Of a stretch of 64,000 bases of DNA, positions 1-64,000 are shown piece by piece. The notes beneath the pieces were generated by a model. That model worked only from the letters and a program-made list of their open reading frames with translations, had not been told where the DNA came from and did no database searches. Origin of the DNA: Amoebophrya sp. A120 (lineage: Eukaryota > Protista > Dinoflagellata); NCBI GenBank assembly GCA_905178155.1, contig CAJINV010000013.1, positions 1,802,281 to 1,866,280 on the forward strand, written 5' to 3'. The position numbers were made by a program, and so were the translations under genes. Numbering within the stretch: position 1 is the first letter of the stretch; each line of letters begins with the position of its first letter.

Positions 1-2
1 CG

Positions 3-3000
3 ATGACCAGACTCGGGTCCTGCCTGTCCGTGCTGGATTGGGTGCACCTGGGCTCGTCCTTCAGCGTCCGCTCGTTCGCCCGAGTCGGGAGCAGCTTGTC
101 CGTATTCGGCTGCGTGTTGATGTCGAGCTCCTTGTCGCTGCTCGACTGCGCACACTTGGGCTCGACGTTCTCCGTCCGGAACTTCGCGCGGTTCGGGTCG
201 ACCTTGTCGACTTACGGTGTAGGCAGGCTCGGATCCAGCATGTCATTGCTGGATTTGCTGCATCTCGGATCTTCCGTTTCGGTGCGGGCTGCGTCCCGAT
301 TGGGCTCCAGCTGCAGCGTGTATGGCATCAGCCTGTTCGGCAGCAGCGTGAGCTTGCTGGACTTCATGTCCATGGGCTCCGCGCTGTCCCTGCGGTCGTT
401 CGCGAGGCTCGGATCCAGTCTGTCGGTGTTCGGCGTGACCAAGATGGGTTCGCTGCTGTCCTGCCTGGACTTCGTCACCTTCGGCAGTTCCTGCTCGATC
501 CGCATGTTCAGCCGACTGGGAAGTTCCGCTTCAGTTTACGGCCTTGCAAGACTGGGCTCGGCGTTGTCGCTGCTCGACACGGTCTCGATCGGCAGCTCCT
601 TGTCCGTCCGCACCTTCGCCCGGATGGGGTCCGCTGCCAGCGTGTACGGAATGGTCCGGTTCGGAAGTTCAATGTCTTTGCTGGACTGCTTCTGCATCGG
701 ATCCACCATGTCCATGCGCAGCTACGCGCGCCTGGGGTCTTCGCTTTCCGTGTACGGAATCAGTAGACTCGGGTCCTGCGTTTCCATTCTGGACTACGTG
801 AACATCGGGTCCGCTTTTTCGATCCGCGCGTTCAGCCGGTTCGGCTCCAGCTTCAGCCTGTTCGGCATTGGCAGACTCGGATCCTCCATGTCTGTGCTGG
901 ACATGCTGTCGCTCGGCAGTTCCATGTCCACCCGCGGTTTCGCGAGATTAGGGTCCAGCCTCTCCGTCTACGGACAAGTCAGGTGCGGATCGGCGTTGAG
1001 CGTCTTGGACATGACTTACTTGCGTTCGTCCTTGTCCTTGCGTTCTCTCGCGCGGTTCGGCTCCAGCTGCAGTCTCTTCGGCGTCTGCAGAATCGGGTCC
1101 TGCCTGTCCATGCTCGACCAGGTGACTTTTGGTTCCAGCTTGAGTCTCCGCAGCATCGGCCGCATGGGAAGCAGCGTTTCCGTGTACGGAATCTCGCGGT
1201 TCGGATCCAGTTGCAGCATTCTTGACGCGGTCAGCCTCGGCTCCGCGCTCAGCTGCCGGTCATTCGCGCGCTGCGGCTCGAGTTTGTCCGTCTTCGGGAT
1301 GGTCAGGTTCGGAAGTAGTTTGAGCGTGCTCGACACCATCAGCTTCAGCAGCGCGTTCAGCATGCGAGGGTTTGCACGACTGGGATCTTCTTTGTCCGTG
1401 TTCGGCTGCGCGAGAATCGGCTCTTCTCTCTCCGGCTTGGACTGTGTCTCCCTCGGCAGCTCGCTGTCGATCCGCAGCTTCTCGCGGTTGGGTAGCAGCT
1501 TCTCCGTGTACGGTGTGGCGAAGGTCGGGTCGTGCCTGTCGTTGCTTGACGGTGCGTCGATCGGCTCGAGCTTCTCCATCCGGTCGTTCGCAAGACTCGG
1601 AAGCAGCTTGTCGATCTTCGGATTGGTGAACATGGCGAGCTCGCTGTCTTTGCTGGATCTCGCTTCCCTCGGTAGCTCGATCTCCTGCCGCAGTATCGCG
1701 CGGTTCGGATCCGGCCTTTCGCTGTACGGCACGACCAGATTGGGGTCCGCGATCTCGCTGGTTGACTTCGCGAACCTGGGCAGCTCCTTCTCCTGCCGCT
1801 CGTTCGCGCGGTTCGGAAGCACGATTTCGGTGTACGGCACGGTCAGACTCGGGTCGGCTTTGTCCGTTCTCGACTACGTGCTGTGCGGTTCCAGTTTCAG
1901 CGTCCGGTCCTTCAGCCGCTTGGGATCCTCTCTTTCCGTCTTCGGCTGCGGCAGACTTGGAAGCTCCTTGTCCCTGCTCGACATGTTGACGCTCGGTTCC
2001 GGGGTCTCTCTCCGCAACTTCGCGCGCATGGGAAGTTCTTTGTCCGTGTTCGGGCTGTTCCAGTGCGGATCTAGCGTTTCGCTGCTGGACTTCCTGCAGG
2101 TCGGCTCGTCCCTCTCCGTTCGCGCGTTCCTGCGCATGGGCAGCACGCTGTCCGTGTACGGAATGAGCCGGCTGGGGTCACGGATGTCGATCCTGGATGG
2201 GTGCATGATCGGGTCCAGCTTCTCGATCCGAACCTTATCCCGACTCGGGTCCGCGATGTCTGTGTACGGAATCGGCCGGATTGGCTCCAGCCTCTCCGTG
2301 CTCGACTGCAGCATGATTGGCAGCAACGTTTCGACACGCAGCTTCGCGCGGTTCGGATCCAGTTTAAGTGTGTACGGATTGTCCCGGTTCGGATCCTCGA
2401 TGTCGATCTTGGACAACCTGAACCTCGGCTCCTCCGTCTCCATGCGGAATATGTGTCGACTGGGCTCGGCGTTCTCGGTGTACGGCAACGTACGCATGGG
2501 TTCCCTGCTCTCGATCCTGGACTACGGGCACATGGGATCGTCCGTTTCCGTGCGCGGTTTCTGCCGCCTCGGATCGTCGCTGTCGATCTTCGGCGTGGCG
2601 CGAATGGGAAGCAGCTTGTCGATTTTGGATCAGGTGAAGATCGGCAGCATGCTCTCCTGCAGAAGCTACAGCCGGTTCGGCAGCAGTCTGTCCTGCTACG
2701 GCATGATGCGACTCGGGTCCGGTGTCTCCATGCTGGACATGCTGCACCTCGGGTCCAGCTTCTCGATTCGGTCCCTCGGCCGCCTCGGCTCCAGCTTCAG
2801 TGTGTACGGTACGCTCCGCTTCGGGTCCGCGCTGTCCATGCTGGACTGCGTGAACCTCGGATCCAGCTTGTCCGTCCGCAGCCTGGCGCGGCTGGGGTCT
2901 AGTTTGTCGACGTTCGGAATTGCGCGATTGGGCTCGGCTCTGTCGGTGTTGGATTTCATCACCTTCGGTTCCACCCTCAGCTGCCGCTCGATGGGCCGAC

Positions 3001-6000
3001 TCGGCTCTGCGTGCAGCGTCTTTGGCATGAACCGCCTCGGATCTTCCGTCTCGATTCTCGACACGTTGCAACTCGGATCTTCCCTGTCGGTGCGTTCCTG
3101 CGCTCGCTTGGGCAGCTCCTTGTCCCTGTTCGGGTATTTACAGCTGGGCAGCAGCATCTCCGTGCTGGACTTCTTCACGTGCGGATCTGCCTTGTCGCTG
3201 CGGTCCTTCGGCCGCATGGGCTCCGCTTTGTCCCTCTACGGAACGGTCAGACTCGGCAGCAGCTTGTCCGTGCTGGACTACGCGTGCGTCGGCTCGAGCT
3301 TCTCCGTTCGGTCCTTTAGCCGGTTCGGGTCCAGCCTGAGCTCGTTCGGCATGACGGTTCTCGGGAGCAGCCTGTCCGTCCTGGACATGTTCTCCCTCGG
3401 TTCGACCCTGAGCTTGCGGTCGTTCGGACGCCTGGGATCCAGTTTGTCGACGTTCGGATTCTCCGCGCTCGGCAGTTCGGTCTCGGTGCTCGACTTTTTG
3501 TCGCTGGGCAGCGTCATGAGCGTGCGCTCCATGGCGCGCTTTGGATCGTCGCTCTCGTGCTACGGGTCCATCCGACTGGGATCGTCGTTGTCCATCCTGG
3601 ACTCGGCCTCGTTGGGAAGCTCGATCTCGATCCGGTCGTTCGCGCGCCTTGGATCCAGTTTGAGCACGTTTGGCTTCGTCCACCTCGGATCCGCGATCTC
3701 CGTCCTGGACTTCAACACGTTCGGATCGACGCTGTCGCTCCGCAGCATGGCCAGACTGGGGTCCACCCTGTCCGTGTTCGGCTTCGTCGCGATGGGCAGC
3801 AGCATGTCGATCCTGGACTGCATGATGATGGGCAGCAGTTGCAGCTTCCGCAGCATGGGCCGACTGGGCTCCACTATCAGTTTGTTCGGCTGCGCCAGAC
3901 TGGGCTCCGCGGCGTCCTGCCTGGACTTCATCAGCTTCGGCTCGACGTTGTCGGTGAGATCGTTCTCCCGGTTTGGATCGTCTATGTCTGTGTTCGGGGT
4001 GACCCGGTTGGGCTCCTCTCTGTCCATCCTCGACCTCTGTTCGCTCGGCAGTTCGTTCTCCGTGCGCAGCATGGCGCGGTTCGGCAGCAGTCTGTCCGTG
4101 TACGGGTTCGCCACTCTCGGGTCCGCGATGTCGATCCTCGACGCGGTCAGCCTCGGGTCCGCCATGTCGATCCGCTCCTGCGCGCGGCTGGGATCCAGCA
4201 TGAGTGTCTTCGGGTTCGCGAGACTCGGCTCCACCATGTCGGTTTTGGACACCATTAGCCTAGGGTCTGCCGTCTCGTGCCGCTCGTTCGCGCGACTCGG
4301 GTCGACTTTGTCCGTCTTCGGAATGTCGCGGTGCGGCAGCAGCATGAGCGTGTTGGATTACGTGCTGGTCGGCTCCACGCTGTCCTGCCGGTCCTTCATG
4401 CGGTTCGGATCGTCCCTGTCCGTCTTCGGCTTCAGCACGCTCGGAAGCAGTTTGTCCGTGCTGGACATGCTGTCGCTCGGGTCCAGCTGCAGTCTCCGGG
4501 GGTACTCCAGACTCGGAAGTTCGATGTCGCTGTTTGGCATTGCGCTTCTCGGATCGACGATCTCCTGCCTGGACGTCGCGCACATCGGGTCGGCGTTGAG
4601 CTTGCGGTCGTTCGCGCGACTCGGCTCCTCGCTTTCCGTGTTCGGCTTCACGCAGATTGGCTCGAGCATTTCCATCCTGGACTTCATCAGCTTCGGCTCG
4701 GCGATCAGCATCCGGTCGTTCGCGCGCCTCGGCAGCACGGTGTCCATGTTCGGCTGCGCCAGACTCGGGTCCGCGATCAGTGTGCTGGACTCTGTGCACT
4801 TGGGAAGCAGTCTGTCCCTGCGCAGCTTGGCTCGGTTCGGCTCGACGTTGTCCCTGTACGGCTTCGGCACGTGCGGCAGCAGCATGTCGATCTTGGACAC
4901 GCTGCAGCTCGGATCGACGTTGTCCGTCCGCAGCATCGCGCGGTTTGGCTCGGCGCTGTCGGTGTTCGGTTTGACGAAGCTCGGCTCTGGATTCAGCATT
5001 CTGGACTACATCACGTTCGGGTCCGCGATCTCCATGCGCAGCATGGCAAGGCTCGGCTCCACAACCTCCATGTTCGGGCTGTGCCGCCTCGGATCCGCCA
5101 TGTCGATCGTCGATTGCCTGAATTTAGGCAGTGCGATGTCCGTGCGGTCGTTCGCGCGATTCGGCAGCTCTTTATCCGTGTTCGGCCTGGCCCGACTCGG
5201 CTCCCGCTGCAGTCTGTTCGACATGATGTGCGTGGGCAGCTCGCTGTCCTGCCGCATGTTCGCGCGGTTCGGAAGCTCGCTCTCGACGTACGGGCTTGCG
5301 CGACTGGGCTCTAACATGTCGATTCTCGACTTCGTGAACATCGGGTCCTCCTTGTCCGTCCGCTCCTACATGCGCATGGGAAGTTCTTTATCTCTGTTCG
5401 GCATGACTCGGCTCGGGTCCTCACTGTCCATCCTGGATTTCGTGATGACGGGATCCTCGATTTCCATCCGCAGCTACGCGCGCATGGGATCCACCATGTC
5501 GGTGTACGGAGTGCTGGGACTCGCTTCCGCGATTTCCGTCCTGGACTTCCTGCACCTCGGGTCCAGCATGTCCGTCCGCTCCTACGCCCGACTCGGCTCC
5601 AGCGCTTCCCTCTTCGGGATCGCGAGACTCGGGTCCGCCTGCAGTGTGTTGGACATGATCAGCATGGGCTCCGCGCTGTCGGTTCGCTCGTTCGTGCGAC
5701 TCGGGTCCTCCCTGTCCGTGTTCGGCGTGGCTAGGTTGGGAAGCTCCTTGTCCGTGCTCGACTACGTGCAACTCTCCTCTGCCGTGTCCGTGCGCAGCTA
5801 CGCCCGGCTCGGGTCTAGCCTGAGTCTGTTCGGCTGCAGCAGACTGGGATCCAGTTTGTCGCTGGTCGACATGGTGTCGCTCGGATCCAGTCTCTCCGTC
5901 CGAACGTACGCGCGGTTTGGTAGCAGTATGTCGGTGTACGGCACGATCAGGATGGCGAGCGGATTGTCCCTGTTAGACACGATTCAGCTCGGCTCGTCGA

Positions 6001-9000
6001 TCTCCATTCGGAACTTCGCACGATTGGGTTCGAGTTTATCCGTGTTTGGCTGTTGCAGACTCGCATCCTGCTTGTCCATCCTCGACTGCGCGACGCTGGG
6101 GTCTGGCCTGTCCGTGCGGGCCTGGACGAGGTTCGGCTCCTCGATGAGTGTGTACGGCATGCTGCGGTTTAGCTCGCAGATGTCCGTGCTGGACATGCTC
6201 ACGATCGGCTCCTCCTTCTCCGTCCGCAACTTTGTCCGACTGGCGTCTGGGTTGTCCGTGATGGGGAGAACCCGACTCGGCTCGAACTTGTCGGTGTTGG
6301 ACCAGATCACGGTGGGATCGGCCTTGTCCGTGCGCGGCTTCGCCCGGTTCGGCAGCTCTTGCTCCCTGTACGGGTGCGCCAGACTCGGCAGCACGATCTC
6401 CATCTTGGACTTCGTCACGGTCGGGTCGTCGATGTCGCTGCGGCACTTCGCGAGACTGGGATCGTCCTTCTCCGTCTACGGCGTGGCACAACTCGGCAGC
6501 TGCCTGTCGTTGCTGGATAACATCCAGCTCGGCTCCTCGTGCAGCGTCCGCTCGTTTGCGCGGTTCGGGTCCACCTGCAGTGTGTACGGCGTGAGCAGAC
6601 TCGGCTCTCTGCTGTCCGTGCTCGACATTGCGCACATCGGCAGCTCCATCAGCGTCCGCGGCATGGCCCGGCTCGGCAGCTCGCTGTCCGTGTTCGGCCT
6701 GTGCCGGCTCGGATCCGCGTTGTCCATGCTGGACGGCTGTCAGCTCGGCTCCGCGCTGTCGGTCCGCAGCATGGCGCGGTACGGAAGCAGTTTGAGTGTC
6801 TACGGGTGTGTCAGACTCGGGAGCTCTATGTCCGTGTTGGATGTCACTGATTTGGGATCCACGTTGTCGCTGCGGTCCTTCGCACGACTGGGATCCAGCA
6901 CGTCGATCTTCGGCATGTGCCGCATGGGAAGCCGTTTGTCCATCCTGGACACGCTCATGCTCGGTTCGACCTACAGCCTCCGCGGCTTCTGCCGGATGGG
7001 CAGCAGTCTGTCGATCTTCGGCATGGCCAGATTGGGCTCCGCGCTCTCGATCCTCGATTTCGTCAGCATGGGCTCGTCGATCTCCGTGCGGTCGTTCGCG
7101 CGACTCGGATCCAGCTTGTCCGTCTGCGGCATCATGAAGATGGGATCCTCCTTGTCCGTCTTAGATGTGATTCAGCTTGGCTCCGCCATGTCCGTCCGCA
7201 GCTTCGCGCGCCTCGGGTCGAGTTTGAGTCTCTTCGGAATCAGCACGCTGGGCTCCGCGATGTCGGTGCTGGACTTCTTGACGCTCGGATCGTCCGCGTC
7301 GCTCCGCTCCTTCGTGCGCATGGGATCTTCCTTCAGCGTGTACGGAACGGTCCGGTTCGGTTCCGCACTGTCTTTATTGGACTTCACGCACTTTGGCTCT
7401 AGCACCTCGGTGCGCGGATTCTGCCGACTGGGGAGCTCCCTGTCCGTCTTCGGACTGGCGCGGATCGGATCCTCCTTGTCGATCCTGGACAACTGCCAGA
7501 TCGGGTCCAACATCTCGATTCGCGGGTTCTCCCGGCTGGGAAGCAGCTACAGCGTCTACGGCATGACAACTTTGGGGTCCAGTTTATCTGTCCTCGACTG
7601 CGTGCATCTAGGATCTGCTCTCTCAGTCCGCCACTACGCCCGTTTAGGTTCGTGCCTGTCCGTGATGAGCCGCAACTTGCTCGGATCCAGCTTCTCCGTG
7701 CTCGACACGCTGCAGATGGGATCCAGCTTCTCGGTCCGCTCGTTCGCGCGCCTGGGAAGTTCCCTCTCCGTGTTCGGCGTGACGCGCCTGGGCTCGACGT
7801 TGTCCGTGCTCGACCGCATGTCCATCGGCACCAGCCTGTCGATCCGCGGGTTCGTTAGGCTCGGCAGCGCTATGTCGATCATCGCCGCGGCGCGGTTCAG
7901 CAGTTGCATGAGTGTCAAGGACTACGTCCATCTCGGTTCGAGTTTGTCGGTGCGCTCCTTCACGCGGCTCGGCTCCGCCTTCAGTCTGTACGGGCTGTCG
8001 AAGGTCGGATCCAACATGTCGCTGCTGGACTTCATGCACATCGGTAGCGCGATCTCGGTCCGGTCTCACGCGCGGTTTGGAAGCGCACAGTCGATCTACG
8101 GCTTCGCCCGACTCGGCTCCACGATCTCCGTTCTGGACTTCGTGTCCGTCGGATCTGCGGTGTCGCTGCGCTCCTTCGCGCGACTCGGATCTGCGCTTAG
8201 CGTCTACGGAACTTCCAGGTTGGGCTCAACCTTGTCGGTTCTGGACTTCGTCGCGATCGGTTCCAGCTTCAGCCTGCGCGGCTTCAGCCGCATGGGATCC
8301 TCTTTCAGCATCTTCAGCCGCGCGGCCGCCGGTTCGGTGTCCGTCCTGGACTTCTTCGAGCTGGGCAGCACGATGAGCATCCGGTCGACGACTTGCTGCG
8401 GCAGCATGCTGTCTCTGTTCAGCCAGGTGCGGTTCGGATCGACGTTGTCCGTTTGCCAGGCCATGTTCATGGGATCCGCCTTGTCCTGCCGTGGCGCGAG
8501 CAGACTTGGTTCCAACTTCAGCATCTTCAGCTACACAAACCTCGGCAGCAACCTGTCCGTGCTGAACTTTGCGATCGCGGGATCGACCTTGTCCCTCCGT
8601 GCGTTCGGGCGGTGCGGGAGTAATTTTTCCGTGATCAACCAGGTCACGTTCGGGTCCAGCTTGTCTGTCCTGGACTACGCCTGCCTCGGCAGCTGCGTGT
8701 CCATGCGGTCGATGGCTCGGTTGGGCAGCAGCTTCTCGATTTACGGCATGTTTCGCGCGGCGAGCAACTTCTCGGTGTTGCAGTTCGTGCAACTCGGATC
8801 GGCGTTGTCGATTCGGTCCTACAGCCGGCTCGGATCGACGCTCTCCGTCGCGGGCTACGTGAAGTTTGGCTCGACGGTTTCTTCCCAGGAGCAGACGAAC
8901 CTGACGTTGCTGTCCGTCCGCAGCTGGGTCCGCCTCGGCTCCGGCATGTCGATCTACGACTGCGTGCGATACGGTTCCAGCCTGTCGATCCTGAACTACA

Positions 9001-12000
9001 TGACGTGCGGGTCTAGTTTGTCGCTGCGCTGCTACGCTCGCGTTGGCTCGTCCGTCTCCATCTACGGCAAGTTCCGCATGGGCTCCATGATGAGCACGTT
9101 CGACACGATTTTGGCCGGCTCGTCCCTCTCCCTGCGCGGCTTCCAGCGGTACGGATCCGCTGTGAGCATCTTCAGCCAGGTGCGGATGGGAAGCAGCATG
9201 TCGATTTTGAACCACTTGGAACTCGGATCCAGTCTGTCCCTCCGCGCCCGCGCGCGGCTCGGCTCCGGCTGCAGCCTGTTCGGAAAGGTCCGGATGCGCG
9301 ACACCATGTCGATCCTGGACTTCTTCGCGGCGGGATCTTCGCTCTCGATCCGCGCGTCGACCCGAGTGGGATCGAGTCTGTCCCTGTTCAGCCAGGTCCG
9401 GCTCGGCTCCACCATGTCGCTGCTGGACCGGGTGCACATGGGATCCAGCTTGTCCATCCGCGGCGTGACGCGACTGGGCAGCGGATTCAGTATCTTCTCC
9501 GCGCAAAGACTCGCCTCGAGTATGTCGGTGTTGGACTCCGCGTACTTGGGCTCCACGTTATCCTTGCGTGGTATTTCGCGGTTCGGCTCGAATTTCTCGA
9601 TCTACAACCGCGTCGCTCTGGGCTCGAGCTTCTCTGCTCTGTCCCAAAGTCATCTAGGTAGTTCGTTGTCGATCCGCAGCTATGCCCGGTTCGGCTCGGC
9701 AATGTCTATCTTCGGACTCGCATCTGGTGGCAGTTGCTTGTCCGTGCTGGACTCGGCGAGTTTGGGGTCCGCGATCTCCCTGCGGTCCTTCTCGCGCATG
9801 GGTTCCAGCTTCTCCGTGTACGGCATGCAGCGGTTGGGCAGCAGTTTGTCTTGCCTGGACACGATCCTGCTCGGCAGCGCCTTGTCCGTCCGCGGCGCCA
9901 TCCGGCTGGGAAGCTCCATGTCGATCTTCAGTCAGATGAGGTTCGGATCCGGGCTCTCCTGCTTGGACTTCACGAACTTCGGCTCGGTTCTGTCCCTTCG
10001 CGCGACATTGCGCATGGGATCGGCGATGAGCATCTACGGAAAGATCCAGGCCGGGTCCAGTTTGTCCATTTTGGACACCACCTTGCTCGGGTCCAGCTGC
10101 AGTCTCCGGGCTTACGCTCGACTCGGGTCCGTCCTGTCGATCTACAACAGGGCTAAAGTCTCCGGCGCGTTCTCGGTGCTGAACTTCACGAACTTCGGGT
10201 CGACGCTGTCCCTGCGTTCCTACAGTTCGCTGGGCAGCAGTCTCTCCGTGTTCTGTAACATTCAGGGTGGCGCGGCGCTCTCCCTGCTCGCGAACGGGTC
10301 CTTCGGTTCGTCCGCCTCCCTGCGTGCGTTCGCGCGACTGGGCAGCAACGTGTCCGTCTTGGACTCCATCATGTTCGGAAGCAGCGTGTCCATGCGGAAC
10401 TTCTTCCGCGTCGGGTCCGCGATGAGCATCTTCAGCAAGCTGGGTTGCGGCTCGAATTTCAGCATCCTGGACAGCACGCACTTGGGTTCGAACCTGTCTC
10501 TCCGCGGCTACGCACGACTCGGATCTTCCTTCTCGGCGTTCACCTGCACGAGATTCGGCTCCAGCTGCTCGATCCTGGATTGCCTGGGCTTGGGATCCAC
10601 GTTCTCCATGCGCTGCACCGGGCGACTCGGTTCCTCGGCCTCCGTGTTCTCCGCTGTGAGACTTGGCTCGACGCTGTCCTGCTTGGACCAGACCATGATC
10701 GGATCCGGATTGTCGATTCGTGCGTTCCTGCGCCTCGGCTCCGCCTACTCCGTGTTCTCGCGAGTCCGCGGTGGCAGCAGTCTGTCTTTGCTGGACTGCG
10801 CGTTCTTCGGTAGTTCGCTCTCCATGCGCGCGCAGAACCGGCTCGGGTCCACGTTCTCCGTGTTCGGACAGGTCCGCGCGGGCTCTTGTTTGTCCATTCT
10901 GGATTACATGAGCCTCGCTTCGACGTTATCTCTCCGCGCGGCCGTCCGCGTTGGCTCCGGCGTGTCCATCTTCGGCTGCTCCAACATGGGATCGCGGTTC
11001 TCCGTGCTGGACTCCGTCGCGTTCGGAAGCAGCATGTCGCTGCGTTCGCACATGCGCGTCGGGTCTGGGCTGTCCGTGTTCGGCGCGATCCGAACGGCTT
11101 CCAGCCTGTCCGCGCTCGGCTACGGCATCTTCGGGTCGTCGTTGTCCATCCGCAACTACATGCGGGTCGGATCCGCCATGAGCTTGTTCAGCCAGGCCAG
11201 GATGGGCAGCTCCCTCTCCGTGCTGGACAAGATCGCGTTCGGGTCGAGTTTGTCGCTCCGACAGCTCGCAAGGTTCGGAAGTTCCCTTTCCGTGGTTGAA
11301 ACCGCACGGTTCGGATCGTCTCTGTCCGTCCTCGACTACTTCAGCATCGGGTCTTCGTTCTCGATGCGTGCGGCCGGCCGGTTCGGCTCCACTATGTCGG
11401 TGTTCGGCGTGGCGCGCGCCGGGGAGGCGGCTTCGCTACTGGACTTCTTCGCGATCGGGTCGACGCTCTCCTTGCGTTCGTACTGCCGCGTGGGTAGCGG
11501 GTTGTCGATCACCGGGTCGACGGACATGGGTGACAAGTTGTCCGTGCTCGACGCGATCAGCTTCGGGTCCTCCATGTCGCTGCGGTCCACCTTCCGGTGC
11601 GGCAGCAGCGCGAGCTTGCTGGACTTCGTCACGCTCGGGTCCGCGTTGTCCCTGCGTGGCGCGATCCGGTGCGGTAGCAGTCTGTCCATCCACAAAGGGA
11701 TTCGTATGGGTGCGTACATGAGTGTGATGGACGAAGCCTGCCTGGCTTCCGCCGTGTCCCTTCGTGGCTTCGCGCGGTTCGGCAGCAGCATCTCGATCTT
11801 CGACATGTTCGCGGCCGGCAGCTCCCTGTCGCTCCGCACGTACGGCCGGGTCGGCTCCGCGGTGTCCGCGTTCGGCTGCGTGCGGTGCGGCAGCACGATG
11901 AGTGTGTTGGACGCCACGGCATTCGGGTCCAGTCTCTCTTGTCGTACCTACGTGCGGCTCGGGTCCTCCATGAGCGTGATGTGCGGCGCCAGACTCGGAT

Positions 12001-15000
12001 CCAGCATCTCCGTGCTCGACTACTTCAGCGTCGGGTCCGCCATGTCGCTGCGTGCGTACCAGCGGATCGGCAGCTCCTGCAGTCTGTTCGGCGGTGCGAA
12101 GGGCGGTTGCCACTTGTCGATCCTCAGTCAGGTCTCGCTTGGTAGCAGCCTCTCCCTCCGTGGTTTGGCGCGCGCGGGCAGCTGCGTCTCGGTGCTGGAT
12201 TATTTGAAGATGGGATCATCCTTGTCTATCCGTGCGTTCGCGCGCTTCGGGGACGGGGTCTCCACCTTCGACTTCCTGCACGTCGGCAGCTCCATGTCGA
12301 TGCGCAGCAGCACCCGATTCGGGTCGTCCGTGTCCATCCGCGCGTTCGCGCGGTTTGGCTCCGGGTTCTCGATCTACAGCAAGGTGCAGATGGGATCATC
12401 CTTGTCGACGCTGGACTTCCTGTCCATGGGTTCCGCCTTCTCCGTGCGCGCAATGGGACGCTGCGGCTCGGCTCTGTCCTCGATGGACTTCGCGACGCTG
12501 GGTTCCTGCCTGAGTCTGCGTTGCAAGGCGCGGGCCGGTAGCAGTCTCTCCGTGTTCGCGCAGGCCCGCATGGGATCCAGCTTCTCGGTGCTCGGGCACA
12601 CCTGCTTCGGCTCCAGCTTGTCGCTCCGGAAGTTCTGCCGCGGCGGATCTGCCTGCTCGATCTTCAGCCAACTACGATTCGGCAGCAGTTCCTCCGTCCT
12701 GAACTACTTCCACCTCGGGTCCTCCCTCTCCATCCGGCAATTCGTCCGAATTGGCGAGGGACAGGTGTCCGCGTACGGCTCCGGTCGGGTTGGCATGCAG
12801 ATGTCCGTGTTAGACTTCGCAACGTTCGGGTCCAACCTGTCGATGCGCAGCTCGGCGAGATTCGGGTCCGCCATGAGCGTGTTCGATTTCATGCAGCTGG
12901 GCTCTTGCCTCTCCATCCGGAAGACGGCGAAGTTCGGCTCCGGCTTCTCGATCTTCAGCCGCATGCAGATGGGCTCCTGCTGCTCGATCTTGGATGCGGT
13001 AAGCTTCGGCTCTTCCCTCTCCGTCCGCGCGATCGCGCGCTTCGGAGGGCAGACGTCGGTGCTGGATAGCGTGTACCTGGGATCAACCTTGTCTGTCCGC
13101 GGCGTGGTCAGATTCGGCAGCAATTTCTCGATCTTCGCAATGACGAGGTCCGGGTCGTGCGCTTCTCTGCTGGACTTCATGAGCATGGGGTCCGCGATGT
13201 CGTTGCGCGGCGTCGGCCGGTGCGGCTCGTTCGTTTCGATTCTCGGCAGCATGCGCATGTCGGGCAACATGTCGATTTTGGATTCCGTCAGCTTCGGGTC
13301 TTCCCTTTCCGTCCGTCGCAACGCCAGACTGGGTGGACCGCTGTCGATGCACGACTGCACATGCTTCGGGTCTGCGCTCTCGCTCCGTGCGGTAACCAGA
13401 CTCGGTTCCGCACTGTCGATCTTCAGCCAGGCAAGGATGGGTTCCGCGACCTCGATCATGAACTACCTCGCGATGGGTTCGCAGATGTCGCTCCGCGCGG
13501 CCGGCCGACTCGGCTCCGGCTACTCGGTGTTCGGCAGGACGAGTTCCGGCGGGCAGTTCTCGATCTTGGACAAGGTGGACTTCGGTTCGACCTTCTCGAT
13601 CCGTGCGTACGGGCGGTTCGGCGCAAACATGTCCGTGTTCGATTTCGTGCATTTGAGTAGCTCACTGTCCCTCCGCGGTGTGGCGCGCTACGGATCGAAC
13701 CTCTCCGTGTTCGACCGGTCCCAATTCGGCGGCTGTTTATCCACCTTGGATGCCGTGAACCTCGGTTCCGTGCTGTCCGTGCGTGCGTTCGTGAAGATGG
13801 GGTCGACTCTGTCCATCTTCGACTTCACGAACTTTGGCTCCGTCGTGTCCGTCCGTAGCTTCATCCGGTGCGGATCCACCTTCAGTATCTACCACCGCGC
13901 ACGACTCGGGTCGGCGCTGTCCACCTTGGACTTCTTCAGCTGCGGTAGTTGCTTGTCGATCCGTGGCGTCACCCGGGCGGGATCGGCGCTGTCCGTGTTC
14001 GGAACCATGAGGATCGGATCCTGCTTGTCGGTACTGGACGTGAGTCACTTGGGTTCGGCGTTGTCCCTGCGTGGGTACGCGCGGCTCGGCTCCACGGTGT
14101 CCGTGATGAACCAGATCCGCTTCGGCTCGACTCTTTCGATCTTGAACGCGAACACGCTGGGCTCCGTTTTGTCCCTGCGCGCGTACGTGCGGTTCGGAAG
14201 CGCATTGTCAGTCTACGAGCGATGCACGGTTTCTTCCAGTTTGTCGGTGTTGGACTTCCTGACTCTCGGGTCGTCGATTTCCACGCGCAACCTGATCCGA
14301 TTCGGCTCGAACATGTCCGTTTTCAGCCAGGTGGCCTTCGGCTCCAGTCTGTCCGTGCTTGATTACGCGAACTTCGGTTCCTCGATCTCTGTCCGCTCGC
14401 TGGTCAGAATCGGTTCCGCGCTGTCCGTGTTCGTGACGGAAACATCAGATTCCCTGAATCTGGGTAAGCTCTCCATCCTGGCGACGACCAACATCGGTTC
14501 CTGCTTGTCGCTGCGTGGCTTCGCGCGGTTCGGGTCGAGTTTCTCGATCTTCCAACGCGTGGCTTTGGGCTCGACCTGCAGCTCTTTAGATTTCGCGCAC
14601 TTCGGCAGCACGATCAGTATCCGCTCGTTCCTGCGAGCCGGTTCCACTGTGTCCGTGTTCAGCAAGACCACGTACGGATCGACGGTCTCCGTCTTGAACT
14701 TTAGCGCCTACGGTTCCTGCATGTCGCTGCGCGGCTTCGCGCGAGTCGGCTCCGCCTTCTCGATCTTCAGCAAGGCGGCCATGGGCAGCAACTTGTCCGT
14801 GTTGGACTTCACGCACTTGGGATCCACGACGTCTTTGCGGTCCATCGTCCGCCTCGGCTCGTCCTTCTCGATCGCCGGCGCGACCAACCGAGTCTTCCTG
14901 CACACGCAAATGTCCGTGCTGGACTTCGTGAACCTCGGGTCCAGCATCTCCGTCCGCAGCTGCGTGCGGTTCGGTTCGACCTTCTCGATCTACCAGCGGT

Positions 15001-18000
15001 TGCTGCACGGCTCGACCTTGTCCGTGCTGAACTGCGCGTGCCTCGGGAGCAGCCTCTCGCTCCGGTCCGCGATGAGACTGGGGTCCAGCTACTCGATCTT
15101 CGCGAAGGTGCAGATGGGAAGCGGCATGTCCGTGTTGGACTTCTTCGCCCTGGGTTCGAACTTGTCGCTGCGTGCCGCCGCGACCTTCGGTTCGTCCTTC
15201 TCCGTGTTCAGTCGCGGCATGATCGGGAGCAGCTGCAGCTGCTTGAACTTCAGCAACCTGGGATCGACGCTTTCCGTTCGCGAGTACTGCCGCATCGGAT
15301 CCTCGGTGTCTGTCTTCCGGAAAACCTTGATCGGCGGCATGTGCTCGCTGCTGAACTACCTGCACTTGGGGTCCAGCCTGTCCGCGCGCAACATCGTGCA
15401 GTTCGGCTCCCGCGCGTCGGTCTTCGACTACTGCCACCTGGGCTCGACACTGTCTTTGCGTGCGGTGATGAACCTGGGCAGCTGCGCGTCTCTCCGGGCC
15501 TTCATCCGCCAGGGGTCCGCGCTGTCCGTGTTCAACCGGGTGGCGTTCGGCAGCTGTCTGTCCGTGTTGAACTTCTTCCACCTGGGGTCAAGTTTGAGCC
15601 TTCGGAACTACATCCGCGCGGGCAGTAGCTGCTCCATTCTGGACACGGTCCGTTTCGGGTCGACGTTGTCCGTGCTGGATCACCTGATGCTCGGATCGAC
15701 GCTTTCCCTGCGTGAGTACGTGCGGTGCGGCTCCACGCTGTCTGCGTTCAGCCGCTTCACGGCGGGATCGTGCCTGTCGATCCTGAACTTCACTGGTCTC
15801 GGCTCGACACTGTCGCTCCGCGGCTACATCCGACTCGGATCTTCCGTCTCCGTGTTCGAAGACGTGAAGCTGGCGCAGACCTGCTCAGTCTTGGATTACC
15901 TGCAGTGCGGTTCCTCTGTCTCTTTGCGGTCCTATTTACGGGTGGGTTCCGGATTGAGCGTGTTCGGTCGGACCAATTTTGGCTCCTGTTTGTCCGTGTT
16001 GGACGCAGCGCACTTAGGCTCCAGCCTGTCCCTCCGGTCCTACATCCGGCTCGGATCGACCTTGTCGGTGTTCAGCCGCACGGAGTTCGGACGGGAGTTA
16101 TCCGTGTTGACGCAGGTGCACTTAGGTTCGAGTTTGTCGCTGAGATCCTTCGGCAGCTGCGGCTCGAATTTGTCGGTCCTGGATTTCACGAATTTGGGTT
16201 CCAGCCTGTCTATCCGCCAGTACTTCCGGATCGGCAGTTCGATGAGCTTGTACGGCGGGCACGTTCGGGTTGGCAGCACGCTGTCAGTCCTGGACATGCT
16301 CCAGCTCGGTAGCGCCTTGTCTATGCGGTCCTTCGTTCGGCTCGGCTCTACTCTTTCCGTGAAAGCGGAGGGCGTGATGGGCTCGACGTTGTCGGTGCGC
16401 AGCTATTTGAGACTCGGCTCCTCCATGTCGGTGTTCTCCACGGCGCGGTGCGGTGCGGATGTGTCGTTATTAGACCAGATCGAGTTTGGTTCGACGCTTT
16501 CACTCCGGTCCTTCGTCAAGTTCGGCAAGACCTGCTCAGTGTTGGACGCGACGCAACTCGGCAGCACCCTGTCTCTCCGCCAGTACATCCGGCTCGGAAG
16601 CACTCTGTCGGTGTCCGCGGGCACGCGCTGCGGATCCTTCATGTCCGTGATCGACTTTTTGACGCTGGGCTCCAGCTTCAGCTGCCGCGAGTACTTCCGG
16701 GTGGGCTCCGCGCTCTCCCTGTTCTCGTGCCTGAGGGTCGGCTCGTGCATCTCGGTACTCGATTCCGTGAAGTTCGGCTCTGCGCTGTCCCTCCGCCAGT
16801 ACGTGCGGTTCGGCAGCGGTCTGTCCGTGCTGGAAACGACCCGCATCGGGCAGGCGTTCAGCGTTTTGGATTGCACCAACTTCGGTTCCACGCTTTCCAT
16901 CCGCGCCAAGGTGAACATGGGCAAGAACCTTTCGGTCCTGGATTTCGCGGAACTCGGATCGGCGGTTTCGGTGCGCGCCATCATCCGCTTCGGATCGACG
17001 CTCTCCGTGTTCAGCCAGGCGCGGTTCGGCAGCAGCCTGTCAGTTTTAGATTTTCTACAGCTCGGCTCGACGATTTCTGTCCGGAATGTTTCTCGCTTAG
17101 GTTCCGCGATGTCGCTGCTGTCCTGCATCCGCGCGGGATCCACGATTTCTATGTTGGACGCCATGATGGTGGGCTCCGCGTGCAGTCTGCGCAACTTCTG
17201 CCGCGTCGGCTCCGCGATGTCTATCTTCGGCAACGTGAAGCTCGGATCCAGCATGAGCTTGCTCGACGTGATCGCGCTCGGATCCTCTTGCAGTATTCGT
17301 GCCTACACCAGGCTCGGATCCAGCCTGTCCGTGAAGACCACCACGCGGTTCGGCTCGGAACTTTCAGTTCTCGACTACCTGGCGCTTGGAAGCAGCATCT
17401 CCACGCGCTCCTTCGGTCGCTACGGAGCGACGATCTCCGTCTTCGACTACTGTCAGATGGGATCGAGCTTGTCCCTCCGGGCGACGGTGCGCTTCGGATC
17501 CACGATGAGCATCTTCGCGCGGGCGGATCTCGGGCAGACACTGTCCGCTCTCGGCTGTGTCTCCCTCGGATCCTCGCTCTCCATGCGCAGCTACGCGCGA
17601 CTGGGGGCGAACCTGTCCGTGCTCGACTACACGTTCTTCGGTTCCGCGATCTCCGTCCGGAACTTCGTGCGGTTCGGCTCCAGCTTGTCGACCCTGCAGC
17701 GGACCAATTTGGGGCAGCAGTTCTCCGTCCTGGACTGCGTGTCCCTCGGTTCCTCCTTCAGTGTCCGCTCGGTGGTGAGTTTCGGCAGCAATTTGTCCGT
17801 GTTCGACATGATGTCGGCGGGAAGCAGCGTGTCCGTCCGCACGATCAGCCGGTTCGGGTCCAGTTTCTCTGTCTTCAGCAAGTGCACGCTCGGGTCTGCG
17901 CTGTCCGTGTTGGACTTCGCGAACCTGGCGTCCAGCGTGTCCGTGCGCACCACGGCGAAGTTCGGCGACAGTATCTCCGTGCTGAACTACGTGGCCTTCG

Positions 18001-21000
18001 GGTCCTCGATCTCGCTGCGCGACTTCGTCCGGTTCGGCAGCGGCGTGTCCGTCATGAACCAGATGAAGTGCGGTGGCATGCTGTCGATCCTGGATTGTTT
18101 GGAACTCGGTAGCAGCTTGTCGACCCGGTCCTTCGGCAGACTCGGATCCTCCGCGTCGGTAATGGACTTCCTGCAGCTCGGCTCCACCTGCTCCCTCCGC
18201 GCGACCGCCCGGTTGGGATCGGTGTTGTCCACCTTTGGGCAGTTCCAGCTCGGAAAGCAGATGTCGGTGTTGGATCAGGTTTTGCTCGGATCCAGCTTGT
18301 CTGTCCGGTCCGTCGCTCGGTTCGGCAGCAATGTCTCCTTGCTGGATCAGCTCTGCCTCGGATCCTCCCTCTCCGTGCGCTGCGCCATGCGGACCGGTAG
18401 CCACTTGTCCATCCTCGGACAGGTGAAGATCGCGAACAATTTGTCCGTGTTGGACGTCGTGAAGCTCGGGTCCTCGCTCTCAATTCGGGCGACGTCAAAC
18501 TTCGGTGGCAGGATCTCCACGTTGGACTTCTGCGCATTGGGCTCCTCGATCAGCTTACGTGCGTACATGCGGTCTGGCTCCTCTTTGAGTCTGTTCAGCC
18601 AGGTGCGGTGCGGATCGACTTTGTCGCTCTTGCAGCAGGCGCACTTCGGAAGCAGCTTGTCTCTGCGCACCTACGCGCGCATGGGATCCAGCATGAGCGT
18701 CTTCAGCCAGGCGAAGTTCGGCTCGCGGATGAGCGTGTTGGACTGCCTGAACATCGGTAGCGCGATGTCTCTGCGGCATTACCTGCGGTTCGGATCGGCC
18801 ATGAGCATCATGAGCCAGGGACGGTTAGGATCAAGCGCGAGTTTGCTGGACTTCTTCAGCATGGGCTCTTCCATGTCGCTCCGCCACTACATCCGCGGCG
18901 GGAGTGCGGTCAGCCTGTTCTCGACGGCGCGGTTGGGTAGCAACTTGTCTGTGCTGGATCAGCTGCACTTGGGCTCCAGCCTGAGTCTCCGGTCTATGCT
19001 GCGGTTGGGTTCCAGCCTGTCCGTGCTCGGAGACACCAGACTGTCCCACAAGCTGTCGTTGCTGGATGGCGTCACCCTCGGTTCCTCCTTATCCGTCCGT
19101 TCGCGTGCGGAGTTCGGGTCCCGCGTGTCCATCATCGACTTTTTGCAGGCGGGAAGCAGTTTGTCGATCCGGAACTACAGCAGGATTGGATCCAGTTTGT
19201 CCGTTCTTGAGAAGGTGAGACTCGGCATGAGCATGTCCATGATCGACACGCTGCATCTCGGATCCTCTTTCTCCGTGCGTTCCACCATGCGACTCGGCTC
19301 CGCCTTGTCCGTGCTGGACAGCTGCGCGTGCGGCTCGGCCCTGTCTCTCCGCGAGTACATCCGGGTAGGATCCGCGCTCTCCGTTTTCAGCAAGACGCAG
19401 TTCGGCGCTAGCTGCAGCGTTTTGGATTTGACCGACTTCGGTTCGTCCATGTCCCTGCGCGCGTACCTGCGGGTCGGTAGCACTCTGTCCGTGTTCAACC
19501 GCAGCACGTGCGGCAGCAGCTTCTCCGTCTTGGACTTCCTGCAACTGGGCAGCAGCATGAGCGTCAGGAACTACGTGCGCGTTGGATCTGCTTTCAGCAT
19601 CTTGTCCAAAGCGTCGCTCGGCAGCAACTTGTCCGTTCTCGACGTTTTCGAACTGGGCTCGACGATGAGCCTCCGGGCGGTCACCCGACTGGGATCCAGC
19701 TTGTCCGTCCTTCTGACCACGAAGTGCGGTGCGGCTCTGTCCACCCTGGACCAGGTTTCCCTCGGATCCAGTTTGTCGATCCGGTCCACCGCCAGGTTCG
19801 GGTCCGCGCTGTCCACTCTCACGTTCGTCCAGCTTGGCTCCAGCCTCTCCCTGCGCAGCTACATCCGCGTCGGCTCCGCCTGCTCGGTGTTGACCTGCGC
19901 GCGGCTGGGAAGCTCGGCGAGTCTGCTCGACTACTTCTGCATGGGAAGTTCCGTTTCCGTGCGGACGTTCGTCCGGCTCGGGTCCTCCATGAGCGTCTTC
20001 AGCAAGACGTCGCTCGGATCCAGCTTGTCCGTGCTGGATTGCTTCCAGCTGGGAAGTTCGCTTTCCATCCGGAACTACATGCGCATCGGCAGCTCGTTGT
20101 CCGTGAAGGAGAAGACGCGACTCGGCGAGGAACTGTCCGTGCTGGACTGCGTCAACCTCGGCTCGACTCTGTCCGTGCGTAACGTCGCCCGGTTCGGGTC
20201 CCGACTCTCGCTGCTCGACACGCTCGCGCTGGGCTCGAGCATGTCGCTCCGGTCGCTCGTCCGGTTCGGCAGCAACATCTCGGTGTTGGAGTATGTGAAC
20301 TGCGCGTCCGCGGTCTCCATCCGCGGCTTGAGCCGGCTCGGGTCTAGCCTGTCGGTTCTGAAGACCGCACGGTTCGGCATGGATCTGTCGGTTTTGCAGC
20401 AAGTTGAACTCGGCAGTTCCTTCAGCGTTCGCGGGTTGTCCAGGTTGGGCAGCAACCTGTCCGTGTTGTACTTTGCGGACATGGGTTCCTCCGTTTCGGT
20501 GCGCAACGCGATCAGGATCGGCAGCTCCTGCAGCCTGTTCTCCACCGCGCGGTTCGGTTCCACTTGCAGCGTTTTGGACTTCTGCGGCCTCGGCAGCTCC
20601 ATGTCGCTGCGCCAGTACACGCGCATCGGCTCGTCTTGCAGCGTGCGGTGCAACACCAGACTCGGGGATGCGGTCTCGATTGTCGGTCGGTGCCACCTGG
20701 GTTCCTCCCTCTCTTTGCGCGCCGTCGCTCGCCTCGGATCTGCGCTTTCCGTTTTGGAATTCGTCTGCCTGGGCAGCTCGGTCTCCCTGCGCAACCAGGT
20801 CCGCATCGGGTCCGCCATGTCGGTGTTCAGCTGTGTGCGGTTCGGCAGCAACTTGAGTGTCTTGGATATGGCGAACATCGGCTCGTCCGTCTCCATCCGC
20901 TCGCGCGTCCGCATCGGCCAGCACATGTCCGTCTTCGGCACCATGCGTCTGGGCAGCAGCATTTCCGTCCTGAATTTCGTCATGATGGGATCTGCTTGCA

Positions 21001-24000
21001 GCTTGCGTACTTTCGCACGCTTCGGAAGCTCCATGTCGCTGTACGGAATGATCCAGATGGGAAGTTCTCTGTCCGTGTTGGATAGCGTTTCCCTCGGTTC
21101 GGGTCTGTCCCTGCGCAACTTCGCGCGGTTCGGCTCCGCGCTGTCCGTGTTCAGCCGGGTCAGAATCGGTTCCACCGCCAGCATGTGCGACTACACGATT
21201 CTGGGGAGCTGCATTTCCGTGCGCAGCTTCGCGCGCTACGGGTCCGGTTGCAGTCTGTACGGCGTGACGTTGCTCGGATCCGCTCTATCCGTCCTGGATT
21301 TCGTGACCATGGGTAGCAGCTGCTCGCTGCGTAGCTTCTGCAAGATCGGGTCCAGCATGTCGCTCTACGGTACGATCCGGCTCGGGTCCTCCGCGTCTCT
21401 GCTGGACTACTTCAACCTCGGGTCCAGCTGCTCGGTGCGAAACTTCCAGCGTGTTGGTTCCGCGCTGTCCGTGCTCGGTCAGGCTAGATTGGGATCCAGT
21501 CTCTCCGTCCTCGACTACCTGGCGCTCGGCTCTGCGTGCAGTCTCCGGGCGTACAGCCGTCTCTCCTCCACCGCGTCGGTGTTGGATTGCGTGTACTTCG
21601 GTAGCTCGCTTTCCATCCGGTCCACGGTGAAGCTCGGCAACCAATGCTCGGTGTTAGACTACGTGCAGCTCGGCTCGGCGGTCTCGCTCCGCGCGTACCT
21701 GCGGGTGGGCAGCAGCTTGTCCGTCATGAGCACGGCGCGCTTGTCGCAGGCCTGCAGTGTGCTCGACGCGGTGCAGCTAGGGTCTTCTCTGTCGGTCCGG
21801 AATTTCATGCAAATCGGAAGTGGCTGCAGTGTGATTGACACCCTGCAACTAGGGTCCGCACTGTCGCTCCGATCCTTGTTGCGCGTCGGATCCGGCTTGT
21901 CCTGCTTGTCCGACATGCGGGTGGCCGGTCCGTTCTCCGTGATCTCGCAGATCATGCTGGGCAGCAGCTTGTCGCTCCGGTCCAGCAGCAAGTTCGGCAG
22001 CGCGCTGTCCGTCTTGGACTTCGTGCAGATGGGCTCTTCGTTGTCGATCCGGAATTATTTGCGGGTTGGGTCGGCGATGAGCGTGCTGTGCCAGGCGCGA
22101 GTCGGCGGGTACCTCTCCGTGATGCAAGGCATCTACCTGGGTTCCTCCATCTCCGTGCGGTCGCACACGCGACTGGGTAGCGACATCAGCGTTTTGTCCT
22201 TCGCGAACTTCGCCAGCAGCTGCTCGCTCCGGCAGTACATTAGGTTAGGGTCCTCCCTCTCTCTGCTGAACAGCGCGCGGATCGGGCAGATGTCCTCCGT
22301 GATTGACTGTGCGCAGCTCGGATCGACGCTGTCCGTGCGCGGGTTCGTCCGGATGGGCAGCGCGTTCTCCGTGCTGGACTACGTGACCCTCGGATCCGCG
22401 ATCAGCATTCGCTCGATGACGCGCTGCGGGTCCATGGTGTCCATCCTGGGTCTGTGCCGCGTCGGCTCCTGCTACGGCCTGTCCGTCATCGACTACCTGT
22501 CGGTCGGATCTAGCTGCAGCGTCCGCTCCCGCGTCCGACTCGGCGACAGCTTGTCGGCCATGAGCATGGTTCAACTCGGAAGTTCTGTCTCTCTGCGGTC
22601 GTTTGTCCGCAGCAGCCAGCAGATCTCCGTGCTGGATTACGTGAACCTGGGTTCCAGTCTGTCTGTCCGGCAGTTCTTCAAGCTCGGGTCCTCCTTCAGC
22701 ATTACTGGCCAGACCGCGAGACTGTCCGGCGCGTTCAGCGTTACCGACTACGCGTTCTTCGGAAGCTCGTTGTCCCTCCGCGCGCACACGCGCTGCGGTT
22801 CGATTGTGAGCGTGCTGAACTTCGCACAGTTCGGATCCAGCATGTCTCTGCGCAGCTACATCCGGTTGGGCAGCAGCGTTTCGCTTTTCGAGAAGGTCAA
22901 GATCGCCGCCCGCTGCAGCGTCTTGGATTACCTCAACTTGGGATCCACGCTCTCCGTGCGCTCGGAAACCCGCATGGGCAGCAACGTGTCCGTGCTGGGC
23001 TTCGTCCATCTGGGCAGCAGCCTCAGTCTGCGCACCATGTGCCGATTGGGATCCGCGTTGTCGATCATGGACCGCCTGCGCGCCGGCGTGACCTGTTCCG
23101 TCCTGGATCAGTTCCAGCTCGGGTCCAGCCTGTCCGTGCGCGGGTACACGAAGCTGTCTTCCGACTGCAGCGTGCTCTCCTTCGCGAACCTCGGGTCCAG
23201 CGTCAGTCTGCGGTCCGTGTGCCGCATGGGCAAGAACCTGACGGTGATTGACTTCCTCACCATGGGCTCCGCGCTGTCGCTCCGCGCGACGACGAGATTG
23301 GGTTCAAGCTGCAGTGTGTTGTCCTCCTGTCGACTGGGCGAGGCGGTGTCCATCCTCGAGCAGGCGACCTTCGGCAGCAGCATCTCGGTCCGCCAGTACG
23401 TCCGCATGGGCGGCGCGGCCTCGGTTCTGCGGTTCTGCGACATGGGCAGCAGCGTGAGTCTCCGCACGGTCGCGCGGTTCGGATCCACGGTTTCGGTCTT
23501 CGCCCGCGCCACGATCTCCTCGCCGTTTAGCGTGCTGGATTGCGTCAACCTCGGTTCGTCGCTCAGTGTGCGGGGCGTGATCAAGTGCGGCTCGCACTGC
23601 AGCGTCATGCAGTTCCTGAACGTGGGGTCCAGTCTTAGTCTGCGTTCCTACGTCAGACTCGGATCTGGCTTGTCGGTCCAGAAGGAAACGCACTTAGGCA
23701 GCGTTCTTTCCGTGCTGTCCAACGTGCAGCTCGGCTCCAGCTTCTCGGTGCGCAGCATCGCAAGGTTCGGCTCGAACTTGTCTGTCCTCGACTGCGTCAA
23801 CATGGGCTCCGCGCTCAGTGTGAGAGCGATGGCTCGCTTCGGCAGCTCTCTCTCCGTGTCCGGCATCGTCCGGGTTGGCTCGCTCTACCAGCTGTCCGTG
23901 GTTCACGCCACGAACCTGGGCTCCAGTCTGTCGGTCCGAACCTTGACGAGACTCGGCAAGGACTGCTCACTGATCGACTTTGTCAACCTCGGCAGCAATC

Positions 24001-27000
24001 TGTCTCTCCGGGGTGACGCGAAGCTCGGCAAGGTTTTGTCCGTGTGCAACTTCACGAACCTGGGCTCCTCGCTCTCCGTACGCACGTTTATTCGCCTTGG
24101 CAGCGGTCTTTCCGTGACGGCGAAAACCACGATGGGAAGTTGCTTGTCGGTTCTGGACTTCTTGACGCTCGGAAGCTCGCTCTCCGTGCGCTCGTACGTC
24201 CGGTTCGGCTCTGCGCTCTCCATGCTGGAGTTCTGCGCGGCCGGCAGCTCGCTCAGTCTCCGCCAGTACGCGCGGTTGAGCAGCACGGTGTCCGTGTTGA
24301 AGCGCGCCACGATGGGAATGGACATGTCTGTGCTCTCGCAGGTCCATCTCGGTTCCGTCTTCTCCCTGCGCGACTTCTGCCGCCTGGGCAAGACGGTGTC
24401 CGCGTTCGACTTCGTGCAGCTCGGCAGCGGCTTGTCCCTGCGCTCCTACGCGCGGTTCGGAAGTACTCTGTCCGTCGCGGACCGGACCAAGCTCGGCGCG
24501 AAGTTCTCGGTTCTGGACATGCTGGTGCTGGGCAGCAGCGTTTCTGTTCGGTCCACTGTCCGGTTCGGATCCAGCATTTCCGTGCTGGACGCGATCACGC
24601 TCGGGTCCTCGTGCAGCGTCCGGTCCAACATTTACTGCGGATCGCGGTGCAGTGTGCTCATGTTCGCCGAAGCGGGCTCCAGCCTGTCCGTGCGCCAGTT
24701 CGTGCGTGTCGGGTCCGGTTTGTCCATCTTCAAGGGCGCGAGCGTCGGCCAGGATGTGAGCATCCTCGAGCAGATCACGCTCGGATCGTCTTTGTCGCTG
24801 CGCGCGCACATGAGGTTCGGGTCCAACGCGTCGATCCTCGGTTTCACGGCGTTGGGTTCGTCGCTTTCCATGCGTGCAATGACCCGACTGGGTAGCGGCA
24901 CGTCCGTGTTCGGCAAGCTGTTCGCGCGGTCGGAACTCTCCGTTCTGGACTGCCTGAACCTCGGGTCCTCCATGTCGCTGCGCGCGACCGCGAAATTGGG
25001 GAAAGCCTTCTCCGCGCTGGATTTCGCGAACCTCGGTTCGTCGATCAGTCTGCGTGCGAAGGTTGCATGCGGTAGCGTGATTTCCGTTGTCGGTCACTTC
25101 CGAATCGGCGCGGCTCTGTCCGTGATGAACGAAATCAATCTCGGCAGCGCTTTGTCCGTCCGCAAGACGGTGCAGCTCGGCTCGAGGCTTTCCATTGTCG
25201 ACTGCTTGAATCTCGGCAGCAGCTTGTCCTGCCGGGTTGCGACCCGGTTCGGCTCGACGGTGTCTGTGATCGGTTTGACGCGTGTTGGCAGTCTTCAAGC
25301 GCTGTCCGTGATCGGCCACGTCAACCTCGGGTCCAGCATGTCCCTCCGTTCATTCGGGAAGTTGGGCAAGACCCTGTCCGTCCTGGACGTGGTCCGCCTC
25401 GGAAGCTCCATCTCGATCCGCAACGTCGCGCGGTGCGGCGAGACCGTTTCCGTCCTGGACTTCATGACCATGGGCTCCGCGCTGTCCCTCCGCGCACACC
25501 TCCGCCTGGGCTCCACCGCTTCCATTTGCGGCGTCACGAACATCGGCTCGTCCTTCAGCGTGCTGGACGCCGTGACGCTCGGGTCCTCGCTGTCGTTGCG
25601 CAACTTTGGGAAGTTAGGGAAGTGCATGTCGGTGCTCGACTACCTGGCGACGGGCTCTTCGCTGTCCCTCCGCGGGTACGCGAGAATCGGGTCAGCGATG
25701 TCCATCCACGGGCTGTTAAATCTCGGTAGCTGCAAGCGGTTGTCGGTTATCGATTTCCTGCACGTGGGATCTTCCTTCTCGCTGCGGAACTTCGCCCGGC
25801 TCGGGGAGAATTTGTCGGTTCTGGACTTCGCGCAGTGCGGCAGTGCCCTCTCCGTCCGTGCCTTCGTCCGCCTCGGTAGCGGGTTGAGTGTGTCGGAGGC
25901 ACTGAAGGTCTCGAAGTCGCTTTCCGTTGCGGAACTGTTCGAGATCGGAAGCTCGATCTCCGTTCGACGGTTCGTCCGCATGGGCGAATCATTGTCCGTG
26001 CTGGATCAGCTCGCTCTCGGCAGCTCGCTGTCCGTGCGGTCGACCGTGGCTTGCGGCTCGTCGTTCTCGACTCTGAAGTTCTCCAGCTTCGGATCCGCGG
26101 TCAGTCTCCGCAACGTGCTGCGGCTCGGCTCCGCGGTCTCGGTGTTCGGCAGCAGTTTGTGTGGCAGCGCCTTGTCCGTGCTCGACTCGGTCATGCTCGG
26201 CTCGGCTTTGTCCCTGCGCAACATGGCGCGGTTGTCCGGTCAGGTTTCCATCCTGGACTCCGTCTTCCTGGGCAGCAGCCTCTCCCTCCGCAACACCATG
26301 CGCATGGGCGAGACCGCGTCCGTCCTCGAGATGGTCGCTTTGGGCAGCAGCCTGTCCGTCCGCTCGTTCACGACGTTCGGCTCGATGGCGAGCGTCCTCG
26401 ACTCGGTCATGTTGGGGTCGTCGCTGTCCCTTCGCACCCACGCCCGGCTCGGATCCAACTTGTCCGTCCTGGACTTCGGCAGCTGCGGATCCGCCCTGTC
26501 CCTGCGCGCCATCCTGCGTCTGGGCTCGGCGGTCAGCTGCGTCGGCAAGGCCCGCATGGGTGCTTCGCTGTCCGTGCTCGACTACACGCACTGCGGATCG
26601 TCGATGAGTGTCAGAAACTACGTGCGAATGGGCTCCGGGTTGTCCACGCTTGACTTCCTGGTCCTCGGCTCCAGCGTGTCCGTCCGGACCTTCGCTCGCG
26701 TCGGATCGGGCGTTTCGGCCCTGGGCGCTGCGAAGATCGGTTTGGCGTTGTCCGTGATCAACCAGGCGCAACTCGGATCTTCTCTGTCCATCCGCAGCAG
26801 TGTCAGGTTCGGACAGGGATTGTCTCTCCTGAACTTCTTGCAGCTGGGGTCCACGATCTCCGCTCGCGCGGTGACCCGGTTCGGGTCCGCCATGTCGGTC
26901 TCCGGCAATGCCAGAATGGGATCCGAGATGTCCGTGTTGGCGCAGGTCCAGCTAGGTTCCAGTCTCAGTCTCCGTTCAGTTGTGAAGTTCGGTGCTCGGT

Positions 27001-30000
27001 TCAGCGTGCTGGACTTCACGAACTTGGGATCGTCACTATCTGTCCGCAACTACGTGCGGATTGGCAGTTCCATGTCCGTGTTCGAGAAGGTGAACGTGGG
27101 TGGCGCAATGTCGGTCCTGGACTACATGGCGCTGGGATCGAATTTGTCCATTCGCGAAGCCACCAGATTCGGCAAGTCCGTCACCGTACTCGACATGATG
27201 AACCTGGGTTCCGCGCTCTCGCTGCGGTCCTACATGCGGGCTGGCTCCACCTTCTCCGCGTTCGGATCGGTGGATGTGGGCAGCAGTCTTTCCATCCTCG
27301 ACATGGCCAACTTCGGGTCCGGCCTGTCCGTTCGCGGAATGGTTCGATTGGCGAAAACGTTGTCCGTGCTCGACAGCATCAGCCTCGGCTCCTCGCTGTC
27401 CATCCGTGCGGTGGTCCGCGCCGGTTCCAGCATGTCGCTGCTGAACTTCACGAACCTCGGCAGCAGCATGAGCTTGCGTGCGGTTGCGCGGTTCGGAAGC
27501 GGATTGTCGGTGACGAGCAAGCGCGCCGATTGCTCCGCGGCACTGTCGGTGTTGGATCAGGTGTCTCTGGCCTCCAGTCTCAGTCTCCGCTCAGCAGCGT
27601 TCCTGGGCAGCAACGTATCCGTTTTGGACATGGTGCAGTTCGGCTCCGTGCTGTCCGTCCGGTCCGCCGGTCGGTTCGGGAAGGCGATGTCCGTTCTCGA
27701 CTCGACCATGCTCGGCTCGGTCCTCTCCCTCCGCGCGATGGCTCGTCTCGGGAGCAGCGTCTCCATCGCGGGCGCGAAGGCGATGCTGAAGGCGAGAACT
27801 TCGATTCTCGACCAGGTGACGCTCGGATCGTCGCTTTCGCTCCGGTCCTTCACGGACTTCGGGGACAGCATCTCGGTCTTCGACTACATCAACATGGGAT
27901 CCAGCTTGTCCGTCCGCCAGTACGTGCGTGTGGGCTCCAGTCTGTCCTGCATGGGGAAAGTCAGAATCGCAGCGGATCTGTCGATCCTGGAGTCTCTGTC
28001 CCTCGCCTCCTCCGTGTCCGTCCGCGGACTCGGGCGGATGGGCAGCAACTGCAGCCTGCTGGACTGCCTGAACCTCGGTTCTAGCTTGTCGCTCCGCTCG
28101 TTCGCCAACCAGGGATCGTCGGTCTCCATCAGAGCCTTCGCTCGCTTGGGCTCGGGTTTGTCGACGTTCATGACGGTGCGGTTCGGCTCCAACGTCTCCG
28201 TGCTGAACTTTCTGTCGCTCGGATCCGCGCTGTCCATGCGGTCAACCACCCGACTCGGCAGCAACTTCTCCGTCTTGGAGTTCGTGCAGCTCGGCTCCTC
28301 GCTCTCCGTCCGCGCCGTCACGCGGTTCGGTTCCGCGATGAGCATCGTTGAGAAGGTCCGGTTCGCCAGCGACTTCAGCGTGCTGGATCGGGTCACGCTC
28401 GCCAGCTCGCTTTCGATCCGCCGCCGGGCCGACCTCGGGTTGTGCGCCAGTGTGATGGACTTCCTGACGCTGGGCTCGCAGATGTCGTTGCGCGCCGTCG
28501 CCCGGATCGGCTCCACTCTGTCCGTCTTCTCCACGGTGAAGTTTGGATCCAGCGTGTCCATCTTGGATCAGTGCAGCTTCGGATCCAGCGTGTCTTTGCG
28601 CGGCTTTGCGCGGTTCGGAAAGACGATGTCTGTCCTCGACGCGGTTGCGCTGGGCAGTTCCTTGTCGGTTCGTAACTACGTCCGCGTCGGATCGACTTGC
28701 TCCATCTTCGGCCAGCAGGTCCGGTTCGGCAAGGGCTTGTCCGTGATGGATTGCGTGAACCTCGGTTCCTCGCTCTCTGTCCGCGCGTTCGCGAACTTGG
28801 GAAGCTCGCTGTCGGTCAGAAGTTACGCTCGCCTGGGGTCCGGCTTGTCGGTCTTCAAGCAGGTCAGCCTCGGTTCCTGCCTGTCCGTCCTGGACACCTT
28901 CAACCTGGGGTCCGCACTGTCCGTGCGCGGGTTCACCAAACTCGGCAGCAAGTGCTCGATCGTGGACTTTGCGATGCTCGGCTCCGCCTTGTCCGTGCGC
29001 CAGTTCGTCCGGGTTGGCAGCGGCATGAGTGTGGCGCAGAAGTCGCAGATTAGCGGGCATCTGTCCGTGATGGACTACCTGCACCTGGGAAGCTCCATCT
29101 CCGTCCGCTGCATGGCGATCGCCGGTTCTCGCATGTCCATCATGGACTACTGCGCGCTCGGCTCCAGCCTGTCGCTCCGCGACTACGTGCGGGTGGGCTC
29201 GTCGCTCTCCGTCTTCGCGGCCGCCCGGTTCGGCGTCACCTGCTCGGTGCTGAACTTCTCGCAGTTCGGTTCCGCACTGTCGCTCCGCGCGTACCTACGG
29301 GTCGGCAGCGGATTATCCGTTTTCTCGGACGCGAAGGTCGCGGGCGCGTTCTCGCTGCTGGACTGCCTGAACTTGGGCAGCTCGCTGTCCGTGCGCGCAA
29401 CCGCCAGCTTCGGCGCAAATGCGAGTGTGTTCGACTGCATGAACCTCGGTTCCACCCTGTCGATGCGCGCCACCGCGCGGTTCGGCTCCAGCGTTTCGAT
29501 TCGCGCGTTCGCGCGGTTCGGATCCGCGATGAGCATCTACGGTGAGCACACCCGCCTGGGCGGCACGTTCTCGATCCTGGCCTTCGCGAACATGGGCTCC
29601 AGCTTGTCCGTCCGCATGGCCAGCAAGGTCGGCAGCAACATGAGCATCCTGTCCTTTGTGCAACTCGGCTCCGCGCTGTCCATGCGCGCCGCGGCGAGAC
29701 TCGGCTCCGGCCTGTCCGTCTGCTCCGTTACGAAGATCGGTGCTGCGATGAGCGTGATCGACCAGGTGAGTCTCGGTTCGGCACTCTCCGTACGCGCCTT
29801 CACGCGGTTCGCGTCGAACTGCAGCATGCTGAACATGGTGGCGCTCGGGTCCGCGCTCTCGGTCCGCAACTACCAGCGAATCGGTTCGGGCGTCTCGATG
29901 CACGGCACGACCAGAATCGGCCAGGAGTTCTCGTTGTTGGAGCAGGCAGAGTTCGCCTCTTCTATGAGTCTCCGTGCCTTCGCCCGACTGGGATCCACGG

Positions 30001-33000
30001 TGTCCGTGTTGTCCTTCGTCAACCTCGGGTCCGCGCTCTCGCTGCGCAACTGCGCGAGGCTAGGTTCCGGCGTCAGCATCTCGGGTGACGCGCGGGTCGC
30101 GAACAGCCTGTCCGTGTTGGATCAGTTCCACATTGGCAGCACGTTATCCCTCCGTAACCTCGCTCGCTGCGGCTCGAAGCTGTCGATTTTGAACTTCGGG
30201 CAGTGCGGCTCGGCACTCTCCGTCCGCGCGTTCGTGCGGATCGGGAGCAGCTTGTCCCTGACCTCGAGGGTGCAGATGGGCTCGTGCCTGTCCGTGCTCG
30301 ACACCCTGAACACCGGCTCCGCCGTGTCCGTCCGTGCGTTCGCGCGCCTCGGCTCCGGCCTGTCGATCTTCACCGGTGTCCGGCTTGGCGGCAGTCAGTC
30401 CGTGCTGGAGTCCGTGCACTTGGGTTCGTCGTTGTCCCTGCGTTCGTTCTGCCAGCTGGGCAGCAACCTCTCCCTGCTGGACTACGCCGCGTTCGGAAGT
30501 TCCATCTCCCTCCGCAACTACAGTCGGTTCGGGGAGACCTGCAGCATCCTTGACAGCGTCACGCTCGGGTCCGCCTTGTCGCTGCGATCGACCGCGAGAC
30601 TCGCTGGCAGTTTCAGTGTGGTGAACATGTCGCAACTTGGATCCTCCCTCTCCATCCGCAGCTTCGTGCAGGCCGGGTCCAGTTGCTCGGTGATCAACTT
30701 CCTGCACCTGGGCTCCGCGATGTCCATCCGGACGGCGGTCCGCCTCGGCTCCGCGGTGTCGGTGTTTGGCAAGGGCACGGTCGGCATGCACATGTCGATC
30801 CTGCAGCAGGTGAACCTCGGTTCTTCGCTCTCGGTGCGCTTGTTCGCCAGAATGGGCTGCAACATGAGCATCCTGGACTACGCGCAGATCGGTTCCTCGC
30901 TGTCCGTCCGCAACTTTATGCGCATCGGGTCCACGCTCAGTGTTACCGGTTCCTGCGACATCAGCAAGCAGCTTTCCGTCCTGGAGCAGGTGCAGTTGGG
31001 CAGCAGTCTGTCGCTCCGCTCCTCCGCGCGGTTCGGCTCTTCGATCAGCATCCTGTCCATGACCGACATCGGCTCTGCGCTCTCCGTGCGCGCCTACTGC
31101 CGCGTCGGATCCGGCTTGTCCGTGTTCACGGCGGTGAAGGCGGGGAAGACACTGTCCGTGTTGTCCGAAATGAACATCGGCTCCAGTCTGTCCATCCGCT
31201 GCGTCGCGCGGTTCGGGTCCGCGTTGTCCGCATTGGATGCGGTGGCGCTCGGCAGCTCGCTGTCGCTGCGCCAGTACGCGAGAGTGGGAAGCAGTTTGTC
31301 CGTGTTCACGTCCGCGCGGTTCGGCAGTTGCTGCTCCGTGGTGGACATGCTGAACTTGGGTTCCGCAATTTCCATGCGTGCGGTCGCCAGAATCGGCTCC
31401 AGCTTCTCCGTGTTCACCACTGCAAGGTGTGGTGAGAACGTGTCGATTTTGAACACCTGCCAGTTCGGGTCCAGCATCTCCGTCCGCCAGTTCACCCGAC
31501 TGGGCGACGGCATTTCGATCATCGACATGACGCATTTGGGCTCTTCCATCTCGCTGCGCAGCACTGGAACGCTCGGAAAGCAGCTCTCTGTCCTGCAATT
31601 CGTCCACTTGGGCAGCACGTTGTCCCTCCGCAACGACTTCCGAATCGGCGCCTCCGCGTCCGTGCTCGACTTCGTCGCGATCGGGTCCGCTTGCAGCCTG
31701 CGGAACGTGCTGCGCGCGGGATCGACCTGCAGTGTGTTGGACTTCATGAACATGGGATCTGCTTTGTCTATCCGCAACTACGTGCGCGCGGGCAGCAGAC
31801 TCTCCGTCTTCAGCAACATGCAGCTCGGCGACACCATGAGCGTCTTGTCCGAGTGCGAAGTTGGTAGCTCTTTATCCCTGCGCGTGCTCGCCCGCTTGGG
31901 GAAGACTTTGTCCGCCTTTGACTACGTCAGTTTGGGTTCGGCGATCTCCGTCCGAGCGTTCACGCGTTTGGGTTCCACGTGCTCCATCGCGGGCACGGGG
32001 AAGTTCGGCATGGCCATGTCCGTGCTGGGTGCGGTCACGATCGGAAGCTCCGTCTCCCTGCGGAACACGTTGAAGCTCGGGAAGTCGCTGTCCTCTATGG
32101 ACATGGTGCACTTCGGGTCTTCCGTCTCCGTCCGCTGCGTGGGACGCTTCGGCAAGCAGATCTCCGCGTTTGACATGCTGTCCATGGGAAGTTCCGTCTC
32201 GCTCCGCAACTACAGCAGACTGGGCGCGAACCTCAGTGTTCTGAACTATGCCACGTTCGGCTCCTCCATGTCGCTGCGCTTCATGGCCCGCGCCGGAAAG
32301 AGCCTGTCGGTCCTGGACGGCACCAGCTTGGGTAGCTCGCTTTCCGTCCGGGCGTACAGCAGGATGGGCTCGAACGCCTCCGTGTGTGACTTCGTCACCA
32401 TCGGCTCCTCCATCTCCGTGCGGCAGTTCGGCAGACTCGGGTCCAACACGTCCGCCTTCGACTTCCTGCAGATGGGCTCCGCTTTGTCGTTGCGTGCCAC
32501 GGCGCGACTCGGCTCGGGTCTGTCCATCATGGGCAAGGCGACCAGACTGTCCACCATGCTGTCGGTGCAAAATTGCATGACGTACGGGTCCTCCATGTCG
32601 ATGCGCAGCTTCGTGCGGTTCGGCTCCGCCGTGTCCATCATGGACTACGTGAACATCGGGTCCAACATGTCTCTGCGCGCGTTCGCCCGGTTCGGATCCG
32701 TAGCGAGCATCTTCGCCGACACCAAGTTCGGCGCCATGCTCTCGGTGATGCAGGCGGTGCACCTCGGCTCGCAGCTGTCGCTGCGGAAGATGGCTAGACT
32801 GCACGACTCGTGCAGTATCCTGGATGCCGCGAACCTCGGATCCTCGCTGTCGGTACGATCGGTCGCGAAGCTGGCCGGCGGGCTCTCCGCCTTGGACTTT
32901 GTCCAGTTCGGAAGCTCCTTGTCTGTCCGCGGCGTGGCCAGCTGCGGCTCGAACATGTCCATCCTGGAGTTCTCGCAGCTCGGCTCGAGCTTGAGCCTGC

Positions 33001-36000
33001 GGTCGGTGATGCGCGCGGGCAGCAACCTGTCGGTGCTGGACATGGTCAACTTCGGTTCCTCCATCTCGCTCCGCCGGTTTGCGAACTTGGGTGATCAATT
33101 GTCCGTGCTCGATTCCTGCAGCGTCGGGTCCACCATCTCGCTCCGCATGAACGCGCGGTTCGGCCAGGGACTGTCGATGCTCACGTTCGCGCACCTCGGG
33201 TCCTCCTGCAGCATCCGTGGCTACGTGCGAATCGGCTCGAGCTTCTCCGTCACCGGGCGCACGGTGCAGATGACCGGGCAACTGTCCGTCCTGAACGCCG
33301 CGGTTTTGGGCAGCAGCTTGTCGCTCCGCTCGCACGTCCGCATGGGATCGGCCACGAGTCTGATGGACTATCTGAACCTCGGTTCCGCCATGTCCGTCCG
33401 GACCTACGCCCGCGTCGGCAGTGGCCTCTCCGTGTTCAGCCGCACGCTGTTCGGCTCGGCGGTGTCCGTGTTGGGCTTCCACCTGATCGGATCCTCGCTT
33501 TCCGTGCGCTCCTTCGCGAAGTGCGGCTCCAACTTCAGCGTGATGGACTACGTCGAGATCGGCTCTTCGCTGTCCGTCCGCGCGGTGTGCCGCCTCGGAT
33601 CGACTCTGTCCGTGATGCGCCGCGTGCGCGGCGGGGCCAACTTGTCCGTGCTCGGGCAGGTGCACTTGGGCAGTTCGCTGTCCCTGCGCACCACCGCTCG
33701 CATGGGCAGCGCGATGTCGGTGCTGAACTTCGTGCAGCTCAGCAGTTCGATCAGCATCCGGTCGTTCTGCCGATTAGGTTCTGGCGTGTCGATGCACTCC
33801 AGCAAGATGAGGGTTGGCGGCGACCTGAGCGTGATCAGCTACACCAGCTTGAGCAGCTCCTTGTCCCTCCGCTCGTTTGTCCGCGCGGGTGACACCTGCT
33901 CCGTGATCGACTTCGTGCACATCGGATCCGTGGTGTCCACCCGGAACTACGTGCGGGTCGGCTCCGCGGTCTCACTGTTCAGCACCTGCAGGATCGGCCA
34001 GATGGTCTCCGTGATCGACCGGGCCAACTTCGGCTCCTCGATGTCGCTCCGCTCGTTCGCGCGGTGCGGATCGATGATGAGCGTGCTGGATGCCGTGACC
34101 CTGGGCTCCAGCCTGTCCCTCCGGCAGTACATGCGGGTGGGATCTGGCGTCAGCGTCTTCGGCCGCACCAAGATGAGCGACCAGATGTCGGTGTTGAACC
34201 AGGTGTCGCTCGGTTCCTCGCTGTCCCTGCGCGACCGCGCGGCGTTCGGCTCGAACATGAGCGTGTTGAACTTCGTGCAGCTCGGCTCCAGCCTGTCGGT
34301 CCGGAACTTCATCCGCCTCGGGTCGACCATCAGCACTTCTGGCCGTGTGCACGTTGGCAGTTCCGCTTCCATCTTCAGCTACGGCCGGATCGGAACCACC
34401 TGCAGCGTGCTCGATGCCGTCTACATGGGCTCCAGCCTGTCCATCCGGTCGATCGGTAAGTTCGGCTCCTGCTTGAGCGTGCTCGACGCGGTGTTGCTCG
34501 GGTCGACGCTCTCGGTTCGCTCCTTCACGCGGTTCGGCAGCTCGCTCTCCGTGAAGCACTTGACGATCCTGAACAGCGTTTTGAAGGTGTCTGTCATTGA
34601 TTTGATGAACCTCGGGTCGAGTTTATCCCTCCGCTCCATGGCGCGATGCGGCTCCAACTGCAGCGTCTTGGGGTACGTGGAGATGGGATCTGCTTTGTCT
34701 CTCCGCTCCTTCTGCCGACTGGGTTCCGTGCTGTCGGTGTGCAACCGATCCACCGCGAGCGGTCAGCTTAGCGTGTTGCAGAATGTCGCGCTGGGTTCCA
34801 CCTTGTCCCTGCGCGCGCGGGCCGAACTGGGCAACCGGTTCAGCACGCTGGACATGTTCTGCCTGGCCTCCTCCATTTCTATCCGGGCTTACATGCGGGT
34901 CGGATCCGGAGTGTCCGTGTTCTCATCGACGAAGCTCCAGGCGGCGCTGTCCGTGCTGGACTCGGTCTACCTGGGCAGCTCGCTGTCCGTCCGTGGCAAC
35001 GCGCGGTTCGGCAGTTGTATGAGCGTCTTGGACATGACGGCGTTCTCCTCGGCGTTATCTGTCCGTTCCTTCGTCAAGTTCGGCAGCGACATGAGCGTCC
35101 TCGACTACGTCGGTATCGGCTCCTCCCTGTCCCTGCGCACGTTCGCGAGACTCGGCAGCAGCGTGTCCATCCAGCACGACGCAAGGGTTAGCATGAGTCT
35201 CTCCGTGCTGCAGCAGGTTGCGCTCGGCAGCTCGTTATCCATCCGGAACCAGGTCCGCCTCGGCGAGTCGTGCTCGATCTTGGAGTTCACGACGTTCGGC
35301 TCCAGCTTGTCGCTGCGGTCCTTCGCCCGACTCGGGTCCAACGTGTCCGTTTTGGACATGCTGAACATGGGTTCTTCGATGTCGTTGCGCGGCCTAATCC
35401 GCCTCGGCAGCTCGATTTCCGTCGGCGGTTCCCGCGCCAGGTTCGGTTCCGAGTTGAGCGTCTTGTCCCGCGTCACTCTCGGCTCCTCCCTGTCCATCCG
35501 CGCCGTCGCTCGCGCCGGCGCGCGGTGCAGTGTGCTCGACTTCGCCCTGTTTGGCAGCAGTCTGTCGGTCCGGAACTTCGTCCGCGTCGGGTCGACGATG
35601 ACCGTGATGGGCTTGACCGCGATGGGATCCATGTACAACTTGTCCGTGATCCAACAGGCGGAGTTGGGCAGCAGTCTCTCCGTGCGGTCGCGAACGCAGC
35701 TCGCGGGCAGCTTCAGTCTCCTGGAGTTCGCGGTGCTGGGTTCCAGTCTCTCCGTCCGCAGCACAGTCAGGTTCGGCTCTGCCATTACCGTCATGGATTT
35801 CATGGCGCTCGGTAGCTCCTTCTCGCTCCGCTCGGACTTGAAGGTGGGGCGCGGCGTTTCCGTGTTGGACTTCGTGCAGATGGGCAGCTCGATGTCGGTG
35901 CGATCTATTGCCAGACTGGGCTCCAGCCTGTCCATCCTCGCGTTCGCGCAGTGCGGCAGCTCGATCTCGCTCCGCAGCTACAGCCGTCTCGGCTCCGGCT

Positions 36001-39000
36001 TCTCCGCCCTGGGGAAGGTGAAGCTCGGCGCCGATGTGAGCATCCAGCGTGCCGTCGGAGTCGCCAGCTCGCTGTCCCTGCGGTCCTTCGCTCGGTTCGG
36101 TGAGAACATCTCCATCCTGAGCTTCGCGCAGATGGGCAGCAGCTTCAGTGTCCGGTCCATGTGCCTGATCGGCAGCGGCTTGTCCTGCTTCGGAAAGATC
36201 CTGACCGGTGAGAAGGCCAAGGTGTCCGTTATGAACGAGATCCTGCTCGGATCCTGCCTGTCCCTGCGCACCACCGCGCGCTTCGGCAGCAGTCTGTCCG
36301 TGCTCGACTTCACCAACCTCGGATCTTCCTTCTCGGTGCGCGCAGCCTCGCGGTTCGGCAGCTCCGTGTCGCTCTTCGGCTGCTGCCGCCTGAGAAACAC
36401 ACTGTCCGTCGTGGCCGCCGTGAACTTCGCGTCGTCCATGTCTGTCCGCGTGTACACGAAGCTCGGCGCTCACTTCAGCGTCGTGAACTTCGCCAACTGC
36501 GGCAGCAGCATCTCCCTCCGGAACTTCATGCGGCTGGGCAGCAACCTGTCCGTCCGGGGGGGAACCAGTTCCGCCAGCTGCATCTCCGTCCGCGCGTTCG
36601 CGCGACTGGGTAGCAGCCTGTCGGCATTCAGTGCAGTGAATGTAGGCGACACACTGTCTATTCTGAACTTCTGCACGCTCGGGAGCAGTATCTCTGTCAG
36701 AATGGCTGCGAGGTTTGGGGCTCAACAATCTCTCTGCGACGCCATCACCCTTACCTCCTCTCTATCCCTCCGCGCCTACGCGCGGTTCGGTTCGGGAGTG
36801 AGCGTGCTTGGACGCACGAGATTCGGCGCCAACCTGTCCACGCTGGATCACGTGGCGCTCGCGTCGACGGTGTCGGTCCGCTCGTTTGTGCGGTTCGGTG
36901 ACAAGGTTTCCGTCATGGACTTGTTGAACATCGGTTCCAGCTGCAGTATTCGCGCGACGGTGCGTGGGCAACAACTGTCGATCTTCAACTTCGTCAACCT
37001 CGGGTCCGCGGTGTCCGTGCGCAACATGGTCCGGATCGGCTCGGGCATGAGCGTGTTCTCCGCTACGAAGATCGGCTCGTCTGTGTCCGTCCTGTCCTTC
37101 CTGAACTGCGCGTCCAGCGTGTCGCTCCGCGCGTTCGGCCGGTTCGGCGCGAACCTGTCCGTGATGGACTTCGTCAGCCTCGGCTCGACCCTGTCCTTCC
37201 GCACGGTCGCCCGCGTCGGCTCCGCCTGCAGCATCTTCAGCAAGGCGAGCTTCGGCTCCAACCTGTCGGTGCTGGACGCCTCGCAACTGGGCTCCGCGCT
37301 GTCGATCCGGTCGTACGCCAGAATCGGCTCGGCGTTCACCTGCTTCAGCCGCACGAGACTCGGCGGCTTGTTCTCCGTGCTGGACGCGACGCAACTCGGA
37401 TCGACGCTGTCGCTCCGCGCCCGCGGCCAGATCGGCGGTCGCGCGTCGTGCTTCGACTTCCTGAACCTGGGTTCGACTTTGTCCGTTCGTGGCTTCGTCC
37501 GGATGGGCTCTAGTCTGTCCGTTGTCGGCGACGTCCGGCACGACGGAACGCACATGGCCACCACCGGTACGTTCAGCGTCGGCAACATCAGCAACCTGGG
37601 CGGGTCCGCGTCCGTCTACCTGTTCGCGAATCTCGGCAGCTCGCTCTCCGTGCGCTCGTTCGCGCGCATGAGCAACACGTGCTCGGTGCTGGACATGACG
37701 AATCTGGGCAGCGCTCTGTCGTTGCGTAACTTCATGCGGATCGGGTCCGGTCTGTCCATCTACGGCGAGCAACGCGCGGGCGGCCAGCTGTCCGTGCTCT
37801 CGCACGTGCACCTCGGTAGTTCCATGTCGCTCCGCGGCCGCAACTTCCGCTGCGGCGACCAGATGAGCGTGTTGGACGCGGTGACCCTCGGGTCGTCGCT
37901 TTCCCTGCGCACCATGGCGCGGTTCGGCGAGAACTTGTCTGTTTTATCTTTCGTGAACATGGGCTCTTCTCTCTCCGTCCGCCAATTCGCCCGTGCGGGT
38001 AGCAGCTTCAGCATCGCGGGTGCGGGCAGCATTCGCGGCGCACTGTCGCTGCTGCAACAGTACGAGGTCGGCAGCTCGCTGTCGCTCCGCGCGTTCGTGC
38101 GCGTCGCGCAGAACATCTCCGTTCTGAACTTCGTGCAGGCGGGCTCGTCCATGTCGGTCCGGAACTACGTCCGAATCGGCAGTTCCATGTCGGTGTGCAA
38201 GCGCGCGATCCTGAACAGCCAATTGTCCGTTCTCGGCATGGTGAACCTGAGTTCCAGCTTGTCCATCCGCGGCATCAAGATGGAGTGCGGGGGACGAACG
38301 TCGATTCTCGCGTTCGCGCAGTTCGGTTCCAGCCTGTCCGTCCGCGCGGTCGGCCGGATCGGCTCCGCTCTGTCGGTGCTGAACTTCACGACGATCGGAA
38401 GTTCGGTGTCCGTCCGCAGCACGGTCCGACTCGGCTCGCGGTTGTCCACACTGGACTACTTGCACATGGGCTCGAGCGTGTCTCTTCGCTGCGCCGCGAA
38501 CTGCGGGGAGAAGTTCTCGATCCTCAGCTTCGTGAACATGGGAAGCTCCTTGTCCCTCCGAAACTTCTGCCGCGTCGGATCCACCCTGTCCGTCCACGGC
38601 AAGTTCATGGTCGGCAGTTTGATGAAGCTCTCGGTCATCGATCGCGTGCAGCTCGGAAGCGCTCTGTCCCTCCGGTCCATGGCGCAGCTCGGCTGCCACG
38701 CCTCGATGCTGGACTTCGTGAACCTGGGCTCCAGCCTGTCGGTGCGGAACTACATGCGCATCGGAAGCAGTCTTTCCGTCGTCTCGAAGGCGCGGTGCGG
38801 CTCTCGGTTCTCGACTCTGGACCACCTGCAGCTCGGCAGCTCGCTGTCCGTCCGCTCGATGGTCCGCGTCGGGGACGCGACCTCGATCTTGAGCTTCGGC
38901 CAACTCGGAAGCAGCGTTTCTCTGCGGTCGATCATGCGGACCGGCTCTGCGGTGTCGGTCTTGAACTTCGTGGCGTTCGGCTCGAGCCTGAGCTTGCGCG

Positions 39001-42000
39001 CGGCGAGCAGACTCGGATCTGCGATCAGTGTATTCGCGGAAACGCAGTTTGGCGGATTCCTCTCGGTGATGGAGAACATGGAGCTGGGCAGCTCGCTGTC
39101 CGTCCGCCAGTTCGCCCGACTGGGGTCCACCAGCTCGGTGCTGCGCTTCGTGCACTTGGGCAGCAGCCTGTCGGTGCGGTCCCGGACTGAGTTCGGCTCC
39201 AACTGCAGCGTCTTCAGCTTCTTCAACTTGGGAAGCAGCGTGAGTCTGCGGGCGATGACACGATGTGGTTCCATCGCGTCGGTGCTGGACTTCGTCAACA
39301 TGGGCTCGTCCATCAGCGTGCGTCAGTACGCCCGCTGCGGATCGGGCGTGAGCGTGACTGGCTTGCTCCGGGTGGGTTCCTGCCAGGTGCTCTCCGTGAT
39401 CCGCTCCACCACGCTCGGCAGCAGTATGTCGCTCCGCGGATTCGCCCGGTGCGGATCGTCCTTGTCGCTCCTCGACTTCGCGGCACTCGGGTCCTGCCTG
39501 TCTGTCCGTGATTTCACCCGACTGGGCTCCAGCGCGTCCGTGTTCGGAAAGATGCGGCTTGGCGAGTCGATGTCGGTCATGGACGCGACCACCATGGGAT
39601 CCAACCTGTCCCTCCGCTCCATGGTCCGCATGGGAAGCGCTTTGTCGGTCTTGAACTTCGTGCATCTCGCGTCCTCCTGCTCCGTCCGACAGTACTGCCG
39701 GGTCGGCTCCTCGGTGTCGATCTTCAGCAGCACCCGGTTCGGCAGCTCCTGCTCGATCCTGGCGCAGATGGAGCTCGGCAGCAGCATCAGTCTCCGGTCC
39801 ATGGCGCAGCTCGGAAAGCAACTCTCCGTCCTGGACTACGTGCATTGCGGTTCGACCATCTCGCTTCGCAGCTCCATGCGGTCCGGCAGCAGTCTGAGCT
39901 TGCTGAACTTCTGCCACATGGCGAGCGCGCTGTCCCTGCGCAACTTCAGCAGGTTCGGCTCCTCGCTGTCCGCCACGGGCCAGGGCCGAATCGGTGGCGA
40001 TCTGAGCATCCTCTCGCACGTCAGACTCGGTTCGTCGCTCTCGCTCCGGAGTGTCTTCCGCTCGGGCACGCACGCGAGCGTGTTGGACTTCGTCCACCTG
40101 GGAAGCAGTCTCTCCGTGCGCCAGTACGCTCGGTGCGGCTCCACCGTCTCCGTCTTTGGCCTGGCCCGCGTCGGCAGCGCGATGTGCTTGTCGGTGATCG
40201 GATGCACGGTCTGCGGTAGCAGTCTGTCCGTCCGAAGTTACGTCCGCTGTGGCGACAGCCTGTCCGGTCTGAACTACGTCACGCTCGGGTCCGCGCTGTC
40301 CGTCCGCGGCTTCGCGCGACTCGGCAGCGGATTCAGCATCTACGGGCAGGCGGAATTCGGCGCCAGCGTGTCCGTCCTCGACGCGGCGTACCTCGGCAGC
40401 TCGGTCTCCGTCCGCATGGTCACCCGACTGGGCGGCCGCGTGTCCGCCTTGGACTTCGTCAACCTCGGGTCTAGTCTTTCCATGCGCTCGCTGGCGAGAC
40501 TGGGATCCCGCCTCTCCGTGTCGGAGTTCGTGCAGATGGGATCGAGCTTGTCCCTGCGGCAGTTCATCCGTGCCGGCTCCGGGTTGAGTGTGTTCGGTCT
40601 GATGAACGTCGGGTCCGTGAAGCAGTGCTCGGTGATCGGCATTGTCAGCCTCGGGTCCACGTGCAGTCTGCGCCAGACGTGCCGCGTGGGCTCAAAGTTC
40701 AGCGTGCTCGACTTCGTGAACCTCGGCTCCGCACTGTCCATCCGGCAGTACGCCCGCTGCGGGTCCGGCTGCAGCATTCACGGCCTGACGTACCTGGGTA
40801 GTTGCTTCAAACTGTCCATGGTCGACGCCTTGACGATCTCCTCCTCCATGTCGCTCCGCTCCGTCGCGCGATGCGGCTCGGCGGTCAGTGTGCTGAACTT
40901 CGGACACATGGGCTCCAGCCTGTCCCTCCGGTCGCAAGGTCGGTTCGGCTCCATGCTCTCTGTGTTCCAGTTCGTGCATTTGGGAAGCAGTTTGTCATTA
41001 CGCGCCCCGGTGAAGTTCGGCAACGAGGTCTCCGTGATCCACTTCGCATCGATCGGTAGCAGCCTGTCGCTGCGCAACGTCGCGAAGTGCGGCTCGAGCT
41101 TCTCGGTGATTGACTTCACGAACCTGGGATCGACCTTGTCTGTCCGCCAGTACGCGCGGTTCGGCAGCTCGCTCTCCGTGCACGGCATCTTCAAGTGCGG
41201 CTCGATGCACTGCGCATCCGTGATGGGCTTCCAGCACTTGGGATCGTCCTGCAGTGTCCGGTCTTACGTCCGACTGGGTTCCGCCTTGTCCCTGCTCGAC
41301 TTCGCGTGCATGGGCTCCGCGGTCAGCATGCGCGGTACGTCGAGACTGGGCTCTAGTTGCAGCGTGATGTCGCGTGTCCGCCTCGGCAACGTGCTGTCGA
41401 TCTTCGACGCCACGGCGCTCGGAAGCGCACTCTCCGTCCGTACGTTCGCCCGCTGCGGTTCCGCGATCTCCATCCTGGACTTCGGGCACTGCGGCAGCTC
41501 GGTGTCCCTCCGCTCCACGACGCGCCTGGGCAGCCAGGCCTCGTTGCTGCAGTTCGTGTCCCTCGGCTCCAGCATCAGTCTCCGCAGCTGCGCGCGCCTC
41601 GGCTCCACGCTGTCCGTGCTGAACTTCGTCGAGATCGGCTCTGCCGTGTCCGTGCGCCAGTTCATGCGGCTGGGCAGCTCGCTCTCCGTGCACGGCGTGT
41701 TCATGGTGGGTTCCGCCGCGAAGCTCTCCGTGCTGGGAAGCGTCATCCTCGGATCCAGCGTGAGTCTCCGCCAGGTCACCAAGTTCGGCTGCATGCTCTC
41801 CGTGCTGGACGCGGTGCACTGCGGCTCGAGTCTCTCCCTGCGTCAGTACCTGCGGCTGGGTAGCAGCATCTCCGTTCACGGCAAGACGCGCATCTCGGGC
41901 GAATTGAGCGTGTTGGAGCGCGTGCAGCTGGGCAGCGCCCTGTCGTGCCGCTCCACCGCCAGACTGGGATCGAACATGTCGACCCTGAACTTTGTGCACC

Positions 42001-45000
42001 TCGGCTCTAGCATCTCCGTCCGGTCCTTCGTCCGCATGGGATCGAGCCTCTCCTGCCACACGACCTTGGCGTGCAAGAACATCCGGAAGTTGTCGGTGGT
42101 CGAGATCACGGTTCTGGCTTCCTCCATGTCCGTCCGGTCCTTCACCCGGTTCGGGTCCGCGTGCAGCGTCCTCGACTACGTCACCATCGGTTCCTGCCTG
42201 TCGCTCCGCGACTTCGCAAGAATTGGCTCTGGCTTCTCCGCGGTCGGCAAGGTCCGCATTGGCAAGCAGCTCTCGATGATGCAGGCCATGCACCTTGGTT
42301 CCAACTGCTCGTTGCGCAGCATGGCACGGTTCGGGTCCGCGGTGTCCATCCTCGACTACGTCACGCTCGGCAGCAGCATCTCGCTCCGCCAGTTCTCCCG
42401 CATGAGCAGTGGCATGAGTGTGTTGGGCAATCTGATGACGGGTGGCAAGCGCATGAGCATCATCGACATGCTGGAGATCGGTTCCACCATGTCGCTGCGG
42501 TCCATGGTCCGCTTCGGGTCCTGCATGAGCGTGCTGGACTACACGAACCTAGCGTCCTCTTTGTCAATCCGGACGTACACCAGATTGGGCTCCAGCCTGT
42601 CCGTAACGTCCGGTTCCTGCCGCGTCGGCGGCCGCATGTCCATCATGGACCAGTTGAACCTGGGCAGCAGCTTGTCCTTCCGCAGCTTCGCCCGCATGGG
42701 CCAGCAACTGTCCGTTCTTGATGCCACGAACCTCGGGTCCGCGCTGTCCGTTCGCCAGTTCGTCCGCGTGGGCTCGAGCATGAGCGTGAAGGGCATGTGC
42801 GCAGTCGGCTCGGCGCTCAACGTGTCCGTGATCCAGTGGGTCCGCCTCGGGTCCTCGCTCAGTCTGCGCGCGCACGCCAGACTGGGCTCCGGGTTGTCCG
42901 TGCTGAACTTCGCGCAGCTGGGCTCGTCGTGCAGCATTCGGCAGTTCATCCGGTCGGGCAGCGCGATGTCGGTGTTGAGCAACGCCCGCGTCGGCGGCAG
43001 CATCTCCATCCTGCAATGCAGCAATCTCGGGTCCAGCCTGTCCGTCCGGGGGACTTCCCGGTTCGGGTCGAAGGCGTCCGTCTTCGACTTCCTGCACTGC
43101 GGCTCCACGTTGTCCATCCGCGGCTACGTCCGAGTTGGCTCGATGGTGTCCGTGCTCGGCTGCCTGCGGTTCGGATCCGTCCACGACCTGTCCGTCGGCC
43201 AGCAGACGCAGATGGGCGCGAACCTGTCCGTCCGCGGCACGACCTTCGCCGGCAGCATGCTGTCGGTGTACGACTGCGTGCTGGGTGGTAGCGGTTTGTC
43301 CGTGAGGCACTTTACCAGACTGGGTTCCAGCCTGACCGTGTTCGACTTCGTCACGCTCGGGTCCACCATGTCGCTGCGTTCGTACATGCGGATGGGTAGC
43401 GGGTTGGAGATCTTCGGAACTCTGAACTTGCCGCTTTCCGTCTCGATCCAGAAGTACGTGAACATCGGTTCCAGTCTGTCCGTCCGGTCCTTCATGCGGG
43501 TCGGCGGCGGTCTCTCCGTGTTCGACTACTTCAACGTGGGGAGCAGCTGCTCGTTGCGCAACTTCGCGCGGTTCGGCTCGTCGTGCTCCGTCCTCGGCAG
43601 TATGACCGCGGGGCAGAACACCAGTGTCGCTTCGTACGTGACCGTCGGATCCACGTTGAGTCTCCGTTCCTTCGCGCGCGTCGGGGCCAATCTCTCCGTG
43701 TTCGACTTCACGAACCTGGGCTCGTCCCTGTCGGTGCGTTCCGTCGCCCGGCTGGGGTCCGCGTGCTCGATTCTGGGAAACTTGAAGGTCGGGGACCGCT
43801 TCAGCATCGTGAACTCGGTGACGCTCGGCTCCGCACTTTCCATCCGCAGATTCAGCCGGTTGGGCGGAAAGCTCTCCGTGGTTGACTACCTACACATGGC
43901 GTCTGCTCTGTCGCTCCGATCGTGCATGCGCGTCGGTTCCGCGATGTCGATCCTGAACTTCATGGGCTTCGGTTCCGCGGTCTCCCTGCGCAACTACTGC
44001 CGAGTCGGCAGCGGGTTCTCGCTGTACGGCAAGGTGACGCTGGGCTCCAGCGCCTCTATCGTTGACTACGCCAATGTCGGCTCCGCCATGTCGCTCCGCG
44101 GGTTCACCAGGTTGGGCTCGTCTTTGTCCATCTTCAGTGGCAGGACGCGTCTCGGTGGCGAACTGTCCGTGATGATGCAGTGCGCGGTCGGCAGCTCGAT
44201 GTCGCTGCGATCGCACTGCCACATGGGTAGCAATATGAGCGTGCTGGACTTCGTCGCGATCGGATCGGTTTTGTCTATCCGGCAGTACTTCCGTTGCGGC
44301 TCCAGCTTCTCCGCAACCGGCCTCGGACGCGTCGGCGCCCGGATGTCGGTTTTGGATGCGGTCTACATGGGCTCGTCTCTCTCCCTGCGCAGCTACTGTC
44401 GCGTGGGCGGGGAGATGTCGGTGATTGACTGTGCCCACATCGGGTCCAGTCTCTCCGTCCGGTCGATTTGCCGCCTGGGTTCCGCGCTGTCCACGATCGA
44501 CTTCACCAACGTCGGCAGCAGCGTGTCCCTCCGCACGTTCGCCCGACTCGGCAGCGCGTTCAGCGTGGTCGGCCCGCACAGCCGCTGTGGCGGGGCCTTG
44601 TCCGTGCTGGACGCGACGCACCTCGGCAGCTCGGTGAGTATCCGGTCGATGGTGAGGCTCGGCCAGAAGATGTCCACCTTCGACTACTTCCATTGCGGCA
44701 GCAGCATGAGCTTGCGTAGCTACGTCCGCCTCGGGTCGAACCTGTCCATGCTGGACATGGTCACGTTCGGGTCGACGTTGTCCATCCGGGGGGTTTCCCG
44801 TCTCGGTTCCTCCGCCAGCGTGCACGGTCTGACCCGCGTCGGCAGTCTCTGCAGCATGAGCGTCTTGCGGTTCGTCCACCTGGGCTCCAGCTTGTCCATG
44901 CGCAGCTCGAACCGCCTCGGCAGCTGCCTGTCCGTGCTGTCCTTCGCATCGATCGGGTCGTCGACCAGTCTGCGGTCCTTCAGCCGCGTGGGGTCCGCGT

Positions 45001-48000
45001 TGTCCGTCTTAGACTTCGCCTGCTGCGGCAGCAACCTGTCGATCCGGTCCGCAGTCCGGCTCGGTAGCAGTTTGTCCGTCGCCAAGGTCACTTGCTTCGG
45101 CTCGCTGTTCGCGCTCTCCGTGTTCGGCAGCGTGGAATTAGGGAGCAGCTTCTCCGTCCGCGCCCGCTCCAGCATGGGGGCGTCCTGCTCGGTGTTCAAC
45201 TTCGTGCAGCTCGGCAGCGGGTTGTCTATCCGCAGCTTCGCCAGGTTCGGCTCGACTTTATCCGTCTGTGGCTTGACCGCTGTGGGCTCCATGTCCGCGG
45301 TGTCCGTCATCGACAAGGTGAACCTCGGTTCCAGCCTCTCGCTGCGCACCGTCGCGAGACTCGGGTCCCGGGCGTCCGTGCTGAACTTCATGCACCTCGG
45401 CAGCAGCATGTCGCTGCGGTCCCTGGCCCGCCTGGGCTCGTGCGCGTCGATTCTGGACTCCGTTTCGCTCGGGAGCTCGCTGTCGCTGCGCAACTTCTCC
45501 CGCGTCGGCTCGGGCTTCTCCGTGTTCGGCAAGGCGTCCATGGGCAACACGATGAGCATCCTGCAGCAGCTCGAGATGGGCAGTTCCCTGTCCGTCCGCA
45601 GCTACACGAGACTCGGGTCGGCGATCAGCTGCATGGACTTCGCGCTCATCGGCTCTACCTGCTCGATTCGCCAGTACCTCCGCATCGGCTCGACATTGTC
45701 TGTCCACGGCGCGATGCAGGTCGGGTCGGCTTTGAAGCTGTCCGTGATGGCGGTCTCCAACCTCGCCTCCGCTATGTCGCTCCGGTCCTTCACGCGCGTC
45801 GGCAGCAACATTTCGGTGCTGGACTTCACCAGCCTCGGCAGCGTTCTGTCGTGCCGCGCTTTTGCGCGTATCGGCTCGGCGTGCAGCGTGTACGGCGGAT
45901 TCAACATCGGCAACAAGGGGGCTTTGTCTGTGATGGACTCGGTCTGCCTGGGCAGCTCGCTGTCCATCCGCGCGCAGTTCCGCCTGGGCTCCATGTGCTC
46001 GATTGTGGATTTCTTCACGCTCGGCTCCTCGGTGTCCATCCGCGGCCACGCGAAGATCGGCTCGTACAGCTCGGTGCTCGGCTTCCACAGCGTCGGCAGC
46101 AGCTTGTCGCTGCGGTCGCTCGCCCGTGCGGGTGACAAATTGTCCGTCTTCAACATGGTCAATCTCGGAAGCGCCCTGTCCATCCGCGCGTACTCGCGTC
46201 TCGGCTCGGACTGCTCTATCGCGAAGTCTGCTCGGGTCGGGGAGGCGCTCTCCATCCTGCAGTACGTGTCTCTCGGGAGCACGATTTCGCTCCGCGGCAC
46301 GCGCAGCCAGATGGGTGGGTCGGCGTCCGTCCTGAACTTCGTGAACACGGGATCCTCGATCTCCATCCGCAGCTACGCGAGGCTTGGGTCGTCCCTGACG
46401 GTGTGCGGCCTGACCGCGATTGGCTCGTGCCTGAAGCTGTCCGTCATCCAGGCCATGGTCCTCGGCTCCAGCCTGTCGCTCCGGTCCTACGCCCGCTGCG
46501 GCAGCTGCGCGTCCGTGTTGAACTTTGTGAACATGGGTTCCGCGCTCAGTGTCCGCCAGTTCCTCCGCTGCGGCTCGTCCGTGTCCGTGGAGGAAGCGCA
46601 ACGCGTCGGTGCTAGACTGTCCGTCCTTGACTTCCTGAACCTCGGATCGACGTGCTCGCTCCGCAGCATGGCAAAGGTGTCTGGCACCTTGTCTCTGCTC
46701 GACTTTGTCGCGTTCGGCAGCAGCATGTCGCTGCGCAACATGGCGCGGTGCGGATCCATGATGTCCGTCCTGGACGCGGTGGCGCTCGCGTCGTCCTTGT
46801 CGCTGCGTGGCGCCGCGATCCGACTCGGCTCCAACATGAGCATCATCAGCTTCGCGCAGATGGGCTCCACGTTGTCCGTCCGCTCGTTCATACGAATGGG
46901 TAGCAACCTGTCCGTCAAGGGTGCGGGTCGGTTCGGCAACTTGGCCAGAATCTCGCTCGTGGACAAAACGCACATGGGATCCAGCTTGTCGCTGCGGTCC
47001 TACGCGCGTCTCGGTGGCGAACTGTCCGTGATTGACTTCGTGCACGCCGCGTCGTCGCTCTCTCTGCGGTCGTACGCGCGCTTCGGAAGCTCGCTGTCCG
47101 TCCAGTGCGGCTCGCGGGTCGGCGCGGAACTGTCCATCCTGCATTCGCTGCAGGTCGGTAGCACCATGTCGATGCGGTCGCACAGCAAGCTGGGCGCCAC
47201 GATGTCGGTGTTGGACTTCGTCCACCTGTCCTCCGCGATTTCGGTGCGGAACTTCATCCGCCTCGGGTCCACGGCCAGCATCCACGGCTTGACGGCGGTT
47301 GGCTCCGTGCAGAAGCTCTCCATCCTCGATGCGGTCGCCTTCGGTTCCTCCATGTCCTTGCGCATGATGGCGCGGTTGAGCGGCAGCCTGTCCGTGTTGG
47401 ACGCGGCGTTGTTCGGCAGTTCGCTGTCTATCCGCAACATGGTTCGGGTCGGCGCGAAGGCGAGTGTGGTCGACTTCTTCGCTCTGGGCAGTGGTCTGTC
47501 CCTCCGCAGCTTCGCTCGGTTCGGCAGCGGCATGAGCGTGCAGGGCGACGCCAGAGTCGGCATGCACCTGTCCGTGTTGGAAAGAACCGCGTTGGGCAGC
47601 AGTCTGTCGCTGCGCTCCATGGCAAGACTAGGCTCCCGGGCGTCGATCCAAGACTTCACGCTTCTCGGCTCGTGCCTGTCGCTCCGCACCTTCGCGCGGT
47701 TCGGCAGCAGCTTGAGCGTTGTTGGTGAAACGTACCTCGGGTCCGTGCACAGCATGTCCGTGATGAAGTGCTTCCACATGGGCAGCTCGCTCTCCGTCCG
47801 CAGCGTCGCGCGCTTCGCCTCGATGTGCTCGGTGCTGGACAACACGACGCTCGGCTCGTGCTTGAGCCTGCGTGCGGTGTGCCGCCTTGGCAGCAGCATG
47901 TCCGTTGCGGGGCAAGGCAAGTTCCGCGGCGCGAACAGTGTGTTGCAATTTGTCACCTTGGGTAGCTCGATCTCGATCCGCACGATCGTTCGCCTTGCGT

Positions 48001-51000
48001 CGAAGATCTCGCTGTTCGACTGCTGCGCGCTCGGTTCCACGTTGTCGGTCCGGTCCGCTTTGCGGCTGTCCAGCTCCGCCAGCGTGTACGGTGTGGCCCG
48101 GTTCGGCTCCATGACGCAGTTGTCCGTGATTGGACAGGTGAGTCTCGGGTCCTCCCTGTCCGTGCGCAGCTTCGCGCGGGTCGGCAAGAACGCGTCGGTG
48201 TTGGATCTGCTGTCCCTGGGCAGCACGATCTCGCTGCGCGGTAACATGAAGATGAGCCACACAATGTCCGTGATCGACTCCGTCAGTCTGGGTAGCACCC
48301 TGTCGCTCCGCTCAAGGATGCAGATCAGCAGTGGCTGCTCGATCATCGACGCGGTTAGCCTCGGGTCCGCTCTGTCCATCCGTGGCGGCCGGTTCCAGAT
48401 GAGCGGCCAGGCGTCGATCCTGGACGCCACGCACCTCGGTTCGAGCCTGTCCCTCCGCAGCTGCGCGCGCATGGGCAGCAACGCCTCGATCCTGGACTTT
48501 GTCAGCTTCGGCTCCGCGCTGTCGCTGCGCACCTACGCCCGGCTCGGTAGCGGTATGTCCGCGGTGGGCATGCTGGCGTTCGGATCATTGCTCCAAGTGT
48601 CTGTGATGAACCAGATGGAGGTGGGCAGTAGTCTGTCGCTGCGCTCCTTCGCGAAGCTCGGCAGTTCTGTTTCCGTGCTGTCCTTCATGAAGGTCGGCAG
48701 CTCGGTGTCTCTCCGTTCCATGTCCCGGTTCGGCTCCATGATGTCGGTGCTGGACTCGGTCACCATGGGAAGCACGCTTTCCCTCCGCAGCCAGTTCCGG
48801 TGCGGTAGCAACATGTCGATTCTCGACTTCGCCAACTGCGGCTCGAGCTTGTCGATCCGCAACTACATGCGGGTCGGATCCTCCATGAGCGTGCAGTCGC
48901 AGACCCGGATGGAGTCGAATCTCTCCGTCGTGTCGTACGTGCACATCGGCAGCAGCATGTCGCTCCGCTCAGCCTGCAGACTGTCTTCCCGGTGCAGCGT
49001 GCTGGACTTTTTGAACCTCGGCAGCTCCGTCTCGGTGCGCGACTTCCTGCGCCTCGGCAGCAGCTTCTCGGTGCTCGGCGGCGCGCAGGTCCAGGGAACC
49101 GCCGGTTTGAGCGTGCTGTCGCACGTGCATCTCGGTTCCAGCATCTCCCTCCGGAACAGCGCGGCTTTGGGCAGCAGAACCTCGATTCTGGACTTTGCGT
49201 TCTTCGGCAGCTCGCTGTCGCTGCGCAGCGCCTGCAAGATGGGCACGAACGTCAGCATTCTGGACTTTGTGCACATTGGCTCCGCCTTATCGCTCCGGTA
49301 CACGTGCAGGCTCGGCAACACCGCGTCCGTCTTGGATTTCGTTCAGATGGGCTCCGCGCTCTCGGTCCGCTCGTTCTGCCGCCTGGGCTCGTCCCTGACG
49401 GTGCACGGCCTCGCGACCTTCGGCTCGGTCAAGAACCTGTCGGTGATTGACTTCGTCAGCGCCGCCTCGTCCATGAGCTTGCGGCAGAACTTTCGCATTG
49501 GCGACAACCTGTCGATTCTGTCCCACATGCACCTCGGGTCCTCCATCTCCGTCCGCCGCTGCGCGCGCATCGGTGCGTTTGTTTCCGTGGTGAACTTCAC
49601 GAACTTGGGAAGCGCGTTATCCGTGCGCACGAACGCGCGCATGGGCGCGAGGATCTCTGTTCTTGACATGCTGAACTTGGGTTCTACCTGCTCCCTGCGA
49701 ACCAACTTGAACATGGGCGGCTCGATGTCCGTCGTGGACTTCGCGTCGCTCGGGTCCAACCTGAGCTTGCGGTCCTGCGCCCGGCTCGGCTCCGCGATCA
49801 GTATTCTGTCGTTCAGCGGCGTTGGGTCGGCGATGTCCGTCCGCCAGTTCCTGCGCGTCGGCTCCGGGCTGTCGGCGTTCGGATTGACCGCCTGCGGCAG
49901 CTGCCTGAAACTGTCCGTTTTGGAGTCCGTCCAGGTGGGCAGCACCATGTCTTTGCGCATGAAGTGCAAGTTGGGCGACCGGTTGTCCGTGTTGAGCTAC
50001 GTGCAACTCGGCTCTGCGCTGTCCACCCGCGCGTATGCGCGCTACGGCTCCGGGTGCTCGGTGGTGGGCACCACCAGAATCGGTCTGTCAATGTCCGTGC
50101 TGGAACAGGTGCACCTCGGCAGCAGCATCTCACTGCGATCCTGCGGCATCTTGGGCGGTGCCCTGTCCGTGCTGAACTACGTGAACTGCGGCAGCAGCAT
50201 CTCGCTCCGGCAGTACATGCGCTTGGGCAGCACCATCAGTGTCGGTATCGGCAGTAACGCCGCGCAGTTCGCGGGAAGACTGTCCGTCCTGGGCTGCTTC
50301 CACCTCGGTAGCACGCTGTCGCTCCGCGCTGCGTTGAAGACCGGCGCTTCCGCTAGCGCGATGCAGTTCGTGCAATTTGGCTCGTCGTTGTCCCTGCGGT
50401 CCTTCGCCCGGGTCTGCAGCACGGCCTCTGTGCTCGACAGTGTGAGCCTCGGCAGCACGCTGTCGTTGCGGTCCGTGGCCCGCCTGGGTAGCGCGGCGTC
50501 GATCTTGAGCTTCGTGCACTTAAGCAGCAGTCTCTCGCTCCGTGCCTACGCGCGGTTGGGAAGCAGCGTGTCGGCGCTGGGCTTGACCTCGGTCGGCAGC
50601 TGCCTGAAGATGTCCGTGCTTGGATGTGTGACCCTCGGGTCCAGCCTGTCCATCCGCGGCCGCATTGAGGGCGCCAACCGGTTGTCGGTTCTGCAGTTCG
50701 CGACCTTCGCGTCCTCTGTCTCCGTCCGCAGCTTCGCGCGGGTCGGCAGCGTCGCGTCGATCCTGTCGTTCACGGACCTCGGCTCCGGCCTGTCCATCCG
50801 GGCGGCCTGCCGCGCGGGCTCCCGAGCGTCGATCCTGGACTTCTGCGCCTTGGGCTCGTCCATTTCTGTGCGGAACTTCGCCCGCATCGGCAGCGGCCTG
50901 TCCATGAAGGGCTTCTGCTCGGTCGGCAGCTGCCTGCAGATCTCCGTGATCAACCAGGTGCAGCTCGGTTCGTCGCTTTCCGTTCGCCAGTACAGCCGCG

Positions 51001-54000
51001 CGGGAAGCAGACTGTCGGTCCTGGATATGCTCGCCATCGGCTCCTCGGTGTCCATCCGGTCGTCGATGAATGTCGGAACGCACTTGTCCACACTGTCCTT
51101 CGCGATGTGCGGCAGCAGTCTGTCCATCCGGTCCCAGGTGCGCGCCGGATCCTCGCTCTCGATGCTGGACTTCACCGTCTGCTCGAGCTCTGTCAGCGTC
51201 CGCAGCTTCCTGCGGATCGGCTCCACCTGTTCCGTGGCTGGCCTCACCGCGGTTGGGTCGTTGAAGAAGCTGTCCGTGATTGACTTCACCAACCTCTCGA
51301 GCACGCTGTCTCTCCGCAGCCTCGCCCGGGTGGGTAGCAAGTTCTCCGTGCTCGACTACGTGAACCTGGGCTCCGCACTGTCCATCCGCACGTCCACCCG
51401 ACTCGGTTCCGGTCTCTCCGTCCTCGGCAACGCCAAGATCGGCGAGGTGATGAGTGTGCTCGGCTTCGCGAAGATCGGATCATGCTTGTCGCTCCGGTCG
51501 TTCTGCAAACTCGGCTCCAAGGCCTCCGTCTGCGACATGCTCGCGCTCGGCTCCTCGCTGTCGATCCGTGCGATCGCGCGCGTGGGAAGCGGACTCTCGG
51601 TTGCCGGCAACGGCGTCCGCCTGTCCGCGTCGATGAGCGTGTTGAACTTCGTCACCCTGGGCTCGAGCCTGTCGGTCCGGTCCACGGTGAAGATCTCCGG
51701 GTCCGCCAGTATCATCAACTTCGTGTCGCTCGGATCCAGCCTGTCGCTCCGCAGCGTCGCAAGACTCGGCTCCAACCTCTCCACGCTGCAGTACACCGAC
51801 CTGGGCTCCGCTCTGTCGATTCGGTCGTTTGCGCGGTTCGGCTCCGGCCTGAGCTGCTACGGCAGGACGGCGTTCGGCAGCTGCATGAAGCTGTCCGTGA
51901 TCCAGTTCATGACCGCCGCGAGCAGTTTGTCGCTACGCTCCTTCGCCCGGCTGTCCAGCCGCGCGTCGGTGCTGGACTTCCTCGCGATCGGGTCCTCGTT
52001 GTCCATCCGCACGACCAGCAGAATCGGTTCGGCGCTTTCCATCGCGGGTACCGTGGACGCGCAGTCCTCGCTCTCGGTGATGGACTTCGTCCACCTCGGC
52101 TCCGCGCTGTCCGTCCGCCGCAGCGCCAAAATTGGTGCGCGTATGAGTGTGTGCGATTACCTCGGCCTCGGCTCCGCGGTGTCCTTCCGCTCGTTCGCGC
52201 GCCTCGGCAGCAACCTGTCGGTCCAGGGTGCGTCCGAGTTCGGCGACCGCTTGTCCGTCGCCAGCCTGGTCGCGCTGGGCAGCAGCATGTCGTTGCGCAG
52301 CCACTGCAGAATCGGCGACGCGGTCTCCGCGCTGGATGCCATCATGCTCGGCTCCGCGTTGTCGCTCCGCAGTTCCGCACGGGTGTCCGGCCATTTGTCC
52401 ATGCTGTCCTTCACCACGCTCGGGTCCGCGCTGTCCGTCCGGGGCACCACCAGATTCGGCTCCAGAGCGTCCGTTTTGGATCTCCTCAACCTTGGTAGCT
52501 CGCTGTCGCTCCGTGGCTACGCGCGCGTCGGCTCCGGCTTGTCCGTGATCGGTCTCTCGTCCGTCGGCTCCTGCCAGCAGCTGTCCGTGATCGGCGCCGC
52601 TAGTGTCGGCAGCAGCCTGAGTCTCCGGTGCTTCATGCAGCTGAGCGGAACGGCTTCCGTCTTGGACTTCGTCAACATGGGCTCCACTCTCTCCGTCCGA
52701 TCCGTCGGCCGACTCGGCAGCAAGTTCTCCGTTGTGGACTTCCTGAACTGCGGCTCCGCACTTTCTGTCCGATCCAATGCGAAGATCGGGTCGAACATGT
52801 CCGTGCTGAACTTCGTGCAGCTCGGCTCCGCGCTCTCGGTCCGTAGCTTCATCCGCTGCGGCAGCAGCGCGTCCGTGGCCGGCTCCATCCGGCTGTCCAG
52901 CTGCTACCGCCTGTCCGTCGTGCAGCAGGTCACGCTTGGCAGCTCCTTGTCGCTGCGCAGCGTGGCGCGCATGGGAAGCAACGTGTCGGTGTTGTCGTTC
53001 GTGCAGATTGCCAGCTCGCTGTCGGTGCGCACGTACACGAGGATGGGAAGCGGTTTGTCCATGATGGGCTCGCAGAAAGCAGGCGGCTACCTCTCCGTGC
53101 TGTCCCACGTGCAGCTCGGGTCGACACTCTCGCTGCGGTCCACGACCAGAATGGGCAGCAACGTCAGCATCCTGTTCTACTCGCAGTGCGGCAGTTCCCT
53201 GTCCGTCCGGACGATTGTCCGCATCGGGTCCGGCGCCTCCGTGGTCGGCAACCTGCGGGCCGGCAAGAACTGCAGCGTGATCCAGTTCGCGAACCTCGGA
53301 TCCACGTTGTCGGTGCGTGGTTTGGGTCGGTGCGGCAGCCGCGCGTCGGTGCTCGACTTCCTGCACCTCGGCAGCTCCGTCTCGCTCCGCAACGCGATCA
53401 AGCTCGGCTCCCAGGCGAGCGTCATGGCTCTCGGCCGGTTCGGCGAGATGTGCTCCGTGCTCGACGCGGTCAGCTGCGGCAGCAGCTTCTCGCTGCGCGG
53501 GATTGCAAGACTGGGCGACAAGCTGTCGTTACTCGACTTCAGCGTCCTCAGTTCCTCCCTCTCCCTGCGCCAGTACTGCAGGATCGGGTCCGGCACGTCC
53601 GTGTGCGGCACCTTGAACGTCAGCAAGAAGCTGTCTATCATCGACCAAGTCACGCTCGGTTCCGCCCTGTCGGTCCGCGGCGCGGCAAGGTTCGGGTCCC
53701 GAATGTCCATCCTGGACTTGTGCAACCTGGGTTCCAGCCTGTCCGTCCGACAGTCGCAGAACCTCGGTTCCCGCCTGTCCGTCTTCGACATGATGCAGCT
53801 GGGCTCGTCGCTCTCGCTGCGCTCCCTCGGCCGGTTCGGCAGCCACGTGTCGGTGTTCCAGTTCGCGCACCTGGGCAGCTCCATGTCCATCCGCAGTTAC
53901 GTCCGCATCGGCAGCGGCATCTCGACGCACGGCCTGACCGCCTGCAGGTCGGTGTACCGCATGAGCGTGATCAACCAGGCGGCCCTTGGTTCTTCCCTCT

Positions 54001-57000
54001 CCGTCCGGTCGCACACCAGACTCGGTAGCTACGTCTCCGTGATCAACTTCTGCACCGCGGGCTCCGCGCTGTCCGTCCGCTCCTACGCGCGTATGGGCAG
54101 CAGCATGTCGGTCCAAGGGCACGTCAAGGCGCAGTCGCAGTGCAGCATCCTGATGCAGGTGAGCCTCGGTTCCGCGCTCAGCTTGCGGTCCACCGCCCGG
54201 TGCGGTTCCAAGTGCTCCGTGCTCGCGTACGCGCAGTGCGGTTCCGCGTTGTCCGTGCGCGCCATGGCGAGGATGGGCAGCGGATTCAGTGCCGTGGGTG
54301 GCGTCCGGTTCAGCGAGAAGCTTTCCGTGCTGGAGTGCACCGTTCTCGGCAGCAGCTTCAGCTTGCGGTCCGTCGCCAGAATGGGCAGCTTCATGTCGGT
54401 TTTATCACATTCCCACATCGGATCCACGTTGAGCTTGCGCTCCTTCGCGCGGTGCGGTTCCGCGTGCTCCGTGCTCGAGTTCGTCAACATGGGCTCTTCG
54501 GTCTCGCTGCGGACCAAGACGCTGATCGGCGCGAAGTTGTCGGTTCTGGATTACGTCCACCTCGGTTCGACGGTGTCCGTCCGCAATTTCCTGCGCATTG
54601 GATCCTCCTTGTCCGTGAAGGGGGTTGCGGCCTTTGGCTCGGTGTCCAACCTGTCCGTGATCAGCTTCGCGACGGTTTCGAGCAGCTTGTCGCTCCGCGG
54701 CGTCGCCAAACTGGGGAAATTCCTGTCGGTTTTGGACAGCGTGTGCTTCGGCAGCTCGCTCTCCATCCGCGCGACCGCCAGAATGGGAACACAGCTTTCC
54801 GTGCTGGACTTGTCCACGCTCGGGTCCACGATTTCGGTCCGCAGCCTCTGCCGCATGGGAAGCAGAGCCAGCGTGCTCGACTTGCTGAACCTCGGTTCCG
54901 CACTGTCAATCCGGGGGTTGGTCAGACTCGGCTCGACCTTGACCGTCACGGGTCTCACCTACTGCGGCAGCTGCCTGCGCACCTCGGTTATCGACTGCAC
55001 CAACCTCGGAAGCAGCCTGTCCGTCCGGTCGTTTGGTAACATGGGCAGCCGCGTGTCCGTGCTGGACTTCTGCCAGCTCGGCTCGTCGATGAGCATCCGC
55101 TCCATGGTCCGAAGCGGTTCTCGCGTCTCGATCCTGGACATGCTGAACCTCGGTTCCACGTGCTCGCTGCGACAACAGTCGCGCCTCGGCGGCAGCCTGT
55201 CCACGCTGAACTACGTCAACATGGGTAGCAGTCTGTCCGTGCGCAGCTTCTGCAGAATCGGATCGACGCTGTCGGTCACCGGCTCCTCGCAGCTCGGATC
55301 CTGTCTGAAACTGTCCGTCGTGCAGTGCGCGTCGATGGGCAGCTCGATCTCCGTGCGGAACTTTTCCAGACTCGGTGGCAAGTTCTCCGTGATGAACTTC
55401 GTGTCGTGCGGCAGCACGCTGTCCGTGCGGGCCGTCGCACGCGTCGGCAGCGGCATGTCCATTGCCAGCAGCGCCAAGATGGGTGCGCAGATGAGCGTGC
55501 TAGGCTTCGTGAGTTGCGCATCTTCACTGTCCATCCGCGCCACGTCGAGAATCGGTTCCCGGGCCTCGATCTTCGACATGCTCGCCCTCGGCAGTTCCAT
55601 CTCCATCCGCGCGAAGGCCAGGATGGGCTCCGGCTGCTCGGTGGTTGGTGTCGCCAGACTGTCCGGTCGTCTGTCCGTCGCGAACTGCGCGTCGCTCGGC
55701 TCCAGCTTCTCGCTCCGTTCCGTCGGTAGGTTTGGAAGCAAGATCTCCATGCTGAACTTCTGCAGTGTCGGCTCCAGCTTCTCGCTGCGCCGCACCGCCA
55801 ACCTGGGCAGCAACATGAGTCTGTTGGACATGGCGAACTACGGTTCCAGTCTGTCTGTCCGCCAGTTCGTCCGCGTTGGCAGCACCTTGTCGGTTCGCGG
55901 CACCACCTCGCTCGGTTCCGTGGCCAAGGTCAGCGTGATCGGCTTCTCGCATCTCGGCTCCACACTGTCGCTCCGCTGCGTCAGCAAGTTCGGCAAGGAG
56001 ATGAGCATTTTGGATAGCGTCGCGCTCGGCTCCAGTCTGTCGCTCCGCTCCTACCTCCGGTGCGGATCTTCGGTGTCCATCTACACGTCTGCCTTGGGCG
56101 GCGGCAAGATGTCCGTCCTCGAACAGGTGCACCTGGGCTCGGTGCTGTCCGTCCGCGGAAGCACCCGGTTCGGATCCCGGTTGTCCATCTTCGACATGCT
56201 GAGCTGCGGCTCGCAACTCAGCGTCCGCGGGTTGACGAAACTGGGCAGTTCCGTCAGCGTGTCCGGCCTGGGCAAGTTCAACCAGATCACCGGAAAGGTT
56301 TCCGTCCTCGCCTGGATGGCGTGCAGCAGTAGCTTCTCGCTGCGCTCCTTCGCGAGACTGTCCTCGAATTTGTCGGTGCTGGACAACGTCGCGCTCGGCA
56401 GCAGCATGTCGTTGCGACACGTGTTCCGCCTCGGCTCCAACGCGTCGGTTCTCAACTACACGACCCTCGGCAGCGCGCTGTCCGTGCGTAGCAGTTCGAG
56501 ACTCGGCTCCCGCATGTCCGTGTTGGACACGTTGAACCTCGCTTCCTCCATGTCGCTCCGTGCGGTCGTCAGGGTCGGCAGCGGAATCAGCATGGTCGGC
56601 CTTTGCGCCGCGGGATCGGTGTTGAAGTGCTCCGTGCTCAACACCGTCAGCCTCGGTTCCACCCTGTCTGTGCGGGCGTTCGCTCGGCTCTCGAGCAAAG
56701 CTTCGGTCCTGGACATGATGGCGCTCGGCAGCAGTGTGAGTTTGCGCAGCACGTGCAGGACGGGCGACAGACTGAGTGTGCTGAGCTACACCCAGATGGG
56801 CTCCGCATTGTCCATCCGCGCGGCGGTGCGGTTCGGCAGCAAGTTCTCCGTCCTCGACTGCCTCACGCTCGGCAGCTCGGTGTCGTTGCGGTCCTTCGTC
56901 CGTGTCGGCTCCGGTTTGTCCGCCCACGGCTTCACGGCGGTGGGCTCGTGCTTGAAGCTCTCCGTGATCAACTGCACGAACCTGGGCAGCAACTTGTCGG

Positions 57001-60000
57001 TCCGCATGCTCGCGAAGGTCGGATCCCGGGCTTCGGTCCTGGACTTCCTGCATTTGGCAACGTCCGTGTCGGTGCGCCACCTCTGCAGAATCGGTAGCTC
57101 CCTCTCGGTCGGTGGCCCGCAGGCAATCTTGCAGGCCCGGTTGAGCGTGCTGAACCAGGTCCACTGCGGTTCCGCACTGTCCGTGCGCTCGCACTTCCGC
57201 TCCGGCAGCATGTGCTCGATCATGAACTTCGTGAACCTCGGCTCCAGCTTGTCTGTGCGCACGTACGTTCGCATTGGCAGCGGCTGCAGCGCGGTCTCGC
57301 ACGCAATGGTGCAGGGCAAGATCTCCGTGTTGAACTACGCGAATTTGAGCTCCGCGCTGTCCGTGCGATCGGCGGTGCGCATCGGCTCCCGGGCTTCGGT
57401 GCTGAACTTCTTGAACCTCGGCTCCAGCTTGTCGGTCCGCTCGTTCACGCGCTGCGGCTCTGACCTGTCTATCGCCGGCCAGTTCCGCTTCAGCGGTGGC
57501 TTGTCGGTCGCGGATGTGCTGACCATCGGCAGTTCCATGTCCGTCCGGTCCTTCAGTCGCATTGGCGGCAAGATGTCCGTGCTGAACTTCCTGCACCTCG
57601 GATCCACCTTGTCGGTCCGGACCATCGCCCGAGTCGGCAGTGCGGTGAGTGTCACGGGCGCGGGCAGGGTCGGCAACACCATGTCGATCGTGTCCCATGT
57701 GGAGATGGGTTCCGCCTTGTCCATTCGCGGCCTGATCCGCTGCGGCAGCAAGATGTCGGTCCTGGACTTCCTGTCGCTCGGCAGCACCTTGTCGCTCCGC
57801 GGCATGGTCAACTCGGGCAGCAAGATGTCGCTCGTCAACTTCGCGACCCTCGGCAGCGCGATCAGCGTCCGCACGCACGCGCGCTTCGGCTCGCGCGCCT
57901 CGGTGCTGGATTGCCTGGCGCTCGGGTCCGCCGTGTCCATGCGGTCCTTCGTCCGTGCGGGCAGCGCCCTCTCCGTGCGCGGATTGGTCGCGGCGGGATC
58001 CGTGTACAGGCTGTCCGTCATCGGCTGCACGCTTGCGGGCTCGGCCTTGTCCGTCCGCAGCACCAGCAGACTCGGCTCTCGCGCCTCCGTGCTGGACTGC
58101 CTCCACCTCGGTAGTTCGTTCAGCGTCCGCGCGATGTCCAGAATCGGCAGCGGCCTCAGCGTCGCGGGAACAGCCACTCTCGGCTCGCAGCTTTCCGTGC
58201 TCAGCTTCTCGACGGTCGGCTCCAGTTTGAGCGTCCGCAGCTCCTCTCGCTACGGCTCGCGGTGCAGCGTGCTCGACATGCTCAACCTCGGCTCCGTCGT
58301 CAGTGTCCGTGCCTTCACCAGAATCGGCTCCGGCGTCAGCGTGCAGGGCGCAGCCAAGTTCAACACGAACTTGAGCGTTCTGTCTTGCGCGCACCTCGGC
58401 TCCAGCTTCAGTCTCCGCAGCTTCGCCAGATTCGGCGACAAGACCTCCGTGCTGAGCTACGTGGCGTGCGGCAGCGCGTTGTCTGTGCGCAACACCTTCC
58501 GGTGCGGCACGACCTGCTCGGTTCTCAGCTTCGGCCACCTCGGTAGCGCCATCTCCGTCCGCGGAGTTGTCCGAAGTGGCTCGAAGGCCTCCGTCTTCGA
58601 CTGCCTCAGCCTCGGATCGTCGTTGAGCATCCGCTCGGCGAGCCGAATCGGATCCTCTTGCAGCGTTCGTGGTTTGGTGAACGTGGGTTCCGTGCAGAAC
58701 TTGTCGGTGGTCAACTTCATGCACGTCGGCAGCTCGCTGTCCGTCCGCAGCATGTCCAGGTTCGGTGGCTGCTTGTCCATTCTGGAGTTCACGCAGTGCG
58801 GCAGCGCGCTCTCGCTGCGTGGGGTCGCCAGAATTGGATCCAGCGTTTCCGCGGTCGGCGCGGGTAAGATCGGAGGAAAATTATCCGTGTTGCAGCAAGC
58901 CATGCTGGGCAGCGCTTTGTCCATCCGCGGGTTCGCTCGCGCGGGCAGCAGGGCGTCCGTACTCGACATGATGAATCTGGCCTCGACGATGAGCTTGCGT
59001 GCGGTTTGCCGCGCCGGCTCCTCGCTTTCCGTCGTCGGCAGGACACTCGGTATGGGCAACATGTCCGTGCTGAACGCCATGCACGTCGGGTCGTCCTTCA
59101 GTCTTCGGTCTATGGGACGCGTCGGCGGTGCCATGTCCGTGCTGGACTTCGTCGAACTCGGCTCATCGCTATCCGTCCGCGCCTTTGCTCGCTTCGGCTC
59201 CAGCTTCAGTGTGGCCGGGGATAGGGCCGTTCTGCAGACGAAGTTATCCGTGCTGAACTTTGCGACGCTCGGCTCCTCAGCCTCCGTGCGCGCGATCAGC
59301 CGGTGCGGATCCAGAATCTCCGTCCTGGACTACATGAACCTCGGTTCCTCGGTCTCGCTGCGTCAGTTCGCGCGGTTCGGTTCCGCTGTCTCCTGCGTGA
59401 AGGCCGCAAGGCTGGCTGGAAGCGCGTCGGTGCTGTCCTTCACGCAACTCGGCAGCAGCTTGTCGGTCCGCGGCATGGTCAGACTTGGCTCGAGACAGTC
59501 CGTCCTGGATTGCTTGACCCTCGGTAGCAGCGTGTCGGTGCGTGCCTTCACGAGACTCGGATCGACGTGCAGCGTCCGTGGTTTGGCGATGTGCGGCTCC
59601 ATCAGCAGCCTCTCCGTGATCAACTTCGCCCACCTCAGCAGCAGCTTCAGCTTGCGGTCGCAGGCCCGGTTCGGCGATTGCATGAGCGTGATGGACTTCG
59701 TCCTGATCGGCTCCAACATGAGCGTCCGCGCCTACACGAGAATGGGCAGCAGTGTGTCCGTCTACCACAACATGATGGCCGGCGAGAAGCTCTCCGTGCT
59801 CAACAGCGTCAACCTCGGCTCGACGTTGTCCGTGCGCGGCATGGGCCGCCTGGGCAGCCGCGCCTCCGTGCTCGACTGCTTGGCGCTGGGATCGGCGTTG
59901 TCGCTGCGTGGTGTCGCGCGCTTCGGAAGCTCCGTCTCCGTTTCCGCCGGCAAGGCGTTCGCCCCGAAGCTGTCCGTCTTGAACCAGGTGTGCCTGGGCA

Positions 60001-63000
60001 GCAGCTTCTCGCTGCGCGGCCGGGCCCAGCTCGGCTCGCGTATGAGCATTCTGAACTGCGTTAGCCTCGGCTCGGCGCTCTCCATCCGCCAGTACAGCCG
60101 CCTCGGCAGCGGACTGTCGGTCAAGGGTTCGGGCAACATGAGTGGCAAGCTCTCCGCTCTGCAGTGCGCAAACCTCGGGTCTGCGCTGTCCGTCCGCGCT
60201 GCGACCAGACTCGGTAGTCGCGCGTCCGTGCTCGACATGCTGATGCTTGGGTCCACGCTCTCCGTCCGCGGCGTGACCAGACTCGGGTCCGCGGTCTCCG
60301 CCGCCGGCAGCGGTCGCGTCGGCCAGAGCTTCTCCACCTTGCAGTGGTCGGCCGTCGGCTCCGCGATTTCCGTCCGCGGTACCAGCCGACTGGGAAGTAG
60401 ACTGTCGGTCTTCGACGTGTTTAACCTGGGCTCCACACTCTCCGTCCGCGCCTTCATCCGGTGCGGCAGCACGGTGAGTGTGGCGGGCCGCACAGCCATT
60501 GGCTCGTGCCTGCAGCTTTCCGTGGTCAACGCGATCCACATCGGGTCCACACTGTCGCTCCGCGCGAACATGAAGTTCGGCAGCGCCATGTCGGTTCTCG
60601 GCGTCACCAACGCCAGCAACAAGCTCAGCGTGCTGAACTGCGGCAACCTCGGCAGCGCGCTCTCCATCCGGGGAGTAAGCCGCTGCGGTTCGCGCGTTTC
60701 CGTGTTCGACTGCCTGCGACTCGGCAGCACCGTCAGCATTCGGTCCTTCACCCGGTGTGGTTCCTGCCTCTCTGTGCACGGTGCGGTGGCGATCTCCAGT
60801 CTGAACAAAGCGTCCATCGTGCAGTGGGCGCACCTCGGCTCGTCGCTCTCCGTCCGCGGGGTCGCGCGCCTCGGCAGCCGAGCAAGTGTGCTGGATTGCC
60901 TGAACCTCGGCTCATCGCTGTCCGTCCGCACCATGGCCCGCCTGGGCTCGAACGTGAGTTGCGTCAGCAATACGAAGGTCGGCGGGAAACTGTCTGTGCT
61001 GAACTTCTCGCACCTGGCCAGCTCCTGCTCGGTCCGCGCCATGGCGAGACTCGGGTCCCGCGCGTCCGTGCTGGACATGCTGAACCTCGGTTCCACCGTG
61101 TCCCTCCGGTCCTTCATCCGACTGGGTAGCAGTCTGTCGCTGGCCGGCGACACCGAGTTCGGCAGCCGTGTCAGTTTGTTCGAGCAGATCCACCTCGGGT
61201 CGTCTCTGTCCATCCGCGCGTCTATCCGGTGCGGCAGCCGGGCGTCCGTGCTTGACTGCTTCCAGATCGGCAGTGCCATCAGTGTCCGCTCCACGTCCAG
61301 AATCGGCAGCAGGGCCTCCGTGTTGAACTTCTTCCAGCTCGGGTCCGCTCTGTCCGTCCGGGCGATGATTAGGACCGGCAGTGGTATTTCCGTCCACAAC
61401 ACGCCCGTCGCCGGTCACAAACTCTCCCTGCTCAACGAAGTGCAGCTCGGGTCCACGCTCTCCGTCCGGTCCTTCATCCGCGCGGGCAGCAGCATCTCCG
61501 TGTTGGACGCCATCATGTGCTCGTCGAGCATCAGTCTCCGCGCGTCCGGCCGGTTCGGCAGCTACGCCTCGATCATGACGTTCTGCCAGGTCGGCAGCTC
61601 GCTGTCCGTCCGCAGCTTCTGTCAGATCGGTAGCTCGATGTCGGCGATTGGCTCCGGCCGCGTCGGCGGCAACTGCTCAATCTTGTCCTTCGTCAGGCTT
61701 GGCAGCTCGCTGTCCACCCGGTCCACCGCCAGGTTTGGCAGCAGGATGTCCGTCATGGATTGCTTGGCGCTGGGCAGCAGCGTGTCCCTGCGCGGGTTCA
61801 GCCGCGTCGGCCTTGGCTGCAGCGTGAAGGGCCTGCTCGCCTGCGGGTCCGCGCACGCCACCAGCGTGATCGGCTTCTTCAACCTCGCAAGTTCCCTGTC
61901 CGTCCGCGGTGTCACGAGGACCGGATCCAGGTGCAGCGTGCTGGACTTCTTGACGCTCGGCAGCTCCGTTTCCATCCGCAACTTCGCCCGCATCGGCTCG
62001 GGCGTCAGCGTCGGCGGCAAGGGCACCTTCCAGGGATCCTTTTCCTGCATCAGCCACGCGCAACTCGGCTCGGCGTTGTCCATCCGCGCGACCGCGCGGG
62101 TCGGCAGCCGGATGTCCGTGCTTGACATGCTCGGTCTGGGGTCCACCGTGTCCACGCGAACCATGGCTCGCTTCGGCTCCGGCCTGTCGGTCGTTAACGC
62201 CGCGAAGATTGGCGGCAAATTGAGCGTTCTGAACTTCACCGGTTGCGGTTCCGCGTTGTCCGTCCGAGGGTATGCGAAGTTCGGCAGCAAGGCATCCGTT
62301 GTGGACTTCGTGGCGCTCGGTAGCAGCATCTCGGTTCGCAGCTTCATGCGGGCGGGATCCAGCGTTTCCGCGTTCGGATCCACGCACGTCGCGCAAGGCA
62401 GAATGAGCGTGCAGAAGTTGTGCAACATCGGATCTGCACTTTCCGTCCGCGGTGCCATGCGGTTGGGCAGCCGTGCGTCCGTTTTGGATACGCTCGCGCT
62501 CGGCTCGTCCATCTCGGTCCGAGCCTTCAGTCGGTGCGGCAGCAGCGTGTCTGCCGTCGGCCTCGTCCGGGTCGGCAGCCTGCACATGGCGTCGGTGATT
62601 GGCGTCACGCACCTCGGGTCCAGCCTGTCCGTCCGCGGGGTCACCAGGTTCGGCTCCAAGATATCCGTGTTCGACTTCCTGCAGCTCGGCTCGTCCGTCT
62701 CGGTCCGACAGTTCGCGCGGTTCGCCAGCAGCGTGTCTGTCGCCGGACCCAGAGTGCGCGCCGCGGGCATGGCGTCCGTGCTCGACTTCTCGGTGCTGTC
62801 GAGTAGCATTTCCGTCCGGTCGTTCGGTCGACTGGGCGGGAAAGTCTCCGTCCTGGACATGGTTAGCCTCGGCTCCTCGCTCTCGGTGCGCACTTACTGC
62901 AGGATTGGGTCCAGCTGCAGCGTCATGTCCCACGTCCCGGGTGTGGGTGGAAGACTGTCTGTGCTCGAGCAGGCGACGCTGGGCTCCATGCTGTCCGTCC

Positions 63001-63998: not shown

Positions 63999-64000
63999 TG

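Follow-up and report, generated by a model that had tools for sequence, protein, structure and literature searches.

A stop-free 64-kb stretch of the Amoebophrya sp. A120 genome lies inside one giant exon and probably encodes part of a trimeric beta fibre

What is encoded by 64,000 nucleotides of DNA in which one reading frame never meets a stop codon? The question is raised by a stretch of contig C13 (the window, analysed over its full length) from Amoebophrya sp. A120, which parasitises bloom-forming algae and is of ecological importance. Six-frame translation revealed no stop in frame +3 across 21,332 codons; the remaining five frames carried 127–631 stops, with longest open runs of 179–1,118 codons. 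When the flanks were included, the frame stayed open over 79,779 nt (26,593 codons; C13 1788264 to 1868042), so that a preliminary description of the window, which had proposed an uninterrupted frame of at least 21,332 codons, understated its length. The computed mass of the fragment encoded by the window alone (2.22 MDa) agreed with the minimum of 2.2 MDa given there, and the open reading frames on the minus strand are, as that description had held, shadows of the real coding exon on the plus strand. The window is placed in this exon as follows.

C13:1802281-1866280, plus strand: the window (window position = contig position − 1802280).
C13:1788272-1868021 (window -14008 to 65741), plus strand: the giant exon, 79,750 nt, with GT..AG borders.
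Window 3-63998, plus strand: 21,332 codons from inside the giant exon, holding ~1,780 units of twelve residues.

The giant exon overruns the window at both ends, and the whole window lies inside it. Its predicted product comprises 26,583 aa (2.77 MDa, pI ~11), and the gene spans at least 87.8 kb in ~15 exons. Searches were run exon by exon, and the sum of the estimated exon lengths gave a predicted whole protein of ~28,700–29,000 residues (~3 MDa); this length is approximate, as the start codon and the later small exons are predicted from DNA. The expectation that standard annotation would miss such a gene is doubtful: the longest exons in published Amoebophrya annotations measure 79,744 bp in A25 and 44,016 bp in A120 (PMC7789003), and at least one annotation pipeline has therefore called an exon of this size. 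The closeness of the A25 figure to the 79,750 nt of the present exon hints that repeat number may be conserved. Genes of this kind do escape ORF callers that discard open-ended frames. No paper discussing this gene was found in a literature search; a protein word search with 10,000 window residues, in the length band of 5,500–17,500 aa, gave no match, and the window's own protein was absent among the representative proteins searched.

The window contains repeats only. Exactly 12 residues separated successive 'GS' pairs in 1,012 of 1,429 cases, and the units are combined into a 36-residue super-repeat, xAR-LGSSLSV-LD / FVx-LGSSLSV-RS / FAR-LGSSLSV-(F/Y)G.

Window 3-8318, plus strand: 77 in-register 36-residue super-repeats (2,772 residues), from repeat analysis.
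Window 25000-63998 (borders approximate), plus strand: zone of growing register shifts, with unit and super-repeat unchanged.

Residues S6, S9, D12, S21, R23, R27, S30 and S33 were invariant in 77/77 super-repeats. Within the 12-residue unit, G5-S6 falls at the turn and positions 4, 8 and 10 are apolar; the last units lie ~100 residues before the Ser/Lys site described below, and the predicted whole protein holds ~2,400 units. The three distinct 12-mers of a super-repeat fit the three faces of a triangular helix. Register shifts come from insertions of +2 and +1 residues in single units and become ever more frequent toward the C-terminus (~110 in the exon, 55 of +2 and 30 of +1; 0–3 rising to 5–9 per 1,000 residues). 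Among 3,000 sampled window residues, no Pfam domain family exceeded its threshold besides a borderline Hexapep match, and a titin-like string of globular Pfam domains was not found there. Titin (~35,000 aa), PKZILLA-1 (~45,000 aa) and giant bacterial adhesins fall in the same size class of ~3 MDa per chain; unlike these proteins, built of globular Ig/FN3 domains, PKS modules and Big/cadherin-like domains, respectively, the protein described here is a single unbroken repeat of short period, capped by a folding domain of the phage type. Its shaft would be longer than any other continuous short-period beta repeat known to us.

So repetitive and low-complexity a sequence could suit an array that is transcribed yet untranslated or degenerating, either a satellite-like by-product frame or a recently dead gene, a reading that we regard as very improbable. 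The 21,332 window codons should hold 495 stops according to base composition and 351 according to codon-position composition; under neutral divergence, simulated in 200 runs by letting a 108-nt consensus unit diverge to the observed 33%, 228 stops were expected (minimum 199 in any run) vs 0 observed. The repeat copies of the 77-copy block are only 56% identical in DNA, and the array is therefore old, yet still open. Identity amounted to 71% at codon position 2 and 44% at position 3, GC3 was 85% vs a GC1 of 48%, and the serine columns that are invariant in 77/77 copies used both TCN and AGY codons. The presence of both serine codon families in invariant columns, together with the codon-position asymmetry, argues for selection on the protein; judged by these sequence statistics, the giant exon is protein-coding and under protein-level constraint. 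Zero reads from two raw RNA-seq runs with the same-organism label (X10 and X11), an outcome scored as 'no test', would be compatible with a dead array. Precise splicing that preserves both frame and repeat register, intact terminal domains and an architecture kept in four paralogs (those on C3 and C11 known by location) speak against it.

The gene is transcribed and spliced on the plus strand, a point for which the preliminary description had sought RNA evidence. A 39,575-nt contig from run X3 matched L023:1-3741 with 0 differences over its letters 29336-33076 and, after that match, skipped three GT..AG introns downstream of the giant exon exactly; the alignment covered window 62001-64000 and 4 kb beyond. 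The first splice joint was also present in an independent estuary metatranscriptome (X6), and the spliced RNA contigs confirm the 3' border of the giant exon and the three introns.

Window 32666-64000, plus strand: part implied under the X3 transcript contig, its start estimated from the contig's own coordinates.
C13:1868022-1868182, plus strand: first downstream intron, 161 nt, removed in RNA.

The RNA-derived contig also bears on the extremely improbable case that the 80-kb exon is not real as such and reflects repeat collapse or expansion during assembly. Repeat loci are hard to assemble in this genome, as indicated by the paralog on contig C2, where 4,376 N in total are spread over four runs. 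In contrast, a 184-kb stretch of C13 is free of N, its repeat copies are too diverged to confuse an assembler (56% identity; best internal DNA matches 64–68%), the independent 39.6-kb contig showed 0 mismatches over the part compared, and DNA runs, possibly the source data of the assembly, contain 100% of the words sampled from window 20001-26000.

The earlier statement that the protein has no recognisable domain holds inside the window and fails for the gene, since extension into the flanks, which the preliminary description had itself proposed, revealed the exon borders and, beyond them, a signal-like segment and a conserved head on the N-terminal side and, at the C-terminus, a Peptidase_S74 domain with its stop codon.

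C13:1786845-1786913, plus strand: hydrophobic signal-like segment, assigned from sequence.
C13:1786914-1788046, plus strand: N-terminal head and degenerate repeats, the head conserved.
C13:1788047-1788271, plus strand: upstream intron, GT..AG.
C13:1868183-1873655, plus strand: ~11 short repeat exons downstream of the giant exon.
C13:1873752-1874009, plus strand: exon in which the chaperone domain begins, with SDKRRK, the site of the Ser/Lys dyad, at 1873839-1873856.
C13:1874087-1874680, plus strand: last exon, with the Peptidase_S74 core (Pfam match) and the stop codon.

The hydrophobic segment may be a signal peptide, a signal anchor or the sign of a missed 5' exon; no in-frame ATG was found within ~60 codons 5' of it. 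On the 3' side of the giant exon, a series of ~12 small exons closes with the intramolecular-chaperone domain Peptidase_S74 (PF13884), present in full, which scored 37.4 bits in the last exon against a cut-off of 22 (E 3e-9) and 39.2 bits in a six-frame genome scan. The last-exon match covers profile positions 17–57, and the first positions fall in the preceding exon, which reads ..AVTS-S-D-K-R-R-K-RDIAPL with Ser and Lys five residues apart, as required. The dyad motif S-D-x-R-x-K and the string GFIAQE are shared by 17 relatives, in whose alignment S, D, R and K do not vary; a C-terminal profile of the relatives matched, in the PDB, a long tail fibre (6f45, E 1e-8), the domain of MYRF (7dc3) and a further tail fibre (8jov). 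An AF2 model of the relative P0013 (repeat plus S74; pLDDT 44.6) was confident in the terminal helix only (residues 365–417, pLDDT 86–96), and the equivalent stretch here reads ..LTLGIQSLDSRVWQLDEKLTTIDIKVEENYEKLTDRMKTIETMIRKVL. The S74 domain assigns the protein to a known class of self-cleaved fibres, so that the suggested undescribed class of giant structural protein is not wholly undescribed. Nor is the repeat unique: 1,508 representative proteins, including dinoflagellate and Symbiodinium ones, match it.

Chaperone domains of the S74 type act only as trimers, chaperone an upstream triple beta-helix and cleave themselves through Ser(i)/Lys(i+5) (PMC8326128). The window forms the central part of a real eukaryotic giant gene, the product of which would probably be a secreted, S74-folded homotrimeric beta fibre of ~1 µm; we infer the beta-structured triple-helix shaft, the trimer and the cleavage from the C-terminal domain only. 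With phage tail fibres, endosialidase tailspikes and MYRF as model systems, the protein would enter the secretory pathway, three C-terminal chaperone domains would trimerise via their terminal helices and so set the register of the three chains, and the beta-structured shaft would then zip up in the C- to N-terminal direction. After folding of the shaft, the Ser/Lys dyad would sever the chaperone on the N-terminal side of the Ser in SDKRRK; what remains would be a homotrimeric fibre that is rich in Ser, very basic and kinetically stable. If each 12-residue unit contributes a single layer of strands, 0.48 nm thick, to a triple beta-helix, the shaft would measure ~1.1 µm. At ~29,000 residues per chain, and ~9 MDa if trimeric, the product would rank among the largest eukaryotic proteins, and the register of three 80-kb-encoded chains across ~2,400 layers would pose a folding puzzle.

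Phage fibres with a C-terminal chaperone (K1F endosialidase endoNF; T5 pb1, the L-shaped tail fibre of 1,396 aa; the S16/T4-type tip 6f45) likewise carry Peptidase_S74 with its Ser(i)/Lys(i+5) pair after a long repeat shaft, predicted here to be beta-rich as in these fibres, and have a small non-repeat N-terminal module; their tail is helix-prone, as that of the present protein may be. Unlike these, the present gene is cellular and eukaryotic, with introns and a signal-like segment; its shaft is ~20 times the length of pb1, its 12-residue LGSSLSV repeat with a 36-residue super-period is without a solved counterpart, and no receptor-binding or enzymatic domain was found ahead of the chaperone. 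MYRF/MrfA is also a eukaryotic host gene with a phage-type self-cleaving chaperone domain (7dc3, matched by the relatives' profile), which together with a beta-helical stalk serves trimerisation and self-cleavage; in the literature found, MYRF is the only cellular eukaryotic protein described with the chaperone domain. The SDKRRK dyad has its counterparts in S911/K916 of endoNF and S587/K592 of MYRF. MYRF differs in that it is a transcription factor bound to a membrane: it has a DNA-binding domain, its stalk is short, and a transmembrane segment follows the chaperone. In the protein described here the chaperone is C-terminal, the 'stalk' takes up nearly all of the ~29,000 residues and there is no DNA-binding domain. 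With it, a phage-type self-cleaving chaperone domain would gain a second, quite different cellular job.

The shaft sequence has the features of a triple-stranded beta-helix, namely a short regular repeat, a turn residue, alternating apolar positions and a chaperone domain directly downstream. The triple-stranded beta-helix of T4 gp5 (8-residue VxGxxxxx), our model for one 0.48-nm strand layer per repeat per chain, shares the short period, the small turn residue and the alternating hydrophobics; the predicted fold of the present shaft differs in its period of 12 vs 8, in three non-equivalent units per super-repeat and in ~100 times more layers. AF2 modelling of six super-repeats as a monomer, with a 27-row self-alignment, yielded an all-beta structure (pLDDT 57.6, low confidence) in which the strands are 10 residues long and the turns fall on G-S. 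A Foldseek search of this shaft model against the PDB returned nothing at E<=0.001, only insignificant beta-helix enzymes, and PDB sequence searches with the repeat profile, P0001 and P0043 found no solved shaft analogue.

The same gene and protein could instead form a beta-solenoid from one chain, as in bactofilins or left-handed hexapeptide proteins, in which 18 or 36 residues per turn would give a rod of ~0.35 µm or a self-polymerising filament and S74 would be only a cleavable or oligomerising cap; we judge this unlikely. The period of 12 equals 2 x 6, the only PDB sequence matches of the repeat profile were LpxA/LpxD (insignificant, E 0.07–1.6), and relatives are annotated at their source as 'bactofilin', 'LpxA' or 'LpxD'. 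Hexapep (PF00132) reached 27.7 bits vs a cut-off of 27 in one of three window segments of 1,000 aa, with no single stretch passing, scored 21.2 bits in another and had no match in the third. Bactofilin (PF04519, cut-off 27.9 bits) matched the 12-periodic relatives P0016 (49.6 bits) and P0028 (93.6 bits), also with no single stretch passing, but had no match in any window segment and thus reached its threshold in none. AF2 usually builds confident models of true single-chain beta-helices, and the monomer run gave no confident solenoid. With a 36-residue turn, the invariant Asp12, Arg23 and Arg27 would each self-stack every 0.48 nm, which is expected to be electrostatically unfavourable, and all S74 domains characterised so far chaperone, as trimers, shafts that are trimeric themselves (PMC8326128). 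Public annotation mislabels relatives as LpxA, LpxD or bactofilin.

A six-frame scan of the genome (115.5 Mb) detected exactly four S74 domains, on C2, C13, C3 and C11, each of which closes one giant repeat locus on its 3' side, and the N- and C-terminal modules of the C2 paralog match those of the C13 gene. The repeat was followed by S74 in 29 of the 154 relatives fetched. Shorter relatives with a 12-residue repeat came from dinoflagellate transcriptomes, Symbiodinium and metagenomes; they are uncharacterised 12-periodic proteins of 1,000–4,300 aa, among them P0016, P0028, P0043 and P0076 (with S74), P0013 (Dinoflagellata sp. MGD), and OLP93762.1 and CAE7702468.1 (Symbiodinium). The relatives resemble the present protein in sequence (phmmer E 1e-173 to 1e-20), in their 12-, 24- and 36-residue periodicity and, in many cases, in a C-terminal S74, and differ in length, being shorter by factors of 7 to 30, although fragments are numerous among them. 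AT-rich relatives use an N/T-rich unit variant (xSTLSVxNxVxx), and those of Symbiodinium are degenerate and rich in Pro, their examined fragments containing no S74. The family is spread across dinoflagellates.

Dinoflagellates are without homologues of the known extrusome proteins of other protists, and their own extrusome proteins are unknown (PMC5375639); a dinoflagellate-wide family is therefore a concrete candidate for trichocyst or host-attachment filaments. The sporonts of Amoebophrya A120 make trichocysts, which are thought to serve host attachment (PMC9478091), and the fibre could be an extracellular or extrusome filament, for example a trichocyst thread or a dinospore host-attachment fibre, a role at which we can only guess. 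The wider proposal that the four-gene family forms the structural thread of dinoflagellate extrusomes, namely of the trichocysts made for host attachment, as a micrometre-long triple beta-helix conserved from Syndiniales to Symbiodinium and folded by a domain known otherwise from phage fibres and MYRF, is tentative and rather doubtful. If the extrusome reading were true, a borrowed viral fibre-folding module would underlie a eukaryotic ballistic or adhesive organelle. Ciliate trichocyst matrix proteins offer a functional analogy only (an extrusive-organelle thread), with no sequence relation.

A viral origin of the shaft is a lead only. The C-terminal profile retrieved 256 viral loci from IMG/VR, giant-virus MAGs among them, and the ten examined had the S74 domain in common and the 12-residue repeat absent; an IMG/VR scan with P0016 found nothing. 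The last exon, used as a query against metagenomes, retrieved 78 loci, all of them other kinds of S74 fibre, such as those with NTANG-type repeats. Neighbours in the ESM Atlas were viral 'hypothetical proteins'.

Six-frame translation of the window revealed no stop codon in the 21,332 codons of frame +3, and 127-631 stops in each of the remaining five frames, whose longest open runs were 179-1,118 codons. Base composition predicts 495 stops in this frame and codon-position composition 351, and neutral decay of the consensus 108-nt unit to the observed 33% divergence would give 228 (minimum 199 in 200 simulations); the open frame is neither a product of chance nor a mere property of the repeat unit. 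G+C content in the frame was 48%, 54% and 85% at codon positions 1, 2 and 3, and conservation between super-repeat copies was highest at position 2 (71%) and lowest at position 3 (44%). Furthermore, invariant serine columns used both TCN and AGY codons (55 and 22, respectively, in column 6; 51 and 26 in column 30), and since a switch between the two codon sets takes two base changes, it is the amino acid rather than the DNA that is conserved. Judged from its sequence, the product of this frame is a protein under purifying selection. Because the coding strand is A-poor, the minus strand opposite the coding frame contains long shadow ORFs, such as an open run of 1,118 codons in frame -3, and these shadows are all that would be listed by a gene-finding program discarding ORFs with open ends.

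To either side of the window, 60 kb of contig CAJINV010000013.1 (C13) was examined, the genome (115,520,608 bp, 401 records) being treated as intron-bearing. With these flanks the open frame grew to 79,779 nt (26,593 codons), so that the preliminary description, which had claimed at least 21,332 stop-free codons, was right in its observation and understated the extent. Two splice borders delimit a giant exon of 79,750 nt:

Contig C13:1788047-1788271, plus strand: GT..AG intron at the 5' border of the giant exon
Contig C13:1868021/2, plus strand: 3' border of the giant exon (..TTC ATG CAT / GTACGT, the slash marking the border)

Splicing out the 5' intron restores an Arg codon and leaves the repeat in register, and repeat-bearing sequence reaches beyond the giant exon both ways, from about contig C13:1787200 to 1873600. 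Encoded in the upstream exon are, in order, the hydrophobic segment FFGKFLFAFFLFFQLFFLQADA, whose end resembles A-x-A, a head free of repeats (NYGDITLLGPVDIDP...KDGLIKW) and degenerate 12-mers (LGDKLSVTDVVH, LGEEVSVAQSAY) which merge gradually into the canonical unit. At this hydrophobic segment GC3 rises from ~0.5 to ~0.8, indicating that confident coding sequence starts there; the nearest in-frame ATG lies ~60 codons upstream, and any assignment of the start codon, or of a small 5' exon, is provisional. A neighbouring Cys-rich ORF of 219 aa (..CDGCGEEILVYKK..CYCGFWRFGH..; L015:1-380, contig C13:1782002-1782658, plus strand) lies ~4 kb before the fibre gene.

The window sequence was present in RNA-type runs. 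A 39,575-nt contig of run X3 follows the final 3,741 nt of the giant exon on L023 (contig C13:1864281-1870280) with 0 mismatches, and then precisely omits three introns with GT..AG borders (161, 174 and 145 nt); as L023:1 corresponds to letter 29,336 of this contig, its coordinates imply a reach of ~29 kb further into the window. The first splice joint was also found in the estuary metatranscriptome X6 (153 letters matched on its shorter side, 0 mismatches). These spliced sequences settle the strand of transcription, on which the preliminary description had asked for a check: the plus strand is transcribed and spliced, in data from culture as well as in nature. No reads came from two raw RNA runs bearing the same organism label, a result that counts as no test of expression.

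The frame +3 translation is rich in Ser (22%), Leu (13%), Gly (11%), Val (9%) and Arg (8%), nearly devoid of Pro and Trp, and built on a 12-residue unit, consecutive 'GS' pairs being spaced by exactly 12 residues in 1,012 of 1,429 cases and by exactly 24 in 239. The first 2,772 residues comprise 77 in-register copies of a 36-residue super-repeat of three distinct 12-mers (xAR-LGSSLSV-LD, FVx-LGSSLSV-RS and FAR-LGSSLSV-(F/Y)G), in which S6, S9, D12, S21, R23, R27, S30 and S33 are invariant in all 77 copies. Tandem Repeats Finder detects almost nothing in the window because the copies share merely 56% identity in DNA. Towards the 3' end the register is shifted ~110 times by insertions of +2 or +1 residues. 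Insertions into single 12-mers (+2, 55; +1, 30) become increasingly frequent C-terminally (window about 25000-64000, residues about 8,400-21,332), and the register-shifting insertions frequently recur at intervals of 110 residues, the length of three super-repeats plus 2; they may represent regular stutters or hinges of the shaft.

Downstream of the giant exon the gene continues in about 12 short exons, with AT-rich introns of some 100-230 nt between them. The last repeat exon terminates in a neck, the following exon reads ..GTLHGTWSADNAVTSSDKRRKRDIAPL..., and the final exon (..LQELRPVSYKYKRASESKYSRYGFIAQEIEEVLPNMV.., then a helix-prone tail and the stop codon) matched Pfam Peptidase_S74, the chaperone of endosialidase, at 37.4 bits (cut-off 22). 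The G..W, S-D-x-R-x-K and GFxAQE motifs, invariant in an alignment of 17 relatives, are all present in the fibre gene, and a profile of this alignment matched in the PDB a long-tail-fibre tip (6f45, E 1e-8), a tail fibre (8jov, E 5e-5) and the self-cleaving chaperone domain of MYRF (7dc3, E 0.01). S74 domains trimerise via C-terminal helices, chaperone the upstream triple beta-helix and, after trimer formation, remove themselves by a Ser/Lys dyad spaced i, i+5 (PMC8326128). The earlier interpretation of a domain-less, candidate undescribed class was thus only partly right, since the gene has a head and an S74 end outside the window.

A six-frame scan found exactly four S74 domains in the genome, each directly 3' of one of four regions of window-type repeat DNA:

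C13:1874126, plus strand: S74 domain of the fibre gene
C2:13002179, plus strand: S74 domain; DNA cross-match to the window repeat at 12.90-13.00 Mb
C3:1231091, minus strand: S74 domain; DNA cross-match at 1.237-1.290 Mb; paralog of ~60 kb at about 1231091-1290200 (DNA cross-match and S74 match)
C11:3083062, minus strand: S74 domain; DNA cross-match at 3.09-3.14 Mb; paralog of ~60 kb at about 3083062-3143600 (DNA cross-match and S74 match)

The paralog on the 13.2-Mb scaffold C2 (G000:C2:12896822-13002538; L025-L036) spans ~105 kb as assembled, even longer than the window's gene, and is interrupted by four N runs (4,376 N in total), its longest open run being 8,193 codons; it has the same layout of hydrophobic segment, head (FVQVSKNGQISLLGPINIDP...) and intact S74 end.

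Outside this genome, a 1,080-residue piece had 1,508 matches among representative proteins, of which 59 reached E<=1e-30. Long relatives share the 12-, 24- and 36-residue periodicity, and the GFIAQE motif of S74 follows the repeat in 29 of 154 fetched relatives. Sources include EukProt 'Dinoflagellata sp. MGD', many marine metatranscriptome fragments, and Symbiodinium microadriaticum, S. necroappetens and Symbiodinium sp. Y106, where all are 'hypothetical'. In four AT-rich relatives (P0016, P0028, P0043, P0076; 2,000 to 4,300 residues) an N/T-rich form of the unit occurs alongside a full-length S74 domain; their source names are bactofilin/gpV or LpxD, and two of the three scanned (P0016, P0028) matched the Bactofilin profile. 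None of these relatives approaches the C13 fibre protein in size. Repeat-family fragments P0012, P0018, P0044, P0028 and P0009 are auto-named LpxA or LpxD acyltransferase, or bactofilin/gpV; such names are probably systematic mis-annotations arising from hexapeptide-like periodicity. Our literature search found no paper discussing the fibre gene. The longest annotated exons are given as 79,744 bp in A25 and 44,016 bp in A120 (PMC7789003, Table 1), so that, for the sister strain at least, published annotation already contains an exon of such size. The A25 value lies within 6 bp of the giant exon, although the value listed for A120 is just 44,016 bp; this points either to a striking conservation of repeat number between species or to a table or strain assignment other than we assume.

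The product of the giant exon has a computed mass of 2.77 MDa and a pI of about 11; adding up the estimates for the exons puts the whole precursor at ~28,700 residues and ~3 MDa. PDB searches gave no match to the shaft by sequence; a monomer AF2 model of six super-repeats showed 10-residue strands with two-residue turns at G-S (pLDDT 57.6), and had no significant neighbour in the PDB. A homotrimeric, intertwined beta-helix is favoured, because the sole recognisable domain acts as a trimer that folds trimeric shafts, because three non-equivalent 12-mers fit a chain visiting three faces in turn, and because a single-chain 36-residue turn would make the invariant Asp and Arg self-stack. If each unit forms one 0.48-nm layer, the giant exon alone would yield a homotrimeric shaft of about 1.06 µm; the single-chain turn would give about 0.35 µm. 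The best description of the protein is a eukaryotic variant, new and extreme, of those phage-type trimeric fibres whose folding is guided by a C-terminal chaperone domain that cleaves itself off.

Sporonts of A120 make trichocysts, which are believed to fix the dinospore to its host (PMC9478091), and the known extrusome proteins of other protists have no homologues in dinoflagellates (PMC5375639). That the fibre is a trichocyst or attachment thread is a reasonable guess, given a family that extends across dinoflagellates, a protein of secretory appearance and a predicted fibre length of about a micrometre. The chain has a net charge of ~ +1,600, and R-x-x-S, a basophilic-kinase type consensus (Arg at unit position 3, invariant Ser at 6), occurs >1,000 times in the window; phosphorylation or O-glycosylation of the Ser faces could tune fibre charge or packing.

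Follow-up and report, generated by a model that had tools for sequence, protein, structure and literature searches.

The closest described counterparts of the protein reported here are phage and giant-virus tail fibres and tailspikes (K1F endosialidase, the L-shaped tail fibre pb1 of T5, gp12 of GA-1/phi29). Their long fibrous part is beta-helical and is succeeded, at the C-terminus, by a Peptidase_S74 (S74) domain that contains a Ser-Lys pair. The domain is an intramolecular chaperone, known to assemble fibres of the beta-helical type as trimers. All characterised S74 proteins are trimers; the catalytic Ser and Lys, located where the domain begins, lie five residues from each other (S911/K916 in endoNF, S587/K592 in MyRF) (PMC8326128). 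A eukaryotic arrangement of this kind is that of the membrane-bound transcription factors MYRF/MrfA, in which a beta-helical stalk, one membrane segment and an S74 domain of the same Ser-Lys spacing are combined (PMC8326128). Short repeats with inward aliphatic residues are also found in single-chain beta-solenoids, such as pentapeptide-repeat proteins, hexapeptide left-handed beta-helices and bactofilin. Among giant proteins, titin (~34,000 aa) and PKZILLA-1 (~45,000 aa) are built of 90–100-aa domains or enzyme modules.

The gene described here, from the parasitic, small-genome dinoflagellate Amoebophrya sp. A120, departs from each of these systems. Unlike phage and giant-virus fibres, it is cellular, eukaryotic, intron-containing and present in four copies; where phage fibres carry a virion-attachment domain, its product features an N-terminal hydrophobic segment, a putative anchor or signal, and it has no large receptor-binding or enzymatic tip. 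Related database proteins of 300–4,200 aa share both its 12-residue repeat and its S74 domain, but the giant protein (~28,900 aa) is 7–100 times longer. In MYRF the stalk is limited to a few turns and the released part is a cytosolic-side DNA-binding domain; here the stalk takes up ~27,700 aa, no DNA-binding domain is present, and the membrane segment and the S74 domain are placed towards opposite ends. The period is 12, as opposed to 5 or 6 in single-chain beta-solenoids, no tile reaches a convincing score for any such family, and the 5–30 coils known from them compare with ~1,000 here. Titin and PKZILLA-1 fall in the same size class, while the giant protein consists of one 12-aa motif, present ~2,300 times almost without indels. 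An intertwined triple beta-helix, as in T4 gp5C and the endosialidase stalk, where three chains share one axis and each supplies a face per turn, is suggested only by the S74 domain.

Organization and expression of the gene

The window, i.e. the whole stretch of 64,000 nucleotides analysed (contig CAJINV010000013.1, positions 1,802,281 to 1,866,280), has no stop in frame 3 over 21,332 codons, while each of the other five frames has from 127 to 631; even at the lowest of these rates, zero stops would be expected by chance with a probability of about e^-127. The open frame runs beyond the window, and start codon, stop codon and splice sites of the gene are all located outside it. The window lies as a whole within a single exon, bordered by GT..AG; the stop-free frame around this exon comprises 26,593 codons. 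The repeat carries on into the flanking exons. The complete gene spans ~87 kb and encodes ~28,900 residues (~3.0 MDa per chain), ~74% of them within the window.

The position of each part is reported in Table 1, where positions outside the window are extrapolated in window coordinates. Exons were searched one by one, and their phases were checked by arithmetic only. The 5' exon was assigned from its sequence and the start codon is a candidate; this exon encodes a Ser/Arg-rich tail of ~330 aa, the hydrophobic segment, a conserved head and the first ~25 units. The order along the protein is: Ser/Arg-rich N-terminal tail, hydrophobic signal or anchor segment, small conserved head, ~2,300 units, short non-repeat tip, Peptidase_S74.

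Table 1. Features of the giant gene in window coordinates (position 1 is the first base of the window).
Feature	Position	Strand	Locus coordinates	Evidence or remark
Exon 1 (outside window, extrapolated)	-16410..-14237	+	L017:3590-5763	candidate start MLETEP
Hydrophobic segment FFGKFLFAFFLFFQLFFLQADA in exon 1	-15432..-15367	+		common to four paralogues as a feature
Giant exon	-14008..65741	+	C13:1788272-1868021	79,750 nt; open frame and splice borders
Internal part of giant exon (21,332 codons, ~1,778 twelve-residue units)	3..63998	+		stops, composition, periodicity, segmentation
Zone I, strict (A-B-C)n super-repeat, 36 aa	3..8312	+		class string, run table
180-aa tile (15 units), query of better AlphaFold2 model	435..974	+		pLDDT 61.5, pTM 0.56, all strands
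Later zones, 12-aa unit kept, super-patterns such as ABABx, xBABx	8313..63998	+		periodicity, segmentation, class string
Ten short repeat exons and start of non-repeat tip	65902..71320	+	L019:1902-7320	downstream of window
Exon with end of tip and start of chaperone domain	71477..71653	+	L019:7477-7653	downstream of window
Ser/Lys pair S-D-K-R-R-K	71559..71576	+		in exon 71477..71653
Last exon: Peptidase_S74 core, helical tail of ~110 aa, stop codon	71812..72397	+	L019:7812-8397	PF13884 match

The gene is real, spliced and transcribed, in culture as well as in nature. A spliced RNA contig of 39,575 nt joins 34 kb of repeats to the exons of the chaperone domain; the last two exon joints are covered by 166 and 210 raw RNA reads, and the same joints are present in contigs of an estuary metatranscriptome. 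No single RNA contig covers the whole ~87-kb gene. A second RNA run under the same species label gave no reads, a result that carries no weight in either direction.

The twelve-residue repeat

When the open frame of 26,593 codons is segmented, 2,194 units of 12 aa account for 99.0% of it. The spacing is exactly 12 in 2,098 of the 2,193 unit intervals, and the longest run free of indels contains 369 units. Identity between residues reaches 0.31 when they are 12 apart (lag 12) and 0.35 when they are 24 or 36 apart; for lags 11 and 13 it is ~0.06. The composition of the window is dominated by S (22%), L (13%), G (11%), V (9%) and R (8%), with only 11 Pro and 7 Trp, and the protein is strongly basic (pI about 11).

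The unit has the consensus L-G-S-x-L-S-V-x-x-F-A-R. In the numbering used in the original prediction, position 1 is L (44%), F (16%), I (10%), M (9%) or V (9%); positions 2, 3 and 6 are G (91%), S (87%) and S (97%), respectively; position 5 is L (46%), M (15%) or V (10%), position 7 V (49%), L (23%) or I (17%), position 11 A (24%), V (22%) or T (11%), and position 12 R (46%), N (8%) or H (7%). That prediction, made from the letters of the window, had described hydrophobic residues at 1, 5 and 7, Gly at 2, near-invariant Ser at 6, a small aliphatic residue at 11, frequent Arg, His or Asn at 12 and very rare Pro: all these rules hold, and its estimate of about 1,770 rungs agrees with the 1,778 units obtained from 21,332/12.

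Three unit classes alternate in zone I: A (LGSxLSxLDxxx), B (LGSSxSxRxFAR) and C (LGSSLSVYGxxR). The part of this zone in the window is the 3' portion of the 369-unit indel-free run, which begins upstream; over the initial 2,000 aa of the window, identity at lag 36 is as high as 0.57. In the later zones lag 24 is stronger than lag 36, and insertions of 1–2 residues are occasionally found after G2-S3. No non-repeat domain is inserted there, the largest gap between units being 16 aa.

The repeat is maintained by selection on the protein, as shown by synonymous sites near saturation and by the use of both codon families for Ser6 (TCN in 82%, AGY in 18%). Adjacent 36-aa super-repeats are 56% identical in DNA and likewise in protein; 62% of their conserved residues are encoded by different codons, and third positions agree at a rate of 0.43, where composition alone predicts 0.37. 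A recent DNA repeat was rejected on these grounds, and because Tandem Repeats Finder detects no more than four arrays, all of them tiny.

The C-terminal domain and the paralogues

Downstream of the repeat, Peptidase_S74 (PF13884) is matched with 37.4 bits, the cut-off being 22 (E 3.1e-9, L019:7807-8397), and a genome-wide search recovers the same domain at C13:1874126. Exactly four such matches exist in the genome; the giant repeat arrays are also four, and each has one match immediately 3' of it. In the motif S-D-K-R-R-K, Ser and Lys are five residues apart and the pair is intact. Collinearity is seen with a related protein, P0002; the stretch ...TSSDKRRKRDIAPL... in the exon preceding the last aligns to ...NVSDKRLKLNVHPL... 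of P0002. The location of the domain C-terminal to the repeat in one polypeptide is supported by the RNA contig, the raw reads and the fitting exon phases, and the same arrangement is found at all four loci. Among 154 related proteins (150 best matches plus cluster members), SD.R.K is present in 49 and a GFIAQE-type motif in 33, which marks the combination of repeat and chaperone domain as a recurrent architecture. Homotrimerisation and self-cleavage would be expected by analogy with known S74 proteins, the trimer being proposed from the homology of this C-terminal domain alone.

The three other paralogues were compared through their 5' ends (L030-L032) and the search matches. The four genes differ in length; all feature an N-terminal hydrophobic segment, followed by a conserved head (FVLVS..LLGP.DIDP). 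The hydrophobic sequence itself diverges among them, while segment and head are kept. Such a segment may act as a signal or as an anchor, and the membrane topology is presumed from it.

Predicted fold

A beta-type structural repeat is supported by structure prediction, and a beta-solenoid only moderately so. The original prediction had proposed a beta-solenoid, to be abandoned if confident helix or disorder were predicted; neither was seen in two AlphaFold2 monomer runs, both of which return strands only, recurring every 12 residues and turning at G2-S3. The structures best overlaid by the better model are right-handed beta-solenoids, first the pentapeptide-repeat protein 6fls_A (Z 12.2, rmsd 2.5 A, 153 of 180 residues), then pectate lyases and tailspikes. 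However, confidence is low (pLDDT 42 in one run and 61.5 in the better one), four of the five models of the better run collapsed (scores 24–30), and Foldseek found no significant match for either model in PDB and BFVD.

The likeness to hexapeptide repeats, also part of the original prediction, is marginal. In the sequence, the pairs 1/5 and 7/11 of the unit have the i, i+4 spacing of [LIV]-[GAED]-X2-[STAV]-X; the family folds as a left-handed triangular coil of 18 residues, and the model overlays left-handed helices badly (rmsd 12–13 A). With Pfam Hexapep (PF00132), the scores along one 1,200-aa tile add up to 30.3 bits (cut-off 27), no single stretch passing, and only 4 of 82 tiles of 180 aa reach E<0.01. 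Sequence search of PDB with tile and profile gives only marginal matches to LpxD/LpxA (E 0.007–0.07) and one to gp12. Pentapeptide-repeat proteins follow A(D/N)LXX and form a quadrilateral right-handed helix with 20 residues per coil; here there is neither a 5-residue period nor a Pfam match, and the likeness is confined to the model. No tile of the giant protein matches Bactofilin (PF04519), which is matched by two relatives, P0001 and P0013. In the ESM Atlas the tile is nearest to unnamed viral clusters, at low recognition, and this is taken as a lead only.

Once unit class is taken into account, the sizes of the side chains at positions 1, 5, 7, 10 and 11 offset one another at i,i+2 and i,i+6, in favour of a beta fold; these signals leave the coil size unfixed. 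Raw volume correlations between units were discarded, being dominated by the A/B/C class pattern, as was super-repeat covariance on 189 rows, too weak to be used. A disulfide ladder was sought as co-occurrence of Cys between units, without any signal: Cys merely substitutes at hydrophobic positions.

Assembly model and alternative readings

The preferred reading, held with somewhat better than even confidence, is that of a homotrimeric cross-beta fibre whose assembly is driven by the chaperone domain. The chain would enter the secretory pathway, its N-terminus being held in the membrane or cleaved. Once the C-terminus emerges, three chaperone domains would trimerise, and beta-helical folding of the repeat would then start at the C-terminal end and progress to the N-terminal one; finally, the chaperone would be cut off by the Ser-Lys pair. 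The product would be a strongly basic homotrimer of high kinetic stability, forming a fibre with a thickness of a few nm and a length of ~0.4–1.1 um.

Length is probably within this 0.4–1.1 um range, according to coil geometry. At ~24 aa per coil, as in the AlphaFold model, the window would correspond to 0.43 um and the whole protein to 0.55 um. Each residue would add 0.2 A to the length in this geometry, 0.27 A at 18 aa per coil, and 0.4 A at 12 aa per coil or in an intertwined triple helix. The 0.55–0.85 um originally estimated is fair as an order of magnitude, but had been derived from the window, which is not the extent of the rod.

The "single-chain" part of the original prediction fares worse. 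It corresponds to a monomeric beta-solenoid rod formed by each chain, in which case the S74 domain would be vestigial or would serve only to cap or process the end. The better AlphaFold2 monomer, a self-contained right-handed solenoid, and the hexapeptide-like sequence matches speak for it, and such a solenoid, if the model is correct, would need no chaperone to fold. Yet the model is of low confidence, an S74 domain with intact Ser-Lys is kept in the four paralogues and in about one third of the related proteins compared, and trimers are the rule for this domain (PMC8326128). A single chain is therefore doubtful, and a monomeric rod is considered unlikely. The Ser content (22%) and the low AlphaFold confidence would suit a coat protein of the mucin type, mostly without structure and with heavy O-glycosylation; against it stand the near absence of Pro, the strict hydrophobic pattern at 1, 5, 7 and 11, the 369 units free of indels with Gly and Ser invariant at fixed positions, and the all-strand outcome of both predictions, which make it very improbable. 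Hardly credible is a runaway repeat expansion or a decaying gene, transcribed without a functional full-length protein: expression is documented at the RNA level, as this reading would have it, but 26,593 codons are free of stops despite saturated synonymous sites, the invariant Ser is found in both codon families, the architecture is kept in four paralogues, and spliced transcripts are found in cultured material as well as in natural samples.

As to the cellular role, a surface or extrusome fibre, attaching the free-swimming dinospore to its host, appears most likely. Amoebophrya makes trichocysts at the sporont stage, which are thought to serve host attachment (PMC9478091). Instead of forming separate fibres, chains might be packed in the paracrystalline shaft of such an extrusome, the giant protein being its matrix or length ruler. 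The strict indel-free phase, the extreme length and the pI of the protein would suit a packed, dischargeable structure, and the four paralogues differ in length. A packed shaft is nonetheless a rather improbable alternative to the trimeric fibre; it addresses what the protein does in the cell, and the trimeric mechanism could hold alongside it. More speculatively, and with considerable doubt, a tail-fibre module of a phage or giant virus, 12-residue beta-helical repeat and self-cleaving trimerisation chaperone together, may have been taken up by the parasite and expanded about a hundred-fold into four membrane-anchored, basic trimeric fibres of half a micron to one micron, which would form the host-attachment apparatus, or set its length, as trichocyst thread or dinospore surface fibres. 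Were this true, a molecular ruler under selection would account for indels being so nearly absent.

The protein would rank among the largest predicted in any organism, and would be by far the longest fibre carrying an intramolecular chaperone domain. It offers a test case for the folding of a cross-beta rod of ~1,000 coils, and also for two questions: whether 27,000 residues can be zipped together by a chaperone placed at the C-terminus, and whether the size of an organelle is determined by the number of repeats. Syndiniales are major killers of bloom-forming dinoflagellates, and the protein is a concrete candidate for their host-attachment machinery. No published description of it was found in the literature searched; the genome paper gives the exon only as a length statistic, the longest Amoebophrya exon being listed as 79,744 bp (PMC7789003, Table 1), nearly equal to the length found here. 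The assembly amounts to 115.5 Mb; the dinoflagellate spliced-leader sequence occurs 63 times, against 0 in the control.

Organization of the gene

The Amoebophrya sp. A120 assembly (115.5 Mb, 401 contigs) was analyzed over C13:1802281-1866280 (the window) and 100 kb on either side; C13 is contig CAJINV010000013.1. Frame 3 of the forward strand crosses the window with 0 stops in 21,332 codons, against 127-631 stops in each of the other five frames, and is part of an open frame of 26,593 codons, carried by a single giant exon. Repeat-bearing exons are present both 5' and 3' of it. Exons were searched singly, phases over the observed joints were checked by arithmetic, and protein length was taken as the sum of the exons: about 86.6 kb of coding sequence, corresponding to ~28,900 aa and ~3.0 MDa (2.77 MDa for the giant exon alone), with a total of ~2,310 repeat units. 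About 100 further ORFs of 150-1,066 aa, in addition to the one listed in the table, occur in the remaining forward frames and on the reverse strand. Long ORFs outside frame 3 were rejected as genes, being shadows of the skewed codon composition of the repeat: frame -2, for instance, has only 127 stops.

Location of the giant exon, of the other giant arrays and of neighboring open frames
Feature	Position	Strand	Remarks
Giant exon, 79,750 nt	window -14008 to 65741 (extrapolated)	+	canonical GT..AG borders
Other giant array	C3, ~1.25-1.29 Mb	-	DNA similarity
Other giant array	C2, ~12.90-12.97 Mb	+	DNA similarity
Other giant array	C11, ~3.09-3.14 Mb	-	DNA similarity
Ser/Arg/Thr-rich frame, 5' flank	L017:3590-4567 (C13:1785870-1786847)		upstream of hydrophobic segment
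ORFs of 458 aa and 245 aa	within ~C13:1764000-1783000		upstream of gene
ORF outside frame 3	window 55524-58724	-	

The last coding exon scores 37.4 bits (cut-off 22) with the Pfam family Peptidase_S74 ("chaperone of endosialidase"); the domain starts in the penultimate exon (...TSSDKRRKRDIAPL...), where a Ser and a Lys are five residues apart, the same spacing found in endoNF (S911/K916) and MyRF (S587/K592) (PMC8326128). P0002, a related database protein, lines up collinearly with both exons at its C-terminus. The Peptidase_S74 core is followed by a predicted helical, heptad-like tail of ~110 aa. Trimerization of MyRF is driven by a triple coiled coil at its C-terminus (PMC8326128).

Exactly four matches to this domain (PF13884) are present in the genome; each lies just 3' of a giant array, in the same orientation. 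In the paralogues, open frames extend up to 18,586, 11,458, 7,502 and 4,334 aa. All four genes feature at the 5' end a hydrophobic segment of ~20 residues, variable in sequence between copies but constant in character, directly followed by small residues (QADA, QTEA, AQA, TTDG), and a conserved head, FVL(V/I)S..G.I(S/T)LLGP(I/V)DIDP...(F)R..G...W. Upstream of the segment, all four carry a Ser/Arg/Thr-rich open frame of 300-560 aa (in the 5' flank L017 and in L030, L031 and L032, the 5' ends of the paralogues), with a similar M(L)ETEP start in two of the four. This arrangement suggests that the upstream frame may encode a cytosolic tail of ~330 aa and the hydrophobic segment a signal anchor; alternatively, the segment could be a cleaved signal peptide. 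The possibility of a translated pyrimidine tract was rejected: the segment is considered real because it is kept as protein in four diverged copies.

Features of the repeat and selection on the protein

The window product is rich in Ser (22%), Leu (13%), Gly (11%), Val (9%) and Arg (8%), with only 11 Pro and 7 Trp. Residue identity is 0.31 at lag 12 and 0.35 at lags 24 and 36, falling to ~0.06 at lags 11 and 13. When the entire open frame is segmented by a profile and dynamic programming, 2,194 units of 12 residues are obtained, covering 99.0% of it; spacing is exactly 12 in 2,098 of 2,193 cases, the remainder being mostly insertions of 1-2 residues, and the longest indel-free run comprises 369 units (4,428 aa). 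The resulting consensus, L1-G2-S3-x4-L5-S6-V7-x8-x9-F10-A11-R12 (G2 91%, S3 87%, S6 97%), bears out all that the original prediction had stated, in the same numbering, about single positions: hydrophobic residues at 1, 5 and 7, Gly at 2, near-invariant Ser at 6, a small aliphatic residue at 11 and often Arg, His or Asn at 12. Three classes of units, A, B and C, form a strict 36-aa super-repeat in the first ~7,400 aa of the giant exon, up to window base ~8312; beyond it the 12-aa unit is retained, in zones with ABABx-type patterns. The giant exon encodes 2,398 Lys and Arg versus 792 Asp and Glu, for a net charge of ~+1,600 per chain and a pI of ~11; such a charge is unusual in a secreted fibre.

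At the DNA level, almost no repeat is detected by Tandem Repeats Finder. Neighboring super-repeats share only 56% DNA identity, different codons are used for 62% of the conserved residues, and third-position identity (0.43) is close to the 0.37 expected from composition. Both Ser codon families are used, TCN and AGY accounting for 82% and 18% at the invariant Ser6, and for 69% and 31% at Ser3. Taken together, these data rule out a recent amplification, as well as an untranslated or decaying sequence; the repeat is kept up by selection on the protein.

Expression

Runs from the same organism contain 72% of the words sampled from the 3' region of the gene, as a spliced transcript would give. An RNA-type contig of 39,575 nt matches L019:3001-9000, in the 3' flank, with all predicted introns removed, and reaches 34 kb upstream into the repeats and ~1.2 kb past the chaperone-domain exon. 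The last two joints are crossed by 166 and 210 raw RNA reads from a separate study, whose library is 3'-biased: many cDNAs start at L019:6771, with an identical unaligned leader, presumably library-adapter sequence. Estuary metatranscriptome contigs, which differ by a few C>T changes, show these joints as well, indicating that the gene is expressed in nature too. The gene is thus expressed and spliced as modelled, RNA support spanning the 3' region, from the repeats to the chaperone-domain exons. The differences between the estuary contigs (run X8) and the assembly, mainly C>T, form short clusters at L019:3891-3898, 6695 and 7513-7546, for which natural strain variation, damage and editing are possible explanations.

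Predicted folding

A 360-aa AlphaFold query with 71 non-overlapping internal tiles reached pLDDT 42 and pTM 0.42; a 180-aa query with 82 indel-free tiles reached pLDDT 61.5 in one model (24-30 in the other four) and pTM 0.56. Both runs predict strands only, of ~10 residues each, with two-residue turns at G2-S3 and a 12-residue period; confident helix and disorder, named beforehand as outcomes contrary to a beta-solenoid, are absent. Neither model has a significant Foldseek match in PDB or BFVD. Exhaustive search by VIA-align places the 180-aa model among right-handed beta-solenoids: the top matches are pentapeptide-repeat proteins (6fls_A, Z 12.2, rmsd 2.5 Å over 153 of 180 residues; EfsQnr, Z 11.2), with lower scores (Z 8-10) for pectate lyases, IgA1 protease and phage tailspikes. 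The overlay on left-handed hexapeptide helices is poor (rmsd 12-13 Å), and similarity to hexapeptide-type repeats is only marginal at the sequence level. The 180 model residues are as tall as ~156 residues of a 20-per-coil helix, so that one coil of the model would consist of two units (~24 residues). Compensation between class-conditioned side-chain volumes is seen at i,i+2 (11-1', 5-7, 10-12; z -4 to -7), a beta-strand pattern, and at i,i+6 (10-4', 5-11, 7-1'; z -3.6 to -5.3), as fits a narrow coil whose faces lie opposite or next to each other; coil size is fixed by neither. A cross-beta, solenoid-type structure is, with moderate confidence, the best-supported reading of the fold.

The original prediction was of a single-chain rod. 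So far, S74 domains are known exclusively in trimeric fibres and stalks, where the domain trimerizes, helps the beta-helix upstream of it to fold and finally self-cleaves (PMC8326128). Its Ser-Lys pair is intact in all four paralogues, the SD.R.K motif is present in 49 of 154 related proteins (the 150 best matches plus cluster members), and three AT-rich proteins of 2,800-4,200 aa that look unrelated (P0014, P0058, P0066) combine the 12-residue repeat with S74. These findings argue that trimerization would be part of the folding of the repeat, and are compatible with either intertwined or side-by-side chains. Four other strong matches (P0004, P0006, P0008, P0012) show a version of the motif rich in Pro and Leu (such as ...LGSxxSLxSFAR..., with numerous P), and may represent a divergent subfamily, or gene calls made in the wrong frame on GC-rich contigs.

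Stacked strands are 4.8 Å apart. The predicted 0.55-0.85 µm holds as an order of magnitude; as the extent of the whole protein it falls short, covering only ~74% of it. Within the range, lower values are favoured by the AlphaFold model.

Predicted fibre length according to coil size
Coil	Window (21,332 aa)	All repeats (~27,700 aa)
24 aa	0.43 µm	0.55 µm
18 aa	0.57 µm	0.74 µm
12 aa, or intertwined triple helix to which each chain contributes one 12-aa face	0.85 µm	1.1 µm

Host genome and possible role

Amoebophrya assemblies from the Penze estuary measure 116 Mb (A25) and 115.5 Mb (A120), and the longest exon given for A25 is 79,744 bp (PMC7789003, Table 1), a difference of 6 nt from the giant exon described here. 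The same paper makes no mention of a giant, fibre or endosialidase-like protein. Amoebophrya forms its trichocysts as a sporont, and their presumed function is host attachment (PMC9478091); a dinospore fibre, of the surface or of an extrusome, is therefore a reasonable candidate role. The strong positive charge of the giant exon product points to an anionic partner or to attachment to host surfaces that are anionic; binding to such surfaces would be favoured by it.

The 21-nt dinoflagellate spliced-leader sequence has 63 exact copies in the genome, versus 0 for the reversed control. The copies are scattered over many contigs (e.g. C13:1967905, C13:2350871), some in tandem (C3:6453575 and 6453604; C14:388183 and 388205); they are spliced-leader genes or else remnants of retroposed mRNAs.
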